Positions 1 through 32,000 of a stretch of 32,000 nucleotides of DNA are shown piece after piece. How positions within the stretch are numbered: the first letter of the stretch is position 1; every line of letters begins with the position of its first letter. The stretch spans positions 1,140,001-1,172,000 of the forward strand of contig CBDCNV010000001.1 in NCBI GenBank assembly GCA_965219535.1. The letters run 5' to 3'. This stretch comes from Opitutales bacterium. GTDB taxonomy: Bacteria; Verrucomicrobiota; Verrucomicrobiia; Opitutales; PNEW01. The notes beneath the pieces are model-generated. The model saw only the letters and a list, made by a program, of their open reading frames with translations. It was not told the origin of the DNA and ran no database searches. The position numbers and the translations under genes were made by a program.

Positions 1-172
1 ATAGGTTCCACCTCCAGCTCCGGTTTAGTCACACCCCCCCAGAAATAATAAAGACAGAAAATGAATAAGCCCGTTATGAATAAGAAAAGGAATTTTGGGA
101 TAATTGCTCTCTTATTCATAACCGAAATCACAGTTAATATCTTAGTAAATTAGTAAAATGAATTTTAGCCAC

Positions 173-251
173 CAGTCGTCGCCAAGGCTATGACCGGCAG
201 GCAAGAGGCACAAGAAACACCAGCCGTCGCCAAGGCTATGGCCGGCAGACA
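173..251. repeat. Tandem pair of a ~30-nt module, CAGCCGTCGCCAAGGCTATGGCCGGCAG
   Basis: Two direct copies (173-200 and 221-248) differ at 3 positions. The core CGCCAAGGCTATGGC recurs at 3741-3770 (rc), 10453-10473 (rc, degenerate), 13812-13843, 21948-21981 and 26121-26148. Confidence 0.85.
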
Positions 252-326
252 AGAAATGAAATAGTGTTTGATTAATATGGTTTAAAAAATGTCGTTTAAA
301 GTAAAATAAAAGTGATGAATTAAAGT

Positions 327-627
327 ATGATGGATATAGAGATTAAGGTGCTAAGCGATCAAATCAGAAGTACAAGTCTATCATTACATTCTTATCTCAA
401 GCACGGACATTTAGAGAAAGTCTATGAACACGGGTTATTGAACAGACTTTCAAAAGCTGGACTGTCTGTTAAGTCACAGTACTCAATTAAAGTATTGGAC
501 GAAGATAATACAGAGTTAGGTGATTATTATGCAGATCTGCTAGTAGAAGATATAATGATTGTAGAAATAAAAGCCTGTAGAATCTTAACAGGTGATCACA
601 CTGCCCAAATTCTTGGTTATATGAGAG
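327..627 (+). pseudogene. GxxExxY-family (PD-(D/E)XK-like) protein, 3'-truncated by IS insertion
   Basis: The motif G-HL-E-KV-Y (GHLEKVYEHGL) is followed by VEIKA...AQILGYMR, which is typical of this small family. The reading frame runs into the IS end at 628 and stops at a TGA inside the IS terminal repeat, so about 25 C-terminal residues are missing. Confidence 0.7.
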
Positions 628-692
628 TGGAGTGACCCCCAAAAATCGTATCATTTACAGAGAGAGGTTATCGGGATAAACAGATAACCTCA

Positions 693-905
693 ATGAAAAG
701 AAAAAGATACACAACAGAACAGATTATAACAATATTGCGGCAAGCCGATACCGGTAAAACGGTACAGGAAATCTGCCGTGGAAACAACCTGAGCGAACAG
801 ACTTTCTATCGCTGGCGTAAAAAATATGGCAATTTAGAACTTGCCGATGCGAAGCGATTTAAAGAGCTGGAAAAAGAATTCACGAGCGCAAGCGAGAAGG
901 CCTGA
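693..905 (+). CDS. IS3-family OrfA (HTH), ending at an in-frame TGA; the same frame stays open to 986
   Basis: The 70-aa product MKRKRYTTEQIITILRQADTGKTVQEICR..QTFYRWRKKY is typical of transposase OrfA. After TGA 903-905 the frame continues HTELKKLLADQMLKNQVMEETLSKKW*, which is the leucine-zipper part. Confidence 0.75.
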   Translation: MKRKRYTTEQIITILRQADTGKTVQEICRGNNLSEQTFYRWRKKYGNLELADAKRFKELEKEFTSASEKA

Positions 906-973
906 CATACCGAGCTGAAGAAGCTGCTCGCAGATCAAATGCTCAAGAATCAGGTAATGGAGGAAACGCTGTC

Positions 974-980
974 AAAAAAA
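974..980 (+). promoter_or_regulatory. A AAA AAA -1 programmed frameshift heptamer of the IS
   Basis: An A7 run is in phase with orfA (tca aaa aaa tgg tga). The orfB frame opens at 980 in the -1 frame, which is the standard IS3 arrangement. Confidence 0.7.
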
Positions 981-1945
981 TGGTGAGCCCAAAGCAGAAG
1001 AAACGAGTAGTAAAAGCTGCGGCTGAGAAAGGGTTGTGCTCGTTGCGGAGGGCTTGTGCTTATCTCAGCCTGAGTTGGTCAACGTTCAGTTACCGGCCCA
1101 AACAGGCCAGTGAGAAAGCTCAGCGGTTGGTCGAGCGGATTGTGAGCTTGTCCTGGAAACATCCCCGCTACGGTTACCGGCGCATCCGTGCCTTGCTGGT
1201 AAAGGAAGGCTGGACAACAAGCAGGAAGTTTGTCCAGGCGGTACGACGTTCAGAAGGGCTGCAGGTAAAGCCCCCGAAAAAGGGCAGACACCGTCAAGGA
1301 GTCTCTACGGGGTCACCTACTAAAGCAAAGGGTCGCAATCACGTTTGGTCCTGGGACTTTGTCCATGATCGTACAGACAACGGCGGTCCATTAAAGATGA
1401 TGACTCTAATCGATGTACCGAGGAGCTGAAAGCGACGACACTCAAGCGAAGCGAAGACATATACGCGTAAATGCCTGGATATCCGGGTCGCTCGTCAACT
1501 CACCTCAACCGATGTCCTCTCTGTGCTTAGCGAGGCCATTGAAGAGGAGGGACCTCCCAGCTATATCCGTAGTGACAACGGCAGTGAGTTCATTGCTCAT
1601 CAAGTGCAGCAGTGGTTGTCCGGTAATAACATAAAGGCGATCTATATCGATCCGGGCAGTCCCTGGCAAAACGGTTTCATCGAGTCGTTTCACAACCGCT
1701 TACGCGATGAGTGTTTGAACCGTGAAGTGTTGCTCAGCGTGGCTGAAGCGCAAGTGGTAATCGAACAATGGCGTCAGACCTATAACCATGAACATCCCCA
1801 CAGTCGTTTAGGCTTCAAAAGCCCACAAGAGTTTGTCAGATTCCTTTCCGATCTTGGCCGCGTTCGGGCTACGCCCTCACTTCGCCAAGATCTCTCATAT
1901 ACATCAATCCTAAAACCATTAACACCCGGTAACTCTCTCACTTAA
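980..1945 (+). pseudogene. IS3-family OrfB (DDE integrase core) interrupted by in-frame TGA at 1427-1429
   Basis: ORFs 980-1429 and 1523-1945 are in the same frame. The reading ..LKMMTLID VPRS* KRRHSSEAK TYTRKCLD..GPPSYIRSDNGSEF..PGSPWQNGFIESFH is collinear with the neighbouring IS paralogue except for a ~13-codon insertion that carries the stop. Confidence 0.75.
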
Positions 1946-1972
1946 ATTGGTACGAAAAACGGGGTCCGATCA

Positions 1973-3057
1973 AGGTTTTGAGCGAAACGTTGTGGAGTAA
2001 TATTGCCGAGGCTGCGGTGGGGTCGAACATGATTGTAAAGCCAGCGCCAATCTTCGATCACCACGCGGGCTTCGGTCAAAGTCCACAGCTGTTCACGATT
2101 TAGACACTCCTCGCGAAAACGGGCATGGAACGATTCGATGTATCCGTTCTGCCAAGGGCTTCCTGGTTCGATATAGAGGGTATTGATTTTCATCGCAGTT
2201 AGCCAAGTTCGCAATTCCTTTTCAATAAACTCGGAACCGTTATCGCTGCGAATATATTTTGGCGGCCCATGAGGGTCGAGCAGTTTTTGCATGACCCCGC
2301 GCACCTTCTGCGCATTGATATGGCGATCGACATGGATCACCCGGCACTCGCGGGTGTACTCGTCAAGGACGGTGAGCATTTTGAGATTCCCACCGCGGAC
2401 CGTCTTATCGTGGATAAAGTCCCAGGTCCAAACATGGTCGGGATGTTCGGCCTTCGTCGGCAGCCCGGTGGAGACACCCCTGCGCCGGCGTCTTGGCTTG
2501 CGTGGGGGAATCGCCAGGCCCAGTTCACGTCGCAGACCTTGCACGAGCCGTTTACCCACCTGCCAGCCTTCGTCCTTCAACAGCTTCGTGATCTTCGGAT
2601 AGCCCCACCTCGCGTATTGCCGTGATAACCGCCTTACTGCCGCCTTCAGTTTCGTTAGCCAGGCATCAGGATACTTCGCCCGATACGCATAGGTGGAGCG
2701 GTGCAGGTGAAAGTATCGGCACGCTCCACGTATCGAACACTGGCCCCGGGCCACAAGTCTCTCTGCCACTTGCCGCTTGTGCCCAGGGCTTACAGTTTTT
2801 TTTCGAGCGTCTCCTGCACAATCTCTATCCCCAGCAGCTTGTCCGCCAGCATCCGCTTTAACCGCGCGTTCTCCTTCAAAGAGTTCCTTCATCCGCTTGG
2901 CCTGGTTGACATCAATCATCCCAAGTTCACGTTTCCAGCGGTGGAAGGTCTGTTCGCTTATGTTGTTCTCGCGGCATACTTCCAGAATCGTTTTCCCTTT
3001 GTCTGCCTGCCGCAGCATCCGTATCTTCTCTTCGGTTGTATATCTTTTGCCTTTCAT
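1973..3057 (-). pseudogene. Fused OrfA-OrfB transposase with an out-of-frame zipper segment and a truncated C-terminus
   Basis: The HTH N-terminus and the DDE part are in one frame. The segment between them reads as nonsense (FEGERAVKADAGGQAAGDRDCAGDARKK). The adjacent frame reads a canonical LKENARLKRMLADKLLGIEIVQETLEKKL* that ends at an A8 slippery run (2796-2803). Confidence 0.65.
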
Positions 3058-3118
3058 TGTCTGAGTCCTTTCTAGGTGTCCCAGACTAACTTTTCTAGTG
3101 GACCAGTTTTCGTGGTCA
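1973..3118 (-). mobile_element. Second, distinct IS3-family element, 3' end truncated by IS copy 1
   Basis: Its transposase is about 60 percent identical to the IS copy 1 proteins. The left end TGACCACGAAAACTGG is at 3118 (rc). The transposase frame runs straight into the end of copy 1 (..QRFAQNL|DRTPFFVPI*), so the native C-terminus and right IR are missing. Confidence 0.8.
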
Positions 3119-3197
3119 CGACCAAGGTGTTTAATCCAAAGATCAATAGGATCACACCGAGGATGAGACGAAGGATAAGATTAATTTTGGTTTTCAT
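3119..3197 (-). pseudogene. N-terminal fragment of a small membrane protein cut by the second IS
   Basis: ATG at 3197 (rc) gives MKTKINLILRLILGVILLIFGLNTLV, a hydrophobic N-terminus. The frame is then interrupted by the IS end at 3118. Confidence 0.35.
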
Positions 3198-3208
3198 GAG
3201 TTTATGTT

Positions 3209-3663
3209 GAGGAGTCTAAGGTCGAAGGTCAAAAGTCGAAAGCAGGAAACAAGAAATATTTTACAGGAAGAACGGGAAGGCCGGGGAGAAAGAAGGGGGG
3301 ATAGCCACAAAAGGCACAAAATGAAGATTAGAATATTTATTACATATTAATGGGAAAAAGCGGTAATATTGAACCGCAGAGGCGCAGAGATCGCAGAGAC
3401 AAAGACTGACAAGTGGAGTTGACAATTTACAACTGGGTGGGTGAAACGCGGTGATTGATCTCAATGTCATCCCCCCGCATTTGCGGGTGGGATTGACTAC
3501 GGCTTTCCCTAGCGCTTTTTTTAAATTGTGATTTAAAAAAACGTGTAGGAAACATCCGGCGTCCCGCGGTGGCGGGACTATTGTGATCAATCACCGCATT
3601 TCACCTTAGTTATTCTGGATCTACTATTGCATTCGACTTTAGACATTCGACTTTAGACTCCTC
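3209..3663. repeat. Foldback mosaic element R1 (455 bp) with nested inverted repeats
   Basis: The outer arms are gaggagtctaaggtcgaaggtcaaaagtcgaaag (3209-3242) and tcgactttagacattcgactttagactcctc (3633-3663). An inner 21-bp IR, ggtgaaacgcggtgattgatc (3440-3460) with gatcaatcaccgcatttcacc (3585-3605), has 1 mismatch. GC hairpins lie at 3471-3491 and 3561-3578. Confidence 0.85.
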
Positions 3664-3689
3664 AATTTCCCATCCGCGTTATCAGCGGT

Positions 3690-3905
3690 TTAATTTTCCC
3701 GATCTTCCCGAGCTTCCTGTAAAACCTCTTTCTTCTCTTGCCTGTCGGCCATAGCCTTGGCGACGGCTGGTGCTTTTGGAAGATCTCGCTGCGCTTTGGT
3801 AGTGCCTTTGAAAGATGTCGCCGCTGGCTCGGTAGTGCCTATCCTACCCGTAAAATCCCTCTTTCTTCTCTTGTGCTTTTTGTGCCTCTTGTGGCTATTC
3901 CTCAC
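3690..3905. repeat. Low-complexity mosaic segment R2 (its ORF is spurious)
   Basis: It has internal direct repeats gtaaaa(c)ctctttcttctcttg (3719-3740 and 3850-3873), an rc copy of the CGCCAAGGCTATGGC module (3741-3770), and a gccacaagaggcacaa word shared with 205-220 and 3301-3322. Confidence 0.75.
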
Positions 3906-3916
3906 TTAGAATAACT

Positions 3917-4156
3917 TCAGTTTTCGACCTTCGCGTCGCGAACATTCTTCGGTGGATCTTTCCACTGAAAGTGGGATTTTCCGGGTTCGTGGGTGGACAT
4001 ATTCCAGGTGGCATGGCCGCGCTTCACGGCTTCGTTCTGAAAGAAGGCCAAATCCTTTTTCGCCTCATCGAGAGCGAGGATTTTAAAGTAGTAAGCAATG
4101 ATCGCCGCTATTAATCCGATAAGACTCAAGAGCATCGCTAGAAATACAAAGGCCAT
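3917..4156 (-). CDS. Hypothetical small membrane-anchored protein (79 aa)
   Basis: There is an N-terminal TM helix MAFVFLAMLLSLIGLIAAIIAYYF followed by a non-repetitive soluble tail. The last codons (RDAKVEN*) overlap a cgaaggtcgaaaac word array. Confidence 0.55.
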   Translation of the reverse strand: MAFVFLAMLLSLIGLIAAIIAYYFKILALDEAKKDLAFFQNEAVKRGHATWNMSTHEPGKSHFQWKDPPKNVRDAKVEN

Positions 4157-4167
4157 GGGGGGAAACT

Positions 4168-4198
4168 AAATTTCTTGCTTAGTGTAAGCAAGAAATTT
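4168..4198. terminator. 13-bp perfect hairpin aaatttcttgctt-agtgt-aagcaagaaattt
   Basis: This is a perfect inverted repeat with a 5-nt loop between two minus-strand genes. A short T-rich stretch follows it on the minus strand. Confidence 0.4.
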
Positions 4199-4368
4199 GT
4201 CAAAAGGTCAAAAAGTCAAAATGTATTTGCGTATACGCGAAGATGAGTAAATGCGATAAAGGGTGAATGCGGAATTATACCGAATACAGGATGATCCTCG
4301 CGGTTGTCGATTATTCACATCTTCACATACTCGCTTGTTCCCGTATACCCATTTCCCCATAGACTGAC
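4199..4368. repeat. Foldback mosaic element R3 (degenerate right arm)
   Basis: The left arm is gtcaaaaggtcaaaaagtcaaaatg (4199-4223). The inner module gcgtatacgcgaagatgagtaaatgcgataaagggtgaatgcggaat resembles those of R6 and R14. The right half is decayed (catttccccatagactgac, 4350-4368). Confidence 0.6.
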
Positions 4369-4415
4369 AAATGATTAAGAAATTTCTAAACCAGAAATTT
4401 CTTCTTCATTTGTCA
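4365..4415 (-). terminator. Long hairpin containing the stop codon of the Ldh_2-type gene
   Basis: tgacaaatga (4365-4374) pairs with tcatttgtca (4406-4415), and aagaaatttct (4377-4387) pairs with agaaatttctt (4393-4403). That gives 10+11 bp with a 2x2 internal loop and a 5-nt loop. The stop codon is at 4375-4377. No U-tract follows. Confidence 0.4.
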
Positions 4416-5484
4416 TGGTCTTAAACCATTCAATGACTTCTTTATGTAGCGGTATGCCGTTTGCTCGACGGTCTTTTTCTTCTTCAGCTTCGAGCATGCC
4501 GGGGTAGATCACGCGTTCCTGGCCGGGGGCGGGTTTGGTTTCCCGGATCATCTTGAGCATGCGATCCATGTTATCTTTAAAGATATCGAGGTCAGTAAAG
4601 GCTTCGATGTCGTAGGCGACGAAATGGTGTTTATGCGCCATACCCGGTTCACCCGGGGATGCGAGCATGCTGGGAATGGAACCTGCCAATATTGAACCGA
4701 GGATTTCTGCTACCATCGCGAGTCCATATCCTTTATGTGAACCCTGTTCTCGCGTGCCGCCCAAGGGGAGTATGTGTACCGGTATGCCGTCCTCGTATTC
4801 AGGTACGTGAACGCGCTCCATTATGGGTACACCATCGGAATCGGCAATCCAGCCTGGTTCCAGCTTTGATCCTATTCTGCGGGCGAGCTCAATTTTATTT
4901 CCTGCGACCGAGCAGGTCGCGGCATCATAGAGAAAAGGCGCTTCATTGCGTGTGGGTGCGGCCAGGGCAATAGGATTTGTTCCAAGCAAGCCCGCTGAGG
5001 AAAAAGTTGGCACCACCTGTGTGCCGGCTGCAGTCGTAACTAAACCTACCATATTGTTTTGAACCGCCTGCATCGCGTGATGGCCGATAGCACCTGAATG
5101 ACCGCTGTTGTAAACGGACACCGCACCGATGCCGATCTGCTTAGCTTTGTCGATCGCTATCTGCATCGCGTGGCGACCGATGATGATGACTAAACCATTA
5201 TCCGCATTGATGTTCGCTGTCCCCGGTTTTTCACGCACAATCTCCCAATTGGACCTCGCGTTGATATGTTTATTTTTGTACTGATAGTGGTAGGCTCTCA
5301 GCATATTAGAGACGCCGTGGCTTTCCACTCCACGCAGGTCAGACGTTACGAGGGTGTCAGCGGCGATCGCGGCGTCTTCCGGAGTCTCACCCATCTTTTC
5401 AAAAAACTCCGTAACCGTTCGGCGGAGTGATTCCTCCGAAACAAGGACTTGATCATCTAGAGGGACTTTGAAGCGTTCTAGCAT
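4375..5484 (-). CDS. Ldh_2-family (malate/L-lactate/sulfolactate-type) NAD(P)H oxidoreductase
   Basis: The 369-aa product has DLRGVESHGVSNMLRAYH, SGHSGAIGHHAMQA and GSHKGYGLAMVAEILG blocks typical of the Ldh_2 fold family. Confidence 0.8.
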   Translation of the reverse strand: MLERFKVPLDDQVLVSEESLRRTVTEFFEKMGETPEDAAIAADTLVTSDLRGVESHGVSNMLRAYHYQYKNKHINARSNWEIVREKPGTANINADNGLVIIIGRHAMQIAIDKAKQIGIGAVSVYNSGHSGAIGHHAMQAVQNNMVGLVTTAAGTQVVPTFSSAGLLGTNPIALAAPTRNEAPFLYDAATCSVAGNKIELARRIGSKLEPGWIADSDGVPIMERVHVPEYEDGIPVHILPLGGTREQGSHKGYGLAMVAEILGSILAGSIPSMLASPGEPGMAHKHHFVAYDIEAFTDLDIFKDNMDRMLKMIRETKPAPGQERVIYPGMLEAEEEKDRRANGIPLHKEVIEWFKTMTNEEEISGLEIS

Positions 5485-5507
5485 AACTCAAAGAAGTTGA
5501 GTTATGC

Positions 5508-5588
5508 AGTCGAAGGTCAAATGTCAAAGGTCAAAAGTAATGTTTTTCAAAAAATCATGCTTTAGACTTTAGACCTTGGACTTTTGAC
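5508..5588. repeat. Foldback element R4 (short form)
   Basis: The left arm is agtcgaaggtcaaatgtcaaaggtcaaaagt (5508-5538) and the right arm is ctttagactttagaccttggacttttgac (5560-5588). Complementarity is about 75 percent in 7-nt register. Confidence 0.75.
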
Positions 5589-5616
5589 GACCAAAATGAG
5601 CTAGCTCATTTTGGTC
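5589..5616 (-). terminator. Perfect 28-bp palindrome centred on the stop codon of the epimerase gene
   Basis: In gaccaaaatgagct|agctcattttggtc the stop codon (cta, rc tag) lies at 5601-5603. The 5' arm in mRNA sense is the last 4 codons of the CDS. Confidence 0.4.
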
Positions 5617-6509
5617 TTGAGCCACCATTGATAGGTCATGGCCAGGCCGTCGTGGATGTTGTAGCGGGGTGTCCAGTCGAGATCGCGACGGGCTTTTTCG
5701 TTGGAGTATACGGAGCTGATTCCCCACCCAAAGGGGAATACGTCAGCCTCGAGTTCATCATAGCGTTTGGGATCGACGTGAATCACTTCCACTTCCTTGT
5801 TCATGACTTTACTCAGGGTTTGCAAATAACCGTTAACGGTTATCATCTCATTCGCACCGATGGTATAGATTTGGCCTGCTGCCTGTTTTTGACTTGGAAC
5901 AGCGGCAAACGCGGCGGCCAGATCATCGACGTGGATAAAGTGGAGGAGCCGTTGACCATCGCCGGGGATAATTAATTTACGTCCGTGAGTGATACGGGCA
6001 AAGAAAGTATGCTCGCGCTGTTTCAAGTTATTGTGCGGACCGTAGACATAGACCAGCCGCAGTGAGGTTGTCGGCAGCCCGAGCTCCGCGTGTACTTTTA
6101 AGAGAAGATCTTCACAGGCGATCTTGTCCCTGGCGTAGTCACTGGCTTCCGGTCTTCTGTCGAGGGCGGAATCTTCAAAGATCGGCCTGATTTCGGAGGG
6201 CGCGTAAACGGAAGTCGAGCTGCAGAAGACATAATTACCGATCTGACCATTGAGAATATTAATAACATCTTCAACGACGTTCGGGGTATAACCCGAAATG
6301 TCATAGACGACATCAAATGATTTACCCTTCAATGCCTTTTCGACCTGATTTCGGTCATCGCGATCGGCGCTGAGACGATTGACTTCATCCGGAAGCTGTG
6401 CCTCGCTCAAACCCCGGTTCAAAATAGTTACCTTATGTCCCTGTTTAATTAAATATTCAACAAGGTGTAACCCAATAAATTGGGTGCCGCCTAATACTAG
6501 TGATTCCAT
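5601..6509 (-). CDS. NAD-dependent epimerase/dehydratase family (extended SDR) protein
   Basis: The N-terminus MESLVLGGTQFIGLHLVEYL carries the Rossmann GxxGxxG motif. I place the start at ATG 6509. The track ORF starts at a TTG (6551) inside repeat arm R5, and those extra 14 aa are repeat-encoded. Confidence 0.8.
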   Translation of the reverse strand: MESLVLGGTQFIGLHLVEYLIKQGHKVTILNRGLSEAQLPDEVNRLSADRDDRNQVEKALKGKSFDVVYDISGYTPNVVEDVINILNGQIGNYVFCSSTSVYAPSEIRPIFEDSALDRRPEASDYARDKIACEDLLLKVHAELGLPTTSLRLVYVYGPHNNLKQREHTFFARITHGRKLIIPGDGQRLLHFIHVDDLAAAFAAVPSQKQAAGQIYTIGANEMITVNGYLQTLSKVMNKEVEVIHVDPKRYDELEADVFPFGWGISSVYSNEKARRDLDWTPRYNIHDGLAMTYQWWLKTKMS

Positions 6510-6537
6510 AAAACGTAACCAGAGGTAACGTTTTATG

Positions 6538-6638
6538 GAGTCGAAAGTCAAAGGTCAAAAGTCGAAGGAAATGATGCTAAAAGCTTTACCACTTTCACAC
6601 AATTCCGCATTCGACCTTTGACTTTCGACCTTCGACTC
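6538..6638. repeat. Foldback element R5 in a divergent intergenic region
   Basis: The left arm is gagtcgaaagtcaaaggtcaaaagtcgaagg (6538-6568) and the right arm is ttcgacctttgactttcgaccttcgactc (6610-6638). Confidence 0.85.
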
Positions 6639-6651
6639 TTTCAATAAAGTC

Positions 6652-7530
6652 ATGATCAAAAGTAAAAACGACTACCCTACGACAGAAGAACTGGTGGAAC
6701 AGGTGAGGGAGGTGGGCTATTGCCTGATTGAAGGTATTATACCTGAAGATAAATTAGAGCCGATTAAAAAGGAAATTTCGGACGCGGCTCATGCAAATTG
6801 CAGCGATTATGCGTCTGAAAACATAACGCACCTGTCCGGGACGATTAATTATACCCAAAGTTTTGCGGAGTATGTCGCACACCCGCGTATCCTGGCACTG
6901 GTGGACACATTTTTCGGCCCTCACGCGCGCGTCTCCTCGACGACGACGACGATCAATGAACCGGGAAATAAGCGCGGCATGTGGCATTCCGACTGGCCAT
7001 TCAACCAGAGGAACGCGGGTCACATTCCGGTACCCTATCCCGACTTGATGGTTCACATCACTTCGATCTGGATGATGTCCGCCTTCACTAAAGAGAATGG
7101 AGGGACTTTGATTCGGCCGAAAAGCCATAAGCTTAATTACAATCCGAGTGTGGACTATCCGGAAAATAAAGCAAAGACATCGGATAAAAAAGCGATGGCG
7201 GAAGGGTGGACGACGGTAGCCTGCGATCCTTTAGATGATGAAATAAATGCCACCGGTCCTGCCGGCAGTGTGCTCTTTTTTGACAGCCGCTTATGGCACG
7301 CCACGGCGCCCAACACTTCCACCGATCCTCGCGTCGCGCTGATTGTGCGTTACGCCCCCTGGTGGATAAATTTAAAATCCTGGAGACCCGGTTCGATTGA
7401 TAGAAAAATAATTTCCGAAGAGCCCGGCATTTTTGAAAACGTGCTCGCCCCACTACCCGTAGCCGTCTACGAAAAATTGCCCGAAGTAACGAAGCCACTG
7501 TTCAGGCATTGGGTTGAGGAAAACTCGTAG
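6652..7530 (+). CDS. Phytanoyl-CoA dioxygenase (PhyH) family Fe(II)/2-oxoglutarate oxygenase
   Basis: The 292-aa product has WHSDWPF (HxD-type metal site) and LWHATAPN (distal His), which are typical of PhyH. Confidence 0.75.
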   Translation: MIKSKNDYPTTEELVEQVREVGYCLIEGIIPEDKLEPIKKEISDAAHANCSDYASENITHLSGTINYTQSFAEYVAHPRILALVDTFFGPHARVSSTTTTINEPGNKRGMWHSDWPFNQRNAGHIPVPYPDLMVHITSIWMMSAFTKENGGTLIRPKSHKLNYNPSVDYPENKAKTSDKKAMAEGWTTVACDPLDDEINATGPAGSVLFFDSRLWHATAPNTSTDPRVALIVRYAPWWINLKSWRPGSIDRKIISEEPGIFENVLAPLPVAVYEKLPEVTKPLFRHWVEENS

Positions 7531-7538
7531 TTTTCCTC
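7516..7538 (+). terminator. 9-bp hairpin with the stop codon in the loop
   Basis: In gaggaaaac-tcgta-gttttcctc, TAG lies at 7528-7530. The 5' arm is the last codons (VEEN) of the CDS. Confidence 0.4.
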
Positions 7539-7723
7539 GTCGAATGTCTAAGGTCCAAAGTGAAAACGCGTGAAAGCGATAAAGCGTGAATGCGGATTAA
7601 TTCAGGGTGCAGGATCCAAGGAAATCTTCTTAATTTCCACATTTCCGCATCATCGCATATACTCATTCTCGCATATACGCATTTTCTTATTCCACCTTTG
7701 ACATTAGACCTTAGACTTTAGAC
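7539..7723. repeat. Foldback mosaic element R6 (full nested form)
   Basis: The heptamer arm gtcgaatgtctaaggtccaaagtg is at 7539-7562. The octamer array gtgaaaac|gcgtgaaa|gcgataaa|gcgtgaat|gcggatta is at 7560-7600. The loop contains ggtgcaggatccaaggaaatc. The octamer array cgcatcat|cgcatata|ctcattct|cgcatata|cgcatttt is at 7647-7686. The heptamer arm ccacctttgacattagaccttagactttagac is at 7692-7723. Confidence 0.9.
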
Positions 7724-7733
7724 AAATGAACCC

Positions 7734-8726
7734 ATGGGTTCATTAGTCGAAAAGCCTATCGGGCGAAGTGGTTTGAGGATGAGTGCGATTGCGCTGGGGG
7801 CGGGGACTTACGGGCGTGAGATCGACGAGGAGGCGTCCTGGAAGGTACTCGATTATGCGACGGAAAAAGGAATAACTTTTCACGACAACGCGGAGATGTA
7901 TGGCGGGGGCAATACCTACGAAAAACGCAAAGCGGATTATGGCACTACGGAAGTGCTGGAGGCATCGACCGAGATGTATTCGGGGGAGAAAATATTCTCA
8001 AGATGGATGAAAAATCGCGGTTGCCGTGATGATGTTGTCATCTGCACAAAAGTCAGCAGTGGGAACAGCGCGGAAAATATTAAGAAGCAGATGGCGGCCA
8101 GCCTCGAGCGGCTGGAAGTCGACTGTGTGGATGTTTACATGTTACATTCTCCCGATGACAGCGTGCCGATTGAAGAAACGATGGATGCGCTCAACGAGGA
8201 AGTAAAAGCCGGGCATACGAAGGTGATTGGGTGCAGCAATTTTTCGGGCGCGCAATTACGGGACGCGCTCGCGGTCAGCGCGAAGAAAGGTTACGCCCGT
8301 TTTGAAATTACCGAGCCCCGCTATAACCTCGCGGATAGAAAATCGGAGACGGATGATTTTCCCATTTGCCGGGAGGAAGAGATAACGGTTATGCCCTACA
8401 GTCCATTAGCCGCGGGATTTCTCACCGGTAAATATACACCGGACCGTTCACAGTTTCCCAAGGGCGCGCGCTTTGATCTTTCACCCGGCCACGCCGACAT
8501 TTACTTCAACGATCATAATTTTCGGGTGGTCGAACACTTGCGCAAAAAAGCCGAGGAGATGGGACTACCCATGGTGCGTCTCGCTATGGCTTGGGTGATG
8601 ACTAATCCCGATGTCACCGCCACCCTCATCGGCGCCCGAACAACCGCGCATATCGACAACGCTCTCCTCGCCGCAGAAATGGGACTCGATCCCGCATTAC
8701 GCAAAGAAATGAGTAGATGGGAATAG
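7734..8726 (+). CDS. Aldo/keto reductase family oxidoreductase
   Basis: The 330-aa product has IGRSGLRMSAIALG, DNAEMYG, DVYMLHSPD and GCSNF blocks typical of AKRs. Confidence 0.85.
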   Translation: MGSLVEKPIGRSGLRMSAIALGAGTYGREIDEEASWKVLDYATEKGITFHDNAEMYGGGNTYEKRKADYGTTEVLEASTEMYSGEKIFSRWMKNRGCRDDVVICTKVSSGNSAENIKKQMAASLERLEVDCVDVYMLHSPDDSVPIEETMDALNEEVKAGHTKVIGCSNFSGAQLRDALAVSAKKGYARFEITEPRYNLADRKSETDDFPICREEEITVMPYSPLAAGFLTGKYTPDRSQFPKGARFDLSPGHADIYFNDHNFRVVEHLRKKAEEMGLPMVRLAMAWVMTNPDVTATLIGARTTAHIDNALLAAEMGLDPALRKEMSRWE

Positions 8727-9303
8727 GAGTCGAAAGTCGAAGGTCTAAGGTCGAATGCGGAATCTAATAAATCTGAGAAAGATTAGGAATTAGTTTCTAT
8801 TTTGGTATCTGATTTATCTTGTTTAATACGGCGCATAAGTGCAGCGATGCCTTTCGAGATATTTCTACTAGCTTCTCTTAAGTTTACTGCATCGTTTTCT
8901 ACTATATAATTAAGATCTTCAGCAATATAGAGCATATTTCTTAATTCTCCACAGGAGCCTTTTGCGATGCTAAGAAAACGATAGAACTCAGCGTCTCCTT
9001 TTCTTTCATAACCCTCCGAAATATTATTCATTACTGATACACTTGATCTTTGGATTTGATCTTTAAAGCCATAGTCTTTTGACGCCGGTGTTGACCCACC
9101 AAACGATTTATAAATAGTCGTGACTAAAGTTCTTGCTTCTTGCCAGATTCTCAGATCTTCGAAGGATTTTACTGGGTTCATAATATGATAAATGTTGATG
9201 TTGAATTAATGAGATCTATATAGAATTTAATTCGGTAAAAAATACACTAAACTTAATAGTGATTATTTCGCCTTCGACTTTAGACCTTCGACTTTCGACA
9301 TTC
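8727..9303. repeat. Foldback element R7 carrying a cargo gene
   Basis: The left arm is gagtcgaaagtcgaaggtctaaggtcgaatgcggaat (8727-8763) and the right arm is ttcgccttcgactttagaccttcgactttcgacattc (9267-9303). A ~27-bp core is complementary with 1 mismatch. The arms enclose ORF 8783-9181. Confidence 0.9.
8783..9181 (-). CDS. Four-helix-bundle protein (23S rRNA intervening-sequence protein family)
   Basis: The 132-aa product has FEDLRIWQEA, SVMNNISEGYERKGDAEFYRFLSIAKGSCGELRNMLYIAEDL, the signature layout of this family. Confidence 0.85.
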   Translation of the reverse strand: MNPVKSFEDLRIWQEARTLVTTIYKSFGGSTPASKDYGFKDQIQRSSVSVMNNISEGYERKGDAEFYRFLSIAKGSCGELRNMLYIAEDLNYIVENDAVNLREASRNISKGIAALMRRIKQDKSDTKIETNS

Positions 9304-9325
9304 AAATCGCTCACGCGATTTGAAT
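9300..9325 (-). terminator. 11-bp perfect hairpin with the stop codon in the loop
   Basis: In attcaaatcgc-tcac-gcgatttgaat the stop (tca, rc tga) lies at 9311-9313. The arm at 9315-9325 is the last codons (IQIA) of the ADH gene. Confidence 0.4.
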
Positions 9326-10297
9326 TACAGCGCTCCCATTAAACTTTCCATCGCGTAGAGCATTGAGTGCATCATTGGTTTTATACAGGGGAAAAACGGA
9401 TACTTCCGTTTGAACGGGAATGCTTGGAGCCAGTTTTAAAAAATCTTCTCCATCCTTGCGCGTGAGATTGGCAACTGACCGGATCTGCCGTTCTTCCCAT
9501 AAATCTTTATAGGGAAAGGAGGGGATGTCGCTCATATGGATACCTGCACAAACGACAATCCCGCCTTTGCCCACCGCTTTCAGTGCAGCCGGTACTAAAG
9601 CGCCGATCGGAGCAAAAATGATGGCGGCGTCGAGTTTGCACGGTGCTTTATCTTCTGAACACCCCGCCCAGACGGCACCGAGTTTTCGAGCAAAGTCCTG
9701 GCCGGTGCTATCACCCCGTCGCGTAAACGCATAAATTTCTTTTCCCTCAAATACCGCGACTTGTGCGATAATATGCGCTGCTGCACCAAAGCCGTAAAAA
9801 CCAATTTTTTTTGCATTACCTGTCATTCGGTAGGCGCGATAGCCAATTAATCCGGCACAGAGCAGGGGGGCAACCTGCAAGTCGGAATAGTCATCAGCTA
9901 GGGGAAAACAAAAATCTTCTCTTGCCACGGTGTATTCAGCGTAACCGCCATCCTTTTGATAACCGGTAAAGGTCGGGTCATCGCAGAGGTTTTCACGGCC
10001 CTCGTCACAATAAGGGCATGACCCACAAGTTCCACCCAGCCATGGCACGCCTACACGCGTTCCCTTATCAAATCGTGTTGCGCTATCTCCCCGTTCTTCT
10101 ACCGTGCCGACAATCTGATGGCCCAGCACTAAAGGAAGTTTTGGTTCCATTAATTCTCCATCAACAATATGCAAATCAGTCCGGCACACCCCGCAGACCC
10201 TTACTTTGAGCAGCACTTCCTTGTCACGGGGTCTAGGGACGGGCAGCTCTATTAATTTCAATGGACTTCCCAATTTTTGTAGGGACATCGCTTGCAT
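9311..10297 (-). CDS. Zinc-dependent alcohol dehydrogenase (MDR) family protein
   Basis: The 328-aa product has GVCRTDLHIVDGE, GHQIVGTV, the structural-zinc Cys cluster CGSCPYCDEGRENLC, and a GFGAAAH Rossmann motif. Confidence 0.85.
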   Translation of the reverse strand: MQAMSLQKLGSPLKLIELPVPRPRDKEVLLKVRVCGVCRTDLHIVDGELMEPKLPLVLGHQIVGTVEERGDSATRFDKGTRVGVPWLGGTCGSCPYCDEGRENLCDDPTFTGYQKDGGYAEYTVAREDFCFPLADDYSDLQVAPLLCAGLIGYRAYRMTGNAKKIGFYGFGAAAHIIAQVAVFEGKEIYAFTRRGDSTGQDFARKLGAVWAGCSEDKAPCKLDAAIIFAPIGALVPAALKAVGKGGIVVCAGIHMSDIPSFPYKDLWEERQIRSVANLTRKDGEDFLKLAPSIPVQTEVSVFPLYKTNDALNALRDGKFNGSAVIQIA

Positions 10298-10316
10298 GAT
10301 TTGAATTGTAAGAGCA

Positions 10317-10591
10317 GAAGGTCGAAAGTCAAAAGTCGAAAGGGTTGAAAACCGGTAGATTTTCAGTGTTAGGTGTTAAGTAAGAATGGGGGTAAATGCG
10401 GCATGAGTGTATGTCATTATGCGTGTATGTGGATGGTCACTTGGGTCTTATTCGGCTATGGCATTAGCGACGGATGATTGTAGCTGAGTAGATGTAATTA
10501 TCCTTAAATAATCCGCATTATCGCATAATCGCATTCACGCGTATTCATAATCTCGCATTCTACCTTTGACATTAGACCTTAGACTTTAGAC
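10317..10591. repeat. Foldback mosaic element R8 (full nested form)
   Basis: The left arm is gaaggtcgaaagtcaaaagtcgaaaggg (10317-10344). The right octamer array is cgcattat|cgcataat|cgcattca|cgcgtatt|cataatct|cgcattct. The right heptamer arm is tacctttgacattagaccttagactttagac (10561-10591). It contains a degenerate rc copy of the GGCTATGGC module. Confidence 0.85.
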
Positions 10592-10601
10592 AAAAGAACC
10601 C

Positions 10602-11726
10602 ATGGATTCTATTGTCGAAAAGCCTCTATTAATCATCGATGGTCACTTGGATATGGGGTTTAATGCGCTTTTTAATCAACGTGATCTTACACAGTCGATC
10701 CAGGTTTTGCGTGAGCGCGAGGACTCTCTAAAGAACAAACTGGGACCCTATGAAACCGATCCGGGAACGGTTACGGTTTCACTTCCGGAATTAAGGCGAG
10801 GTTGTGTTGGCATCATGCTGGCTACGATAATGGTACGGGTCCAAGTGCCGTGGCCAGGAAGACCGAATTGCCATAATGCGGTGCGCACGCAGCCGACAGC
10901 CTATGCGCGCGGCCAATCCCATCTCGCTTATTACCAGGCTCTGGAAAAGGAAGGAGAAGTATCCTGGATTAAAACACTCGAAGACTTGGACTCGAGTGTA
11001 GCCGCCTGGGAAAACCCCACCCCGGATACTCCGGTCGGTCTAATCCTTTCGATGGAAAGCGCCGATCCCATCCTCGGGCCCGACCAGGTAGCTCAATGGT
11101 GGGAGGATGGACTGCGCGCGGTCGGCATTACTCATTTCGGAGCGAATTCTTACGGGCACGGGACCGGTACGCCGGGAGGACTTTACCCAACCGCATACCC
11201 TCTTTTGGATGCCTTTGCGGATACCAATATGATCATCGATCTCACGCATGCCGCTGATACCGCGTTCTGGCAAATTCTCGATTATTGGGAGGGACCGGTA
11301 CACGCCAGCCATTGTAACTGTCGCGCGCTCGTGCCCGGTCAACGCCATCTCAGTGACGAGATGATAAAAGCGCTCTGCGAACGCGGTGGTGTCATGGGCA
11401 TGGTATTCGCTGAGTCCATGTTGAGCCCCCAGTGGGATTGGGATGATCCGAGTACGCATTACACCAAAGCCACGCGACCGATGAAAGCGGTCGTGGAACA
11501 TGTCGACCACATCTGTCAACTCACGGGTAATACGGATCATGTAGCGATCGGCACGGATCTCGACGGTGGATTTGGGCGAGAAATTGCACCTATTGACATG
11601 GATACGGTCAACGACCTGCAAAAATTTTTAAACATACTACGTGATCGGGGATACAGCGAAGAGGATGTAGAAAAAATAGCCCATGGAAATTTGTTACAAC
11701 TCTTCCGCAACGCATGGAGCAAATAA
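10602..11726 (+). CDS. Peptidase M19 (membrane/renal dipeptidase) family protein, paralogue 1
   Basis: The 374-aa product has IDGHLD (HxD), SMESAD, IIDLTHAAD, ASHCNCRAL and IGTDLDGGFG blocks collinear with M19 metal-ligand positions. Confidence 0.8.
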   Translation: MDSIVEKPLLIIDGHLDMGFNALFNQRDLTQSIQVLREREDSLKNKLGPYETDPGTVTVSLPELRRGCVGIMLATIMVRVQVPWPGRPNCHNAVRTQPTAYARGQSHLAYYQALEKEGEVSWIKTLEDLDSSVAAWENPTPDTPVGLILSMESADPILGPDQVAQWWEDGLRAVGITHFGANSYGHGTGTPGGLYPTAYPLLDAFADTNMIIDLTHAADTAFWQILDYWEGPVHASHCNCRALVPGQRHLSDEMIKALCERGGVMGMVFAESMLSPQWDWDDPSTHYTKATRPMKAVVEHVDHICQLTGNTDHVAIGTDLDGGFGREIAPIDMDTVNDLQKFLNILRDRGYSEEDVEKIAHGNLLQLFRNAWSK

Positions 11727-11728
11727 TA

Positions 11729-12829
11729 ATGGCCGATAAACCCATGCTCATTGTAGACAGCCACCTCGACCTGGCCTTTAACGCGATCCAGATTAATCGG
11801 GACATCACACAACAGGCGGCCGTTGTTCGCACCCATGATCATCAATCCACTCTCTATCGTTTTGGAAGTTCGACTGTTACTTTTCCCGAGCTGAGAAAAG
11901 GAAAAGTAGGAATCGTGTTCGGGACGGTTATGTCTCGAATCGATCCCACCGATTGGCTGGGGCGCACCGGGGGGATGTATTCACAAGCGCAATGTTACGG
12001 AGTAGGTCATGGACATTACTCTTTTTACAAGGCGATGGAACGGGAGGGGATACTTAAATTTATCCAAAATGCCGAAGATCTCGATGCGATGGTCGAGGCC
12101 TGGGAAAATCCCTCGGCTGATACTCCTTTTGGTTTGGTTCTCGCGATGGAAAGCGCGGATCTTATCTTAGACCCTGACGAGGTCTCCAAATGGTACGACC
12201 GCGGATTACGTATCGTCAGTATTTCTCATTACGGCAACAACACCTATGCCCAAGGTACTGATACCGAGGGCGGCCTCTTACCCAAGGGGAAGCCTCTTCT
12301 AGACGCATTGAAAGCAAGTGGTATCATTGTAGATATGACTCATACAACAGATCAGAGTTTTTGGGAAATATTAGACTATTATGATGGGCCGGTTGCCGCT
12401 TCCCATCACAATTGCCGGGCCCTCGTCCCGGGTCAGCGACAGTTAACCGATGATATGATTAAGGCAATTGTCGAACGCAATGGCGTGATTGGAGCCGCAT
12501 TTGATGTATGGATGCTCGATCCCGATTGGACAAGGGGTGTTCGCGGGTGTGATCAAACGACGAAAGCTACGCTTGAAACGGTAGTCGATCATATCGACCA
12601 CATTGTCCAACTAGTGGGCAGCGCTAATCACTGTGGAATCGGTACCGATCTCGACGGGGGTTACGGGCAGGAGCAATCGCCCCGCGATCTCAATACGATT
12701 GCCGACCTGCAAAAACTCCCCAGCATTTTTAAAAAGCGCGGCTATAATGAAGAAGATATATCCAAATTTCTTTCAAAAAATTGGATTAATTTTTTGAAAG
12801 AAACTTGGAGTCAAAAGTCGAAGGTCTAA
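11729..12829 (+). CDS. Peptidase M19 family protein, paralogue 2
   Basis: It is collinear with paralogue 1 (roughly half of positions identical by eye). I prefer ATG 11729 (MADKPMLIVDSHLD), which aligns with KPLLIIDGHLD, over the track start at 11714. The last codons, QKSKV*, are encoded by repeat arm R9. Confidence 0.8.
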   Translation: MADKPMLIVDSHLDLAFNAIQINRDITQQAAVVRTHDHQSTLYRFGSSTVTFPELRKGKVGIVFGTVMSRIDPTDWLGRTGGMYSQAQCYGVGHGHYSFYKAMEREGILKFIQNAEDLDAMVEAWENPSADTPFGLVLAMESADLILDPDEVSKWYDRGLRIVSISHYGNNTYAQGTDTEGGLLPKGKPLLDALKASGIIVDMTHTTDQSFWEILDYYDGPVAASHHNCRALVPGQRQLTDDMIKAIVERNGVIGAAFDVWMLDPDWTRGVRGCDQTTKATLETVVDHIDHIVQLVGSANHCGIGTDLDGGYGQEQSPRDLNTIADLQKLPSIFKKRGYNEEDISKFLSKNWINFLKETWSQKSKV

Positions 12830-13002
12830 AGTCGAAAGTGGAAACGTGTGAATGCGGATTATTTCAAGGTGCAGGTTCCAAGGAAATCATGGTAGTTACC
12901 ACATTTACGCATCAACGCTTACACGCATGTTCGCGTAAGAGGATGTCGGGCTCTACCCTCGGTACGCATTACCTTTGACTTTCGACCTTCGACCTTCGAC
13001 TC
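12808..13002. repeat. Foldback mosaic element R9
   Basis: The left arm is gagtcaaaagtcgaaggtctaaagtcgaaagtg (12808-12840). The loop sequence ggtgcaggttccaaggaaatc matches R6 at 20 of 21 positions. The module gaggatgtcgggctctaccctcggtacgc is at 12939-12967. The right arm is acctttgactttcgaccttcgaccttcgactc (12971-13002). Confidence 0.9.
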
Positions 13003-13012
13003 TTTTTAAATC

Positions 13013-13792
13013 ATGCGCTTAAAAAACAGAGTAGCCTTAATTACTGGAGCTTCGCGGGGCTTGGGAAAGGCGATGGCCATTTCATTCGCTAAAGAGGGAG
13101 CGTCGGTTGGGGTCAATTACGTTAAAAGCCGTGAACAGGCTGAATTGATATGTGAGGAGATTGTAGAATCGGGTGGAAAAGCGGTCCCCGTTCAAGCTGA
13201 TGTTTCCAATGCCGATGAAGTAAAGGCGATGGTGAAAATAGTAGAAGATGTCTATGGCAATATTGATATCCTCGTAAATAACGCCGGGCTCTTTGTCCCG
13301 ACCAATTTAATTGAAGACCCACCATCCAATATCGACCGCTTATACGAGGTAAATATAAAAGGGGTTATTTACACTGTACAAGCTGTAGTAGGTAAGATGA
13401 AAGAGAGGAAGTACGGGAGAATATTGAATCTCAGTTCTATCGCGGGATTGGGCACTGCCTTTGCTGGAACCAGCGGTTACGCGGCGACAAAAGCGGCAGT
13501 AATTTCACTCACTAAACGGATGGCGCTGGAGTTAGGGGAGTTTGGAATCACCGTTAACAGCATTGCACCCGGATTTATAAAAACCGATATGGCACTGCGT
13601 GACGGCCTGACTGAAGTTAAACCCGAAGATTTAAAAGTCGTCGCAGAGAGGGCGATGTTGAATCGCGTGGGGGAACCCGAAGATATCGCCTATCCCGCAC
13701 TCTTTCTCGTCTCCGATGAGTCCAGTTTTATCACCGGACAGACGCTCACCGTAGACGGCGGGCGAATGGATTTTCTCTCCCATTCGGCTTAA
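13013..13792 (+). CDS. SDR family oxidoreductase (FabG-like)
   Basis: The 259-aa product has TGASRGLGKA, NNAG and YAATKAA (YxxxK). Confidence 0.85.
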   Translation: MRLKNRVALITGASRGLGKAMAISFAKEGASVGVNYVKSREQAELICEEIVESGGKAVPVQADVSNADEVKAMVKIVEDVYGNIDILVNNAGLFVPTNLIEDPPSNIDRLYEVNIKGVIYTVQAVVGKMKERKYGRILNLSSIAGLGTAFAGTSGYAATKAAVISLTKRMALELGEFGITVNSIAPGFIKTDMALRDGLTEVKPEDLKVVAERAMLNRVGEPEDIAYPALFLVSDESSFITGQTLTVDGGRMDFLSHSA

Positions 13793-13843
13793 TACTGGAG
13801 AGCCTAAGGTCCCGCCGTCGCTAAGGGCTATGGCGTGGCAAGC

Positions 13844-14079
13844 GGAAGGTCTAAAGTCGAAAGCGGAATACTAAGGAGCTGAAAGTCGAAGGTTGATGAA
13901 AATTATTAAGCACTAATTTTTAAGTGAAGAGTGTTATTGGCCATCTTCGAATTTCGACTCTTTGCTTTTTATTAATTCTCTTACTTGAAGCTTAACGATT
14001 AACACCTGAAATCTTTGGCTTAACACTAAATTTACACAGTTTTTCCAGCCTTCGACCTTTGACTTTCGACCTTCGACTC
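13844..14079. repeat. Composite foldback element R10
   Basis: Left-type arrays are ggaaggtctaaagtcgaaagcgg (13844-13866) and aggagctgaaagtcgaaggttg (13874-13895). An internal right-type arm is cttcgaatttcgactcttt (13945-13963). GTGTTAAG-type words lie at 13906-13940 and 13990-14033. The terminal right arm is ccttcgacctttgactttcgaccttcgactc (14049-14079). Confidence 0.8.
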
Positions 14080-14095
14080 TTTCAGTATATCCCCC

Positions 14096-15505
14096 ATGGA
14101 TGGTGTGAGTATCAAAGGAGCTGAAATATTAATCGTTGAAGACGAGCCACTCTTGCGAAAACGATTAGCGGGTTTCCTTGAAAATGAGGGCGCCGGAGTC
14201 ACGGCAACTGAAAATATTGAAGGTGCCACTAATTGTTTAAACGACCTGCATTTTGATTACGCATTAATTGATATAAATTTACCCGATGGTTCGGGAATTG
14301 ATCTTTTACGAAATAAAAAGGTATCTGCAAATACGAGCGTCGTCATTATGACTGCTGAAGGCGGTGTGGAAAGTGCGGTTGAAGCCATGCGCCTCGGTGC
14401 CTCAGATTATTTGAGTAAGCCATTTGATCTCGAAGAATTACCGTTAATTTTCAAGCGCTGCGCGCTGGTCCGTCATACTGAGCGTTTACAGGAACATCAA
14501 CGTGAAGAGGGCTCTCGAGTTGAAGAGCAATTCTATTTTGGAAAATCCCTGAACACGGTTGAAAAGCAACTTGAGCAAATAATAAATGCCGACCGCCGAT
14601 TGGGAGAGGGGCTGCCACCTGTCCTGATCGAGGGCGAGACCGGTAGTGGGAAAACAGCCATCGCTCGCTGGTTGCATCACCGCGGACCTAGAGCTGCTCA
14701 ATCTCTGGTCGAGATTAACGGTTCGACATTACCAGAAAATCTAGCTGAATCAGAACTGTTCGGTCATGAGCGCGGAGCTTTCACCGATGCTAAAAATGCC
14801 CGAATCGGCCTCTTTGAAGCTGCAGATGGGGGCACGCTGTTTCTCGATGAACTCCCTAGTTTATCGTTAGCTGTACAGGCCAAAATATTGACTGCGATTG
14901 AAGATCGCAAAATCCGCAGGGTGGGGGGGAATAAAGAAATCCCCGTCGATGTACGTTTGATCACGGCTACGAATAAAGATCTGCAAGAACTTGTCACCAC
15001 CGGTGCCTTTCGCGAGGATCTGTATCACCGGCTCGACCTGATGCGCATCAATATTCCACCCTTACGCGAACGTGGTAAAGATATTATTAATTTGGCTTCT
15101 CATTTGCTCGAAGATCTATCTCACCGTTACCGCGTGAAAAAAGCTGAAATTTCTGATCTCGGAATTAAAAGACTGCTCGCTTATGCTTGGCCGGGTAACG
15201 TGCGCGAGTTGGCCCATGAGTTGGAACGTTCTATAGTTATGTTAGAAAATGATAGCCTGGATTTCGATCGCCTTGATAAAGCATCGACAATTAACAAAAG
15301 TCACGATGAGGCCATACTGGACGCAACTGATTGGTTTAATGAAAGCTTTGTTTTTCCGGAAGGTGAATTCAAGCTTGAGGAAGCCATTTCACGAATTATT
15401 CAACAGGCGCTTAAACAATCGAATAACAATGTATCCGCGGCGGCTCGCCTACTTGGCGTGCCCCGTGATTACATCCGTTATCGCTTGTCGGGGCAGAAGA
15501 AATAG
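14096..15505 (+). CDS. Sigma54-dependent response regulator (NtrC/ZraR class: REC + AAA+ + Fis-type HTH)
   Basis: The REC domain is ILIVEDE..LIDINLPDGSG. Walker A is GETGSGKT. The GAFTGA-type loop is ERGAFTDA, followed by GGTLFLDE. The C-terminal HTH is NVSAAARLLGVPRDYIRYRL. Confidence 0.9.
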   Translation: MDGVSIKGAEILIVEDEPLLRKRLAGFLENEGAGVTATENIEGATNCLNDLHFDYALIDINLPDGSGIDLLRNKKVSANTSVVIMTAEGGVESAVEAMRLGASDYLSKPFDLEELPLIFKRCALVRHTERLQEHQREEGSRVEEQFYFGKSLNTVEKQLEQIINADRRLGEGLPPVLIEGETGSGKTAIARWLHHRGPRAAQSLVEINGSTLPENLAESELFGHERGAFTDAKNARIGLFEAADGGTLFLDELPSLSLAVQAKILTAIEDRKIRRVGGNKEIPVDVRLITATNKDLQELVTTGAFREDLYHRLDLMRINIPPLRERGKDIINLASHLLEDLSHRYRVKKAEISDLGIKRLLAYAWPGNVRELAHELERSIVMLENDSLDFDRLDKASTINKSHDEAILDATDWFNESFVFPEGEFKLEEAISRIIQQALKQSNNNVSAAARLLGVPRDYIRYRLSGQKK

Positions 15506-15515
15506 GTTACAATCT

Positions 15516-15577
15516 GGGGAGCATTTACCAATAAATCAGAGCATTTACCCTTATTAATGGGGAATATGTACCAATAA
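15516..15577. promoter_or_regulatory. Candidate enhancer (UAS) repeats upstream of the sigma54 promoter
   Basis: ggggagcatttaccaataa (15516-15534) and ggggaatatgtaccaataa (15559-15577) match at 16 of 19 positions and start 43 bp apart. A partial copy, agagcatttaccc, is at 15538-15550. The repeats sit 80-140 bp upstream of the -24/-12 element. Confidence 0.45.
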
Positions 15578-15658
15578 CCTGGAACTGATGGATTTAACTA
15601 TGGAGTCTTATTAACTTAAGTAATTTATTATTAATGACTTGCGTTTATTTGAAACACT

Positions 15659-15674
15659 TGGCATAAGCTTTGCT
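15659..15674 (+). promoter_or_regulatory. Sigma54 (-24/-12) promoter TGGCATaagctTTGCT
   Basis: It matches the consensus TGGCAC-N5-TTGCW with exact GG-N10-GC spacing. It is 48 nt upstream of ATG 15722 and directly downstream of a sigma54 activator gene. Confidence 0.75.
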
Positions 15675-15721
15675 TTTATATCAGTAAAACTATCGATCCT
15701 ATAATATCTATCATAGCTATC

Positions 15722-16354
15722 ATGAAACAATTATTAAACATACTATTCACTCTCACCTTTGCTATTTTCACCTTGGGGCTTCACGCACAGGATAACACTA
15801 CTGATGCTACAGATACCACGAATGATTCAACGACCATTGAGCGGCCGGAACTTCAACCGATCGAATTGTCAGACGAAATCAAAAATATTCTCGACCAATA
15901 TCGCAATGAGCAGGATTCCTTGCGCGCTGAATTAAGGGCGCGATTGGATGCATTGGAAGAGCCGACTAGAGATTCAAGGCGTGAACTTATTGAAGCTTTT
16001 CGTCGTGAACACGCTACTCGGATTGCGGTTCAAAGAGAACGCTCAATTGATATTCGTAATGCCCAACTCCAGCATCGATTAGATAATATCACTGACCGCC
16101 CTGTTCGTGATGATTTATCTACAGCCGTTACCGATCGCAAAGCACTTTTTGAACAAAGGAGAGCTGAGCTGCTAGAAAAGCGTCGTGCTTTGCGCAGCGA
16201 CTTGGAAAGTGCCTCGAATGAAGATCGCCTGAAAATTATAGAAGATTTTCGTGAAGAAAATCGTCAACTGTTGCGCGACCAAAAACAATTGCGCAGGCAG
16301 CTGAGAGATGATCTGCGTGATGATCTCAGTGGCGATCGTCGGCCGACCGAATAG
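15722..16354 (+). CDS. Secreted highly charged alpha-helical (coiled-coil-like) protein
   Basis: The signal peptide is MKQLLNILFTLTFAIFTLGLHAQ. The rest is R/E/D/L/Q-rich helical sequence with no enzyme motif. Confidence 0.7.
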   Translation: MKQLLNILFTLTFAIFTLGLHAQDNTTDATDTTNDSTTIERPELQPIELSDEIKNILDQYRNEQDSLRAELRARLDALEEPTRDSRRELIEAFRREHATRIAVQRERSIDIRNAQLQHRLDNITDRPVRDDLSTAVTDRKALFEQRRAELLEKRRALRSDLESASNEDRLKIIEDFREENRQLLRDQKQLRRQLRDDLRDDLSGDRRPTE

Positions 16355-16526
16355 GGTAGACCTGCGACTTACTGCTATTCGTTATCGTCACAGGGTCAGA
16401 CGATGCGGTGATGTCAGGCTGACACGATTCCTTGTCAACTCGATATCATACCGAAACCACAACCTGTGAGTTTCATTGTGTAATCATTATACTTCAGATT
16501 AATTTTAAACGAGAAAGACTAGAGCA

Positions 16527-17669
16527 TTGCTTCAAAAATGGATAAAATATTTTTCTGCGTTTTTTCTGATTCCTCATTTACTTTGGTCACAGGATGATGC
16601 CACGCTCGATGATTGGTTATTCAATGACGACATCATATTAGAAGAGCGTCTTTGGGATAAAGATATTAATCTGCGTATTAGCTCCGGGTATAGTGACAAC
16701 GTTCTTCTCGCTTCAGTTTTTGAACAAGGATCTGGATTTATCGGCGCGGAGGTTGAAATGTTCACCTGGAGAAAACCTCGAAAAGGGCAGATGGACATCC
16801 ATTTATATTTTGATGCATTGCAAACCTATTACTTTGATGTTGATGGGATCGATAATGAATGGTTGGTTATCTCACAGGGACAGATTAGCAAACGGTTTAA
16901 TGATCGATGGACGGTTGGAGCCTCCCTACAAGGTAGTTATGTTGATCAGGTGTATGACATTTCACCGACCGGATTTGAACTCGATACCACGACACTCGAG
17001 GCTGTAGATTTAAAGTTTACTCCATTTTTAAAGCTCAAATACAATAATGGCTATTTCGCCAGAGTGGCTATTGATCTACGGCGAGATTTTTTTCGCGACA
17101 CTACGTTTGACTTTACAGAACCAGCGATAGAAATTCAGGCCGGTAAGCGTTTTGATCAAGGATCCTCCATCCGTTTAGATTATGCATTCGCTTATCGATT
17201 CTTTGACAATAGAGAGCAGCGCAACACAAATGGTTTTCCTCTGCGCGGCACTTCCCTGGAATGGGAATCACACTCCCTTGATGGCCGTTGGGACCACTAT
17301 TGGAATAAAGATAAATCTATTCAAAGCCGGACCAAAATTGGCTTTAAATGGAACTTGGATAACGGTGATGGATATTACGACTATTCCCTTTATAAAGTAA
17401 GCGAATCTATTATAATTTATTTAAATAATTGGGTAATTGAGGGAGAATTTGCATACAAGTATTACGATTACGCGACCCAAACGGTCAGCTTCGATAATCC
17501 CGATGGACGTTATCTTACCCAGATGAACACAATGTTTAAGGTAGAGAGAATGATAAGTGAGAGTTGGAAATTATATTTCGAGTATCTACGCGAAAGAAGC
17601 CGTTCCAACCGGACTGAAGACAAGTATACAGCTAATCGCGCCCTGATAGGAATCGATTGGCTTTTTTAA
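16527..17669 (+). CDS. Putative outer-membrane beta-barrel protein
   Basis: It has a TTG start and a signal-like N-terminus (FSAFFLIPHLLWSQD). Alternating aromatic/polar strands run throughout, and the C-terminus ..IGIDWLF ends in Phe as in many OMPs. Confidence 0.6.
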   Translation: MLQKWIKYFSAFFLIPHLLWSQDDATLDDWLFNDDIILEERLWDKDINLRISSGYSDNVLLASVFEQGSGFIGAEVEMFTWRKPRKGQMDIHLYFDALQTYYFDVDGIDNEWLVISQGQISKRFNDRWTVGASLQGSYVDQVYDISPTGFELDTTTLEAVDLKFTPFLKLKYNNGYFARVAIDLRRDFFRDTTFDFTEPAIEIQAGKRFDQGSSIRLDYAFAYRFFDNREQRNTNGFPLRGTSLEWESHSLDGRWDHYWNKDKSIQSRTKIGFKWNLDNGDGYYDYSLYKVSESIIIYLNNWVIEGEFAYKYYDYATQTVSFDNPDGRYLTQMNTMFKVERMISESWKLYFEYLRERSRSNRTEDKYTANRALIGIDWLF

Positions 17670-17780
17670 AAAAGAAGATGAAGACGGCCCTATATTTCCT
17701 TTCAAACTATCCTCTGTTCTTGAAGCAATAATTTAAAATTCTGCACAACGGACAATTAAAATAAAGCAAAGGCAGTTAAC

Positions 17781-19211
17781 TTGAGTATTCAATCAGAGCG
17801 TCGCCCATTTCCAGGAATTCCGATTTTAGTGGTTATGATAACAACCCTTATCTTCGGAAGCTTGATTTTTATTATGGGCCTAAAGTCCCGTCGGGAGATT
17901 CGGAGCCAGATTATAAATCGTGATGCGGAAGTTTTATATTCTTTAACCCTGATGGAGTTCAATCGTGCCGAGGAAGAGGCATTAGCCAATCCCTGGTTAA
18001 TGGATATCGGTACCGATCTATTAACAGTTGTCCTTAAAACTTCGGAAATGAAAAACGTTATTGCAGTCAGGATTTTTAATCATGACGGGCAGTTTATAGA
18101 TGCCTTACCGCTTGAATTTCTAAAAGGTGAATTGGATGGAGATGAAATACTAAAAGCCAGGCAACTGCAGCCGATTAGTGAATATCATCCGGGGGTTCGC
18201 CTCAGCAACTATTTTGTCAACCCTTTCGGGATGGAAGATGATTCCTCCTTTCCTCTATTGGAAGTCATTTTACCCCTGCACAAGGCGGACTCAGAGGAAA
18301 TATTGGGGATTGCTCAGTACCTGATCGACGGGGCTAGTATCGAAACTGATTTTGCCGCCCTCGACCGCAATCTTTTTATCCAGGCGGGAATTGCCTTCGG
18401 AAGCGGGACGCTCATCATCGCCTTGATATTGATTTTATCTTTTCGGCGACTTCAACGTTACAGCGAATTGCTTGAAGACCGAAGCGAACGCCTTTTGGAC
18501 GCTAACCATGAGCTCGCTCTGGCAGCTAAATCCTCCGCTATTGGAGCAGTAACTTCCCATCTCATTCACGGGCTAAAAAATCCATTGTCCGGCTTACAGG
18601 ATTTCGTAAAGGGTAGGGATGGTGAAAGGCGACAGGATTCAGATGAGGATTGGCAGACCGCAGCAGAGTCTGCACGAAGGATGCAAATTATGATTCAAGA
18701 AATTACTTCCGTTCTTCAAGAGCAAGAAACCGCCCAGAATTACGATTTTACCCTCCAGGAAATTAGAGATATCGTAGTGAGCAAAGTCGAAGCACTTGCC
18801 GAAAAATCAGGTATTACCTTTGATGCCGGAGAAACACCCATAAGCAATCTCGATAGCCGTCGGGGTAATCTTCTTTTACTCGTCTTGATGAATCTCATAC
18901 AAAATGCAATCGAAGCGACACCTTCAGGTAATAAAGTAGCTCTCGAATTTCACGATTGTGACAACCGCGTAGAGATTCACGTTATCGATGAAGGACCTGG
19001 CCTTCCATCAACTATTCAGGACAATTTATTTTCACCCTGTCAAAGTAGTAAAGAGAATGGTAGTGGCATCGGTCTCGCCATCAGTTACCAACTGGCGAAG
19101 CACATCGATGCAGAAATTACACTTCATAAAACTGGATCTGATGGTACTTGCTTTATTGTCAGTATTGCGATTTCAACTGCTGCAGAGGAAAATAAAAATA
19201 ATATATCTTAG
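17781..19211 (+). CDS. Sensor histidine kinase (two TM segments, periplasmic domain, HisKA + HATPase)
   Basis: It has a TTG start. TM helices lie at about aa 12-33 and 200-221. The H-box is SHLIHGLKNPLSGL, the N-box is NLIQNAIEA, G1 is DEGPGL and G2 is GSGIGLAIS. Confidence 0.85.
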   Translation: MSIQSERRPFPGIPILVVMITTLIFGSLIFIMGLKSRREIRSQIINRDAEVLYSLTLMEFNRAEEEALANPWLMDIGTDLLTVVLKTSEMKNVIAVRIFNHDGQFIDALPLEFLKGELDGDEILKARQLQPISEYHPGVRLSNYFVNPFGMEDDSSFPLLEVILPLHKADSEEILGIAQYLIDGASIETDFAALDRNLFIQAGIAFGSGTLIIALILILSFRRLQRYSELLEDRSERLLDANHELALAAKSSAIGAVTSHLIHGLKNPLSGLQDFVKGRDGERRQDSDEDWQTAAESARRMQIMIQEITSVLQEQETAQNYDFTLQEIRDIVVSKVEALAEKSGITFDAGETPISNLDSRRGNLLLLVLMNLIQNAIEATPSGNKVALEFHDCDNRVEIHVIDEGPGLPSTIQDNLFSPCQSSKENGSGIGLAISYQLAKHIDAEITLHKTGSDGTCFIVSIAISTAAEENKNNIS

Positions 19212-19224
19212 TTAATTAGCGAAT

Positions 19225-21210
19225 ATGTTTTATCAAACTATGAGGAAGACATTCACAACCCTCTCCATCCTCTTATTTCCAATTTTATTGATGGGACAAG
19301 TCCCTGGTGAAGAACTGTGGAAGCTCAATGCCGGTGGAATTATATTCTCCTCTCCTGCCATTGCTAATGACGGGACGATTTATGTAGGGTCGCAAAATAA
19401 CAAGCTAAACGCGATTAATCCGGATGGATCTTTAAAATGGCAATTTACGGCGAATGATTTCATTGACTCCTCGCCGGCCATTGGCCCGGATGGCACCGTT
19501 TATGTCGGATCGTGGGATAATATGCTCTATGCAATAAATCCTGATAACGGGGCCAAAATATGGGAATATGAAACGGGAAGTCTTATTTTTGCCTCACCAG
19601 CGGTAGGTGAAGATGGCATGATATATGTCGGCTCGTCAGACGGATTTTTCTACGCGATTAACCCGGACGGCACCCTGAAATGGACTCTAACCACGACCGA
19701 CGAACTTGATTCATCACCCGCTATTGGGTTTGACGGCGCAATCTATTTTGGTAGCTATGAAGGCAAACTTTACGCACGAAATCCCAATGGTATTATGAAG
19801 TGGACTTTCGATGTGGATGTCATTGAAGGCGAAGACAGCCGCATTATATCTTCACCCGCGGTAGATATACAGGATAACGTTTATTTTGGATCGGGTAATA
19901 ATATATTCTATTCCCTCAATTCTGATGGTAATATCAATTGGTCATTTGTCACAAATGGTAAAATCGATTCCTCACCTGCTTTGGGGCCCAATGGTAATGT
20001 TTATTTCGCGACGCGCGAAGGTTTTCTCTATTGCCTGGACGATAACGGTATTGAACAGTGGTCAATTCTCGTAGGCGATGTCTTTTATAGTTCGCCTGTT
20101 GTCGATAGTCAGGGCAATGTATACATCGCGGCCTTTGTTGGAAGTAACACAAGTCGGCTTTTTGCATTCGATTCAGATGGCACTGAACTTTGGTCTAAAA
20201 GTTTCGTTGGTCTTATCGATTCTTCGCCTTCAATTTCACCCGATGGGAGTCTCACTATCGGCAGTTATGATCAAAATCTATATTCTCTGTTTACGGGAAA
20301 TTCATTGGCAGACAGTGACTGGCCAAAATTTAGAAGCACGCTAACCAATGACGGAAATATCTTAATCAACCTGCAATTTAATCTCATTTTAGAAGGATTG
20401 GGTGATGTCGTGGGGGAAGATATTGTCCATCCAAATGGAAACGTTTTCGATCAGGTTCTACTAACCGGTCAGAGCGTTAAATTACGCGCTAAGACAAATC
20501 AGATTACCCGTGTCTCCTTTCTCGATGAGAACGAGGATATTGTTCAGGTAGAATTTTTCGGTAATGGAAGTTTTACTCTCAACCTCGATCCGAGTACCTT
20601 CATCCCCCCCGCTTTACCTGCGAAATATAATCAAAACGTTTTCTATGTGAGAGGTCGTCCCAGTGTAGTGATTGAAGGAGCGGACGCAGATACTTTTTTT
20701 GCTATTTTCACCGTTGGCAGCATAAATGCCGTCAATCAAGCCTTGTTCCCGGAGGGAGTTGTATATGACGCCCAAGCGAATGTGACATTAGTGGAAGTCA
20801 TCAACTCCTCGGGTATGGGAGGGATGCTCCTTTCGAACACAATATTTTCCGCAGACACAGGGAAAACAGGAATCGATGCGGAAAGCGTGCCAATCGCCGT
20901 GCGATTGACGTTAGGTGATATTGACGCCAGCAATAACGCCTCACCGCACCTGCTGTTCGGGCCGGGCTCTTTTACCGTGGCATCTCAATTTCCCGGTTTG
21001 AGAATAACCGGTGGAGATCTCATGCAAAGTAATGGATCATCGATAATTATCGCGCCCAGTGGATCGACGACGCCAGGTTTTGATACCCTGACATCGCAGA
21101 ATAACTTCAAATCTGACAATACTCCCCTGCCAACTCAGAGTATTGACGCCACTTTTATCAACGCCGACGGGACGCAACTGTCGGTTACGATTGAAGAGGT
21201 TACCTTTTAA
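19225..21210 (+). CDS. Secreted PQQ-like beta-propeller repeat protein with an unassigned ~290-aa C-terminal region
   Basis: There is a signal peptide and then about 8 repeats of the pattern SSPAIGxDGTIYVGSxDxxLYAINPDGxxKW. The region after about aa 370 has no motif I recognise. Confidence 0.75.
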   Translation: MFYQTMRKTFTTLSILLFPILLMGQVPGEELWKLNAGGIIFSSPAIANDGTIYVGSQNNKLNAINPDGSLKWQFTANDFIDSSPAIGPDGTVYVGSWDNMLYAINPDNGAKIWEYETGSLIFASPAVGEDGMIYVGSSDGFFYAINPDGTLKWTLTTTDELDSSPAIGFDGAIYFGSYEGKLYARNPNGIMKWTFDVDVIEGEDSRIISSPAVDIQDNVYFGSGNNIFYSLNSDGNINWSFVTNGKIDSSPALGPNGNVYFATREGFLYCLDDNGIEQWSILVGDVFYSSPVVDSQGNVYIAAFVGSNTSRLFAFDSDGTELWSKSFVGLIDSSPSISPDGSLTIGSYDQNLYSLFTGNSLADSDWPKFRSTLTNDGNILINLQFNLILEGLGDVVGEDIVHPNGNVFDQVLLTGQSVKLRAKTNQITRVSFLDENEDIVQVEFFGNGSFTLNLDPSTFIPPALPAKYNQNVFYVRGRPSVVIEGADADTFFAIFTVGSINAVNQALFPEGVVYDAQANVTLVEVINSSGMGGMLLSNTIFSADTGKTGIDAESVPIAVRLTLGDIDASNNASPHLLFGPGSFTVASQFPGLRITGGDLMQSNGSSIIIAPSGSTTPGFDTLTSQNNFKSDNTPLPTQSIDATFINADGTQLSVTIEEVTF

Positions 21211-21308
21211 CTTAGGGTTTCAGAATAGGGTAAAAACGATATACATCGTCTTAAAACAACCCCGTTTATATTTTTTCTAAACGTTATGATCTAAACCTAT
21301 GCTCTTAA

Positions 21309-21608
21309 TCAACCAGCATTGGGATCCACGCATTTCGGACCTAATTTGGGATCCTTAGAAGCGAAGATTTGCGGGAATTTTTCAGCCTCTTCATTTTTAG
21401 CGACCCAACTTTCAAGCTCATCTGGTAAATCGGCGTCACGGTAAATGGCTTCTACCGGACATTCGGGAACACAAGCGTCACAGTCGATGCATGAATCTGG
21501 ATTGATGTAGAGGCAGTCGGGAGCTTCGTGAAATGCTTCAACCGGGCAAACATCAACACAGCTTGTGTATACGCAATCAACACATTTGTCAGTAACTATA
21601 TATGCCAT
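21309..21608 (-). CDS. 7Fe-type ferredoxin ([3Fe-4S][4Fe-4S], FdxA-like)
   Basis: The 99-aa product begins AYIVTDKCVDCVYTSCVDVCPVEAF...CIDCDACVPECPVEAI, matching the Cys spacing of Azotobacter-type ferredoxins. Confidence 0.85.
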   Translation of the reverse strand: MAYIVTDKCVDCVYTSCVDVCPVEAFHEAPDCLYINPDSCIDCDACVPECPVEAIYRDADLPDELESWVAKNEEAEKFPQIFASKDPKLGPKCVDPNAG

Positions 21609-21750
21609 AATTCGCCTTAATCTTAAGAGGTGGTCTTTATTAGATTAGAAATTAAAATGTAATTAATAATGATTACAGATTCAGATAGGAAAATCCCTAT
21701 AAGAATATTCCTTGTCTCTTTGTCAAGCTCCTTAGTCTAGATGGGTTGAT

Positions 21751-21776
21751 GGTCAAAAGGTCAAAAAGCGGAAAGG
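21751..21776. repeat. Solo heptamer/octamer word array upstream of the ferredoxin gene
   Basis: The array is ggtcaaaaggtcaaaaagcggaaagg. I found no clear partner arm. The surrounding 21780-22100 holds decayed modules (ggtggaacgcggtg at 21934-21947, the CGCCAAGGCTATGGC module at 21948-21981). Confidence 0.7.
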
Positions 21777-22106
21777 CGAGTAACCTTACTTATGTCCCCC
21801 TGCTGGGGGCTAATAGCCTAGTTCACTAATATGATTTATATTTATCTTCGTTTTCGACCACGCTTGCCACATCGTAGACTACTGCGAAGACGGGTCTGCC
21901 TCTTAGTCCATCCAGTTATTAATAGAATAGATAGGTGGAACGCGGTGCCTGACGGCCTTCGCCAAGGCTATGGCGGTCAGGACTTCGATGAGCTCAGCTG
22001 AATCGCAGCCCGCTCCACCATGGATTGCAAGATAATCTATATTTGCCAGGGACAAAGACCAATACGACGAATCCATACGCTCTTACTTTACACCGTACTG
22101 TTACAT

Positions 22107-22265
22107 TTATTTATAACGTTTAATTAAAAAATATTTTAAACTATCAAATTGCTCTTTAGTTAAACGGCCCGCGAAATCTGCAGCATCGAGTTTTTTTACC
22201 ACGCTTTTGGGTAAAGTTATTTTCAATCTGGCGAGAATTTTATTTTGCGTTTCGTAATTTGCCTC
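22107..22265 (-). pseudogene. C-terminal half of a small secreted-protein gene split by IS copy 2
   Basis: It reads (E)ANYETQNKILARLKITLPKSVVKKLDAADFAGRLTKEQFDSLKYFLIKRYK*. It joins in frame to 23611-23827 once the IS and one GAGG duplication are removed. Confidence 0.7.
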
Positions 22266-22292
22266 TGATCGGACCCCGTTTTTCGTACCAAT

Positions 22293-23258
22293 TTAAGTGA
22301 GAGAGTTACCGGGTGTTAATGGTTTTAGGATTGATGTATATGAGAGATCTTGGCGAAGTGAGGGCGTAGCCCGAACGCGGCCAAGATCGGAAAGGAATCT
22401 GACAAACTCTTGTGGGCTTTTGAAGCCTAAACGACTGTGGGGATGTTCATGGTTATAGGTCTGACGCCATTGTTCGATTACCACTTGCGCTTCAGCCACG
22501 CTGAGTAACACTTCACGGTTCAAACACTCATCGCGTAAGCGGTTGTGAAACGACTCGATGAAACCGTTTTGCCAGGGACTGCCCGGATCGATATAGATCG
22601 CCTTTATGTTATTACCGGACAACCACTGCTGCACTTGATGAGCAATGAACTCACTGCCGTTGTCACTACGGATATAGCTGGGAGGTCCCTCCTCTTCAAT
22701 GGCCTCGCTAAGCACAGAGAGGACATCGGTTGAGGTGAGTTGACGAGCGACCCGGATATCCAGGCATTTACGCGTATATGTCTTCGCTTCGCTTGAGTGT
22801 CGTCGCTTTCAGCTCCTCGGTACATCGATTAGAGTCATCATCTTTAATGGACCGCCGTTGTCTGTACGATCATGGACAAAGTCCCAGGACCAAACGTGAT
22901 TGCGACCCTTTGCTTTAGTAGGTGACCCCGTAGAGACTCCTTGACGGTGTCTGCCCTTTTTCGGGGGCTTTACCTGCAGCCCTTCTGAACGTCGTACCGC
23001 CTGGACAAACTTCCTGCTTGTTGTCCAGCCTTCCTTTACCAGCAAGGCACGGATGCGCCGGTAACCGTAGCGGGGATGTTTCCAGGACAAGCTCACAATC
23101 CGCTCGACCAACCGCTGAGCTTTCTCACTGGCCTGTTTGGGCCGGTAACTGAACGTTGACCAACTCAGGCTGAGATAAGCACAAGCCCTCCGCAACGAGC
23201 ACAACCCTTTCTCAGCCGCAGCTTTTACTACTCGTTTCTTCTGCTTTGGGCTCACCAT
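22293..23258 (-). pseudogene. OrfB of IS copy 2, with the same in-frame TGA (22809-22811)
   Basis: Track ORFs 22293-22715 and 22809-23258 are identical to those of copy 1. Confidence 0.75.
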
Positions 23259-23332
23259 TTTTTTGACAGCGTTTCCTCCATTACCTGATTCTTGAGCATT
23301 TGATCTGCGAGCAGCTTCTTCAGCTCGGTATG

Positions 23333-23545
23333 TCAGGCCTTCTCGCTTGCGCTCGTGAATTCTTTTTCCAGCTCTTTAAATCGCTTCGCATCGGCAAGTT
23401 CTAAATTGCCATATTTTTTACGCCAGCGATAGAAAGTCTGTTCGCTCAGGTTGTTTCCACGGCAGATTTCCTGTACCGTTTTACCGGTATCGGCTTGCCG
23501 CAATATTGTTATAATCTGTTCTGTTGTGTATCTTTTTCTTTTCAT
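23333..23545 (-). CDS. OrfA (HTH) of IS copy 2
   Basis: Its 70-aa product is identical to that of 693-905. Confidence 0.75.
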   Translation of the reverse strand: MKRKRYTTEQIITILRQADTGKTVQEICRGNNLSEQTFYRWRKKYGNLELADAKRFKELEKEFTSASEKA

Positions 23546-23610
23546 TGAGGTTATCTGTTTATCCCGATAACCTCTCTCTGTAAATGATACGATTTTTGGG
23601 GGTCACTCCA

Positions 23611-23827
23611 CCTCATTAATAGGATCTGCCGGTAAATCAATCTTCCCCAAATATATATCTTTACCAAGATTGAAACGGGTCCCATCGATATTGTTTTTAG
23701 TAGCCGATGCCGACGAGATGGAACTATGATCTGTGGTGCGTGGCGGTGCCGAATAATCGCCAGAACCCAAGGCGGTAAGAACAGGTAAGAGAATACAACA
23801 TGTCAAAAGACTGCTAATATATTTCAT
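23611..23827 (-). pseudogene. N-terminal half of the small secreted-protein gene split by IS copy 2
   Basis: The signal peptide MKYISSLLTCCILLPVLTALG is followed by ..GKDIYLGKIDLPADPINE. The frame runs into the IS end and stops at a TGA within the IS. Confidence 0.7.
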
Positions 23828-24207
23828 ATTTATAAGTATGTGTTTGTTTATAGGTTAACAATGTACGAAAACACTGAATTATAAACTTAGAGCCGTGACG
23901 CACCGTTTTCTTCCAGGAAAAAGTGATAAAAATTAAATTATTCAGTGTTAAGAGTTAAGAGACAGGTTCAAAGTGTCAGGCGGGAGTTGATTTTCTGTTA
24001 TTGCACTTTTTAAAATAAATGACATTGAACTATACAGGAAATTAGTTCGTTTTGAGAGACTAACCACTGCAAATGAATTTTATCCGAATTTACAGTAAGT
24101 GTAGCAGTGTAATATAAAGAAGAATGACCCTAAAATGCAGAGATTATAAACCTGGAGTTCCCAATCGTGATAAAGGTACTTCAGGTGATCAGGAAAAGAG
24201 GAGGCAA

Positions 24208-25314
24208 ATGAACTTTTCTTTTAAGAAGAGAATGTTTTTTGCGGTCATCGTTGTTGGGCTCTTTTTTGGAGGTCTTGAGTTAACCTGTTTTTTTGCCCGA
24301 CCACTCTATATCAATTTTCGCAAACTTGGTTTACCCGCTTATGCGGCAAGTAACATTCCCAGCACGATAAAATATACATTGAGAGAAAATGAGCTCTCAC
24401 ATCCTGATGCTGGCTTATTATTTCACGTTCAGCAAAATCCATCAGGAGAACCGATTCAGGGCTATACGGGTATTAACGTTTTAGGCTTTCGCGGTAATGT
24501 TTATGATCCAAATCTGCATGGTGATGATGAGACAAAGGTTATGATCCTCGGAGACTCGTGTGCTTTTGGTTGGGGCATTTTAGATTATCGCCTTACGTTT
24601 CAGTCAATATTGGAAGAGAGATTAGGTGAACAGTCAGGTAAATTTAAAGTCTACAACTTTTCACAGCCCGGCTACAGCAGCAGTCAAGGAAAAGTTGTAT
24701 TCGATAGGTGGTTTTCCAAGGTCAACCCGGACCTCCTCATTATTTACTTAGGATGGAATGATATCTGGGAAACACCCCTCTTAACGGACAACCAGTATCT
24801 AAACCTCTTGCAGTTTACTCATGCCCCTCCTCTTAAATGGATTCAAAAAACTCACACTTACCTCGCATTCGAATCACTTTATCAAACGTACATAAAACAA
24901 CCTACCGGCCAACATTCGCAGATTAATAAGAATGTGAGAGTTCCGATGGAGGATGCGATTGTTAATTTTAAAACTTTTGTCACCGCGGCAAGTGAACACA
25001 ATACCGAAATTATTCTTATCTTACCTCCTGTATCCAATCGTGCGCCGCTGTTAAGTGGTATTCTTAGCTATAATAATAAAATTCGTGATGAATTTTATAA
25101 AGATGCGATGGTTCTCAATTTAAAAGAAATGGATTACGATTCACCGAATTCATACGGGTTCTTTTTTCCAGATGGATTTCATCCCAATAATGAGGGAGCC
25201 AAATATATCGCAAGCCAACTGACTCCCCTATGTCAGCGAGTCGCTATGATGCATGGAGAAAGGAAGCGTACCCCCTTATCAATTTCGATGCTCGAGAGTG
25301 ATAAAGATTCTTGA
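24208..25314 (+). CDS. SGNH/GDSL-type hydrolase with an N-terminal membrane anchor
   Basis: ATG 24208 is preceded by aggagg. The TM segment is FFAVIVVGLFFGGLELTCFF. Block I is ILGDSCAFGWG, block III is GWNDIW and block V is DGFHPNNEG. Confidence 0.75.
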   Translation: MNFSFKKRMFFAVIVVGLFFGGLELTCFFARPLYINFRKLGLPAYAASNIPSTIKYTLRENELSHPDAGLLFHVQQNPSGEPIQGYTGINVLGFRGNVYDPNLHGDDETKVMILGDSCAFGWGILDYRLTFQSILEERLGEQSGKFKVYNFSQPGYSSSQGKVVFDRWFSKVNPDLLIIYLGWNDIWETPLLTDNQYLNLLQFTHAPPLKWIQKTHTYLAFESLYQTYIKQPTGQHSQINKNVRVPMEDAIVNFKTFVTAASEHNTEIILILPPVSNRAPLLSGILSYNNKIRDEFYKDAMVLNLKEMDYDSPNSYGFFFPDGFHPNNEGAKYIASQLTPLCQRVAMMHGERKRTPLSISMLESDKDS

Positions 25315-25351
25315 ATGGGGACACGCCAGTTTGGGGTATTGAGTAATTTAA

Positions 25352-25444
25352 CTCTTCGTCTTCGTCTTCGTCTGCCTCTTCGTCCATCGTATCGTAAGGA
25401 GTAAAAAAGCGGACGAAGACGAAGAGTCAGACGAAGACGAAGAT
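25352..25444. repeat. Foldback element R12 built from GACGAAG words
   Basis: The left arm is ctcttcgtcttcgtcttcgtctgcctcttcgtcc (25352-25385) and the right arm is ggacgaagacgaagagtcagacgaagacgaagat (25411-25444). The loop is 25 nt. Confidence 0.9.
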
Positions 25445-25532
25445 TATTTAGGTGTAAATACGAGTTAAGCCGCTTTTTCTTGATCTATACATAGGGTGTT
25501 TATAGGGTCTTTCTCGATCATTTATTTTGCTG

Positions 25533-26000
25533 ATGATATTTCGTGAAGCCATAGCCGAGGATATCCCGGCCATTTTTAAAGTACGCGTAAAAGTGAGAGA
25601 GAACTTCTTGTCTCTCCTGGAGTTGAGAAATATGGGGATAACGCAGGAAAGTGTGAAAGAGGCCTTTAAGTCTGATTGCAAAGGATGGGTAGCGGAATCC
25701 GATGATCTTATGGTCGGATTTTCTATTGCCAATAAACGGACGCGATCTGTTTGGGCCTTATTTGTTTTACCCGAATATGAAGGTCAGGGTATAGGTCGCG
25801 GGTTATTAGAATTGGCCATGCACTGGTTATGGGAACAGGGCTATGATGAAATCTGGTTGGATACCGGGGCCGATCCGCATTCTCGCGCTAATGGGTTTTA
25901 TAAATATTTAGGTTGGAAAATGAAAGAGACGACACTGCATGGACAATTTCGTTATACCTTCATGCGTCCTCTAAAAATAAATCAGCCCCTTAATTATTAG
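25533..26000 (+). CDS. GNAT family N-acetyltransferase
   Basis: It has the acetyl-CoA pocket FVLPEYEGQGIGRGLL and a C-terminal NGFYKYLGW. The start ATG 25533 is preferred over the track TTG at 25527. Confidence 0.8.
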   Translation: MIFREAIAEDIPAIFKVRVKVRENFLSLLELRNMGITQESVKEAFKSDCKGWVAESDDLMVGFSIANKRTRSVWALFVLPEYEGQGIGRGLLELAMHWLWEQGYDEIWLDTGADPHSRANGFYKYLGWKMKETTLHGQFRYTFMRPLKINQPLNY

Positions 26001-26015
26001 TTTTATTTTATAAAG

Positions 26016-26296
26016 CTTCGTCTACGTCTGATTCGCTGTAATAGGATTGAAGATATTTTTTAGGATTGGAGGGACGCACTCCGTTGCGTCCGCTATTATA
26101 TGAAGATTACGGCCACGATCAGCCGACGCCAAGGCTATGGCCGACAGGCAGGAGCGTGGCCCTCCAGACGGGCTGTTCCTTAGCACGCTTCTTTAATTAA
26201 GACAAATCTAACGCGGTAGGGACACCGCGTTCCACCTTGATTTTGTATTATATAGATGAATCGGACGAAGACGAAGAGGCAGACGAAGACGAAGAT
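26016..26296. repeat. Foldback mosaic element R13 (GACGAAG type)
   Basis: The left arm is cttcgtctacgtctgattcg (26016-26035). The right arm is gaatcggacgaagacgaagaggcagacgaagacgaagat (26258-26296) and is nearly identical to the R12 right arm. Inside are the hairpin ggacgca-ctccgt-tgcgtcc (26072-26091), the CGCCAAGGCTATGGC module (26121-26148) and caccgcgttccacc (26223-26236). Confidence 0.85.
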
Positions 26297-26549
26297 TACT
26301 AATTAACTCACAGTTTACTCCCTAGACTTCGACACCCATTTAATTGGACGAAAATCAATAGTAAATCCACTCTTCCAAGCATCCATTCTTCTGTTGGTCC
26401 TTCATTCCATTTTACTATTGTGTAAAACGAGCGTCTTAAAATATAAAGCTCACGTAATGCCTTTGCTTCCAGTTATAATGAATTGTTGTAAAGATTGGCA
26501 TTATACACGTATTTAAAAAGCAAATATAAATTAAAATTAAAAGATCCCC

Positions 26550-27281
26550 ATGAGTGAATTAGAAGGTAAAATCGCCATTGTTACAGGAGCCGGTACTGGT
26601 ATTGGTAAAGGTATTTCTCGAGCGTTAGCAGGTGCGGGCGCAAAGCTTGTGCTCGCTTCGCGTAATGAAGATAATCTGCAAAAGACCGCAGATGAACTAA
26701 AAGAATATAATTCGGAAGTTAAAGTAATTCCGACTGATATTACTAAAGAAGAAGCAGTCATCGCCTTATTCAAACAGACGATGGATAGTTTTGGGCGTCT
26801 GGATATCCTGATAAATAATTCGGGTATAAGTGTAGGTAAATCGATAGATGAATTATCACTTCGGGAATGGAGTCAGGTCGTCGATTTGAACCTCACAGGA
26901 ACGTTTCTCTGTAGTCGGGAAGCGATGAAAATCATGAAAGGGCAGGGAGGTGGAAGGATAGTCAATATTGGCAGCATTTCGGGCCAGATGCCTCGTCTGA
27001 ATTCAGCTCCTTATGTCGCGACCAAATTTGGAATTTCGGGATTAACGAAGGCTACCGCCCTCGAAGGGCGTGATTTTGGGGTTGCCGCCAGTTGTGTGCA
27101 TCCAGGCAATGTTGCGATCGAGCGGCGAGTGGCGAGTGATTCTGTCCAGGATCAGGAACCCATGATGTCTGTTGATGATATTGCAAAGGTTGTGCTCACC
27201 GCCGTTACTTTACCTCCCCATGTAAATATGTATGAGTGTATCACGCTACCCGTAGGGCAGCTGTACTTAGGGAGAGGATGA
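26550..27281 (+). CDS. SDR family oxidoreductase
   Basis: The 243-aa product has TGAGTGIGKG, NNSG and YVATKFG (YxxxK). Confidence 0.85.
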   Translation: MSELEGKIAIVTGAGTGIGKGISRALAGAGAKLVLASRNEDNLQKTADELKEYNSEVKVIPTDITKEEAVIALFKQTMDSFGRLDILINNSGISVGKSIDELSLREWSQVVDLNLTGTFLCSREAMKIMKGQGGGRIVNIGSISGQMPRLNSAPYVATKFGISGLTKATALEGRDFGVAASCVHPGNVAIERRVASDSVQDQEPMMSVDDIAKVVLTAVTLPPHVNMYECITLPVGQLYLGRG

Positions 27282-27287
27282 TTGAAT

Positions 27288-27521
27288 GGTCAAAAAGTCA
27301 AAAGGTCAAAAAGTCAAAAAGGGAATTGGGAAATGTGTGTATGCGATAAAGCGTGCATGCGGAATGCTTAGTGATATAGGATACTTTTAGCGATTACCGC
27401 TTTTGGGAGATGTCGTCCCACTACGGCGGGACTCGGTCCGCTTCACCACATAATCGCATGTGAGGATGTCGGACTTCGACCTCGGTACGCGTATACGCAT
27501 ATACTTTTCGACATTTTGACC
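27288..27521. repeat. Foldback mosaic element R14 (GTCAAAAG type)
   Basis: The left arm is ggtcaaaaagtcaaaaggtcaaaaagtcaaaaaggg (27288-27323). The inner module is gtatgcgataaagcgtgcatgcggaat. The module gaggatgtcggacttcgacctcggtacgc is at 27462-27490. The right arm is cttttcgacattttgacc (27504-27521). Confidence 0.85.
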
Positions 27522-27528
27522 TATAAAC

Positions 27529-28263
27529 TTAATTATTAGTCCTGATTAACCTGACGTTCTGCTTTAAAAACCAGTCATAAAATCGCTGAGGGTGAGTAAG
27601 TGCTGGTGGCACGGCACTACGTTGGATGTAGCCATTATTTACTGATATTCCACCCCACTTTTTAATAAGATCCTCGCGCACACGATAAGCTCTATCGCGC
27701 CACTCCCCAATCGGGATGCAGCTTTCCAAGCGCCCTGATTCATTCTTATCTGCTCTCACGACAATCTCTGCTGCCAGCGGATTTGCTCTACGGGTATGAG
27801 CATTCTGTTTCCATAGCTTCTTCTGTACTTCTCCTACAGAAACAACTTCTTTAACTACATAAAGACCTATAATAGCATATATTAGAGTATGCGTACACGC
27901 TTTAATTGGTCTCAAACTTGAATAAAAGGCAAGAACATCACCAGATTTCATACGGGACATATTAACGCCGCGTCTGGCACCATTATCACCATAAGTCAGT
28001 TCATTGAAATCCGGATCCAAGTGCATTTTTTTATTTAAGAGAGTATCTGGAAAATTAAGATCTCGCGCTAAATCCAATTTATATTTTTCACAAAACTGTT
28101 TTAATACTGGCAAGGTCTCGGTATAACAACGTTCCAGATGCTTATGGCTCGGCATAACTTCTGGTATGGGAAGGTAAACAAATTCCCTCGATTGCGGATC
28201 TATCGGCGCATTCCAATTACCAAAAGCGCTATCAATTCCAACCCTTACGAGCAGTGCTTTCAT
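27529..28263 (-). CDS. Hypothetical 244-aa protein (orphan; no family assigned with confidence)
   Basis: It is a clean ORF of normal composition, MKALLVRVGIDSAFGNWNAPIDP..EFVYLPIPE...GDVLAFYSSL...LIYAIIGLYVV. The N-terminal pattern faintly recalls uncharacterised nucleotide-modification-associated proteins, but that is memory only and is not verified. Confidence 0.6.
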   Translation of the reverse strand: MKALLVRVGIDSAFGNWNAPIDPQSREFVYLPIPEVMPSHKHLERCYTETLPVLKQFCEKYKLDLARDLNFPDTLLNKKMHLDPDFNELTYGDNGARRGVNMSRMKSGDVLAFYSSLRPIKACTHTLIYAIIGLYVVKEVVSVGEVQKKLWKQNAHTRRANPLAAEIVVRADKNESGRLESCIPIGEWRDRAYRVREDLIKKWGGISVNNGYIQRSAVPPALTHPQRFYDWFLKQNVRLIRTNN

Positions 28264-28268
28264 TTATT

Positions 28269-28555
28269 AGTCAAAAGGTCAAAAGGCATAGACTAGTGAA
28301 CAGTGAACGGTGAACAGTAAACAGTGATAGAGTCAAATCGATTGCTGATTTGCGAATTATACTAGCGGTTGTAAATTTTTTTCCCTGAACCCTGAACCCT
28401 GAACCCTGAACCCTGAACCCTGAACCCTGAACCCTGAACCCTAAACCGAGGGCGAAGCCCGACATCCTTAAAAAGAGTATAAGAGGAGCATCTTCCACAG
28501 ATCTCTGGTCTTCTCCTTTTGACCTTTTGACCTTTTGACTTTTTGACCTTTTGAC
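28269..28555. repeat. Foldback mosaic element R15 with several different word arrays
   Basis: The left arm is agtcaaaaggtcaaaagg (28269-28286). Five AGTGAAC-type units lie at 28295-28330, and the CCCTGAA array at 28383-28445. An rc copy of the gaggatgtcgg..cctcgg module is at 28446-28467. The right arm is ccttttgaccttttgaccttttgactttttgaccttttgac (28515-28555). Confidence 0.9.
28383..28445. repeat. Tandem heptamer array (CCCTGAA)x8 plus one CCCTAAA unit
   Basis: Eight perfect units start at 28383. The ninth unit is ccctaaa (28439-28445). Confidence 0.95.
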
Positions 28556-28595
28556 GCCATAGACGCCATATGCTGAGTTATCTGAAAATGCACTG

Positions 28596-29621
28596 ATGGA
28601 TACGGCAAATACAGCCCCAAAGATCTCTAGGAAGTGGTATATATTGCTCATACAATTTTCGATTATAATTATAATCCTAACCACATTTATATTATACGTA
28701 GTTTGGATGCCAAAAAATTCTTATTCAGGCCCTTTTCAACCGTTATCTGATGATGAGGAAATTACGCGTCGTCAGCTTGAAAAACATTTAAACATCTTGG
28801 CGAAAGAGATAGGGGAGCGAAATGTCTGGCAATATCAGGGCTTAATATCTTCTGCGAATTACATTGAAGAAGCGTTTACCGATTTAGGTTACGAGGTAAA
28901 ACAACAAGCATACAATGTTGATGGTGTAACCGTGACGAATCTTGAAGCTGAGTTATCAGGAACAACCTTACCCGACGAAATTGTCATTGTCGGTGCTCAT
29001 TATGATTCGGTCAATGGTTGTCCCGGCGCTAACGATAATGCCTCTGGGGTTGCCGGGCTAATTGAAGCAGCTCGTCTCCTGTCTAATAATAAACTATCCC
29101 GGACCGTCCGCTTTATCGCATTTGTTAATGAAGAACCGCCCTTCTTCCAAACTTCTCGAATGGGCAGCCTTGTTTACGCGACCCGTTCCAGGCAGCGCGG
29201 TGAAAAAATTATTGCCATGCTTTCACTTGAAACGATCGGCTATTACTCAGATGATGTGGGCAGCCAGCGATATCCCTTTCCTTTTAGTTTCTTTTATCCG
29301 AATGTTGCCAATTTCATCGGCTTTGTCGGAAATCTTTCATCGCGTGGTTTGGTGCGACAGGCGATTGCTACTTTTCGGGAAAATACACCCTTTCCCTCCG
29401 AAGGGACCGCGGCACCTGGATGGGTAACCGGGGTAGGGTGGTCGGATCACTGGTCTTTTTGGAAGGCCGGCTACCCTGCAATTATGATAACCGATACCGC
29501 GCTTTTCCGTTATGATTATTACCACACGCCGGCTGATACACCGGACAAGATTGACTATCCCCGGATGGCGCGTGTGGTGAATGGTATCGCACATATAATC
29601 AACGGCCTTGCCACAAATTGA
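28596..29621 (+). CDS. M28 family metallopeptidase (aminopeptidase) with an N-terminal TM anchor
   Basis: It has VGAHYDSVNGCPGANDNASGVAGLIEAARLL, FVNEEPPFF and SDHWSFWKAGYPAIMITDT blocks. Confidence 0.85.
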   Translation: MDTANTAPKISRKWYILLIQFSIIIIILTTFILYVVWMPKNSYSGPFQPLSDDEEITRRQLEKHLNILAKEIGERNVWQYQGLISSANYIEEAFTDLGYEVKQQAYNVDGVTVTNLEAELSGTTLPDEIVIVGAHYDSVNGCPGANDNASGVAGLIEAARLLSNNKLSRTVRFIAFVNEEPPFFQTSRMGSLVYATRSRQRGEKIIAMLSLETIGYYSDDVGSQRYPFPFSFFYPNVANFIGFVGNLSSRGLVRQAIATFRENTPFPSEGTAAPGWVTGVGWSDHWSFWKAGYPAIMITDTALFRYDYYHTPADTPDKIDYPRMARVVNGIAHIINGLATN

Positions 29622-29641
29622 ATATTGAAAGTTTTTATTGC

Positions 29642-31921
29642 ATGAAAATCAAAGTCTTCACTCTTTCCCTTACTTTGATTTTTGCCTACACGCTCTGTGC
29701 CGAAGAGCCGATTGAGATTGATATTCCCATTTTCGAGGGTGGGTATGGGGTCAAAATATATCAGGATGTTGCGCGCGCCTATGAGAAAGAACATCCCGGT
29801 GTTAAGATCAACCTCTACGGCGATCCACGTATGCCGGATCAGGTGCGTATTCGTGTCATTGAAGGTAATTATCCTAACGCGACAACAGCAGAATTGTCTT
29901 GGTATAACTTAATTCAAGCGGGAAAAATTCTCGACCTGTCGCCCTACCTGGAAGGGCTTAATTGGGAAAACGATGCCCGGTGGCGTGATACTTTTCTTCC
30001 CGGGGCACTAGAACATTGGCAAGACGGCGAGCATGTCTGGGCGGTGCCTTTTGCTTATGCGACGAGGATGATTTTTTATAATAAAACGCTGTTTAGAGAT
30101 AATGGATGGGAAATTCCTCAAACTTGGGATGAGCTGTTCAGCCTCTGCGACCAAGTTAAAGCGGTCAATATTGCGCCCTTCGCATTCCCGGGTGTTTACA
30201 TGAGCTATGGTGATATGATTTTAAGAGCGGCCTATTACAACCTGGCTGGACCGGATGGGTATCGACGTTTTAATCTACTCGAGAAAGGGTCGCGTTCCAA
30301 TCCACAATTTAAAAAAGCCGCAGGTATTCTTCAGCGGCTATCCACCCAGTATTTCCAGGAGGGTTGGGAAGGTATGAGTCACACCGGTTCCCAATTACAG
30401 TTTTTTCAAAGTAATACCGCTATGATTGCCAACGGCTCATGGATGGTGAGCGAAATGTCAGGTAAAATTCCTGAGGAATTTGAGCTCGGTGCATTTAACA
30501 TGCCTGTTTTCCCAGAGGGAATAGGGTCCCGGAATGCGGTCCAGGCCGGAAGTGGTTATTTCTTCCTTTTTAGTGAGGTGGAAAACAGAGATGTAACAGT
30601 TGATTTTTTTCGTTTTATGACCTCACGTCGATGGGCGACAGCTTTCACCGAAAGGCGGGATTCCTCCACCGCGATCATCGGAACACCCCTCGAAAGCTAC
30701 TCACCGCTAATGAATGATGTGGCAAAGATGATTGAGAATGCAACCGCTACTTTTGGTACACCCTTTGGCTCATCACCCCCTTATCCAGGGATGGCTCAAG
30801 CTGAAGAAGATGCGCGGGCGATGCTCATGTATAATGAAATTACACCCGAAGAATACGGTGATTTTCTCGAGACAGCGGCAGAAAAAGAAAGGATTATTAG
30901 AATTAATCCCAAACAAGTAGTCTATCGTCATACTACGGCCGGATCCCTGTTTGTTTTTATTATGGTAGCTGCTTTTGCCTACACGGTTTACCGCGAGCTT
31001 AAAGTGAGAAAAAAAGTGAAGTCGGTCAGTTATTTTCCGGGCAAGTTGAATTCGCGCTACGTGCTTTTATTCATTGGACCGGCGATGGTGATGTATCTGG
31101 TTTTTTCGATTAAACCGTCATTGGAATCATTTGTCTGGGCCTTTACGCGGTGGGATGGAATTACGGATCGTGAGTATGTGGGATTGCTGCATTTCAAAAA
31201 ACTTTTGTTTGAGAGCGATACATTCTGGAAGGCTTTAAAAAATAATTTATTCGTCATGTTTGTTCCGCCTCTCTTTGTCATTCCGATCGCGCTTTCCATT
31301 TCCTTTCTTATCAGCCGTCGGATTTGGGGCAGCAATATGTTTCGCATCTGTTTTTTCTTTCCCAATATCATGGGAGCAATCGCGATCACTCTTTTGTGGA
31401 TGAACGCTTACGATCCCCAGGGTGGCCTGGTTAATGGTGCGCTTGTCGGGCTGGGTTTTACCCAGTTTGAGAATTTTCCCTGGTTGTCACAGGAACATTT
31501 ATACTGGTCTCTCATTCCCATCGCGATATGGGGGGCCTGCGGATTTAACATGATTCTCTACCTCGCTGCGATGGAGAACGTGGATATCGCCTTATATGAT
31601 GCGGCGTCGATCGATGGTGCTTCCACCTGGCAACAGTTTTTTTTCATTACTATACCGCAGATCTGGGAAGCACTGACGATTTCCGCGGTATTCATGGTCA
31701 TCGGCGGATTAAAAACATTTGAATATATCTGGTTGCTGACCAGCCAACAGCCGACATCAAATACGCATGTTATAACCACCTACATGGTTACCACGATGTT
31801 TAAGGAATTTAAGGTTGGTCAGGCGACGGCGATCGCGGTTCTATTATTTGTCTTAGTATTCTTTGGCGCGATGCTTACTCTACGATTGATGAAACGAGAG
31901 ACATCGGAGGTCTATCAATGA
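29642..31921 (+). CDS. Fusion protein: CUT1-type ABC solute-binding domain + MalF/UgpA-type permease domain
   Basis: ATG 29642 gives the signal peptide MKIKVFTLSLTLIFAYTLCAEE. About 420 aa are SBP-like (AVPFAYATRMIFYNKTLF, ANGSWM). A TM segment then leads into a permease with LLFIGPAMVMYLVF and the EAA-type loop LYDAASIDGASTWQQFFFITIPQI. Confidence 0.75.
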   Translation: MKIKVFTLSLTLIFAYTLCAEEPIEIDIPIFEGGYGVKIYQDVARAYEKEHPGVKINLYGDPRMPDQVRIRVIEGNYPNATTAELSWYNLIQAGKILDLSPYLEGLNWENDARWRDTFLPGALEHWQDGEHVWAVPFAYATRMIFYNKTLFRDNGWEIPQTWDELFSLCDQVKAVNIAPFAFPGVYMSYGDMILRAAYYNLAGPDGYRRFNLLEKGSRSNPQFKKAAGILQRLSTQYFQEGWEGMSHTGSQLQFFQSNTAMIANGSWMVSEMSGKIPEEFELGAFNMPVFPEGIGSRNAVQAGSGYFFLFSEVENRDVTVDFFRFMTSRRWATAFTERRDSSTAIIGTPLESYSPLMNDVAKMIENATATFGTPFGSSPPYPGMAQAEEDARAMLMYNEITPEEYGDFLETAAEKERIIRINPKQVVYRHTTAGSLFVFIMVAAFAYTVYRELKVRKKVKSVSYFPGKLNSRYVLLFIGPAMVMYLVFSIKPSLESFVWAFTRWDGITDREYVGLLHFKKLLFESDTFWKALKNNLFVMFVPPLFVIPIALSISFLISRRIWGSNMFRICFFFPNIMGAIAITLLWMNAYDPQGGLVNGALVGLGFTQFENFPWLSQEHLYWSLIPIAIWGACGFNMILYLAAMENVDIALYDAASIDGASTWQQFFFITIPQIWEALTISAVFMVIGGLKTFEYIWLLTSQQPTSNTHVITTYMVTTMFKEFKVGQATAIAVLLFVLVFFGAMLTLRLMKRETSEVYQ

Positions 31922-32000
31922 AAAACAGACTGGGCAAAAAGCCATTTCTTGAGCCGATTGTGAAGATGCTGATATTCAGCGTGCTCCTGTGTTATCTCAT
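31918..32000 (+). CDS. Second ABC permease (MalG/UgpE-like), 5' partial at the window edge
   Basis: An ATGA stop/start overlap links it to the upstream gene. The product begins MKNRLGKKPFLEPIVKMLIFSVLLCYL and is hydrophobic. It is truncated by the window end. Confidence 0.5.
   Translation, partial: MKNRLGKKPFLEPIVKMLIFSVLLCYL

Follow-up and report, generated by a model that had tools for sequence, protein, structure and literature searches.

The arrays of degenerate 7-nt words that lie between genes in this stretch of an Opitutales genome are best explained, with a probability that we put at roughly 0.6, as the arms of palindromic hairpin elements resembling the intervening sequences (IVS) of 23S rRNA, situated between protein-coding genes in an uncultured member of the Verrucomicrobiota and with stems that are probably cut by RNase III. 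The window, by which we mean the whole 32,000-nt stretch analysed (GCA_965219535.1, CBDCNV010000001.1:1140001-1172000), contains no rRNA, the elements being located between protein genes, and the named homologues of its fused transporter all belong to Verrucomicrobiae or Opitutaceae. IVS-like hairpin elements, which first came to notice in 23S rRNA and some of which have a small four-helix-bundle gene, are a widespread family.

The word arrays had been described in an earlier note on this DNA, and our counts show them to be real and non-random. The word RGTCNAA occurs 90 times in the window against 34 ± 5 expected, a figure reached in none of 100 shuffles, and there are 18 arrays of at least three GTCNAA/TTNGAC units compared with none in 300 dinucleotide-preserving simulations. 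Intergenic sequence holds 516 of the 536 array bases (96%) in a region whose coding share is 74%. The arrays are concentrated in two stretches, 3.2-14.1 kb and 27.3-28.6 kb, apart from a weak one of two units at 21752, and they occupy 13 intergenic regions rather than the "at least 14" first counted. They follow two registers, of period 7 (GTCNAAR) and period 8 (GTCAAAAR), and a typical arm comprises four units spanning 27-30 bp (Table 1). Spacers do form foldbacks as had been claimed, but not every one of them: six of the 18 spacers of at least 60 nt are without such an array. Of these six, two contain a different word family, CTTCGT/ACGAAG, and three lie within the response-regulator/kinase operon at 14.1-21.2 kb.

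Table 1. Hairpin elements, their single ORF and codon-associated palindromes in the window
Feature	Position	Strand	Description
Element 1	3214-3658	.	Arms 3214-3240 and 3632-3658 (4 units each), core 391 nt
Element 2	4168-4362	.	Boundary hairpin 4168-4198, 8-nt-period left arm 4199-4220
Hairpin	5482-5506	.	Contains Ldh_2 gene start codon (minus strand); adjoins element 3 left arm
Element 3	5509-5588	.	Arms 5509-5535 and 5562-5588, loop 26 nt ("empty" hairpin)
Perfect 28-bp palindrome	5589-5616	.	Centred on epimerase gene stop codon (CTAG); adjoins element 3 right arm
15-bp-arm hairpin	6506-6538	.	Contains epimerase gene start codon (minus strand); adjoins element 4 left arm
Element 4	6540-6636	.	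Arms 6540-6566 and 6610-6636, loop 43 nt; divergent genes either side
Hairpin	7516-7538	.	PhyH gene final codons and stop, plus inverted copy of them
Element 5	7539-7723	.	Arms 7539-7558 (3 units) and 7697-7723 (4 units), core 138 nt
20-bp palindrome	7725-7744	.	Centred on CATG at aldo-keto reductase start codon
Element 6, ORF-bearing	8729-9299	.	Arms 8729-8755 and 9273-9299
PF05635 gene	8783-9181	-	132 aa, inside element 6; Pfam E = 1.2e-34, NCBIfam TIGR02436
11-bp-stem hairpin	9300-9325	.	Alcohol dehydrogenase gene stop codon; directly after element 6 right arm
Element 7	10321-10591	.	Arms 10321-10340 (3 units) and 10565-10591 (4 units), core 224 nt
Element 8	12810-13000	.	Arms 12810-12836 and 12974-13000
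Element 9, nested	13849-14077	.	Outer arms 13849-13861 and 14051-14077; inner single words 13884, 13953
Weak element	21752-21859	.	Two 8-nt units 21752-21765 and single inverted word 21853-21859
Element	27289-27520	.	8-nt-period arms 27289-27318 and 27507-27520, core 188 nt
Element	28270-28555	.	8-nt-period arms 28270-28283 and 28518-28555 (5 units)

On either strand the sequence of each element is 5'-(GTCNAAR)n…(YTTNGAC)n-3', with the forward (F) arm preceding the reverse (R) arm in every spacer element. Given this strand symmetry, any flanking gene has TTNGAC at its 5' side and GTCNAA at its 3' side, which is true of every gene for which this orientation was originally listed. The "fixed polarity relative to transcription" that had been read into the rule is unnecessary, as palindrome geometry suffices whether the neighbours are tandem, convergent or divergent; the gene-relative polarity is the geometry of an intergenic palindrome and has no link to transcription. 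The one genuine regularity lies in the intrinsic order of the arms, which also holds across phyla, where a downstream partner was found for 22 of 86 arrays and an upstream partner for none of the 86.

The arms are direct tandem words with no internal palindrome beyond TCGA, and the loops between them range from 26 to 517 nt. In element 2 the core contains sub-arrays of GCG words and the right arm has decayed (…catagactgac), while at the orthologous site in the relatives L123, L125 and L129 that arm is intact. The core of element 5 holds an inner word palindrome (GCGTGAAW/…CGCAT), and the core of the element at 28270 holds further heptamer arrays, GTGAACA in four copies and CCCTGAA in nine. The final six codons of the upstream dipeptidase gene, and its stop (GTCTAA), are provided by the left arm of element 8.

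Arm pairing amounts to -12 to -50 kcal/mol (-37.7 kcal/mol in element 1) compared with -6 to -13 for composition-matched shuffles, and the stems have 13-34 pairs, with 18-34 in 27 of the 28 elements. Which F arm is matched with which R arm makes little difference to the pairing: the energies are -31.7 kcal/mol for arms of one spacer, -30.4 for arms on either side of a gene and -30.3 for non-neighbours, a difference that is not significant, and true partners are not more complementary. The arms are thus able to pair across either the spacer or the gene, as the earlier note had suggested; such generic pairing, along with the absence of any strand asymmetry in arm pairing, provides no specific support for a role at the RNA level.

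[quoted passage not shown] A 27-bp stem with seven further pairs surrounds this gene, with an arm pairing of -47.3 kcal/mol and a z-score of -6.4 for the fold of the whole region. Array-flanked PF05635 cassettes are also found in the relatives L124 (two copies, one of them inverted relative to the window copy), L129 and L130, as well as in a Pyrinomonadaceae genome (L063); L139, where GTCNAAR arms lie within an ABC-transporter operon, is a further instance. When we took an unbiased metagenome sample of 60 PF05635 loci and set the maximum of shuffled controls as the threshold, flanking inverted repeats exceeded it at 50. The arms at these loci consist of purine-rich words, mainly AAAGTY, arrayed with a period of 7-9 and placed directly at the ORF borders, and none of the 20 loci tested was in rRNA. 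Conversely, PF05635 ORFs were detectable near just 3 of the 120 GTCNAAR arrays from across phyla, and an inverted partner within 800 nt is missing for about three quarters of cross-phylum arrays.

IVSs with an S23p/PF05635 ORF are known from the 23S rRNA of Coxiella burnetii, Leptospira, Brucella and Xanthomonas, and that of Coxiella has a 28-bp terminal stem, cut mid-stem by RNase III, and three to four tandem heptamers beside the S23p ORF whose number differs between strains (PMC4990558). The elements described here share with these IVSs the terminal inverted repeats that form a stem of about 28 bp round a loop, the PF05635 four-helix-bundle ORF in the loop, the tandem heptamers in the stem region with a copy number that varies between close strains, and a presumed selfish nature. 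They differ in lying between or abutting protein genes rather than in helix 25/45 of 23S rRNA, in lacking an ORF in about 11 of 12 window copies, and in their words, GTCNAAR here as opposed to GACAGAT in the IVS; moreover, RNase III excision has been demonstrated for the rRNA IVS and is predicted here. The analogy to rRNA processing stems drawn in the earlier note is apt.

An element consists of a loop or core set between two arms, the 5' one with about four GTCNAAR (or GTCAAAAR) units and the 3' one with about four YTTNGAC units. One copy has kept the PF05635 gene; the rest are either "empty" hairpins or have interchangeable non-coding cores. Transcription in either direction would allow the arms to form a 24-34-bp double-stranded stem, a putative RNase III substrate like that of the homologous rRNA IVS, which is cut midway in its 28-bp stem. 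The cutting of these stems in their mRNA context is likely, and it would have a benefit: post-transcriptional cutting would leave transcription unblocked, and the elements may in this way be tolerated in rRNA, operons and tight spacers. The tandem words would permit arms to gain or lose units by slippage while pairing is kept in a shifted register. Long intercistronic hairpins processed by RNase III occur in the early mRNA of phage T7 and as the stems of rRNA operons. The mode proposed here resembles theirs, a post-transcriptional cut that does not stop transcription, but those hairpins are unique evolved sequences rather than a dispersed family of word arrays, and cutting is here a proposal.

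The same intergenic array sites are kept in relatives at 90-97% protein identity, and at kept sites the arm type (7-nt or 8-nt), the number of units and the core all vary. At the site of element 4, L129 and L130 have identical arms and differing loop inserts, and L123 has 8-mer arms; element 9 has orthologous copies in L123 and L129, with a core identity to L123 of 92.5%. Cores that are 96-98% identical are found at non-orthologous sites, as with element 8, whose core matches a copy in L123 at 97.6%, and the element at 27289, whose core shares 96% identity with the AKR-dipeptidase spacer core of L123. Arms and cores combine freely, hetero-arm elements with 7-mers and 8-mers included, and nested palindromes occur inside hairpin loops.

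Heptamer arrays of like construction have been described before. Cyanobacterial STRRs are tandem heptanucleotides that form hairpins, and the heptameric SSRs of Xanthomonas (e.g. GGGAATC) and Nostoc have mainly four units and are often paired as inverted repeats (PMC2670836, PMC4692102). In common with the arrays reported here, they consist of tandem, slightly heterogeneous 7-nt units (here in an 8-nt register too) with a mode of about four, are intergenic, are frequently paired as hairpin-capable inverted repeats, and stay at corresponding intergenic positions in related genomes while varying in length and sequence; GTCAAAA-type arrays are also present in Nostoc, Stigonema, Scytonema and others. 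The host here is a member of the Verrucomicrobiota, whereas STRRs were originally defined in a (heterocystous) cyanobacterium, and a link to PF05635 cassettes or interchangeable cores is absent from the STRR/SSR descriptions that we found. With these precedents and the Coxiella 23S IVS heptamers, the earlier assertion that no described family has this word-array construction fails as a strong claim of novelty. Novelty was also to be given up should the arms prove to be the ends of a known family; this is partly the case, in that they are ends of a known type, the PF05635 IVS cassette.

The arrays could alternatively be independent STRR-type hairpin SSRs, generic intergenic hairpins that arise and persist through replication slippage and gene conversion. 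They would then not mark the ends of a mobile element, and PF05635 cassettes and other small modules would insert secondarily into their loops. We regard this as unlikely, although it would accommodate the site of element 4, where identical arms enclose an empty loop in the window and different inserts in L129 and L130, as well as the free combination of cores and arms, the nested palindromes, the scarcity of PF05635 among cross-phylum arrays, and a literature in which heptameric SSRs are over-represented and polymerase slippage has been proposed. Slippage alone, however, predicts a broad range of lengths, yet 64 of the 81 arrays in the window and five relatives (79%) have exactly four units. 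In addition, arrays stand at the ORF borders of 50 of 60 independent PF05635 loci, and the rRNA IVS brings its own heptamer stem to a site with no prior array.

We consider it improbable that the elements are MITE- or REPIN-like transposons acting at the DNA level, in which the arrays would serve as TIRs or multimeric transposase sites (e.g. HUH/Y1, RAYT-type) and RNA structure would be irrelevant. Such transposons would explain the near-identical cores at non-orthologous sites and the symmetric pairing without strand bias, and in L138 a PF05635 cassette has a Y1_Tnp gene 1.5 kb away. There is a documented precedent in the REP/REPIN elements mobilised by RAYT transposases (PMC3116915), which, as here, are intergenic, abundant and non-autonomous and form a long hairpin from two inverted short repeats and a spacer. 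Against this, the window ORFs submitted to Pfam included IS3-family genes as the sole transposase candidates and no RAYT (Y1/HUH) gene, and no mobilising enzyme was identified. The TIR-like arms and dispersed near-identical cores recall MITEs, but inspection of filled and altered sites revealed no target-site duplication, and cores change while arms stay in place. A REP unit is an imperfect palindrome with a conserved 5' tetranucleotide, whereas the arms here are tandem direct words that are not individually palindromic, which sets them apart from REPs.

Integron attC sites resemble the elements in being imperfect palindromes that border gene cassettes and have 7-bp core sites, but they possess single R/L core boxes with extrahelical bases, and integron cassettes are co-oriented beside an intI integrase. 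With no tyrosine recombinase or integrase found in the window, mixed gene orientations and four tandem words per arm, the elements do not fit the description of attC sites.

A role as bidirectional intrinsic terminators or insulators at transcription-unit boundaries is very unlikely. It would agree with the lack of elements inside the 14.1-21.2 kb operon and their presence between most other genes, and with the TCTTT(TT) that follows several right arms. However, leuA-leuC-leuD operons contain IVP and GxxExxY cassettes flanked by word arrays, which count against this role, as do the GTCNAAR arms within an ABC-transporter operon in L139 and the related cassettes in rRNA operons of other bacteria, since termination inside such operons would be lethal or polar. 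Divergent promoter regions are also occupied (element 4). A scan for intrinsic terminators gave 15 sites versus 13 ± 4 expected, which is no enrichment, and in place of the short GC-rich stem, 3-8-nt loop and U-tract of an intrinsic terminator the elements have loops of tens to hundreds of nucleotides and no proper U-tract.

That the arms upstream and downstream of each gene pair into an rRNA-like processing stem around its mRNA is scarcely credible: across-gene pairs are as complementary as within-spacer ones and a transcript begun inside a spacer would have a free upstream arm, but any two arms pair, which makes complementarity uninformative, local partners 26-500 nt apart should kinetically beat those about 1 kb away, and in the homologous IVS it is the element itself, rather than the RNA on either side, that lies within the stem.

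Several start and stop codons in the window are centred in covarying palindromes (Table 1), which fall outside what the IVS-like element reading explains. The palindrome at the epimerase stop codon has a 14-bp stem, where stems of at least 10 bp occur at 0.6% of background positions, and it is found in relatives too. The arms of the hairpin at the end of the PhyH gene covary across six relatives, and the hairpin at the alcohol dehydrogenase stop codon is larger in L130 through a nested palindrome. At the aldo-keto reductase start codon, changes in codons 2-4 are tracked by the upstream arm of the palindrome among relatives.

The heptanucleotide arrays are a real and striking feature of the window. 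RGTCNAA occurs 90 times against 34 ± 5 expected, a count reached in no shuffle, and 18 tandem arrays of at least three GTCNAA or TTNGAC units are present, compared with none in 300 dinucleotide-preserving simulations, which bears out the observation of the earlier note. Array bases are overwhelmingly intergenic (516 of 536) in a region that is 74% coding, with a period-7 register (GTCNAAR) over 3.2-14.1 kb and a period-8 register (GTCAAAAR) at 4199, 21752 and 27.3-28.6 kb. Of the 18 spacers of at least 60 nt, 12 carry arrays, as does the short spacer between the aldo-keto reductase (AKR) gene and the PF05635 cassette described below; a response-regulator/kinase operon at 14.1-21.2 kb and four other spacers are array-free. 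That arrays bracket almost every gene is therefore true for two stretches of the window only.

On the + strand, every element comprises a left arm (GTCNAAR)n, a loop or core, and a right arm (YTTNGAC)n. Arm pairing energies run from -12 to -50 kcal/mol, compared with -6 to -13 kcal/mol for composition-matched shuffles, and exactly four units (27-30 bp) are found in 64 of the 81 arrays from the window and five syntenic relatives. So narrow a mode at four units is compatible with a constraint on length, for instance two to three helical turns, and not with free slippage. Loops range from 26 nt to 517 nt, and many cores are themselves nested palindromes of other words, such as GCGTGAAW and GTGTTAG/GTTTTAG. 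The suggestion that the arms could pair across the intervening gene is thermodynamically sound but uninformative, because complementarity is generic: left and right arms pair at -31.7 kcal/mol within a spacer, -30.4 kcal/mol across a gene and -30.3 kcal/mol between non-neighbours, with no significant difference. All arms are interchangeable, with no partner-specific co-evolution, and pairing exhibits no strand asymmetry of the kind that would mark RNA-level selection (means of -31.7 and -32.0 kcal/mol).

The element layout is its own reverse complement. As a consequence, any gene lying right of an element, read in its own sense, is preceded by TTNGAC when on the + strand and followed by GTCNAA when on the - strand, with the mirror arrangement on the left, such that the gene-sense rule fits tandem, convergent and divergent neighbours alike without any link to transcription. 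The fixed polarity relative to transcription reported in the earlier note is thus accounted for by palindrome geometry, and it carries a methodological warning, as a palindromic element between genes will always give this appearance. The non-trivial regularity is the intrinsic order of the arms: for GTCNAAR arrays drawn from many phyla and searched 800 nt to both sides, the inverted partner lies downstream in 22 of 86 and upstream in none. A second word family, CTTCGT…ACGAAG (25347-25443 and 26015-26295), has the opposite purine/pyrimidine order, and arm order is therefore a property of each family and not of genes. The (CTTCGT)n…(ACGAAG)n hairpins, pyrimidine-rich arm first, flank an acetyltransferase gene.

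Nor are such repeats without precedent. The short tandemly repeated repetitive (STRR) heptanucleotides of cyanobacteria are hairpin-forming 7-bp repeats whose function is not known (PMC2670836), and heptameric repeats (SSRs) have been described as over-represented, including the GGGAATC repeats of Xanthomonas, which mostly comprise four heterogeneous units, often form inverted-repeat pairs, and recur at matching intergenic positions in related species, where their length and sequence vary (PMC4692102). These are the same phenomenon as the GTCNAAR arrays, and the headline reading of an undescribed repeat class with transcription-tied polarity does not survive. Four tandem GTCNAAR units were found at at least 120 genome loci, the hosts among the matches listed spanning Cyanobacteria, Verrucomicrobiota, Planctomycetota, Bacteroidota, Acidobacteriota, Gemmatimonadota, Myxococcota, Deinococcota, Chloroflexota and candidate-phyla bacteria; in these matches other heptamer arrays often adjoin. 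The window lies on a metagenome contig (ENA ERZ25072670, 1.35 Mb), and all named homologues of a fused solute-binding/permease protein encoded in it belong to Verrucomicrobiae or Opitutaceae, which places the host at phylum level.

[quoted passage not shown] This region folds into a 27-bp stem with 7 further pairs around the gene (z = -6.4), and comparable cassettes recur elsewhere (see the table). Among PF05635 loci taken from metagenome contigs as an unbiased test, 60 had sequence on both sides; in 50 of these the locus is flanked by an inverted repeat that outscores the best shuffled control. The arms are almost invariably purine-rich arrays of words with a period of 7-9, chiefly AAAGTY words such as GTCNAA or GTTNAA. 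None of 20 loci tested lies within rRNA. Viewed from the gene, the association with arrays is strong, but viewed from the array it is weak, as phmmer placed PF05635 beside only 3 of the 120 cross-phylum arrays listed. The experimentally studied 23S rRNA intervening sequence (IVS) of Coxiella carries an S23p (PF05635) ORF (PMC4990558). Taken with the cassette at 8729-9299 and its recurrence elsewhere, this argues that the arrays of the window are the stems of IVS-like elements, most copies of which lack an ORF here. The elements are thus best filed as PF05635-type, IVS-like hairpins with STRR-like word-array stems, mostly ORF-less and dense in the intergenic DNA of a Verrucomicrobiota lineage.

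Coordinates and loci of boundary palindromes, cassettes, empty hairpins and shared cores
Feature	Position or locus	Details
Boundary palindrome	4168-4198	
Boundary palindrome	5482-5506	
Boundary palindrome	5589-5616	14-bp stem
Boundary palindrome	6506-6538	
Boundary palindrome	7516-7538	
Boundary palindrome	7725-7744	
Boundary palindrome	9300-9325	
Boundary palindrome	12762-12808	
Empty hairpins	5509-5588 and 6540-6636	short loops, from 26 nt
PF05635 cassette between arrays	L124 (relative)	two copies, one inverted between its arms
PF05635 cassette between arrays	L129 and L130 (relatives)	
PF05635 cassette between arrays	L063	Pyrinomonadaceae genome
GTCNAAR arms around PF05635 gene	L139	between two ABC-permease genes
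Core	27319-27506	matches AKR-dipeptidase spacer of L123 (relative)
Core	12837-12973	matches u79-Ldh_2 spacer of L123 (relative)

By homology with the rRNA IVS, the 24-34-bp stems would be substrates for RNase III when transcribed in either direction; we infer cleavage in an mRNA or intergenic context by this analogy. PF05635 and GxxExxY cassettes with word-array flanks are found inside leuA-leuC-leuD and ABC-transporter operons, IVSs are located within rRNA operons (PMC4990558), and a scan of the window for promoters and terminators gave no enrichment. Together these observations argue that the stems would be transparent to transcription, with any action being post-transcriptional. If efficiently cleaved, they would constitute natural, portable and bidirectional mRNA-processing modules. 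In other bacteria (L134 and L142), GxxExxY genes lie between leuC and leuD and are flanked by inverted TTTGCGT-type word arrays, an arrangement that parallels the PF05635 cassettes. The window itself has a small GxxExxY/PDDEXK_3 gene (TIGR04256) at 327-635, cut off at 635 by an IS insertion.

Many junctions between arm and gene hold a perfect palindrome specific to that gene, with the start (CATG) or stop (CTAG or GTA) codon at its centre; stems of at least 10 bp occur at only 0.6% of random positions. One palindrome arm is made up of the gene's opening or closing codons, the other is an inverted copy outside the gene, and the two covary among six relatives. At the PhyH stop codon the arms are GAAAAC/GTTTTC, GAAAACTC/GAGTTTTC, GAAACCTC/GAGGTTTC and GAAACCCC/GGGGTTTC across the relatives, and at the AKR start codon they are AATGAACC, AATGTCCC and AAGAATCC, with the mirror matching each. 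Since relatives differ by half a base in where the palindrome is centred, the start-codon hairpins were judged by per-sequence folds instead of pair counting. These palindromes may be hairpins that stabilise mRNA ends, selected after the arrival of processing sites, or they may be footprints of snap-back copying, left by recurrent DNA events where elements end. Repeat sequence also enters the genes: the first ~9 codons of AKR (7734) and of the dipeptidase (10602) lie within a shared repeat with 84% identity over 115 nt, and in the second dipeptidase gene the last six codons and stop (12810-12829; …W S Q K S K V and stop) come from the array GTCAAAAGTCGAAGGTCTAA. For annotation, this means that ordinary enzymes of this region have start, C-terminal and stop codons that are read from repeats.

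Comparison of six syntenic relatives revealed arrays at the same intergenic sites where neighbouring proteins are 90-97% identical, with differing site contents. The epimerase-PhyH spacer has identical 7-mer arms in the window, L129 and L130 and 8-mer arms in L123, and its loop is empty in the window and holds two different inserts in L129 and L130. Hetero-arm elements, with a 7-mer left and 8-mer right arm or the reverse, also exist, and unit number varies, the right arm of the PF05635 cassette having gone from 4 to 2 in L129. Cores that are 96-98% identical occur at non-orthologous sites, indicating that something is copied between sites; neither a target duplication nor a mobilising enzyme was found in the window and the relatives compared. 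One relative whose AKR is 66% identical carries no arrays across 21 kb. The idea that arrays act as end points of gene loss or drivers of cassette turnover is rejected, as L129 lost its alcohol dehydrogenase (ADH) gene through an ordinary microhomology deletion of window positions 9349-10359, the end points of which lie outside arrays. In L125 some 70 nt from the 5' portion of ADH remain in the AKR-dipeptidase spacer (10950-11040, by eye against window ~10110-10180), which suggests that the gene is ancestral and was lost independently in L125, L123 and L129.

A broader interpretation, to which we tentatively give about three chances in ten, is that STRR-type heptamer and octamer hairpins and the PF05635 and GxxExxY cassettes form one pan-bacterial selfish class. 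Host RNase III would excise its members from whatever transcript carries them, be it rRNA, operon mRNA or intergenic read-through, and so render them harmless, and in some lineages ORF-less miniatures could come to saturate the DNA between genes. If so, the heptameric repeats long seen to be in excess between bacterial genes would be explained, as would the covarying start and stop hairpins of flanking genes, which would stabilise processed mRNAs. The IVS-like reading of the arrays itself gives a concrete and testable identity to STRRs and heptameric SSRs, known since 1990 without a function and over-represented in the intergenic DNA of many bacteria, by tying them to RNase III-processed rRNA IVSs and to the very common, unexplained PF05635 four-helix-bundle genes.

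Several further features of the locus merit description. In the relative L124 (519-5176), three diverged Ldh_2 paralogues stand in tandem, sharing 75-81% identity with their window counterpart; near-identical 8-mer arrays bound each of them, and two PF05635 cassettes are interspersed among them. An Nmad3 (nucleotide-modification-associated domain 3) gene at 27529-28263 has 8-nt-period arrays on both sides, and the core of the element at 28270-28555 contains the unpaired heptamer arrays GTGAACA x4 (28296-28322) and CCCTGAA x9 ending in CCCTAAA (28383-28444). No tRNA was found in the window, and Rfam gave no match at the gathering threshold, only chance miRNA-like hairpin matches (E <= 1). A small hairpin module, GGAGGGCCACACTCCGTTGTGGCC(CTCC), recurs in many cores of L129r, L125 and L130r (for example L129r 4428-4769 and 7559-7851); the window has only a variant copy, GTCGTCCCACTACGGCGGGAC (27405-27430), which Rfam did not match. 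Two inverted IS3-family copies (~617-1975 and 22262-23619), 99.5-99.8% identical and frameshifted, bracket a 20-kb array-rich segment and are absent from this place in the relatives; an intact second IS3-family transposase gene (1942-3057, 371 aa) abuts the left copy. Finally, the motif GCCAAGGCTATGGC occurs at 181-194, 229-242, 3748-3761 (- strand), 21961-21974 and 26128-26141, five copies against 0.17 expected, as part of a ~25-nt module (cgyCGCCAAGGCTATGGCcgGCAG) that has a looser copy at ~13815 and is also present in the cores of relatives.

Follow-up and report, generated by a model that had tools for sequence, protein, structure and literature searches.

R6, an intergenic hairpin of nested 7- and 8-nt word arrays in an Opitutales genome, and its possible kinship with S23p/IVP intervening-sequence cassettes

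What kind of element builds a 185-base hairpin out of two concentric short-period arrays, in the gap that separates a PhyH gene from the gene of an aldo/keto reductase? This question is raised by R6 (positions 7539-7723) in the 32,000-nt stretch of DNA from an Opitutales bacterium that we analyzed as a whole, hereafter the window. A sequence-only reading had described R6 as 7-nt arrays nested around 8-nt arrays and a loop, which the sequence itself, self-match profiles, and TRF all confirm. Each arm consists of three to four outer heptamers (GTCNAAD or the complement) and four to five inner octamers (GCGNNAAW or CGCATNNN) around a conserved core. On the plus strand, the outer-left arm (7539-7566) reads GTCGAAT, GTCTAAG, and GTCCAAA (7539-7559), followed by a degenerate GTGAAAA; the inner-left arm (7560-7599) reads gtgaaaac, gcgtgaaa, gcgataaa, gcgtgaat, and gcggatta. 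After the core, the inner-right arm (7646-7693) reads cgcatcat, cgcatata, ctcattct, cgcatata, and cgcatttt (7646-7685), then a degenerate cttattcc, and the outer-right arm (7696-7723) reads CTTTGAC, ATTAGAC, CTTAGAC, and TTTAGAC. Self-matching is maximal at period 7 in the outer arms (0.71 left, 0.83 right), and both inner arms have their maximum at period 8 (0.56 each). The core (7600-7645) contains the 21-mer GGTGCAGGATCCAAGGAAATC (7606-7626) and an apical mini-hairpin, GGAAAT-CTTCTTA-ATTTCC (7620-7638). The arms, 56 nt long and 71% complementary, are terminal inverted repeats that could pair into a long stem, and none of 200 shuffled sequences folded equally well (z-scores of −4.4 for plus-strand RNA, −5.4 for minus-strand RNA, and −4.4 for DNA).

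The four-heptamer pattern has 22 matches in the window against 0.00 expected, and CGCATNNNCGCAT, with up to two mismatches allowed, has 67 against 28.6 ± 5.2. Among 56 heptamers, positions 1, 2, 5, and 6 are constant in all 56 and position 3 in 54, while positions 4 and 7 vary freely. G tracts are absent from both GTCNAAD and GCGNNAAW, so these words do not supply a G-rich, G-quadruplex-forming unit. R6 contains only spurious ORFs (43 to 54 aa), with no S23p/IVP (PF05635) ORF in its loop, and we rejected a small R6-encoded protein on this ground. A search of the window with Rfam covariance models gave nothing at the gathering score and, at E ≤ 1, chance miRNA-hairpin matches that all lie outside R6; as tRNAs were also absent, a known RNA or tRNA-derived element was set aside.

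R6 is one of at least 11 such palindromic elements in the window, and every one of the eight intergenic gaps between 4.2 and 14.1 kb is occupied. Its closest paralogue is R9 (12808-13002), which shares the R6 core, is shorter in the left octamer array, and contains a nested insert of ~27 nt (12939-12967); the loop core said to be common to both is indeed identical at 20 of 21 positions (7606-7626 versus 12868-12888). The R6 plan had also been attributed to R8, R14, and R3. It holds for R8 (10321-10591), which has an extra left-hand module and whose right end (10564-10591) is a 28-mer identical to the R6 outer-right arm (7696-7723). R14 (27289-27520) is related, but its outer words (GTCAAAAR) have period 8, so that it runs from 8 to 8 and not from 7 to 8. 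R3 (3207-3665), described as showing the plan in decayed form, does have heptamer arms (38 nt, 89% complementary) around a complex interior, but its octamer array comes to only about two words (inner repeat 3440-3465/3580-3605). R4 (4199-4370) is a further decayed copy: its outer-left arm has period 8, its inner arms are octameric, and its right outer arm is lost. In the heptamer-armed R10 (13849-14077), the left array is broken by a 33-nt nested insert (13817-13849) that is not present in the relative L123. R5a (5509-5588) and R5b (6538-6638) are simple hairpins of 80 and 101 nt with four heptamers per arm; R5a lacks a full inner octamer array, and R5b, between divergent genes, keeps a mere remnant of the right-hand one. 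All of these are listed on the plus strand. Arms in the window cluster tightly at about four words, and discrete 28-nt arm types recur at many sites. Over alignment columns 72 to 165 (the core plus the innermost words of both octamer arms), R9-type copies are 95 to 97% identical to one another and about 80% identical to R6. The shared core and the copy alignments support the earlier view that the copies are homologous members of one family and not independent low-complexity runs.

All close relatives hold an element at the same sites, but orthologous sites carry different arms and modules even where the genes are about 90 to 96% identical. Arms change by whole words: outer-arm word counts in the window and in L123 are 3 versus 4 and 4 versus 3, and the left octamer array of R9 has two to three words in the window and five to six in L208. 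Slippage, which had been suggested as a possible generating mechanism, predicts this gain and loss of whole words between orthologous arrays. Exchange between copies and sites involves inner modules, outer arms, and even the start codon that adjoins the element. In another genome, an R9-like copy at a non-orthologous site shows 96.8% identity, compared with 95.7% for the orthologue; a near-identical R14 inner module lies at a different site in L208 (10996-11240); and inner modules are oriented both ways relative to flanking genes. The relative L209, whose reductase is 78% identical, has no element whatever at the site. The R6 family comprises fast-changing palindromic elements that fill nearly every gap between genes here.

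A sister element 1 kb from R6 carries a gene. R7 (8729-9299, minus strand) has R6-type outer arms (35 nt, 91% complementary) around a minus-strand S23p/IVP gene (8783-9181), which encodes a 132-aa four-helix bundle that matches PF05635/TIGR02436 and is homologous to the pentameric XCC0516 (PDB 2GSC, five chains; E = 1e-13). The protein is nearly neutral (about 20 K/R versus 18 D/E by hand count). One of its homologues, at about 50% identity, carries the name "Verrucomicrobia." PF05635 is the family encoded in 23S rRNA intervening sequences (IVSs); XCC0516 is a homopentamer, and S23p in Coxiella was reported as probably not expressed (PMC4990558). In the R7 arm, one GCGGAAT word already follows the GTC words. 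As the R7 interior has no detectable similarity to the R6 core and R6 has no gene, we link R6 to S23p/IVP because its outer arms are shared with R7 and because the two co-occur. R7 is missing from L205 and L208, and hairpins outnumber S23p/IVP genes in the window by about ten to one.

Many phyla have S23p genes, often as numerous copies. We surveyed 80 metagenome loci with homologues of the R7 gene and found a flanking inverted repeat (score ≥36) at 35 of 59 S23p/IVP loci but at none of 87 shifted control positions (p = 3e-19). Among the 80 loci, TRF found arrays of 7- to 9-nt words upstream in 82% and downstream in 88%, compared with 22% and 26% of control flanks; their median length was 4.4 to 4.8 copies, and arm periods at these metagenome loci were 7, 8, or 9 only. 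The purine-rich arm is always 5' of the gene, which is co-oriented with its upstream neighbor at 57 of 65 loci and with its downstream neighbor at 48 of 57. Array polarity is fixed, with 21 convergent pairs and 1 divergent pair among 120 loci from many phyla. Because our cross-phylum list of arrays was chosen by the pattern GTCNAAN x4 itself, and so cannot alone show that the skeleton is special, the skeleton argument rests on unselected partner arms and on S23p/IVP-anchored loci. Extra arm-like arrays of the same lineage-specific word lie beyond the cassette at 8 of 35 loci, and at three or more (L128, L133, and L162) arrays outside the S23p/IVP cassette form gene-less hairpins. Among isolates, word arrays adjoin S23p/IVP genes in Riemerella, Nostoc, and Picosynechococcus (between cmr2 and cmr3), and in Azospirillum a true 23S rRNA IVS has GACRGAD heptamers. 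Cassettes outside rRNA were common among our loci, as had been reported (PMC3936711). In many bacteria, inverted arrays of 7- to 9-nt words, about four to five per array, enclose the S23p/IVP gene.

The IVSs of 23S rRNA with S23p (PF05635, TIGR02436 "four helix bundle protein"; Coxiella burnetii, Leptospira, and Xanthomonas XCC0516) resemble R6 in several respects: they have terminal inverted repeats, a long stem, and a loop, and the stem is made of tandem heptamers in variable copy number (GACAGAT in Coxiella [PMC4990558], GACRGAD in Azospirillum), its length of about 28 nt corresponding to four words. Through R7 the likeness extends to the S23p/IVP gene. In Coxiella, the tandem heptamers lie at the 5' end of the IVS, and RNase III cuts its 28-bp stem at the start of the first repeat (PMC4990558); IVS elements are considered selfish, and cleavage of the stem by RNase III is the reason given for their being tolerated. 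R6 differs in having no ORF, in lying between protein-coding genes instead of in helix 25 or 45 of 23S rRNA, in the second array of 8-nt period within the first, and in arms that pair poorly at variable positions. ORF-less IVSs of 83 to 99 nt exist in the 23S rRNA of Salmonella and other bacteria (PMC2672173); these, like R6, are short, gene-less, IVS-type hairpins, but they are known only within rRNA helices and no word periodicity was reported for them. A stem of 7- to 9-nt words, about four to five per arm, with the purine-rich arm 5', is the IVS/S23p feature that we propose here, and R6 has such a stem.

At roughly even chances, we favor the view that R6 is a gene-less member of a palindromic, probably selfish, intergenic family of the same kind as the S23p/IVP IVS cassettes. 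R6 would then derive from these cassettes or act as their non-autonomous partner. Its two concentric periods may be two slippage-prone word domains of one arm, a suggestion that we make because R7 has GTC words followed by one GCGGAAT word. If transcribed, the imperfect ~45-bp R6 hairpin would be an RNase III substrate, as in rRNA IVSs, and such processing would make insertion between genes harmless. Against this view, selection for arm pairing was not detected, and several elements have arms of unlike period, which fits poorly with a required RNase III stem. The missing gene in R6, the near neutrality of the S23p/IVP protein, its probable lack of expression in Coxiella, the excess of hairpins over S23p/IVP genes, and the fact that none of the loci surveyed yielded a mobilizing enzyme also count against it.

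Recognition of the arms word by word by a protein is plausible judging from sequence, and may best explain the fixed five-base skeleton, the free positions 4 and 7, and the typical four to five words. The obvious candidate for such a "repeat-reading" protein is the homopentameric ring of the S23p/IVP four-helix bundle encoded in R7. TRAP reads 11 GAG/UAG triplets on RNA, HutP reads UAG every 7 nt, and the omega repressor reads 7-bp heptads on DNA. By analogy with these oligomers, which read one short word per subunit and tolerate variable spacers, the R6-family words, with five fixed and two free positions at a spacing of 7 to 9 nt, could be read one per subunit. Avd, a relative of S23p/IVP, partners with nucleic acid in diversity-generating retroelements (DGRs); to our knowledge, nucleic-acid binding has never been demonstrated in the S23p/IVP family except for the DGR Avd proteins.

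Short-word arrays have precedents elsewhere. Cyanobacterial STRR heptamers were reportedly described by Mazel et al. in 1990. Pneumococcal BOX is a modular MITE (boxA-boxB(n)-boxC) that is intergenic and has hairpin potential and variable internal tandem units, as does R6, but its units are about 45 nt and not 7 to 8 nt, and it is not concentric. Inverted arrays of GGGNATC in Xanthomonas and of GGGGAYT in Nostoc (Rehm et al. 2015, PMC4692102) are closer in form: they are intergenic tandem heptamers with a free fourth position, which keep their sites but differ in length and sequence between close relatives. The 70 to 75 inverted pairs per Xanthomonas genome are convergent (PMC4692102), as are pairs of the R6 family. 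Unlike R6, these arrays use other, G-rich words interpreted as G-quadruplex formers, lack a nested second period, and were not linked to S23p/IVP (PMC4692102), although XCC0516 comes from the same species. Given these arrays and the Coxiella IVS stem (PMC4990558), the description of the concentric hairpin as very unusual was overstated.

Several other accounts of R6 deserve weighing. It is extremely unlikely to be a structured noncoding RNA whose long stem is kept by selection for pairing, as the sequence-only reading had supposed. The strong fold z-scores speak for this, as does a six-copy alignment with 90.7% of its cells paired and 7 pairs altered on both sides; that signal, however, depends on related sequences, largely on one copy whose arms differ, and the structure was itself derived from these sequences. 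The test that the sequence-only reading had itself suggested, covariation between arms at variable word positions, went against it (0.625 versus 0.607 under the null, p = 0.17). RNAalifold gives an unfavorable covariation term (+1.45), Rfam has no matching family, an 8-nt arm is paired with a 7-nt arm in 3 of 23 pairs (two further cases have an 8-nt arm of only two words), and the sense strand is the more stable in 4 of 12 elements. With no arm covariation, arms of 8 and 7 nt mixed, and no strand consistently the better folder, the data do not support selection for an RNA stem. Arm-type concordance (7/7 or 8/8) was discarded as evidence of pairing, being not significant when stratified by genome (hand arithmetic): discordant pairs among the 11 elements of L204 and L208 number 3, with about 4.8 expected. 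We also think it very unlikely that R6 is purely a mutational by-product, with heptamer and octamer simple repeats grown by polymerase slippage, mirrored by template switching, and neither recognized nor functional. Word number is polymorphic between orthologues, and bacteria reportedly have an excess of heptamer repeats, for which slippage was proposed (PMC4692102), but this account would not predict a near-invariant skeleton with variation limited to positions 4 and 7, arms held at about four words, discrete 28-nt arm types at many sites, strict polarity, or the tie to one gene family across phyla. A REPIN- or MITE-like origin is unlikely but less easily dismissed: R6 would be a non-autonomous element moved by an unlinked transposase (RAYT-type HUH or DDE), its words multi-site terminal inverted repeats, and the S23p/IVP genes cargo or independent insertions. 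REP/REPIN elements, which RAYT transposases mobilize (PMC3116915, PMC3733652), are likewise abundant extragenic hairpins of two inverted units that lack coding capacity and target-site duplications (Bertels & Rainey 2011, PMC3116915; Di Nocera 2013, PMC3733652). By inspection, 35 element boundaries showed no direct repeats of the kind left by target-site duplication, as for HUH-type elements; the flanks contain palindromes instead. Together with the near-invariant skeleton, the lack of duplications agrees with the earlier judgment that R6 is not ordinary MITE decay. Fixed end polarity and absent arm covariation would fit independent binding sites at each end, and copies at non-orthologous sites are highly identical. 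However, no RAYT or other transposase bracketed by arrays was found in the window plus ~100 kb of related loci, and these roughly 130 kb of the lineage contain no RAYT at all; arrays do not bracket the IS3-family copies of the window and of L204, and a search for a mobilizing enzyme among 150 genes adjoining arrays in other phyla returned only ordinary housekeeping genes. The element ends read GGAGTC...GACTCY, and the arms are untagged word arrays, whereas a REP is a single imperfect palindrome of 20 to 40 nt with a GTAG or CGTC tag (PMC3733652). The near-universal link between S23p/IVP and word arrays would also be left as coincidence. Integron attC-like cassette sites came to mind because inverted arrays bracket the genes, but we rejected them: the words differ from the GTTRRRY core, the genes are housekeeping genes of full size that point both ways, and no integrase lies nearby.

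The close fit between elements and gene boundaries suggests another account, in which R6 is a cis-acting module (for mRNA processing or stability, insulation, promoter or operator activity, or translation start) kept by host use. A small plus-strand hairpin, GAGGAAAACT-CGT-AGTTTTCCTC (7516-7538; 10-bp perfect stem), contains the PhyH stop codon (TAG, 7528-7530) and abuts the left end of R6; its two halves change together in orthologues. On the right, a 36-nt palindrome (7717-7752, plus strand; 18-nt arms, 89% complementary) is centered on the reductase start codon (ATG 7734) and pairs the last R6 word, TTTAGAC, with GTCGAAA in codons 5 and 6. Two unrelated genes take their start codon and first ~8 codons (MGSLVEKP and MDSIVEKP) from the element-associated palindrome. 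Arrays stop 10 to 19 nt ahead of start codons and begin 2 to 9 nt from most stop codons. R5b occupies almost the whole gap between divergent genes, and the promoters of both must therefore overlap it. These observations favor host use, as do the presence of an element at the same sites in every close relative and the TTGAC within YTTTGAC. Against it, the sequence at orthologous sites is replaced and not conserved, inner modules face both ways relative to flanking genes, L209 lacks the element, and terminator-like sites are not enriched; nor are sigma-70 promoter-like sites (14 versus 16.3 expected), so that sigma-70 promoter arrays were rejected. We judge host use rather unlikely. In a variant of this account, drawn by analogy with the omega repressor of pSM19035, a heptad-binding regulator, the heptads might be operator sites of a global regulator of that kind. 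A sigma-54 promoter in the conserved core was rejected by eye for misfitting spacing. One good sigma-70 match lies upstream of the ADH gene, an isolated case.

We know of no function or transposition mechanism established for IVSs and the S23p/"four helix bundle" family in about 30 years. A gene-less intergenic hairpin family tied to S23p/IVP cassettes offers a testable lead on these long-puzzling elements. Word-built arms (7 to 9 nt, about 4 to 5 copies, fixed polarity, and five fixed plus two free positions) are a general cassette hallmark, suggest a concrete candidate ligand for the pentameric S23p/IVP protein, and offer a plausible common origin for over-represented bacterial heptamer repeats such as GGGNATC in Xanthomonas. 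A bolder proposal, to which we attach only a small probability, is that S23p/IVP cassettes, classical 23S rRNA IVSs included, and their gene-less derivatives form one widespread, unrecognized class of mobile palindromes, whose arms of four to five 7- to 9-nt words would match, one per subunit, a homopentameric ring in a TRAP- or Avd-like manner; here the class would have colonized nearly every gap and supplied gene boundaries, including start and first codons. The genome shows such elements at nearly all of the gene boundaries that we examined, and their recruitment as start codons. Should R6 be only a decaying selfish hairpin, its interest is more modest: to such elements the lineage owes much of its intergenic turnover and many assembly and annotation artefacts. 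Apart from these elements, the relative L204 has two matches to Acido-Lenti-1 RNA.

R6, a 185-nt hairpin element (7539-7723), separates a PhyH-family gene (6652-7530, plus strand) from an aldo/keto reductase gene (7734-8726, plus strand), which are 203 nt apart; our best reading is that it is a gene-less palindromic element of the type known from 23S rRNA intervening sequences (IVSs). Its arms consist of short repeat units, or words. The outer-left arm (7539-7559) reads GTCGAAT, GTCTAAG, and GTCCAAA, with a degenerate GTGAAAA next; the inner-left arm (7560-7599) has five octamers, the first gtgaaaac and the last gcggatta; the core (7600-7645) holds a conserved 21-mer and an apical mini-hairpin; five octamers of type CGCATNNN form the inner-right arm (7646-7685), and CTTTGAC, ATTAGAC, CTTAGAC, and TTTAGAC the outer-right arm (7696-7723). 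Read directly, this layout agrees with the sequence-only reading, as do the change of period from 7 outside to 8 inside (self-match peaks, 0.71 and 0.83 for outer and 0.56 and 0.56 for inner arms; TRF agrees) and the 21-mer common to R6 and R9 (12808-13002), identical at 20 of 21 positions. The window contains 22 matches to the four-heptamer pattern (none expected) and 67 to the spaced CGCAT pattern (28.6 expected). R6 folds far better than shuffled sequence (z = -4.4 and -5.4 as RNA, either strand; -4.4 as DNA).

Paired arrays of (GTCNAAD)x3-4 and then (HTTNGAC)x4 bracket elements of 80 to 571 nt at 3214/3658, 5509/5588, 6540/6636, 7539/7723, 8729/9299, 10321/10591, 12810/13000, and 13849/14077, with period-8 (GTCAAAAR) versions at 4199, 27289/27520, and 28270/28555. 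Between 4.2 and 14.1 kb, all eight intergenic gaps are occupied by such an element. The copies earlier listed as sharing the R6 plan needed minor correction: the outer words of R14 have period 8, R3 is only loosely on plan, and R4, a decayed copy, was missing. In 56 heptamers (arrays delimited by TRF, the R6 outer-left arm by eye), positions 1, 2, 5, and 6 never vary, and 54 words have C at position 3; any base occurs at position 4, and A, G, or T at position 7. A simple repeat decaying at random would not show this pattern.

Other words occur in the window. R15 (28270-28555) carries (CCCTGAA)x9.3 at 28383-28447 and (AGTGAAC)x4.7 at 28295-28327 within period-8 GTCAAAAG / CTTTTGAC arms. The hairpin at 25353-25443, with (TCTTCG)x5 and (GACGAA)x5 arms (26 nt, 96% complementarity), is another word family of the same design; 0.8 kb from it, at 26264-26295, is a third GACGAA array. 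A further arm type, GTGTTAGG/TTTTAGG words with the complement CCTAAAAC/TTAACAC, is found at 10350-10385 and at several sites in the related loci L123, L204, and L205.

One bracketed element, R7 (8729-9299), has outer arms of the R6 type (35 nt, 91% complementary) and contains a 132-amino-acid minus-strand ORF matching PF05635 (23S_rRNA_IVP), the S23p/IVP family encoded in IVSs, and TIGR02436 ("four helix bundle protein"). The ORF also matches PDB 2GSC (XCC0516; E = 1e-13), a homopentameric toroid (PMC4990558). The Coxiella IVS is a selfish element within 23S rRNA; its terminal stem is 28 bp, RNase III cuts where the first repeat starts, and its 5' end has three or four tandem GACAGAT heptamers, depending on strain (PMC4990558). 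By analogy with rRNA IVSs, element transcripts would be processed by RNase III.

The association of word-built arms with S23p/IVP genes extends well beyond the window. We aligned 28 homologues of the R7 ORF and fetched 80 metagenome loci encoding relatives 48 to 59% identical to it. A flanking inverted repeat (score ≥36) was present at 35 of 59 S23p/IVP loci versus 0 of 87 controls (p = 3e-19), and period 6-9 tandem arrays at 82% of upstream flanks (controls, 22%) and 88% of downstream flanks (controls, 26%), with a median of 4.4 to 4.8 copies per array compared to 2.2 to 2.55. Arm periods were exclusively 7, 8, or 9, and words were lineage specific (GTCGAAR, GGTCGAAG, AGTCTGTAA/AGTCAAA, AAGTTTATA/AGTAGAA, GTGAAAGA, and GACAACAGAC). 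In the sense of the S23p/IVP gene, the purine-rich arm was always upstream. The gene was co-oriented with its upstream neighbor at 57 of 65 loci and its downstream neighbor at 48 of 57, which fits reliance on host read-through transcription. Extra arm-like arrays of the same word lay outside the cassette at 8 of 35 loci, and in at least three (L128, L133, and L162) these were gene-less hairpins. Riemerella, Nostoc, and Picosynechococcus isolates show the same array pattern, the Picosynechococcus cassette lying between cmr2 and cmr3, as already noted (PMC3936711); Azospirillum has a genuine 23S rRNA IVS with GACRGAD heptamers. Scanning reference genomes found (GTCNAAN)x4 arrays across many phyla, in a list selected by the pattern itself; partner arrays, which the scan did not select, formed 21 convergent pairs versus 1 divergent.

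IVSs with S23p ORFs, Coxiella IVS heptamers, Xanthomonas inverted heptamer arrays, and REPIN-type hairpins were already known; the intergenic Xanthomonas arrays (GGGNATC) were published without a link to S23p/IVP (PMC4692102). In the literature we found no description of word-built arms as a general rule for S23p/IVP cassettes, of gene-less derivatives saturating intergenic DNA, or of a two-period arm. R6 makes the S23p/IVS question approachable by experiment.

The R7 arm has GTC words and then a single GCGGAAT, the word that also ends the left arms of R4, R6, R9, R10, and R14; thus, the simplest account of the concentric 7- and 8-nt arrays is a single arm with two word domains, of which the inner has expanded. 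Alternatively, the two-period arm arose by nested insertion, which is seen here on a smaller scale. A 33-nt insert, CCGCCGTCGCTAAGGGCTATGGCGTGGCAAGCG (13817-13849), splits the R10 heptamer array, whereas L123 has no insert at this position; with related copies at 170-260, near the GxxExxY gene, and at 3742-3770, in R3, it resembles a mobile repeat of very small size. A ~27-nt mini-element, GAGGATGTCGGRCT...CCTCGGTAC, is nested in octamer arms of R9 (12939-12967), R14 (27464-27490), the R6 counterpart in L123, and other copies (~28449-28471, inverted), and is missing from the R9 orthologue in L208.

Orthologous regions in L123, L204, L205, and L208, whose genes or gene products are ~90 to 96% identical to those of the window, all have an element at the R6-equivalent site, each with different content. 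L123 has one more left and one fewer right heptamer, with a right inner arm of R9/R14 type; L208 has two period-8 outer arms; and in L204 the left arm is of period 8, the right arm of period 7, and the interior much enlarged. L209, a relative whose reductase is 78% identical, has no element. The left octamer array of R9 has 2 to 3 words in the window versus 5 to 6 in L208, and L123 has at the R9 site a quite different hairpin made entirely of GTGTTAGG/TTTTAGG words. L208 carries at its R4 site an R9-like copy 96.8% identical to the window R9 (its true R9 orthologue is 95.7% identical) and at its R7/R8 site an R14-like interior with other outer arms. R7 itself is found in neither L205 nor L208. 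L123 has lost the ADH-like gene (9311-10297) except for 38 nt of its 3' end (window 9349-10359 compared); L205 and L208 lack both the S23p/IVP cassette and this gene (8729-10359 compared). Elements border these gene-content differences.

Thus, arrays change by whole words, and sites swap or copy arms, inner modules, and cores among themselves; a rival reading makes the arrays a by-product of slippage alone. Another rival is a REPIN- or MITE-like element moved by an unlinked transposase. No transposase was associated with the elements in the window, in ~100 kb of related loci, or among 150 genes adjoining arrays in other phyla, and inspection of the element flanks revealed no target-site duplication. 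For a gene-less IVS-type element, word-by-word recognition by a protein would fit the word skeleton (five bases fixed, two positions free), the tolerated 7- to 9-nt spacing, and the strict polarity of arms with ~4 to 5 words each; the obvious candidate reader is the pentameric S23p/IVP ring.

Two further rivals are a structured RNA and a selected regulatory module. The hairpin potential of the R6 family is real. The covariation between arms that the sequence-only reading proposed as a sign of selected pairing did not appear: the match rate between paired words at positions 4 and 7 is 0.625 versus 0.607 in word-order shuffles (p = 0.17; 23 arm pairs). A period-8 arm faces a period-7 arm in 3 of 23 pairs, and also in two further pairs in which the period-8 arm has only two words. 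The sense strand is not favored, being more stable in just 4 of 12 elements between co-oriented genes. For six R6/R9-type copies, the RNAalifold consensus was weak (-17.8 kcal/mol) and its covariation term unfavorable (+1.45). Pair counting found 90.7% of cells paired, with changes to both partners in 7 pairs (2 of 500 shuffles higher), in closely related copies from which the structure itself was derived; the majority of double changes stem from a single copy with different arms. The hairpin potential appears to reflect generic complementarity of word skeletons rather than maintained base pairs.

Immediately outside the word arrays, near-perfect palindromes of 14 to 36 nt contain start or stop codons of neighboring genes (7717-7752, 7516-7538, 5589-5616, 9300-9325, 6499-6530, 12761-12809, and 4365-4415). 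The first or last codons face a noncoding half that is their reverse complement (e.g., AATGAACCCATGGGTTCATT and AAAATGAG-CTAG-CTCATTTT), and in orthologues both halves are altered jointly. Perfect stems of ≥7 bp occur at 19 of 70 element flanks versus 2.2% of random windows (p = 1e-14), and genes without arrays lack such palindromes. The palindromes could have been left behind by the insertion mechanism, as its footprint, or could be RNA hairpins under selection. The unrelated genes downstream of R6 (7734-7757) and R8 (10602-10625) begin with almost identical 24-nt stretches, ATGG(G/A)TTC..GTCGAAAAGCCT, which include a heptamer word and encode MGSLVEKP and MDSIVEKP; the L208 dipeptidase (11249) lacks this start and begins MGTLIIDG. 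Elements therefore appear to provide the start codon and first codons of host genes. A second M19 dipeptidase gene enters the R9 heptamer array (12810-12829), with its TAA inside (12827-12829), and a 22-bp perfect hairpin (12761-12809) also encodes its last ~22 codons.

The GxxExxY/PDDEXK_3 gene (TIGR04256; 327-635) is truncated, its match stopping at position 94 of a 116-position profile; downstream lie IS3-family transposase genes (691-3057), with a second IS copy at 22.3 to 23.6 kb (22266-23616). L204 has two matches to Acido-Lenti-1 RNA (RF01687; 42 bits, above the gathering threshold) at 14532-14578 and 19022-19068, the sole clue to the host lineage, which would be Lentisphaerae or Acidobacteria and possibly the PVC group; one of the two matches adjoins an IS3 transposase.

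Follow-up and report, generated by a model that had tools for sequence, protein, structure and literature searches.

An aldo/keto reductase (AKR) gene and an unrelated M19 dipeptidase gene (M19a) of an uncultured marine Opitutales bacterium begin inside two copies of the same block of DNA. Analysis of the window, the whole stretch of 32,000 nt, together with related genomes directly revealed that the block is modular, that it has been replaced in both directions across genomes and that it is restricted to AKR and M19a. From the sequences, the two copies are probably explained by ectopic gene conversion between adjacent palindromic repeats, with the AKR-type block as the donor. The pattern looks like local, repeat-driven swapping of gene starts and not like the spread of a genome-wide mobile cassette.

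A repeat search of the window returned the two copies as an ungapped direct repeat of 114 nt with 95 identical positions and 19 differences (Table 1). A match between 7692–7757 and 10560–10625 had been claimed in the first-pass annotation; it is present and extends farther upstream, to 7644 and 10512. Similarity begins at these two positions and ends after codon 8, the flanks being unrelated on both sides, and 61 of 67 positions are identical between 7691–7757 and 10559–10625. Identity reaches ~90 nt into non-coding DNA, synonymous positions are included, and 20 of the first 24 coding bases agree (MGSLVEKP in AKR, MDSIVEKP in M19a). The central claim, that two unrelated genes have upstream DNA, a start codon and eight initial codons in common, was thus borne out.

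Copy 1 consists, in order, of an inner ‘CGCAT’-type module, a 7-mer arm, a 10-nt spacer, the ATG and eight AKR codons. The arm, TTTGACATTAGACCTTAGACTTTAGAC, comprises four TTNGACN units in 27 nt and is exact in both copies; no third site was found in the window when up to 3 mismatches were allowed, and 100 dinucleotide-preserving shuffles gave an expectation of 0 matches. The window has eight gene starts preceded by an arm; compared over −90 to +24, the AKR/M19a pair was 84% identical and all other pairs were 50–65% identical. The arm ends ~10 nt before the ATG, and the coding region is entered by a short start-codon palindrome, not by the arm itself.

Which start codons are used? Each ATG is preceded, 15 nt upstream, by an in-frame TAG (7719–7721 for AKR, 10587–10589 for M19a), and reading through the sequence revealed no other start codon ahead of the conserved domain of either gene. 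Thus, the two ATGs are the sole plausible starts, and we infer that they are the ones in use. The response regulator gene at 14096 had been put forward as a similar case for its cccATGGat start; this start has no block in common with AKR or M19a, and its context is not conserved, with ATA and a GTG start in L003 and different sequences in L004 and L137. It was rejected as a third member of the block on this non-conserved context.

Table 1. Positions in the window of the two block copies, their genes and the associated repeat arms and hairpins.
Feature	Position	Strand	Remarks
Small hairpin GAGGAAAAC-TCGTA-GTTTTCCTC	7516..7538	+	Holds the PhyH stop codon
R arm, GTCNAAN units	7528..7565	+	Begins at the PhyH stop codon; predicted pairing with 7697–7723
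Block copy 1	7644..7757	+	Runs into the AKR gene; repeat search, alignment
F arm, 4 tandem TTNGACN	7697..7723	+	Right arm of the PhyH-AKR intergenic palindrome
Start-codon palindrome TTTAGACAAATGAACCC ATG GGTTCATTAGTCGAAA	7717..7752	+	11/12 positions pair; AUG in apical loop
AKR gene	7734..8726	+	Pfam domain from residue 19
R arm	10310..10347	+	Partner arm of the ADH-M19a intergenic palindrome
Block copy 2	10512..10625	+	Runs into the M19a gene; repeat search, alignment
F arm, identical to that at 7697	10565..10591	+	Right arm of the ADH-M19a intergenic palindrome
Start-codon palindrome, M19a	10585..10620	+	Before and inside the gene; weaker, 10/12 positions pair
M19a gene	10602..11726	+	Pfam domain from residue 9

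Block classes in related genomes

We compared the syntenic clusters of five related Opitutales assemblies (loci carry L numbers). The upstream regions form two classes: class I has 7-mer arms (window AKR, window M19a, L137_AKR, L004_AKR and L005_AKR), and class II has 8-mer TTTTGACN arms (L003_AKR, L003_M19a, L136_M19a and L137_M19a). Over −50 to −1, identity is 78–92% within a class and 63–76% between classes. AKR usually carries 7-mer arms and M19a usually carries 8-mer arms, with two exceptions: the window M19a bears the AKR type, and the L003 AKR bears the M19a type. Thus, copying occurred in both directions. Over the same 50 nt, identity is 90% for the window AKR/M19a pair, 90% for the window M19a against L137_AKR and 92% for the L003 pair. 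The AKR coding sequences of the window and L003 are 92% identical but their upstream 50 nt only 68%, and therefore the block was replaced and did not simply diverge.

The leaders were compared in the same way. In global alignment, identity of the 8-codon leaders is 88% within the window pair and falls to 71% with the three AKR orthologues of class I and to 75% with L003. The leader of L136_M19a is 92% identical to that of L137_AKR and to that of L005_AKR; both L136_M19a and L005_AKR are hybrid blocks that switch type at the ATG. In L003, similarity of the AKR/M19a pair ends after codon 4, and the M19a protein consists of block-encoded M-G-T-L joined directly to the conserved IIDGHLD.

Different genomes have different genes between the repeats. 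The order is AKR-IVP-ADH-M19a in the window and AKR-M19a in both L003 and L137; L004 has AKR-SDR, with ADH-M19a-M19b ~10 kb away. In L142, which has no AKR at this site, PhyH directly precedes M19a and the arm is class-I-like, an arrangement that fits either deletion of AKR between direct repeats or insertion of AKR with duplication of the block. Every related genome has an element at the same junctions (degenerate in L142), so that the unit type varies, not the presence, and no direct duplications of the target-site kind were seen flanking the arms in the window and related loci.

Part of the leader appears to belong to the genes themselves. Close and distant AKRs carry ..E[EQ][KR]P[IL]G.., with ..E[KR]P[IL]G in distant ones, distant M19 enzymes begin M[PAS]DKP and the paralogue M19b has M-x-DKP; judging from these alignments, the [D/E]-K-P residues are native to both families, and the earlier statement that family alignment starts only after KP was too strong. 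The same N-terminus without a repeat upstream had been named as evidence against a repeat-derived start, and on the AKR side such a case was nearly found: an AKR with 64% identity and no repeat upstream begins MGKFKLTDKKIGRT. The MGKFKLTDKKIG leader occurs without an upstream repeat. Leader residues 2–5 vary freely and follow the upstream spacer, not a peptide consensus. The motif M[GD][ST][LIFY]x[DEN]K[PTL] was found on AKR and M19a only, both across 236 kb from this organism and at the related loci.

Intergenic palindromes and codon hairpins

The common block forms the gene-side end of a long element, a palindromic repeat that lies between genes. Elements of this kind occupy all eight intergenic gaps from 3.2 to 14.1 kb of the window, in a cluster whose genes lie on both strands; each gap opens with an R arm and closes with an F arm regardless of gene orientation, and the two arms are complementary in all eight. 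The first half of a gap contains, in order, a small hairpin with the upstream stop codon, an outer arm of ~4 tandem GTCNAAN units, inner units of the ‘GCGTGAA/CGCAT’ type and a central loop; the second half contains, in order, complementary inner units, an outer arm of four TTNGACN units and a short, unique palindrome centred on the downstream start codon. Across genomes, the arm unit type (7-mer or 8-mer) switches on both sides of the palindrome together. The predicted folds comprise three hairpins (z = −4.9 for the PhyH-AKR gap, z = −3.5 for the ADH-M19a gap), and a search for known RNA families gave 0 Rfam 15 matches in the whole window. The long hairpins may act as RNA processing or stability elements. 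A PF05635 (IVP) gene sits between inverted arms at 8729–9299.

Sigma-70 promoter-like matches were not enriched (12 found against 15.2 expected from shuffles). The arm units do resemble the TTGACA −35 hexamer, and ADH is preceded by a TTGACT-16-TACAAT match that stops 7 nt short of its ATG. The possibility that the arm carries the −35 box of a leaderless mRNA was considered and rejected: it fits ADH only, not AKR or M19a.

Each start-codon palindrome extends from the end of the arm into the gene, and AKR codons 2–5 are the reverse complement of the spacer plus the last arm unit. The PhyH stop hairpin is its mirror-image counterpart on the opposite side of the long palindrome and shows compensating changes among orthologues. 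Start-centred palindromes of at least 8 pairs were found at 12 of 41 arm-associated starts, against 0 of 87 control starts in the same genome. Pairing was likewise register-dependent (66/81 cells in register, 27–33/81 with the register shifted), and double compensating changes, CG/TA and TA/AT, occur across genomes; in Ldh_2 they go with a synonymous change of Arg codon, AGA/CGT. The partner-permutation control of this covariation was marginal (127/2000), and stems are broken in 2 of the 9 AKR/M19a start regions, L005_AKR and L136_M19a. The epimerase starts of L004, L003 and L137 are closely alike (gacTAATGTCC ATG GACATT; gacTAGTGAATC(T/C) ATG GATTCACTA).

Based on the predicted folds and the compensating changes, the start palindrome may form an RNA hairpin that presents or masks the AUG. 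The host organism, assigned to Opitutales by way of Ffh homologues, is mostly devoid of Shine-Dalgarno sites. A palindromic operator for a dimeric regulator was rejected because the palindromes have a different sequence at each gene and vary through compensating substitutions. Together, the type-switching arms and the compensating changes in stop and start hairpins point to a structural constraint at gene boundaries.

How widespread are these elements? The 27-nt arm variant is restricted to this cluster, and tandem-unit arms were found in the window, in L131 (which overlaps it) and in L127, and 7 of the 10 other 20-kb loci from this genome lacked them. In JGI metagenomes, the class I block gave one match, chance-like and without arms. 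By contig scan, arrays of four TTNGACN units were widespread over many phyla among the matches listed; those in Aerosakkonema, Stigonema, Nostoc and Scytonema were often inverted pairs, again among the matches listed, which also included inverted heptamer arms in Acidobacteriota, Deinococcota, Cyanobacteria and an unclassified MAG and one-sided heptamer arrays in Planctomycetota. In a Pyrinomonadaceae genome, a PF05635 gene between murD and ftsW is flanked by GTCCAAA/TTTGGAC arms. Of 120 loci with arms in other phyla, just one had such an ORF inside the arms. That the arms belong to PF05635 elements is thus no more than a tentative lead, supported only by the window, by L136 and L137 and by a single locus of Acidobacteriota. 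The heptamer-arm architecture around the block is a more unusual feature than the block itself.

Origin of the two copies

What is the origin of the two copies? In the explanation that we favor, the AKR-type block would have been copied over the M19a block by non-reciprocal homologous recombination between neighboring intergenic repeats, in a conversion tract of ~114 nt ending at the [D/E]-K-P codons already present in both enzyme families. Both AKR and M19a would tolerate the swap of their first eight residues because these lie outside both catalytic domains. Ectopic gene conversion makes paralogous segments within a genome more alike than orthologous segments between genomes and produces short, discrete tracts; templated correction of quasi-palindromes changes both arms together. 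Here, the within-genome pairs (90% in the window, 92% in L003) are more alike than the AKR upstream regions of different genomes (68%), and the tract is discrete, with unrelated sequence on either side. As in these two processes, transfer was two-way in different lineages and the arms co-changed; unlike in usual ectopic conversion, the tract runs out of a non-coding repeat into the coding parts of two unrelated genes, whose start codon and leader peptide are thereby exchanged. Some of the leader similarity is explained without recent conversion, by an old duplication and later drift, because an 8-codon leader is common to AKR and M19a in all these genomes.

Chance likeness of low-complexity repeats or an assembly artefact has a negligible probability. 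The arms are indeed low-complexity tandem 7-mers, and the assemblies are long-read metagenome contigs of low coverage (4–10x), with frameshifted genes in L001; nonetheless, this explanation is refuted by the shuffles (an exact 27-mer with 0 expected), by the identity of the pair over background, by the equivalent pair in L003 and by exact matches of block copy 1 in L001 and L002. It is also very improbable that the N-terminus is a functional peptide (a tag or a targeting signal) selected independently in both enzymes: a leader of eight residues has the same form in all AKR and M19a orthologues of the clade, but the identity extends over non-coding DNA and synonymous positions, residues 2–5 track the spacer and L003 M19a lacks half of the leader.

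Two readings that involve movement of DNA are less remote, and both are unlikely. A mobile, MITE-like cassette that supplies a promoter or 5′ UTR, a start codon and an N-terminus would account for L003 M19a, whose start is supplied by the block alone, for the similar palindromes of the three epimerase genes and for the −35-like arm units with their ADH match. However, the leader motif is confined to two genes and the 27-nt arm variant to one cluster, tandem-unit arms are missing at most other loci sampled, [D/E]KP is native to both families, promoter-like matches fall below expectation and the metagenomes yielded a single chance-like match. Hairpin-forming terminal inverted repeats are present as in MITEs; near-identical copies genome-wide and target-site duplications or presence-absence polymorphism are not. 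The proposed ‘portable gene-start cassette’ therefore stands insofar as the block moved between AKR and M19a across genomes, and falls as a general property, with the leader motif on two genes in 236 kb. Alternatively, and no more probably, the copies could be the footprint of a circular AKR-carrying piece inserted before M19a by a single crossover, like attL/attR; such a piece would include the intergenic repeat downstream of AKR. The copies are direct repeats flanking AKR (with IVP and ADH), L142 would be the expected empty or excised site, gene content between repeats varies among the window, L003, L137 and L004, and the two hybrid blocks switch type at the ATG. Against this, L003 and L137 have the same gene order and different block classes, and therefore replacement without insertion is needed; moreover, the gene lists of the loci contain no integrase or recombinase Pfam domain except IS transposases, and the AKR leader resembles that of distant AKRs without repeats.

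Known repeats and wider meaning

Correia elements (CREE/NEMIS) of Neisseria, REP/BIME and ERIC are short intergenic palindromes that are co-transcribed and fold into long hairpins; they may bring promoter parts or RNase III sites to a neighboring gene, and they are recombination substrates. Like them, the window repeats are palindromes set tightly between genes with hairpin-forming inverted arms. Unlike them, the arms are tandem 7- or 8-nt arrays and not a unique terminal inverted repeat, occurrence in the genome is patchy in place of hundreds of near-identical dispersed copies (the block has two), no target duplication is seen, and stop- and start-codon hairpins flank the long hairpin; this separation is made by description. 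Rickettsia palindromic elements insert in frame in many genes and encode 30–50 residues. Similarly, repeat-derived DNA is translated here at tolerant segments of unrelated proteins, but only in the first 4–8 codons of two neighboring genes, and most of the residues are native to one gene.

Tandem heptanucleotide units in intergenic DNA are also known as STRR in heterocystous cyanobacteria; in contrast, the host here is an Opitutales bacterium. The window units presumably differ from the published STRR units, and to our knowledge STRR descriptions do not include an inverted-arm arrangement around genes. As in integron cassettes with attC sites, imperfect palindromes separate genes, and the gene content between them varies among relatives; unlike in integrons, the genes lie in both orientations, and tandem 7-/8-mer arms replace the single R''/L''-L'/R' set. 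No integrase Pfam family is in the gene lists of the window and related loci, which are not classed as integrons. Finally, 23S rRNA intervening sequences with a PF05635 four-helix-bundle ORF share the long stem and the ORF in the loop, as in the window IVP locus and in Pyrinomonadaceae, but the PF05635 copies discussed here lie between protein-coding genes and not within rRNA.

A broader and doubtful possibility is a system of ‘gene punctuation’ in some Opitutales regions, in which a stop-codon hairpin, a long GTCNAAN-type hairpin and a start-codon hairpin bracket each gene and the heptamer arms of other phyla are IVS-like elements. If so, IVS-like elements, some with a PF05635 gene, would lie between genes and be removed or processed at the RNA level, and they would homogenise by conversion, routinely donating stop codons, C-terminal tails, start contexts and N-terminal codons. 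If heptamer-arm hairpins do serve in RNA processing or translation, they would make up a widespread class of elements, for which we found no Rfam description. A start codon and its leader peptide can move to an unrelated neighbor through recombination of intergenic repeats, in both directions in sister lineages. Such start swapping is a route to rewired translation starts and N-termini that would be missed by annotation pipelines and orthology-based start prediction.

A gene-start block shared between two intergenic palindromes

The first-pass annotation had matched 7692–7757 to 10560–10625, leading into an aldo/keto reductase gene (AKR, 7734..8726, +) and an M19 dipeptidase gene (M19a, 10602..11726, +). 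A repeat search of the window confirmed the match and found that the similarity extends farther upstream: 7644–7757 (copy 1) and 10512–10625 (copy 2) form a direct repeat of 114 nt without gaps and with 19 differences. From 7691 to 7757, 61 of 67 bases are identical to copy 2, as are 20 of the first 24 coding bases. Both copies contain an identical 27-nt arm (TTTGACATTAGACCTTAGACTTTAGAC), which has no further match in the window at up to 3 mismatches (0 expected in shuffles). When the eight arm-preceded gene starts of the window were compared over −90 to +24, the AKR/M19a pair was 84% identical and other pairs 50–65%. Copy 1 is present, exact, in two independent assemblies. In each gene the ATG lies 15 nt downstream of an in-frame TAG, with no alternative start codon ahead of the conserved domain; thus, each is the only plausible start. 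The Pfam domains begin past the shared codons, at residue 19 (AKR) and residue 9 (M19).

The block does not stand alone but belongs to a larger intergenic architecture. Each intergenic gap between 3.2 and 14.1 kb opens with about four tandem GTCNAAN units and closes with four complementary TTNGACN units, independently of the orientation of the flanking genes (see table). Between these outer arms lie a central loop and more complementary 7/8-nt units of the GCGTGAA / CGCAT type. The region 7510–7770 is predicted to fold into three hairpins (−83.6 kcal/mol, z = −4.9), with a similar predicted fold in the ADH-M19a gap (z = −3.5); a search of Rfam gave no match. Further unit families (GTCAAAAN, GACGAA, CCCTGAA, AGTGAAC) occur elsewhere in the window: in its right half, inverted arms around genes are built from (CCCTGAA)9, (AGTGAAC)4.7, (GACGAA)5 and (GTCAAAAN)4–5. 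A distinct repeat, CACCAGCCGTCGCCAAGGCTATGGCCGGCAGGCAAGA, occurs in both orientations in the window; it is also nested in the PhyH-AKR gap of the related locus L005 and, more diverged, in that of L004.

Coordinates of repeat features (window positions unless a locus is named)
Feature	GTCNAAN arm or position	TTNGACN arm	Remarks
Gap 1	3210	3629	
Gap 2	5505	5559	
Gap 3	6536	6607	
Gap 4	7528	7687	PhyH-AKR
Gap 5	8725	9263	
Gap 6	10310	10555	ADH-M19a
Gap 7	12806	12971	
Gap 8	13831	14048	
Small hairpin	7516-7538		predicted; holds PhyH stop codon
Long imperfect hairpin	within 7510-7770		predicted; formed by arms
Small hairpin	within 7510-7770		predicted; holds AKR start codon
Stop-codon palindromes	7516-7538, 5589-5616, 9300-9325; L003 5780-5800; L004 5480-5500		
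PF05635 hairpin	arms 8729-8763 / 9265-9299		ORF in loop 8783-9181, minus strand
PF05635 arrangement, Pyrinomonadaceae	L084 2319-2795		
Right-half unit families	28383-28447, 28295-28327, 25353-25443, 26264-26295, 27289-27321 / 28515-28555		
CACCAGCCGTCGCCAAGGCTATGGCCGGCAGGCAAGA repeat	170-254, 3735-3772, 21950-21986, 26117-26153		both orientations

Palindromes centred on start and stop codons

The coding portion common to the two genes is itself a palindrome (TTTAGACAAATGAACCC ATG GGTTCATTAGTCGAAA, 7717–7752), so that codons 2–5 are reverse-complementary to the spacer together with the last arm unit; codon 5, a window-specific GTC, carries the pairing into that unit. The palindrome also gives the AKR copy an out-of-frame upstream ATG, whose 6-codon ORF (MNPWVH*, 7726–7746) extends over the AKR start; the M19a copy, with AAAAG in place of AAATG, has no such ATG.

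Start-centred palindromes of at least 8 pairs were found at 12 of 41 arm-associated starts (AKR, M19a, epimerase, Ldh_2, SSF), whereas none was seen among 87 control starts taken from loci of the genome that lack arms (Mann-Whitney p = 2e-5). Several features point to a constraint on the stem: (i) in nine AKR/M19a sequences, 66 of 81 cells pair in register, against 27–33 with the register shifted; (ii) double compensating changes occur, with T-A in L004 at a stem position that is otherwise mostly C-G, with T-A at a second position in the window AKR against A-T in the window M19a, L137 and L004, and, within upstream class II (see below), with two more in L137 M19a; and (iii) Ldh_2 keeps a constant protein start, MLER, with an AGA, CGT or CGA Arg codon and a co-varying upstream strand. 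However, the AKR start of L005 and the M19a start of L136 are hybrids with broken stems, and a partner-permutation control for covariation was marginal (127/2000). The constraint is thus real but not absolute; an RNA hairpin under selection could account for it, as could templated correction of a quasi-palindrome. Few starts of this organism have Shine-Dalgarno-like tetramers (11/75 control starts, 0/27 arm-associated starts), and promoter-like matches showed no enrichment. For the epimerase (5601–6551, −), the listed TTG start falls within an arm; its likely start is ATG 6509 (MESLVLGGTQFIG), in the right arm of a 12-nt hairpin, TCCATAAAACGT...ACGTTTTATGGA.

Genes also often run into the stop-side arm. 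M19b, the tandem paralogue of M19a, ends at 12829 with ...SQKSKV* inside the arm 12806–12843, and several further cases were found in L003, L004 and L136; the arm then encodes the last residues and stop codon of such genes. Gene ends supplied by the repeat are commoner at 3′ than at 5′ ends. Some stop codons sit centrally in small palindromes beside the arm (e.g., GACCAAAATGAGC TAG CTCATTTTGGTC), which in PhyH orthologues vary by compensating substitutions (CCTC/GAGG, CCCC/GGGG, AAAACG/CGTTTT).

Block replacement and the origin of the leader

Syntenic clusters in related genomes were reached via AKR and M19a homologues (L003; L004 and L136, on one contig; L005; L137/L138; L142), and an alignment of nine start regions defined two upstream classes. 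Class I, with 7-mer arms and the spacer AAA(A/T)GAA(C/T)CC (AAATGTCCCC in L005), precedes AKR in the window, L137, L004 and L005, and M19a in the window. Class II, with 8-mer TTTTGACN arms and the spacer T(A)ATG(T/A)CCC, precedes M19a in L003, L136 and L137, and AKR in L003. Class I is normally found at AKR and class II at M19a, the exceptions being the window M19a and the L003 AKR. Over −50 to −1, identity reaches 90% in the window pair, 90% between the window M19a and L137 AKR, and 92% in the L003 pair, versus 63–76% between classes.

How did the exceptions arise? The window and L003 AKR genes share 92% identity in their coding sequences and only 68% over the 50 nt upstream; the block was therefore replaced, not mutated. 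Replacement ran in opposite directions in the two lineages, and ectopic gene conversion between the two neighbouring intergenic repeats is the simplest mechanism. The tract ends after codon 8 in the window and after codon 4 in L003, where M19a is MGTL fused to IIDGHLD. In L142, M19a directly follows PhyH behind a degenerate class-I-like arm, with the leader MKPFSNKP; this is the product expected of AKR loss through recombination of the two direct repeats, though it may instead be an ancestral state predating AKR insertion. In orthologous gaps (window against L003, L004 and L137), arm type flips jointly on both sides (7-mer GTCGAAN to 8-mer GTCAAAAN); before seven compared cluster genes all arms are 7-mers in the window and five are 8-mers in L003, while the AKR-M19a gaps of L003 and L137 combine both types. 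Such joint switching suggests within-genome homogenisation.

The leader M[GD][ST][LIFY]x[DEN]K[PTL] is carried by all AKR and M19a genes of the clade. More distant AKRs have ..LE[EQ][KR]P[IL]G.., and one at 64% identity, whose upstream region lacks arms and palindrome, starts MGKFKLTDKKIGRT; distant M19 enzymes start M[PAS]DKP[IVL]LIIDGHLD, and M19b starts MADKP. Thus, the leader looks native to AKR, which weakens the earlier claim that the repeat supplied both N-termini: M19a would be the recipient, with the junction at DKP codons already common to both families. The listed M19b start (ATG 11714, within the M19a end) is likely wrong, and the true one is probably the in-frame ATG 11729, giving MADKPMLIVDSHLD, which agrees with the leader usual in M19 enzymes and with MADKP in the L137 orthologue.

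Distribution and relation to known repeats

The window matches a 1.35-Mb metagenome contig in ENA. With one ORF of the window's two-copy IS element as an exact-match probe, we retrieved ten more 20-kb loci from this organism; Ffh from one is 65–69% identical to Coraliomargarita, Puniceicoccaceae and Opitutales proteins, which places the host among uncultured Opitutales (Verrucomicrobiota). The distribution of tandem-unit arms in the genome is patchy: they occur in the window, L131 (which overlaps it) and L127 (units GTGAACA, GGGTTCA, GTGTTAA), and in 0 of 7 other loci. The 27-nt arm variant (up to 5 mismatches) occurs in this gene cluster only, and across 236 kb of this organism's sequence and the related loci the leader was found on no gene other than AKR and M19a. 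Two 1346-nt, 100% complementary copies of an IS3-family element (HTH_21 / rve_3 ORFs; 627–1972 and 22266–23611) flank the whole 20.3-kb gene cluster in inverted orientation, resembling a composite transposon or invertible segment; the IS ORF lies at many other genome sites. In L001, another assembly of the organism, M19b, SDR and the response regulator are frameshift-split but all are intact in the window; indel errors are present in the public long-read assemblies of this organism.

Among the matches listed, TTNGACN x4 arrays occur in many phyla, and inverted pairs form intergenic hairpins in several of these: Pyrinomonadaceae, Deinococcota, Stigonema and an unclassified MAG. One Pyrinomonadaceae (Acidobacteriota) genome has a PF05635 (23S rRNA IVP) gene enclosed by such arms and inserted between murD, which reads into one arm, and ftsW, which starts 8 nt past the other. 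The window has an equivalent arrangement at 8729–9299; a PF05635 gene inside arms was found at only 1 of 120 arm-bearing loci among the matches listed.

The nearest known kinds are the Correia/REP/ERIC intergenic palindromic repeats, ectopic gene conversion and the repeat peptides that Rickettsia carries in frame; the present case is set apart by its tandem-unit arms, its paired stop and start hairpins and a conversion tract crossing into two unrelated coding sequences. The response-regulator start, proposed earlier as a similar case, found no support in the related genomes. The notion of a portable gene-start cassette holds in part: a start codon and leader are indeed delivered by the block, which has moved between genes, but within the reach of the data only between the neighbours AKR and M19a, most likely by recombination of intergenic repeats and not as a generally mobile unit.

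Follow-up and report, generated by a model that had tools for sequence, protein, structure and literature searches.

Why does a four-helix-bundle (4HB) gene of the rRNA intervening-sequence (IVS) family lie between two convergent protein-coding genes, enclosed by inverted repeats? The locus belongs to a stretch of 32,000 nt (hereafter the window) from a metagenome-assembled genome of Opitutales (Verrucomicrobiota). A first-pass annotation had assigned ORF 8783–9181 to this family and had described an IVS-like topology outside rRNA. Both claims hold: the ORF (minus strand, 132 aa) scores 119.2 bits against PF05635 (cut-off 33.8) and 109.8 bits against TIGR02436 (cut-off 24), and it is stem-bounded in a 32-kb window where an Rfam scan brought no family to its gathering score and detected no rRNA.

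The encoded protein matches Xcc0516 (PDB 2GSC, an entry with five chains; E 1e-13, residues 7–120), and this solved relative has been described as a pentameric toroid (PMC4990558). The family motif has been given as GxxRxxxSxxxNxxE (PMC3936711); our translation contains R45-x3-S49-x3-N53-x2-E56, with Q42 standing at the leading G of the motif. The ORF has a GC content of 36% (GC3 29%) and a dN/dS of 0.11–0.24, and purifying selection acts on it, as it does on the leader described below. The exact protein occurs at this locus alone, its paralogous copies being 74–80% identical in protein, which argues against a recent burst of copying. A search of viral contigs returned no relatives of the protein.

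The cassette spans 8729–9299 (571 nt). A repeat search returned inverted arms at 8729–8763 and 9265–9299, each of 35 nt, 91% complementary and separated by 501 nt; the first 27 nt of the arms form a core of 27 bp with one mismatch, as annotated in the first pass. The inverted arms that had been placed at 8727–8763 and 9267–9303 are thus real, although the outer limits of 8727 and 9303 overshoot by 2–4 nt. Each arm is made of four tandem heptamers of consensus GTCNAAR: arm 1 (8729–8756, plus strand) reads GTCGAAA GTCGAAG GTCTAAG GTCGAAT, and its pairing with arm 2 runs on to 8763; arm 2 (9272–9299, minus strand) reads GTCGAAA GTCGAAG GTCTAAA GTCGAAG, with pairing from 9265. In the sense of the 4HB mRNA, arm 2 is the 5′ arm and arm 1 the 3′ arm, and the minus-strand interior consists of an AT-rich leader of 90 nt from arm 2 to the ATG (9182–9271), the ORF, and a trailer of 26 nt from the stop codon to arm 1 (8757–8782) that is weakly conserved among paralogous cassettes. 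The GC content of the insert is 32–37%, compared to 49–55% for the flanks. The leader is conserved at 66–79 of its 90 positions among orthologous and paralogous cassettes, compared to an ORF dS of 0.45–1.0; it is found upstream of 4HB genes only and is absent from empty foldbacks. It may hold the cassette's own promoter or a 5′ UTR; if it holds a promoter, the 5′ arm would be outside the 4HB mRNA.

The predicted fold of the minus-strand RNA 8722–9308 is closed by the arm–arm stem in both the MFE and the centroid structures (z = −2.9). Within 8600–9450 we detected no intrinsic terminator, and sigma-70 promoter-like sites occurred at chance level, the sigma-70 model being uninformative for a verrucomicrobial promoter. 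The sequences flanking the arms, GGGAATAGGA outside arm 1 and ATTCAAATCG outside arm 2, have no direct repeat in common, hence there is no target-site duplication. Directly outside arm 2 lies a perfect 11-bp hairpin (9300–9325; ATTCAAATCGC / GCGATTTGAAT, with a 4-nt loop), which spans the stop codon of the adjacent gene and is kept at the related locus L003 despite the loss of that gene there.

The cassette is flanked by two convergent genes, each with its own 5′ array: an aldo/keto reductase (AKR) gene (7734–8726, plus strand; array at 7696–7723) and a zinc alcohol dehydrogenase (ADH) gene (9311–10297, minus strand; array at 10321–10341), the latter being co-directional with and upstream of the 4HB gene. 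The arms double as the 3′ arrays of these genes, as had been proposed: arm 1 begins 2 nt past the AKR stop codon and arm 2 lies 11 nt past the ADH stop codon. Such arrays are not confined to this site. The window contains 31 copies of the word GTCGAAGGTC (at most one mismatch) compared to 1.5 expected, and because the word is so frequent, chance is the wrong null for the arms. Intergenic regions of the window are bracketed by eight heptamer and two octamer array pairs (10 in 32 kb), eight such regions are consecutive, and most hold no gene; in one 10-kb stretch, nearly all genes have a pyrimidine-type array before the start codon and a complementary array after the stop codon. As plus/minus array pairs surround almost every intergenic region here, enclosure by itself is not special. 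The 4HB arms are ordinary for this genome (identity 0.93), and partner arms (mean 0.88) are modestly more alike than non-partner arms (0.78). The motif GAATGCGGAAT adjoins arm 1 and also follows the plus arrays of empty foldbacks. ORF 3261–3590, inside the foldback 3214/3631, matches no Pfam family and is unlikely to be a gene; a tblastn search of the window's other foldbacks returned no remnant of a 4HB or GxxExxY gene. We also rejected the idea that empty foldbacks are deletion derivatives of the cassette, since the leader occurs upstream of 4HB genes only.

Related Opitutales contigs place the 4HB gene more firmly within these structures. The first-pass annotation had named copies of the family lacking inverted arrays as evidence against its reading; all seven 4HB sites recovered from this lineage (7/7) sit inside a foldback of inverted word arrays, at L091 inside nested double pairs, and 4HB was the sole Pfam-recognizable gene type seen inside the foldbacks of these contigs. 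The polarity is consistent: 4HB genes lie between a plus array and a minus array, and host genes between a minus and a plus array. Three 4HB subfamilies are directly flanked by a word of their own, namely GTCGAAG, GTCAAAAG and GTTTTAG/GTGTTAA.

Several comparisons among these sites point indirectly to spread of the cassette. Paralogous cassettes at three sites can be aligned through array, leader, ORF, trailer and array, and their homology ends at the arrays. In L008 and L011, a paralogous 4HB cassette occupies the intergenic region that separates an Nmad3-domain gene (27529–28263 in the window) from an M28 peptidase gene (28596–29621); in the window the region (28264–28600) lacks the cassette and contains GTCAAAAG octamer arrays, AGTGAAC x4.7 and CCCTGAA x9.3. 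The arm type at this site tracks the cassette, with heptamers when it is filled and octamers when it is empty. Between the window and L003, the 4HB ORF, the interior of the cassette, is 98.7% identical with a dS of 0 (5 differences vs. 35 expected, P = 2e-10), whereas the adjacent AKR gene is 91% identical with a dS of 0.40, and identity breaks off at the array's outer boundary. Taken together, the array-bounded paralogues, the filled and empty site, and the interior identity between the window and L003 suggest that the cassette has spread. The arm changes in the window and L004 are uncompensated, and no compensatory arm change is seen among the orthologues in the window, L003 and L004, three sequences being too few for this comparison.

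The pattern reaches further than the first-pass annotation had proposed: to many phyla, to the 23S IVS of Coxiella and to the GxxExxY family. We scored inverted repeats flanking 75 4HB genes and 131 control genes from the same loci: a score of at least 15 was reached by 53% of the former vs. 5% of the latter (Mann–Whitney, p = 1e-16). The carriers belong to Verrucomicrobiota, Bacteroidota, Cyanobacteriota, Ignavibacteria, Gammaproteobacteria and lineages of the candidate phyla radiation (Parcubacteria, Saccharibacteria and relatives), and the unit is placed between ordinary genes as well as inside operons. Across phyla the arms are tandem words of 7–9 nt in a median of ~4.5 copies (range 2.5 to 28), with a median spacing of 24 nt from the end of the upstream array to the ATG and of 9 nt from the stop codon to the downstream array. 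The upstream and downstream words are reverse complements of each other (at most one mismatch) at 23 of 50 loci, compared to 2.4 with permuted partners. The word cores are conserved across 4HB proteins that are 45–60% identical, and the words group with the protein clades. The upstream neighbour is co-directional at 68 of 72 4HB loci (94%) vs. 135 of 163 baseline gene pairs (p = 0.011). All six plasmid copies (Nostoc, Trichormus, Anabaena, Picosynechococcus and Riemerella) have the array layout, and several of them lie within cas operons, where the gaps are too short for a promoter. Cultured carriers include Nostoc punctiforme PCC 73102 (pNPUN01, 1617–1982), Trichormus variabilis ATCC 29413 (plasmid C), Picosynechococcus PCC 7003, with the 4HB gene between cmr2 and cmr3, and Riemerella anatipestifer. 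None of the sampled 4HB cassettes is a true rRNA IVS, and an Rfam scan of 19 related loci returned no rRNA or other known RNA. Inverted word arrays are a gene-specific trait of the 4HB family across phyla; in the full-text literature available without subscription, we found no paper that attributes word-array flanks to PF05635 or PF13366 as a family trait.

The latter family is also present in the window. An interrupted GxxExxY gene had been annotated at 327–627; we find PF13366 at 327–635, the 3′ end being cut by an IS3-family element. Like 4HB genes, GxxExxY genes are flanked by inverted arrays, but of a different word, and GGCRCAAAA words are kept around GxxExxY proteins that are 52–65% identical. 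The GxxExxY fold is of the PD-(D/E)XK type. GxxExxY is a second small family, unrelated to 4HB, with the same array layout.

The layout at 8729–9299 is typical of the 4HB family and matches the anatomy of the 23S IVS of Coxiella burnetii. That IVS has a 28-bp terminal stem with one mismatch and a bulge, contains two to three tandem GACAGAT heptamers adjoining the S23p ATG, and has a GC content below that of its genome; RNase III cleaves the stem at the first repeat, and the S23p ORF is decaying while the stem is retained (PMC4990558). As in 23S IVSs with an S23p ORF (Coxiella burnetii, Leptospira; PMC4990558), the protein family is encoded in the loop, the complementary ends are ~28 bp, the overall length is ~430–570 nt and the GC content is lower than that of the host; as in Coxiella, tandem heptamers of variable copy number form the 5′ arm by the ORF. 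The two differ in that our cassette sits between two protein-coding genes rather than in an rRNA helix (9, 25 or 45), a conserved 90-nt leader separates its arm from the ATG, its arm words are common to the ends of host genes, and its ORF is under purifying selection whereas that of Coxiella is decaying. Furthermore, 23S IVSs are excised by RNase III, whereas the cassette is a putative substrate of the enzyme.

On balance, we lean towards the reading that 8729–9299 is an IVS-type, stem-bounded cassette with a functional S23p-like 4HB gene that rides on the transcript of the upstream gene. The ADH gene is the likely source of read-through transcription: as the cassette lies directly downstream of this co-directional gene, ADH read-through transcripts would carry both arms, and the paired arms would form a stem of ~28–35 bp that encloses the cassette. 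RNase III acts on long double-stranded RNA; we infer that it would cut the stem and free the cassette RNA, parting it from the host message, and that the same processing would render such inserts tolerable within rRNA and operons. The spread of the cassette probably depends on the same arrays. Given that most host-gene ends in this lineage carry the same words, any plus array is homologous to any minus array, and recombination at the arrays would allow the interior to be copied from one foldback into another. Counting against the stem-bounded reading are the uncompensated arm changes in the window and L004, arm mismatches that lack a wobble signature, and arms that are commonplace in this genome, with host genes flanked by the same arrays.

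In a first rival reading, gene and arrays coincide by accident: the arrays would be ordinary 3′ end modules of the AKR and ADH genes, like those of all other genes in the region, and a horizontally acquired small gene would have landed in the spacer. This would be in keeping with the eight consecutive, mostly gene-free bracketed intergenic regions, the unexceptional match of the 4HB arm pair, the occurrence of GAATGCGGAAT after plus arrays in empty foldbacks as well as beside arm 1, and the lack of the 4HB leader in these foldbacks. It does not explain why all seven lineage sites lie in foldbacks, why the difference of 53% vs. 5% arises in other phyla, whose host genes have no such arrays, why all six named plasmid copies are array-flanked, or why the arm type at the Nmad3/M28 site switches with the cassette; we therefore disfavour this reading and regard it as very unlikely. 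Equally doubtful is a small DNA transposon or MITE whose arm words bind a transposase supplied in trans, the 4HB gene being a passenger. Terminal inverted repeats made of repeated short motifs, presence or absence that differs by site and lineage, foreign-looking composition and the IS3-family transposases in the window would suit such an element, and inverted arms around a short AT-rich, non-host-like intergenic segment recall foldback elements and MITEs in general. However, the cassette has neither a target-site duplication (GGGAATAGGA / ATTCAAATCG) nor near-identical copies found elsewhere, and it carries a conserved, selected gene; the arm words vary by clade while the passenger is always of one protein family; the IS3 ends are unrelated to the array words; and the orientation of 94% of loci with the upstream gene is unlike random transposition. 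We also set aside an integron cassette as unlikely, as there is no integrase nearby and the repeats are on both sides and inverted, not one attC.

A third rival starts from the point that a stem alone leaves the tandem words and the conservation of the word cores unexplained. The words could be tandem binding sites, in RNA or DNA, of the 4HB protein that they bracket, with a homopentamer ring taking ~4–5 words; the complementarity of the arms would then be a by-product of inverted site placement, and the cassette an autoregulated unit of protein plus sites. We judge this reading unlikely, though it accounts for several features. Tandem repeats of period 7–9 nt and a median of ~4.5 copies are needless for a stem; the five chains of 2GSC and the pentameric toroid (PMC4990558) would fit the ring; the cores hold while the proteins fall to 45–60% identity, with the words following clades; the three Opitutales subfamilies have three different direct-flank words; GGCRCAAAA is kept across GxxExxY proteins that are 52–65% identical; and the arm mismatches have no G–U bias (across 45 loci, sense and antisense strands have 54 G–U-compatible mismatches each, next to 99 transversions, i.e. 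no wobble signature). However, whole cassettes that descend from a common ancestor would equally show co-variation of word and protein, copy numbers of 2.5 to 28 show no fixed five, arrays that abut start and stop codons in operons suit an RNA role equally, and Coxiella keeps the stem while its ORF decays. In a wider form of this proposal, 4HB pentamers and, separately, GxxExxY proteins would recognize a 7–9-nt word specific to each, and words spread to the 5′ and 3′ ends of most host genes in the lineage would constitute a genome-wide marking of transcripts or DNA, which we likewise consider improbable.

Several known systems share part of this layout. In REPtrons, a RAYT gene lies between inverted REPs, and further REPs are scattered between the genes of the same genome, frequently at a gene's 3′ end. 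Our cassette resembles them, and would do so in the autoregulated layout above, in that a small gene lies between inverted short repeats and the same repeat is scattered intergenically; it differs in that the protein is PF05635 only (and GxxExxY a PD-(D/E)XK protein) rather than an HUH/Y1 tyrosine transposase, and in that the repeats are tandem 7–9-nt words rather than single palindromic hairpins. Avd, the accessory protein of diversity-generating retroelements, belongs to the same Pfam family as 4HB. Unlike Avd, the 4HB gene stands alone, neither a template/variable repeat pair nor a reverse transcriptase being nearby; reverse transcriptases are absent from Pfam scans that covered 23 of the ORFs of at least 100 aa in the window and from the gene tables of the syntenic loci. 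Direct repeats of the heptamer TAACTGA occur just before start codons in Beggiatoaceae, Cyanobacteria and Bacteroidetes (PMC4679880). They are likewise two to six tandem, gene-oriented heptamers that end a few nt before the start codon, and the 5′ arrays of host genes in the window resemble them; however, that work concerns direct repeats only, reports no inverted partner at the other gene end and does not connect the repeats with 4HB or GxxExxY genes (PMC4679880).

Returning to the stem-bounded cassette that we favour, its anatomy bears on an old problem. The 23S IVSs and the ORF conserved in them have been on record since about 1990; to our knowledge, no function has been assigned to the protein and no account given of the origin or movement of the sequences. 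Our comparison shows that a 4HB gene within inverted arrays of a tandem 7–9-nt word is a much more general unit, of which the 23S IVS represents one placement, and this layout gives a handle on the expression and spread of 4HB genes. It raises testable questions—RNase III processing from host transcripts, binding of the protein to the word, and array-mediated exchange of cassettes—for which Nostoc punctiforme, Trichormus variabilis, Picosynechococcus and Riemerella offer cultured, tractable carriers. The improbable marking of transcripts or DNA, if true, would be a protein–repeat partnership of the REPtron kind built on non-transposase proteins, and would account for how rRNA intervening sequences arose as well. 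Finally, the genome itself is unusual, with an array before the start codon and a complementary array after the stop codon of nearly every gene along a 10-kb stretch.

The feature at 8729-9299 is best classed as a variant of the S23p-bearing intervening sequence (IVS), here outside rRNA and with word-array arms that host genes share. The first-pass annotation had described an rRNA-IVS-type gene enclosed by inverted arms that double as the 3′ flanks of its neighbours, and sequence analysis bears this anatomy out: the 132-aa four-helix-bundle (4HB) ORF (8783-9181, − strand) matches PF05635 (23S_rRNA_IVP) and TIGR02436 (four helix bundle protein) with 119 and 110 bits, respectively; the 35-nt arms (8729-8763 and 9265-9299), each of four tandem GTCNAAR heptamers, show 91% complementarity and contain a 27-bp core that is mismatched at a single position; and they start 2 nt and 11 nt past the stop codons of the convergent aldo/keto reductase (AKR; 7734-8726, + strand) and zinc alcohol dehydrogenase (ADH; 9311-10297, − strand) genes. 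Among solved structures, the protein matches the pentamer Xcc0516 (2GSC; E 1e-13), and GC content is 32-37% in the insert vs. 49-55% in its surroundings. When 8722-9308 is folded as RNA in the 4HB sense, the arm-arm stem closes the structure in the minimum-free-energy and centroid predictions alike (z = −2.9). A 90-nt leader separates the arm from the 4HB ATG.

Such arms are not special within the source genome. The heptamer GTCGAAGGTC occurs 31 times in the window at ≤1 mismatch vs. 1.5 expected; arrays paired as + then − bracket eight consecutive intergenic regions at 3.2-14.1 kb; and an octamer variant, GTCAAAAG, gives the same paired bracketing at 27.3-28.6 kb. In host-gene sense, a (YTTNGAC)n array of three to four copies ends 10-30 nt upstream of the start codon, and a complementary (GTCNAAR)n array of two to four copies starts at the stop codon or ≤12 nt past it (56 nt for the SDR gene). 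Between 4375 and 14095, both 5′ and 3′ arrays accompany the epimerase, PhyH, AKR, ADH and SDR genes and the two-gene M19 operon, and the Ldh_2 and sigma-54 activator genes have the 5′ array only. The 5′ arrays resemble the TAACTGA leader repeats of Beggiatoaceae (PMC4679880), to which the window adds a complementary 3′ partner. The 4HB gene runs with polarity opposite to the host genes and occupies a compartment that is otherwise intergenic spacer, and the identity of its arm pair (0.93) is ordinary for partner arms (mean 0.88, vs. 0.78 for non-partners). Because array pairs bracket spacers generally, enclosure alone would be expected of anything in a spacer; the question is then whether gene and arrays are linked.

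Comparison across phyla demonstrates that the association of 4HB genes with arrays is family-wide and gene-specific. We collected 80 loci with 4HB relatives at 44-80% identity, one genome per species, from Bacteroidales, Flavobacteriia, Ignavibacteria, the candidate phyla radiation (Parcubacteria, Saccharibacteria and relatives), Lentisphaeria, Gammaproteobacteria and others; these loci represent the clade nearest the query and, together with six plasmid copies, cover a part of the family rather than the whole. When the 300 nt upstream of each gene were aligned locally with the reverse-complemented 300 nt downstream, the median score was 16 (9 for permuted partners and 9 in direct orientation), and the arms so aligned consist of tandem words (GGGCTAAG, GTAGAATA, GGGTCAAC, GTTTATAAA, GGTGCAC, AAGATTAC, GTCNAAR and others). 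With 200-nt flanks, 53% of 75 4HB genes scored ≥15, vs. 5% of 131 non-adjacent genes (p = 1e-16) and 4.5% of 134 adjacent genes of the same loci. Tandem-array density is ninefold higher ≤160 nt from the 4HB gene than elsewhere (4.66 vs. 0.52 per kb). The flanking words have periods of 7, 8 or 9 nt and a median copy number of ~4.5; median distances are 24 nt from the end of the upstream array to the ATG and 9 nt from the stop codon to the start of the downstream array; the sense-strand upstream word is purine-rich in 48 of 59 loci; and the upstream word is the reverse complement of the downstream word (≤1 mismatch) in 23 of 50 loci, vs. 2.4 for permuted partners. These words group by protein clade. 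The gene is characteristically placed behind a co-directional neighbour (68 of 72 loci vs. 135 of 163 baseline pairs, p = 0.011).

The same layout recurred in all six members of an independent sample of more distant plasmid copies (34-42% identity) from cultured organisms: Nostoc sp. ATCC 53789, N. punctiforme PCC 73102, Trichormus variabilis ATCC 29413, Anabaena sp. 90 (between cas6 and cas4), Picosynechococcus PCC 7003 (between cmr2 and cmr3) and Riemerella anatipestifer. All six are co-directional with both neighbours, across gaps too short for an internal promoter. In the N. punctiforme, Trichormus, Anabaena and Picosynechococcus copies (L175-L178), the upstream words contain Shine-Dalgarno-like GGAG/AAGG (CAGGAGT, GGAGATAAGGAGAT), so that the downstream arm reads like an anti-Shine-Dalgarno sequence (CTCCT, CCTCC) and arm pairing could also govern translation.

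The exact window 4HB protein was found at this locus only, on long-read metagenome contigs, and its nearest relatives in genome databases are in Opitutales metagenome-assembled genomes. The order AKR-4HB-ADH is kept in lineages with 4HB proteins 97% (L003) and 89% (L004) identical. At L004, the cassette dS (0.45) is comparable to that of AKR (0.59), which marks the cassette as an old, inherited resident of this site. Purifying selection acts on the ORF (dN/dS 0.11-0.24), and selection extends to the leader, of which 66-79 of 90 positions are conserved even where ORF dS = 1.0; the leader sequence was found nowhere besides 4HB cassettes. The window and L003 ORFs share 98.7% identity, with dS 0 and five differences that are without exception non-synonymous (5 vs. 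35 expected, P = 2e-10); the cassette interior (8747-9226 vs. L003 9911-10453) is 95-100% identical per 60-nt window; the adjoining AKR is 91% identical with dS 0.40; and identity falls off at the outer boundary of the array on the AKR side. This pattern suggests a recent exchange of the cassette between lineages. L003 has also lost ADH and its 5′ array (L003 9590-9900 vs. window 9300-10600), keeping the last ~25 nt and the stop-codon hairpin, and the arm adjoining this deletion is down from four heptamers to two.

The proposed link between gene and inverted arrays also held for other copies in the lineage. All six further sites recovered, i.e. the M28 peptidase/Nmad3-domain intergenic site in L008 and L011, one site each in L012 and L091, and two in L092, lie between a + array and a − array; no Pfam-recognisable gene other than 4HB was seen inside the foldbacks examined in the lineage. 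At three sites, cassette homology spans array, leader, ORF, trailer and array, and then ends. The gene in L091 is surrounded by two nested array pairs, and arrays are doubled on one side in L011 and L092. Each of three 4HB subfamilies has a different word immediately beside it (GTCGAAG, GTCAAAAG and GTTTTAG/GTGTTAA); the last belongs to a 41%-identical subfamily at one L092 site (ORF ~4296-4643), with arms at 4150-4178 and 4637-4672 nested within a GTCAAAAG octamer pair. GTTTTAG/GTGTTAA words also occur in the window at ~10355-10385, 13995-14030 and 23940-23965. The M28/Nmad3 site is polymorphic: L008 and L011 hold a 4HB cassette with heptamer arms, and the same site in the window (28264-28600) is empty, its GTCAAAAG octamer arms enclosing the tandem words AGTGAAC (x4.7, 28295-28327) and CCCTGAA (x9.3, near-perfect, 28383-28447). 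Together with the L003 comparison, these indirect but consistent signs suggest that the unit between the arrays is exchanged or copied, with arrays as its junctions.

We consider it on balance probable that an IVS-type cassette, RNase III processing and array-mediated spread belong together as one package, the cassette identity being much firmer than the processing step. Read-through from ADH, or from AKR on the other strand, would yield a transcript with both arms; the arms would pair into a 28-35-bp RNA duplex, a putative RNase III substrate by analogy with rRNA IVSs, for which cleavage has been demonstrated; and cleavage would free the cassette RNA, uncoupling it from host messages, which would account for the tolerance of these cassettes within rRNA and operons. 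Recombination between the ubiquitous arrays would be the simplest account of spread within the lineage.

An alternative that we regard as unlikely is that the words are binding sites of the encoded 4HB protein. Several properties speak for it and against the package above: neither tandem repetition nor conservation of word cores is required for a stem; arm mismatches lack G-U bias (54 vs. 54, with 99 transversions); orthologous arms have changed without compensation; and the conserved leader may carry the cassette's own promoter. Also suggestive of binding are the ring-shaped pentamer of the solved relative and the usual four to five words per arm. That a gene was inserted into a host foldback purely by coincidence is improbable given the cross-phylum, gene-specific association, and we give just as little credence to a conventional transposon or MITE, since target-site duplications and near-identical copies are absent and orientation is far from random.

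The closest published counterpart of our IVS-type cassette is the Coxiella burnetii 23S IVS (428 nt; 28-bp terminal stem with one mismatch and a bulge; GC 36% vs. 42.5% for the genome), which it resembles in all these features save rRNA location; the Coxiella heptamers were described for that IVS alone (Warrier et al., PMC4990558). MacGregor reported gene-proximal heptamer direct repeats with no tie to 4HB or GxxExxY genes (PMC4679880), and Zhang et al. reported 4HB genes within cas loci, leaving repeats unmentioned (PMC3936711). In the openly available full-text literature, we found no account that treats inverted word arrays as characteristic of PF05635 or PF13366, and the pattern may have been noticed before.

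The second family, GxxExxY, has a similar layout. The interrupted gene reported in the first-pass annotation is indeed PF13366 (327-635), truncated at ~634 by an IS3-family insertion. In metagenome relatives (L093-L172), GCCGCAAAAAGGCACAAAAGGCACAAAA lies directly 5′ of the ATG and its reverse complement directly 3′ of the stop codon; these inverted arrays of GGCRCAAAA words abut start and stop and are conserved across proteins 52-65% identical. The window also holds an inverted pair of these words (3304-3321 and 3869-3895, 547 nt apart), between which no ORF remnant was found. The IS3-family copy at 636-3057 is split by a second copy in opposite orientation, and a further copy lies at 22293-23560, with ORF Pfam scores identical to those of the 636-3057 copy; none of the window's IS3-family copies is associated with word arrays.

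Other repeats accompany the arrays in the window. A second word level is nested inside foldbacks, with GTGAATGCGGA-type words after the + array and CGCAT-rich CGCATATAC and CGCATTATCGCATAATCGCATTC before the − array (sites at 4263, 7586, 12848 and 27353; intergenic regions 7531-7733, 10298-10601, 12800-13012 and 27282-27528); its motif occurs 6 times vs. 0.7 expected. Hexamers, a different word family, show the same paired layout: between the lipase and GNAT genes, 27 nt separate TCTTCG x5.3 and its inverted partner GACGAA x5.3, and another GACGAA x5.3 array follows the GNAT gene (25353-25384, 25412-25443 and 26264-26295). Finally, a near-palindromic GCCAAGGCTATGGC module, often inside ...GTCGCCAAGGCTATGGCCGGCAGGC..., recurs in intergenic regions (5 vs. 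0.17 expected) at 181-194, 229-242, 3748-3761 (− strand), 21961-21974 and 26128-26141.
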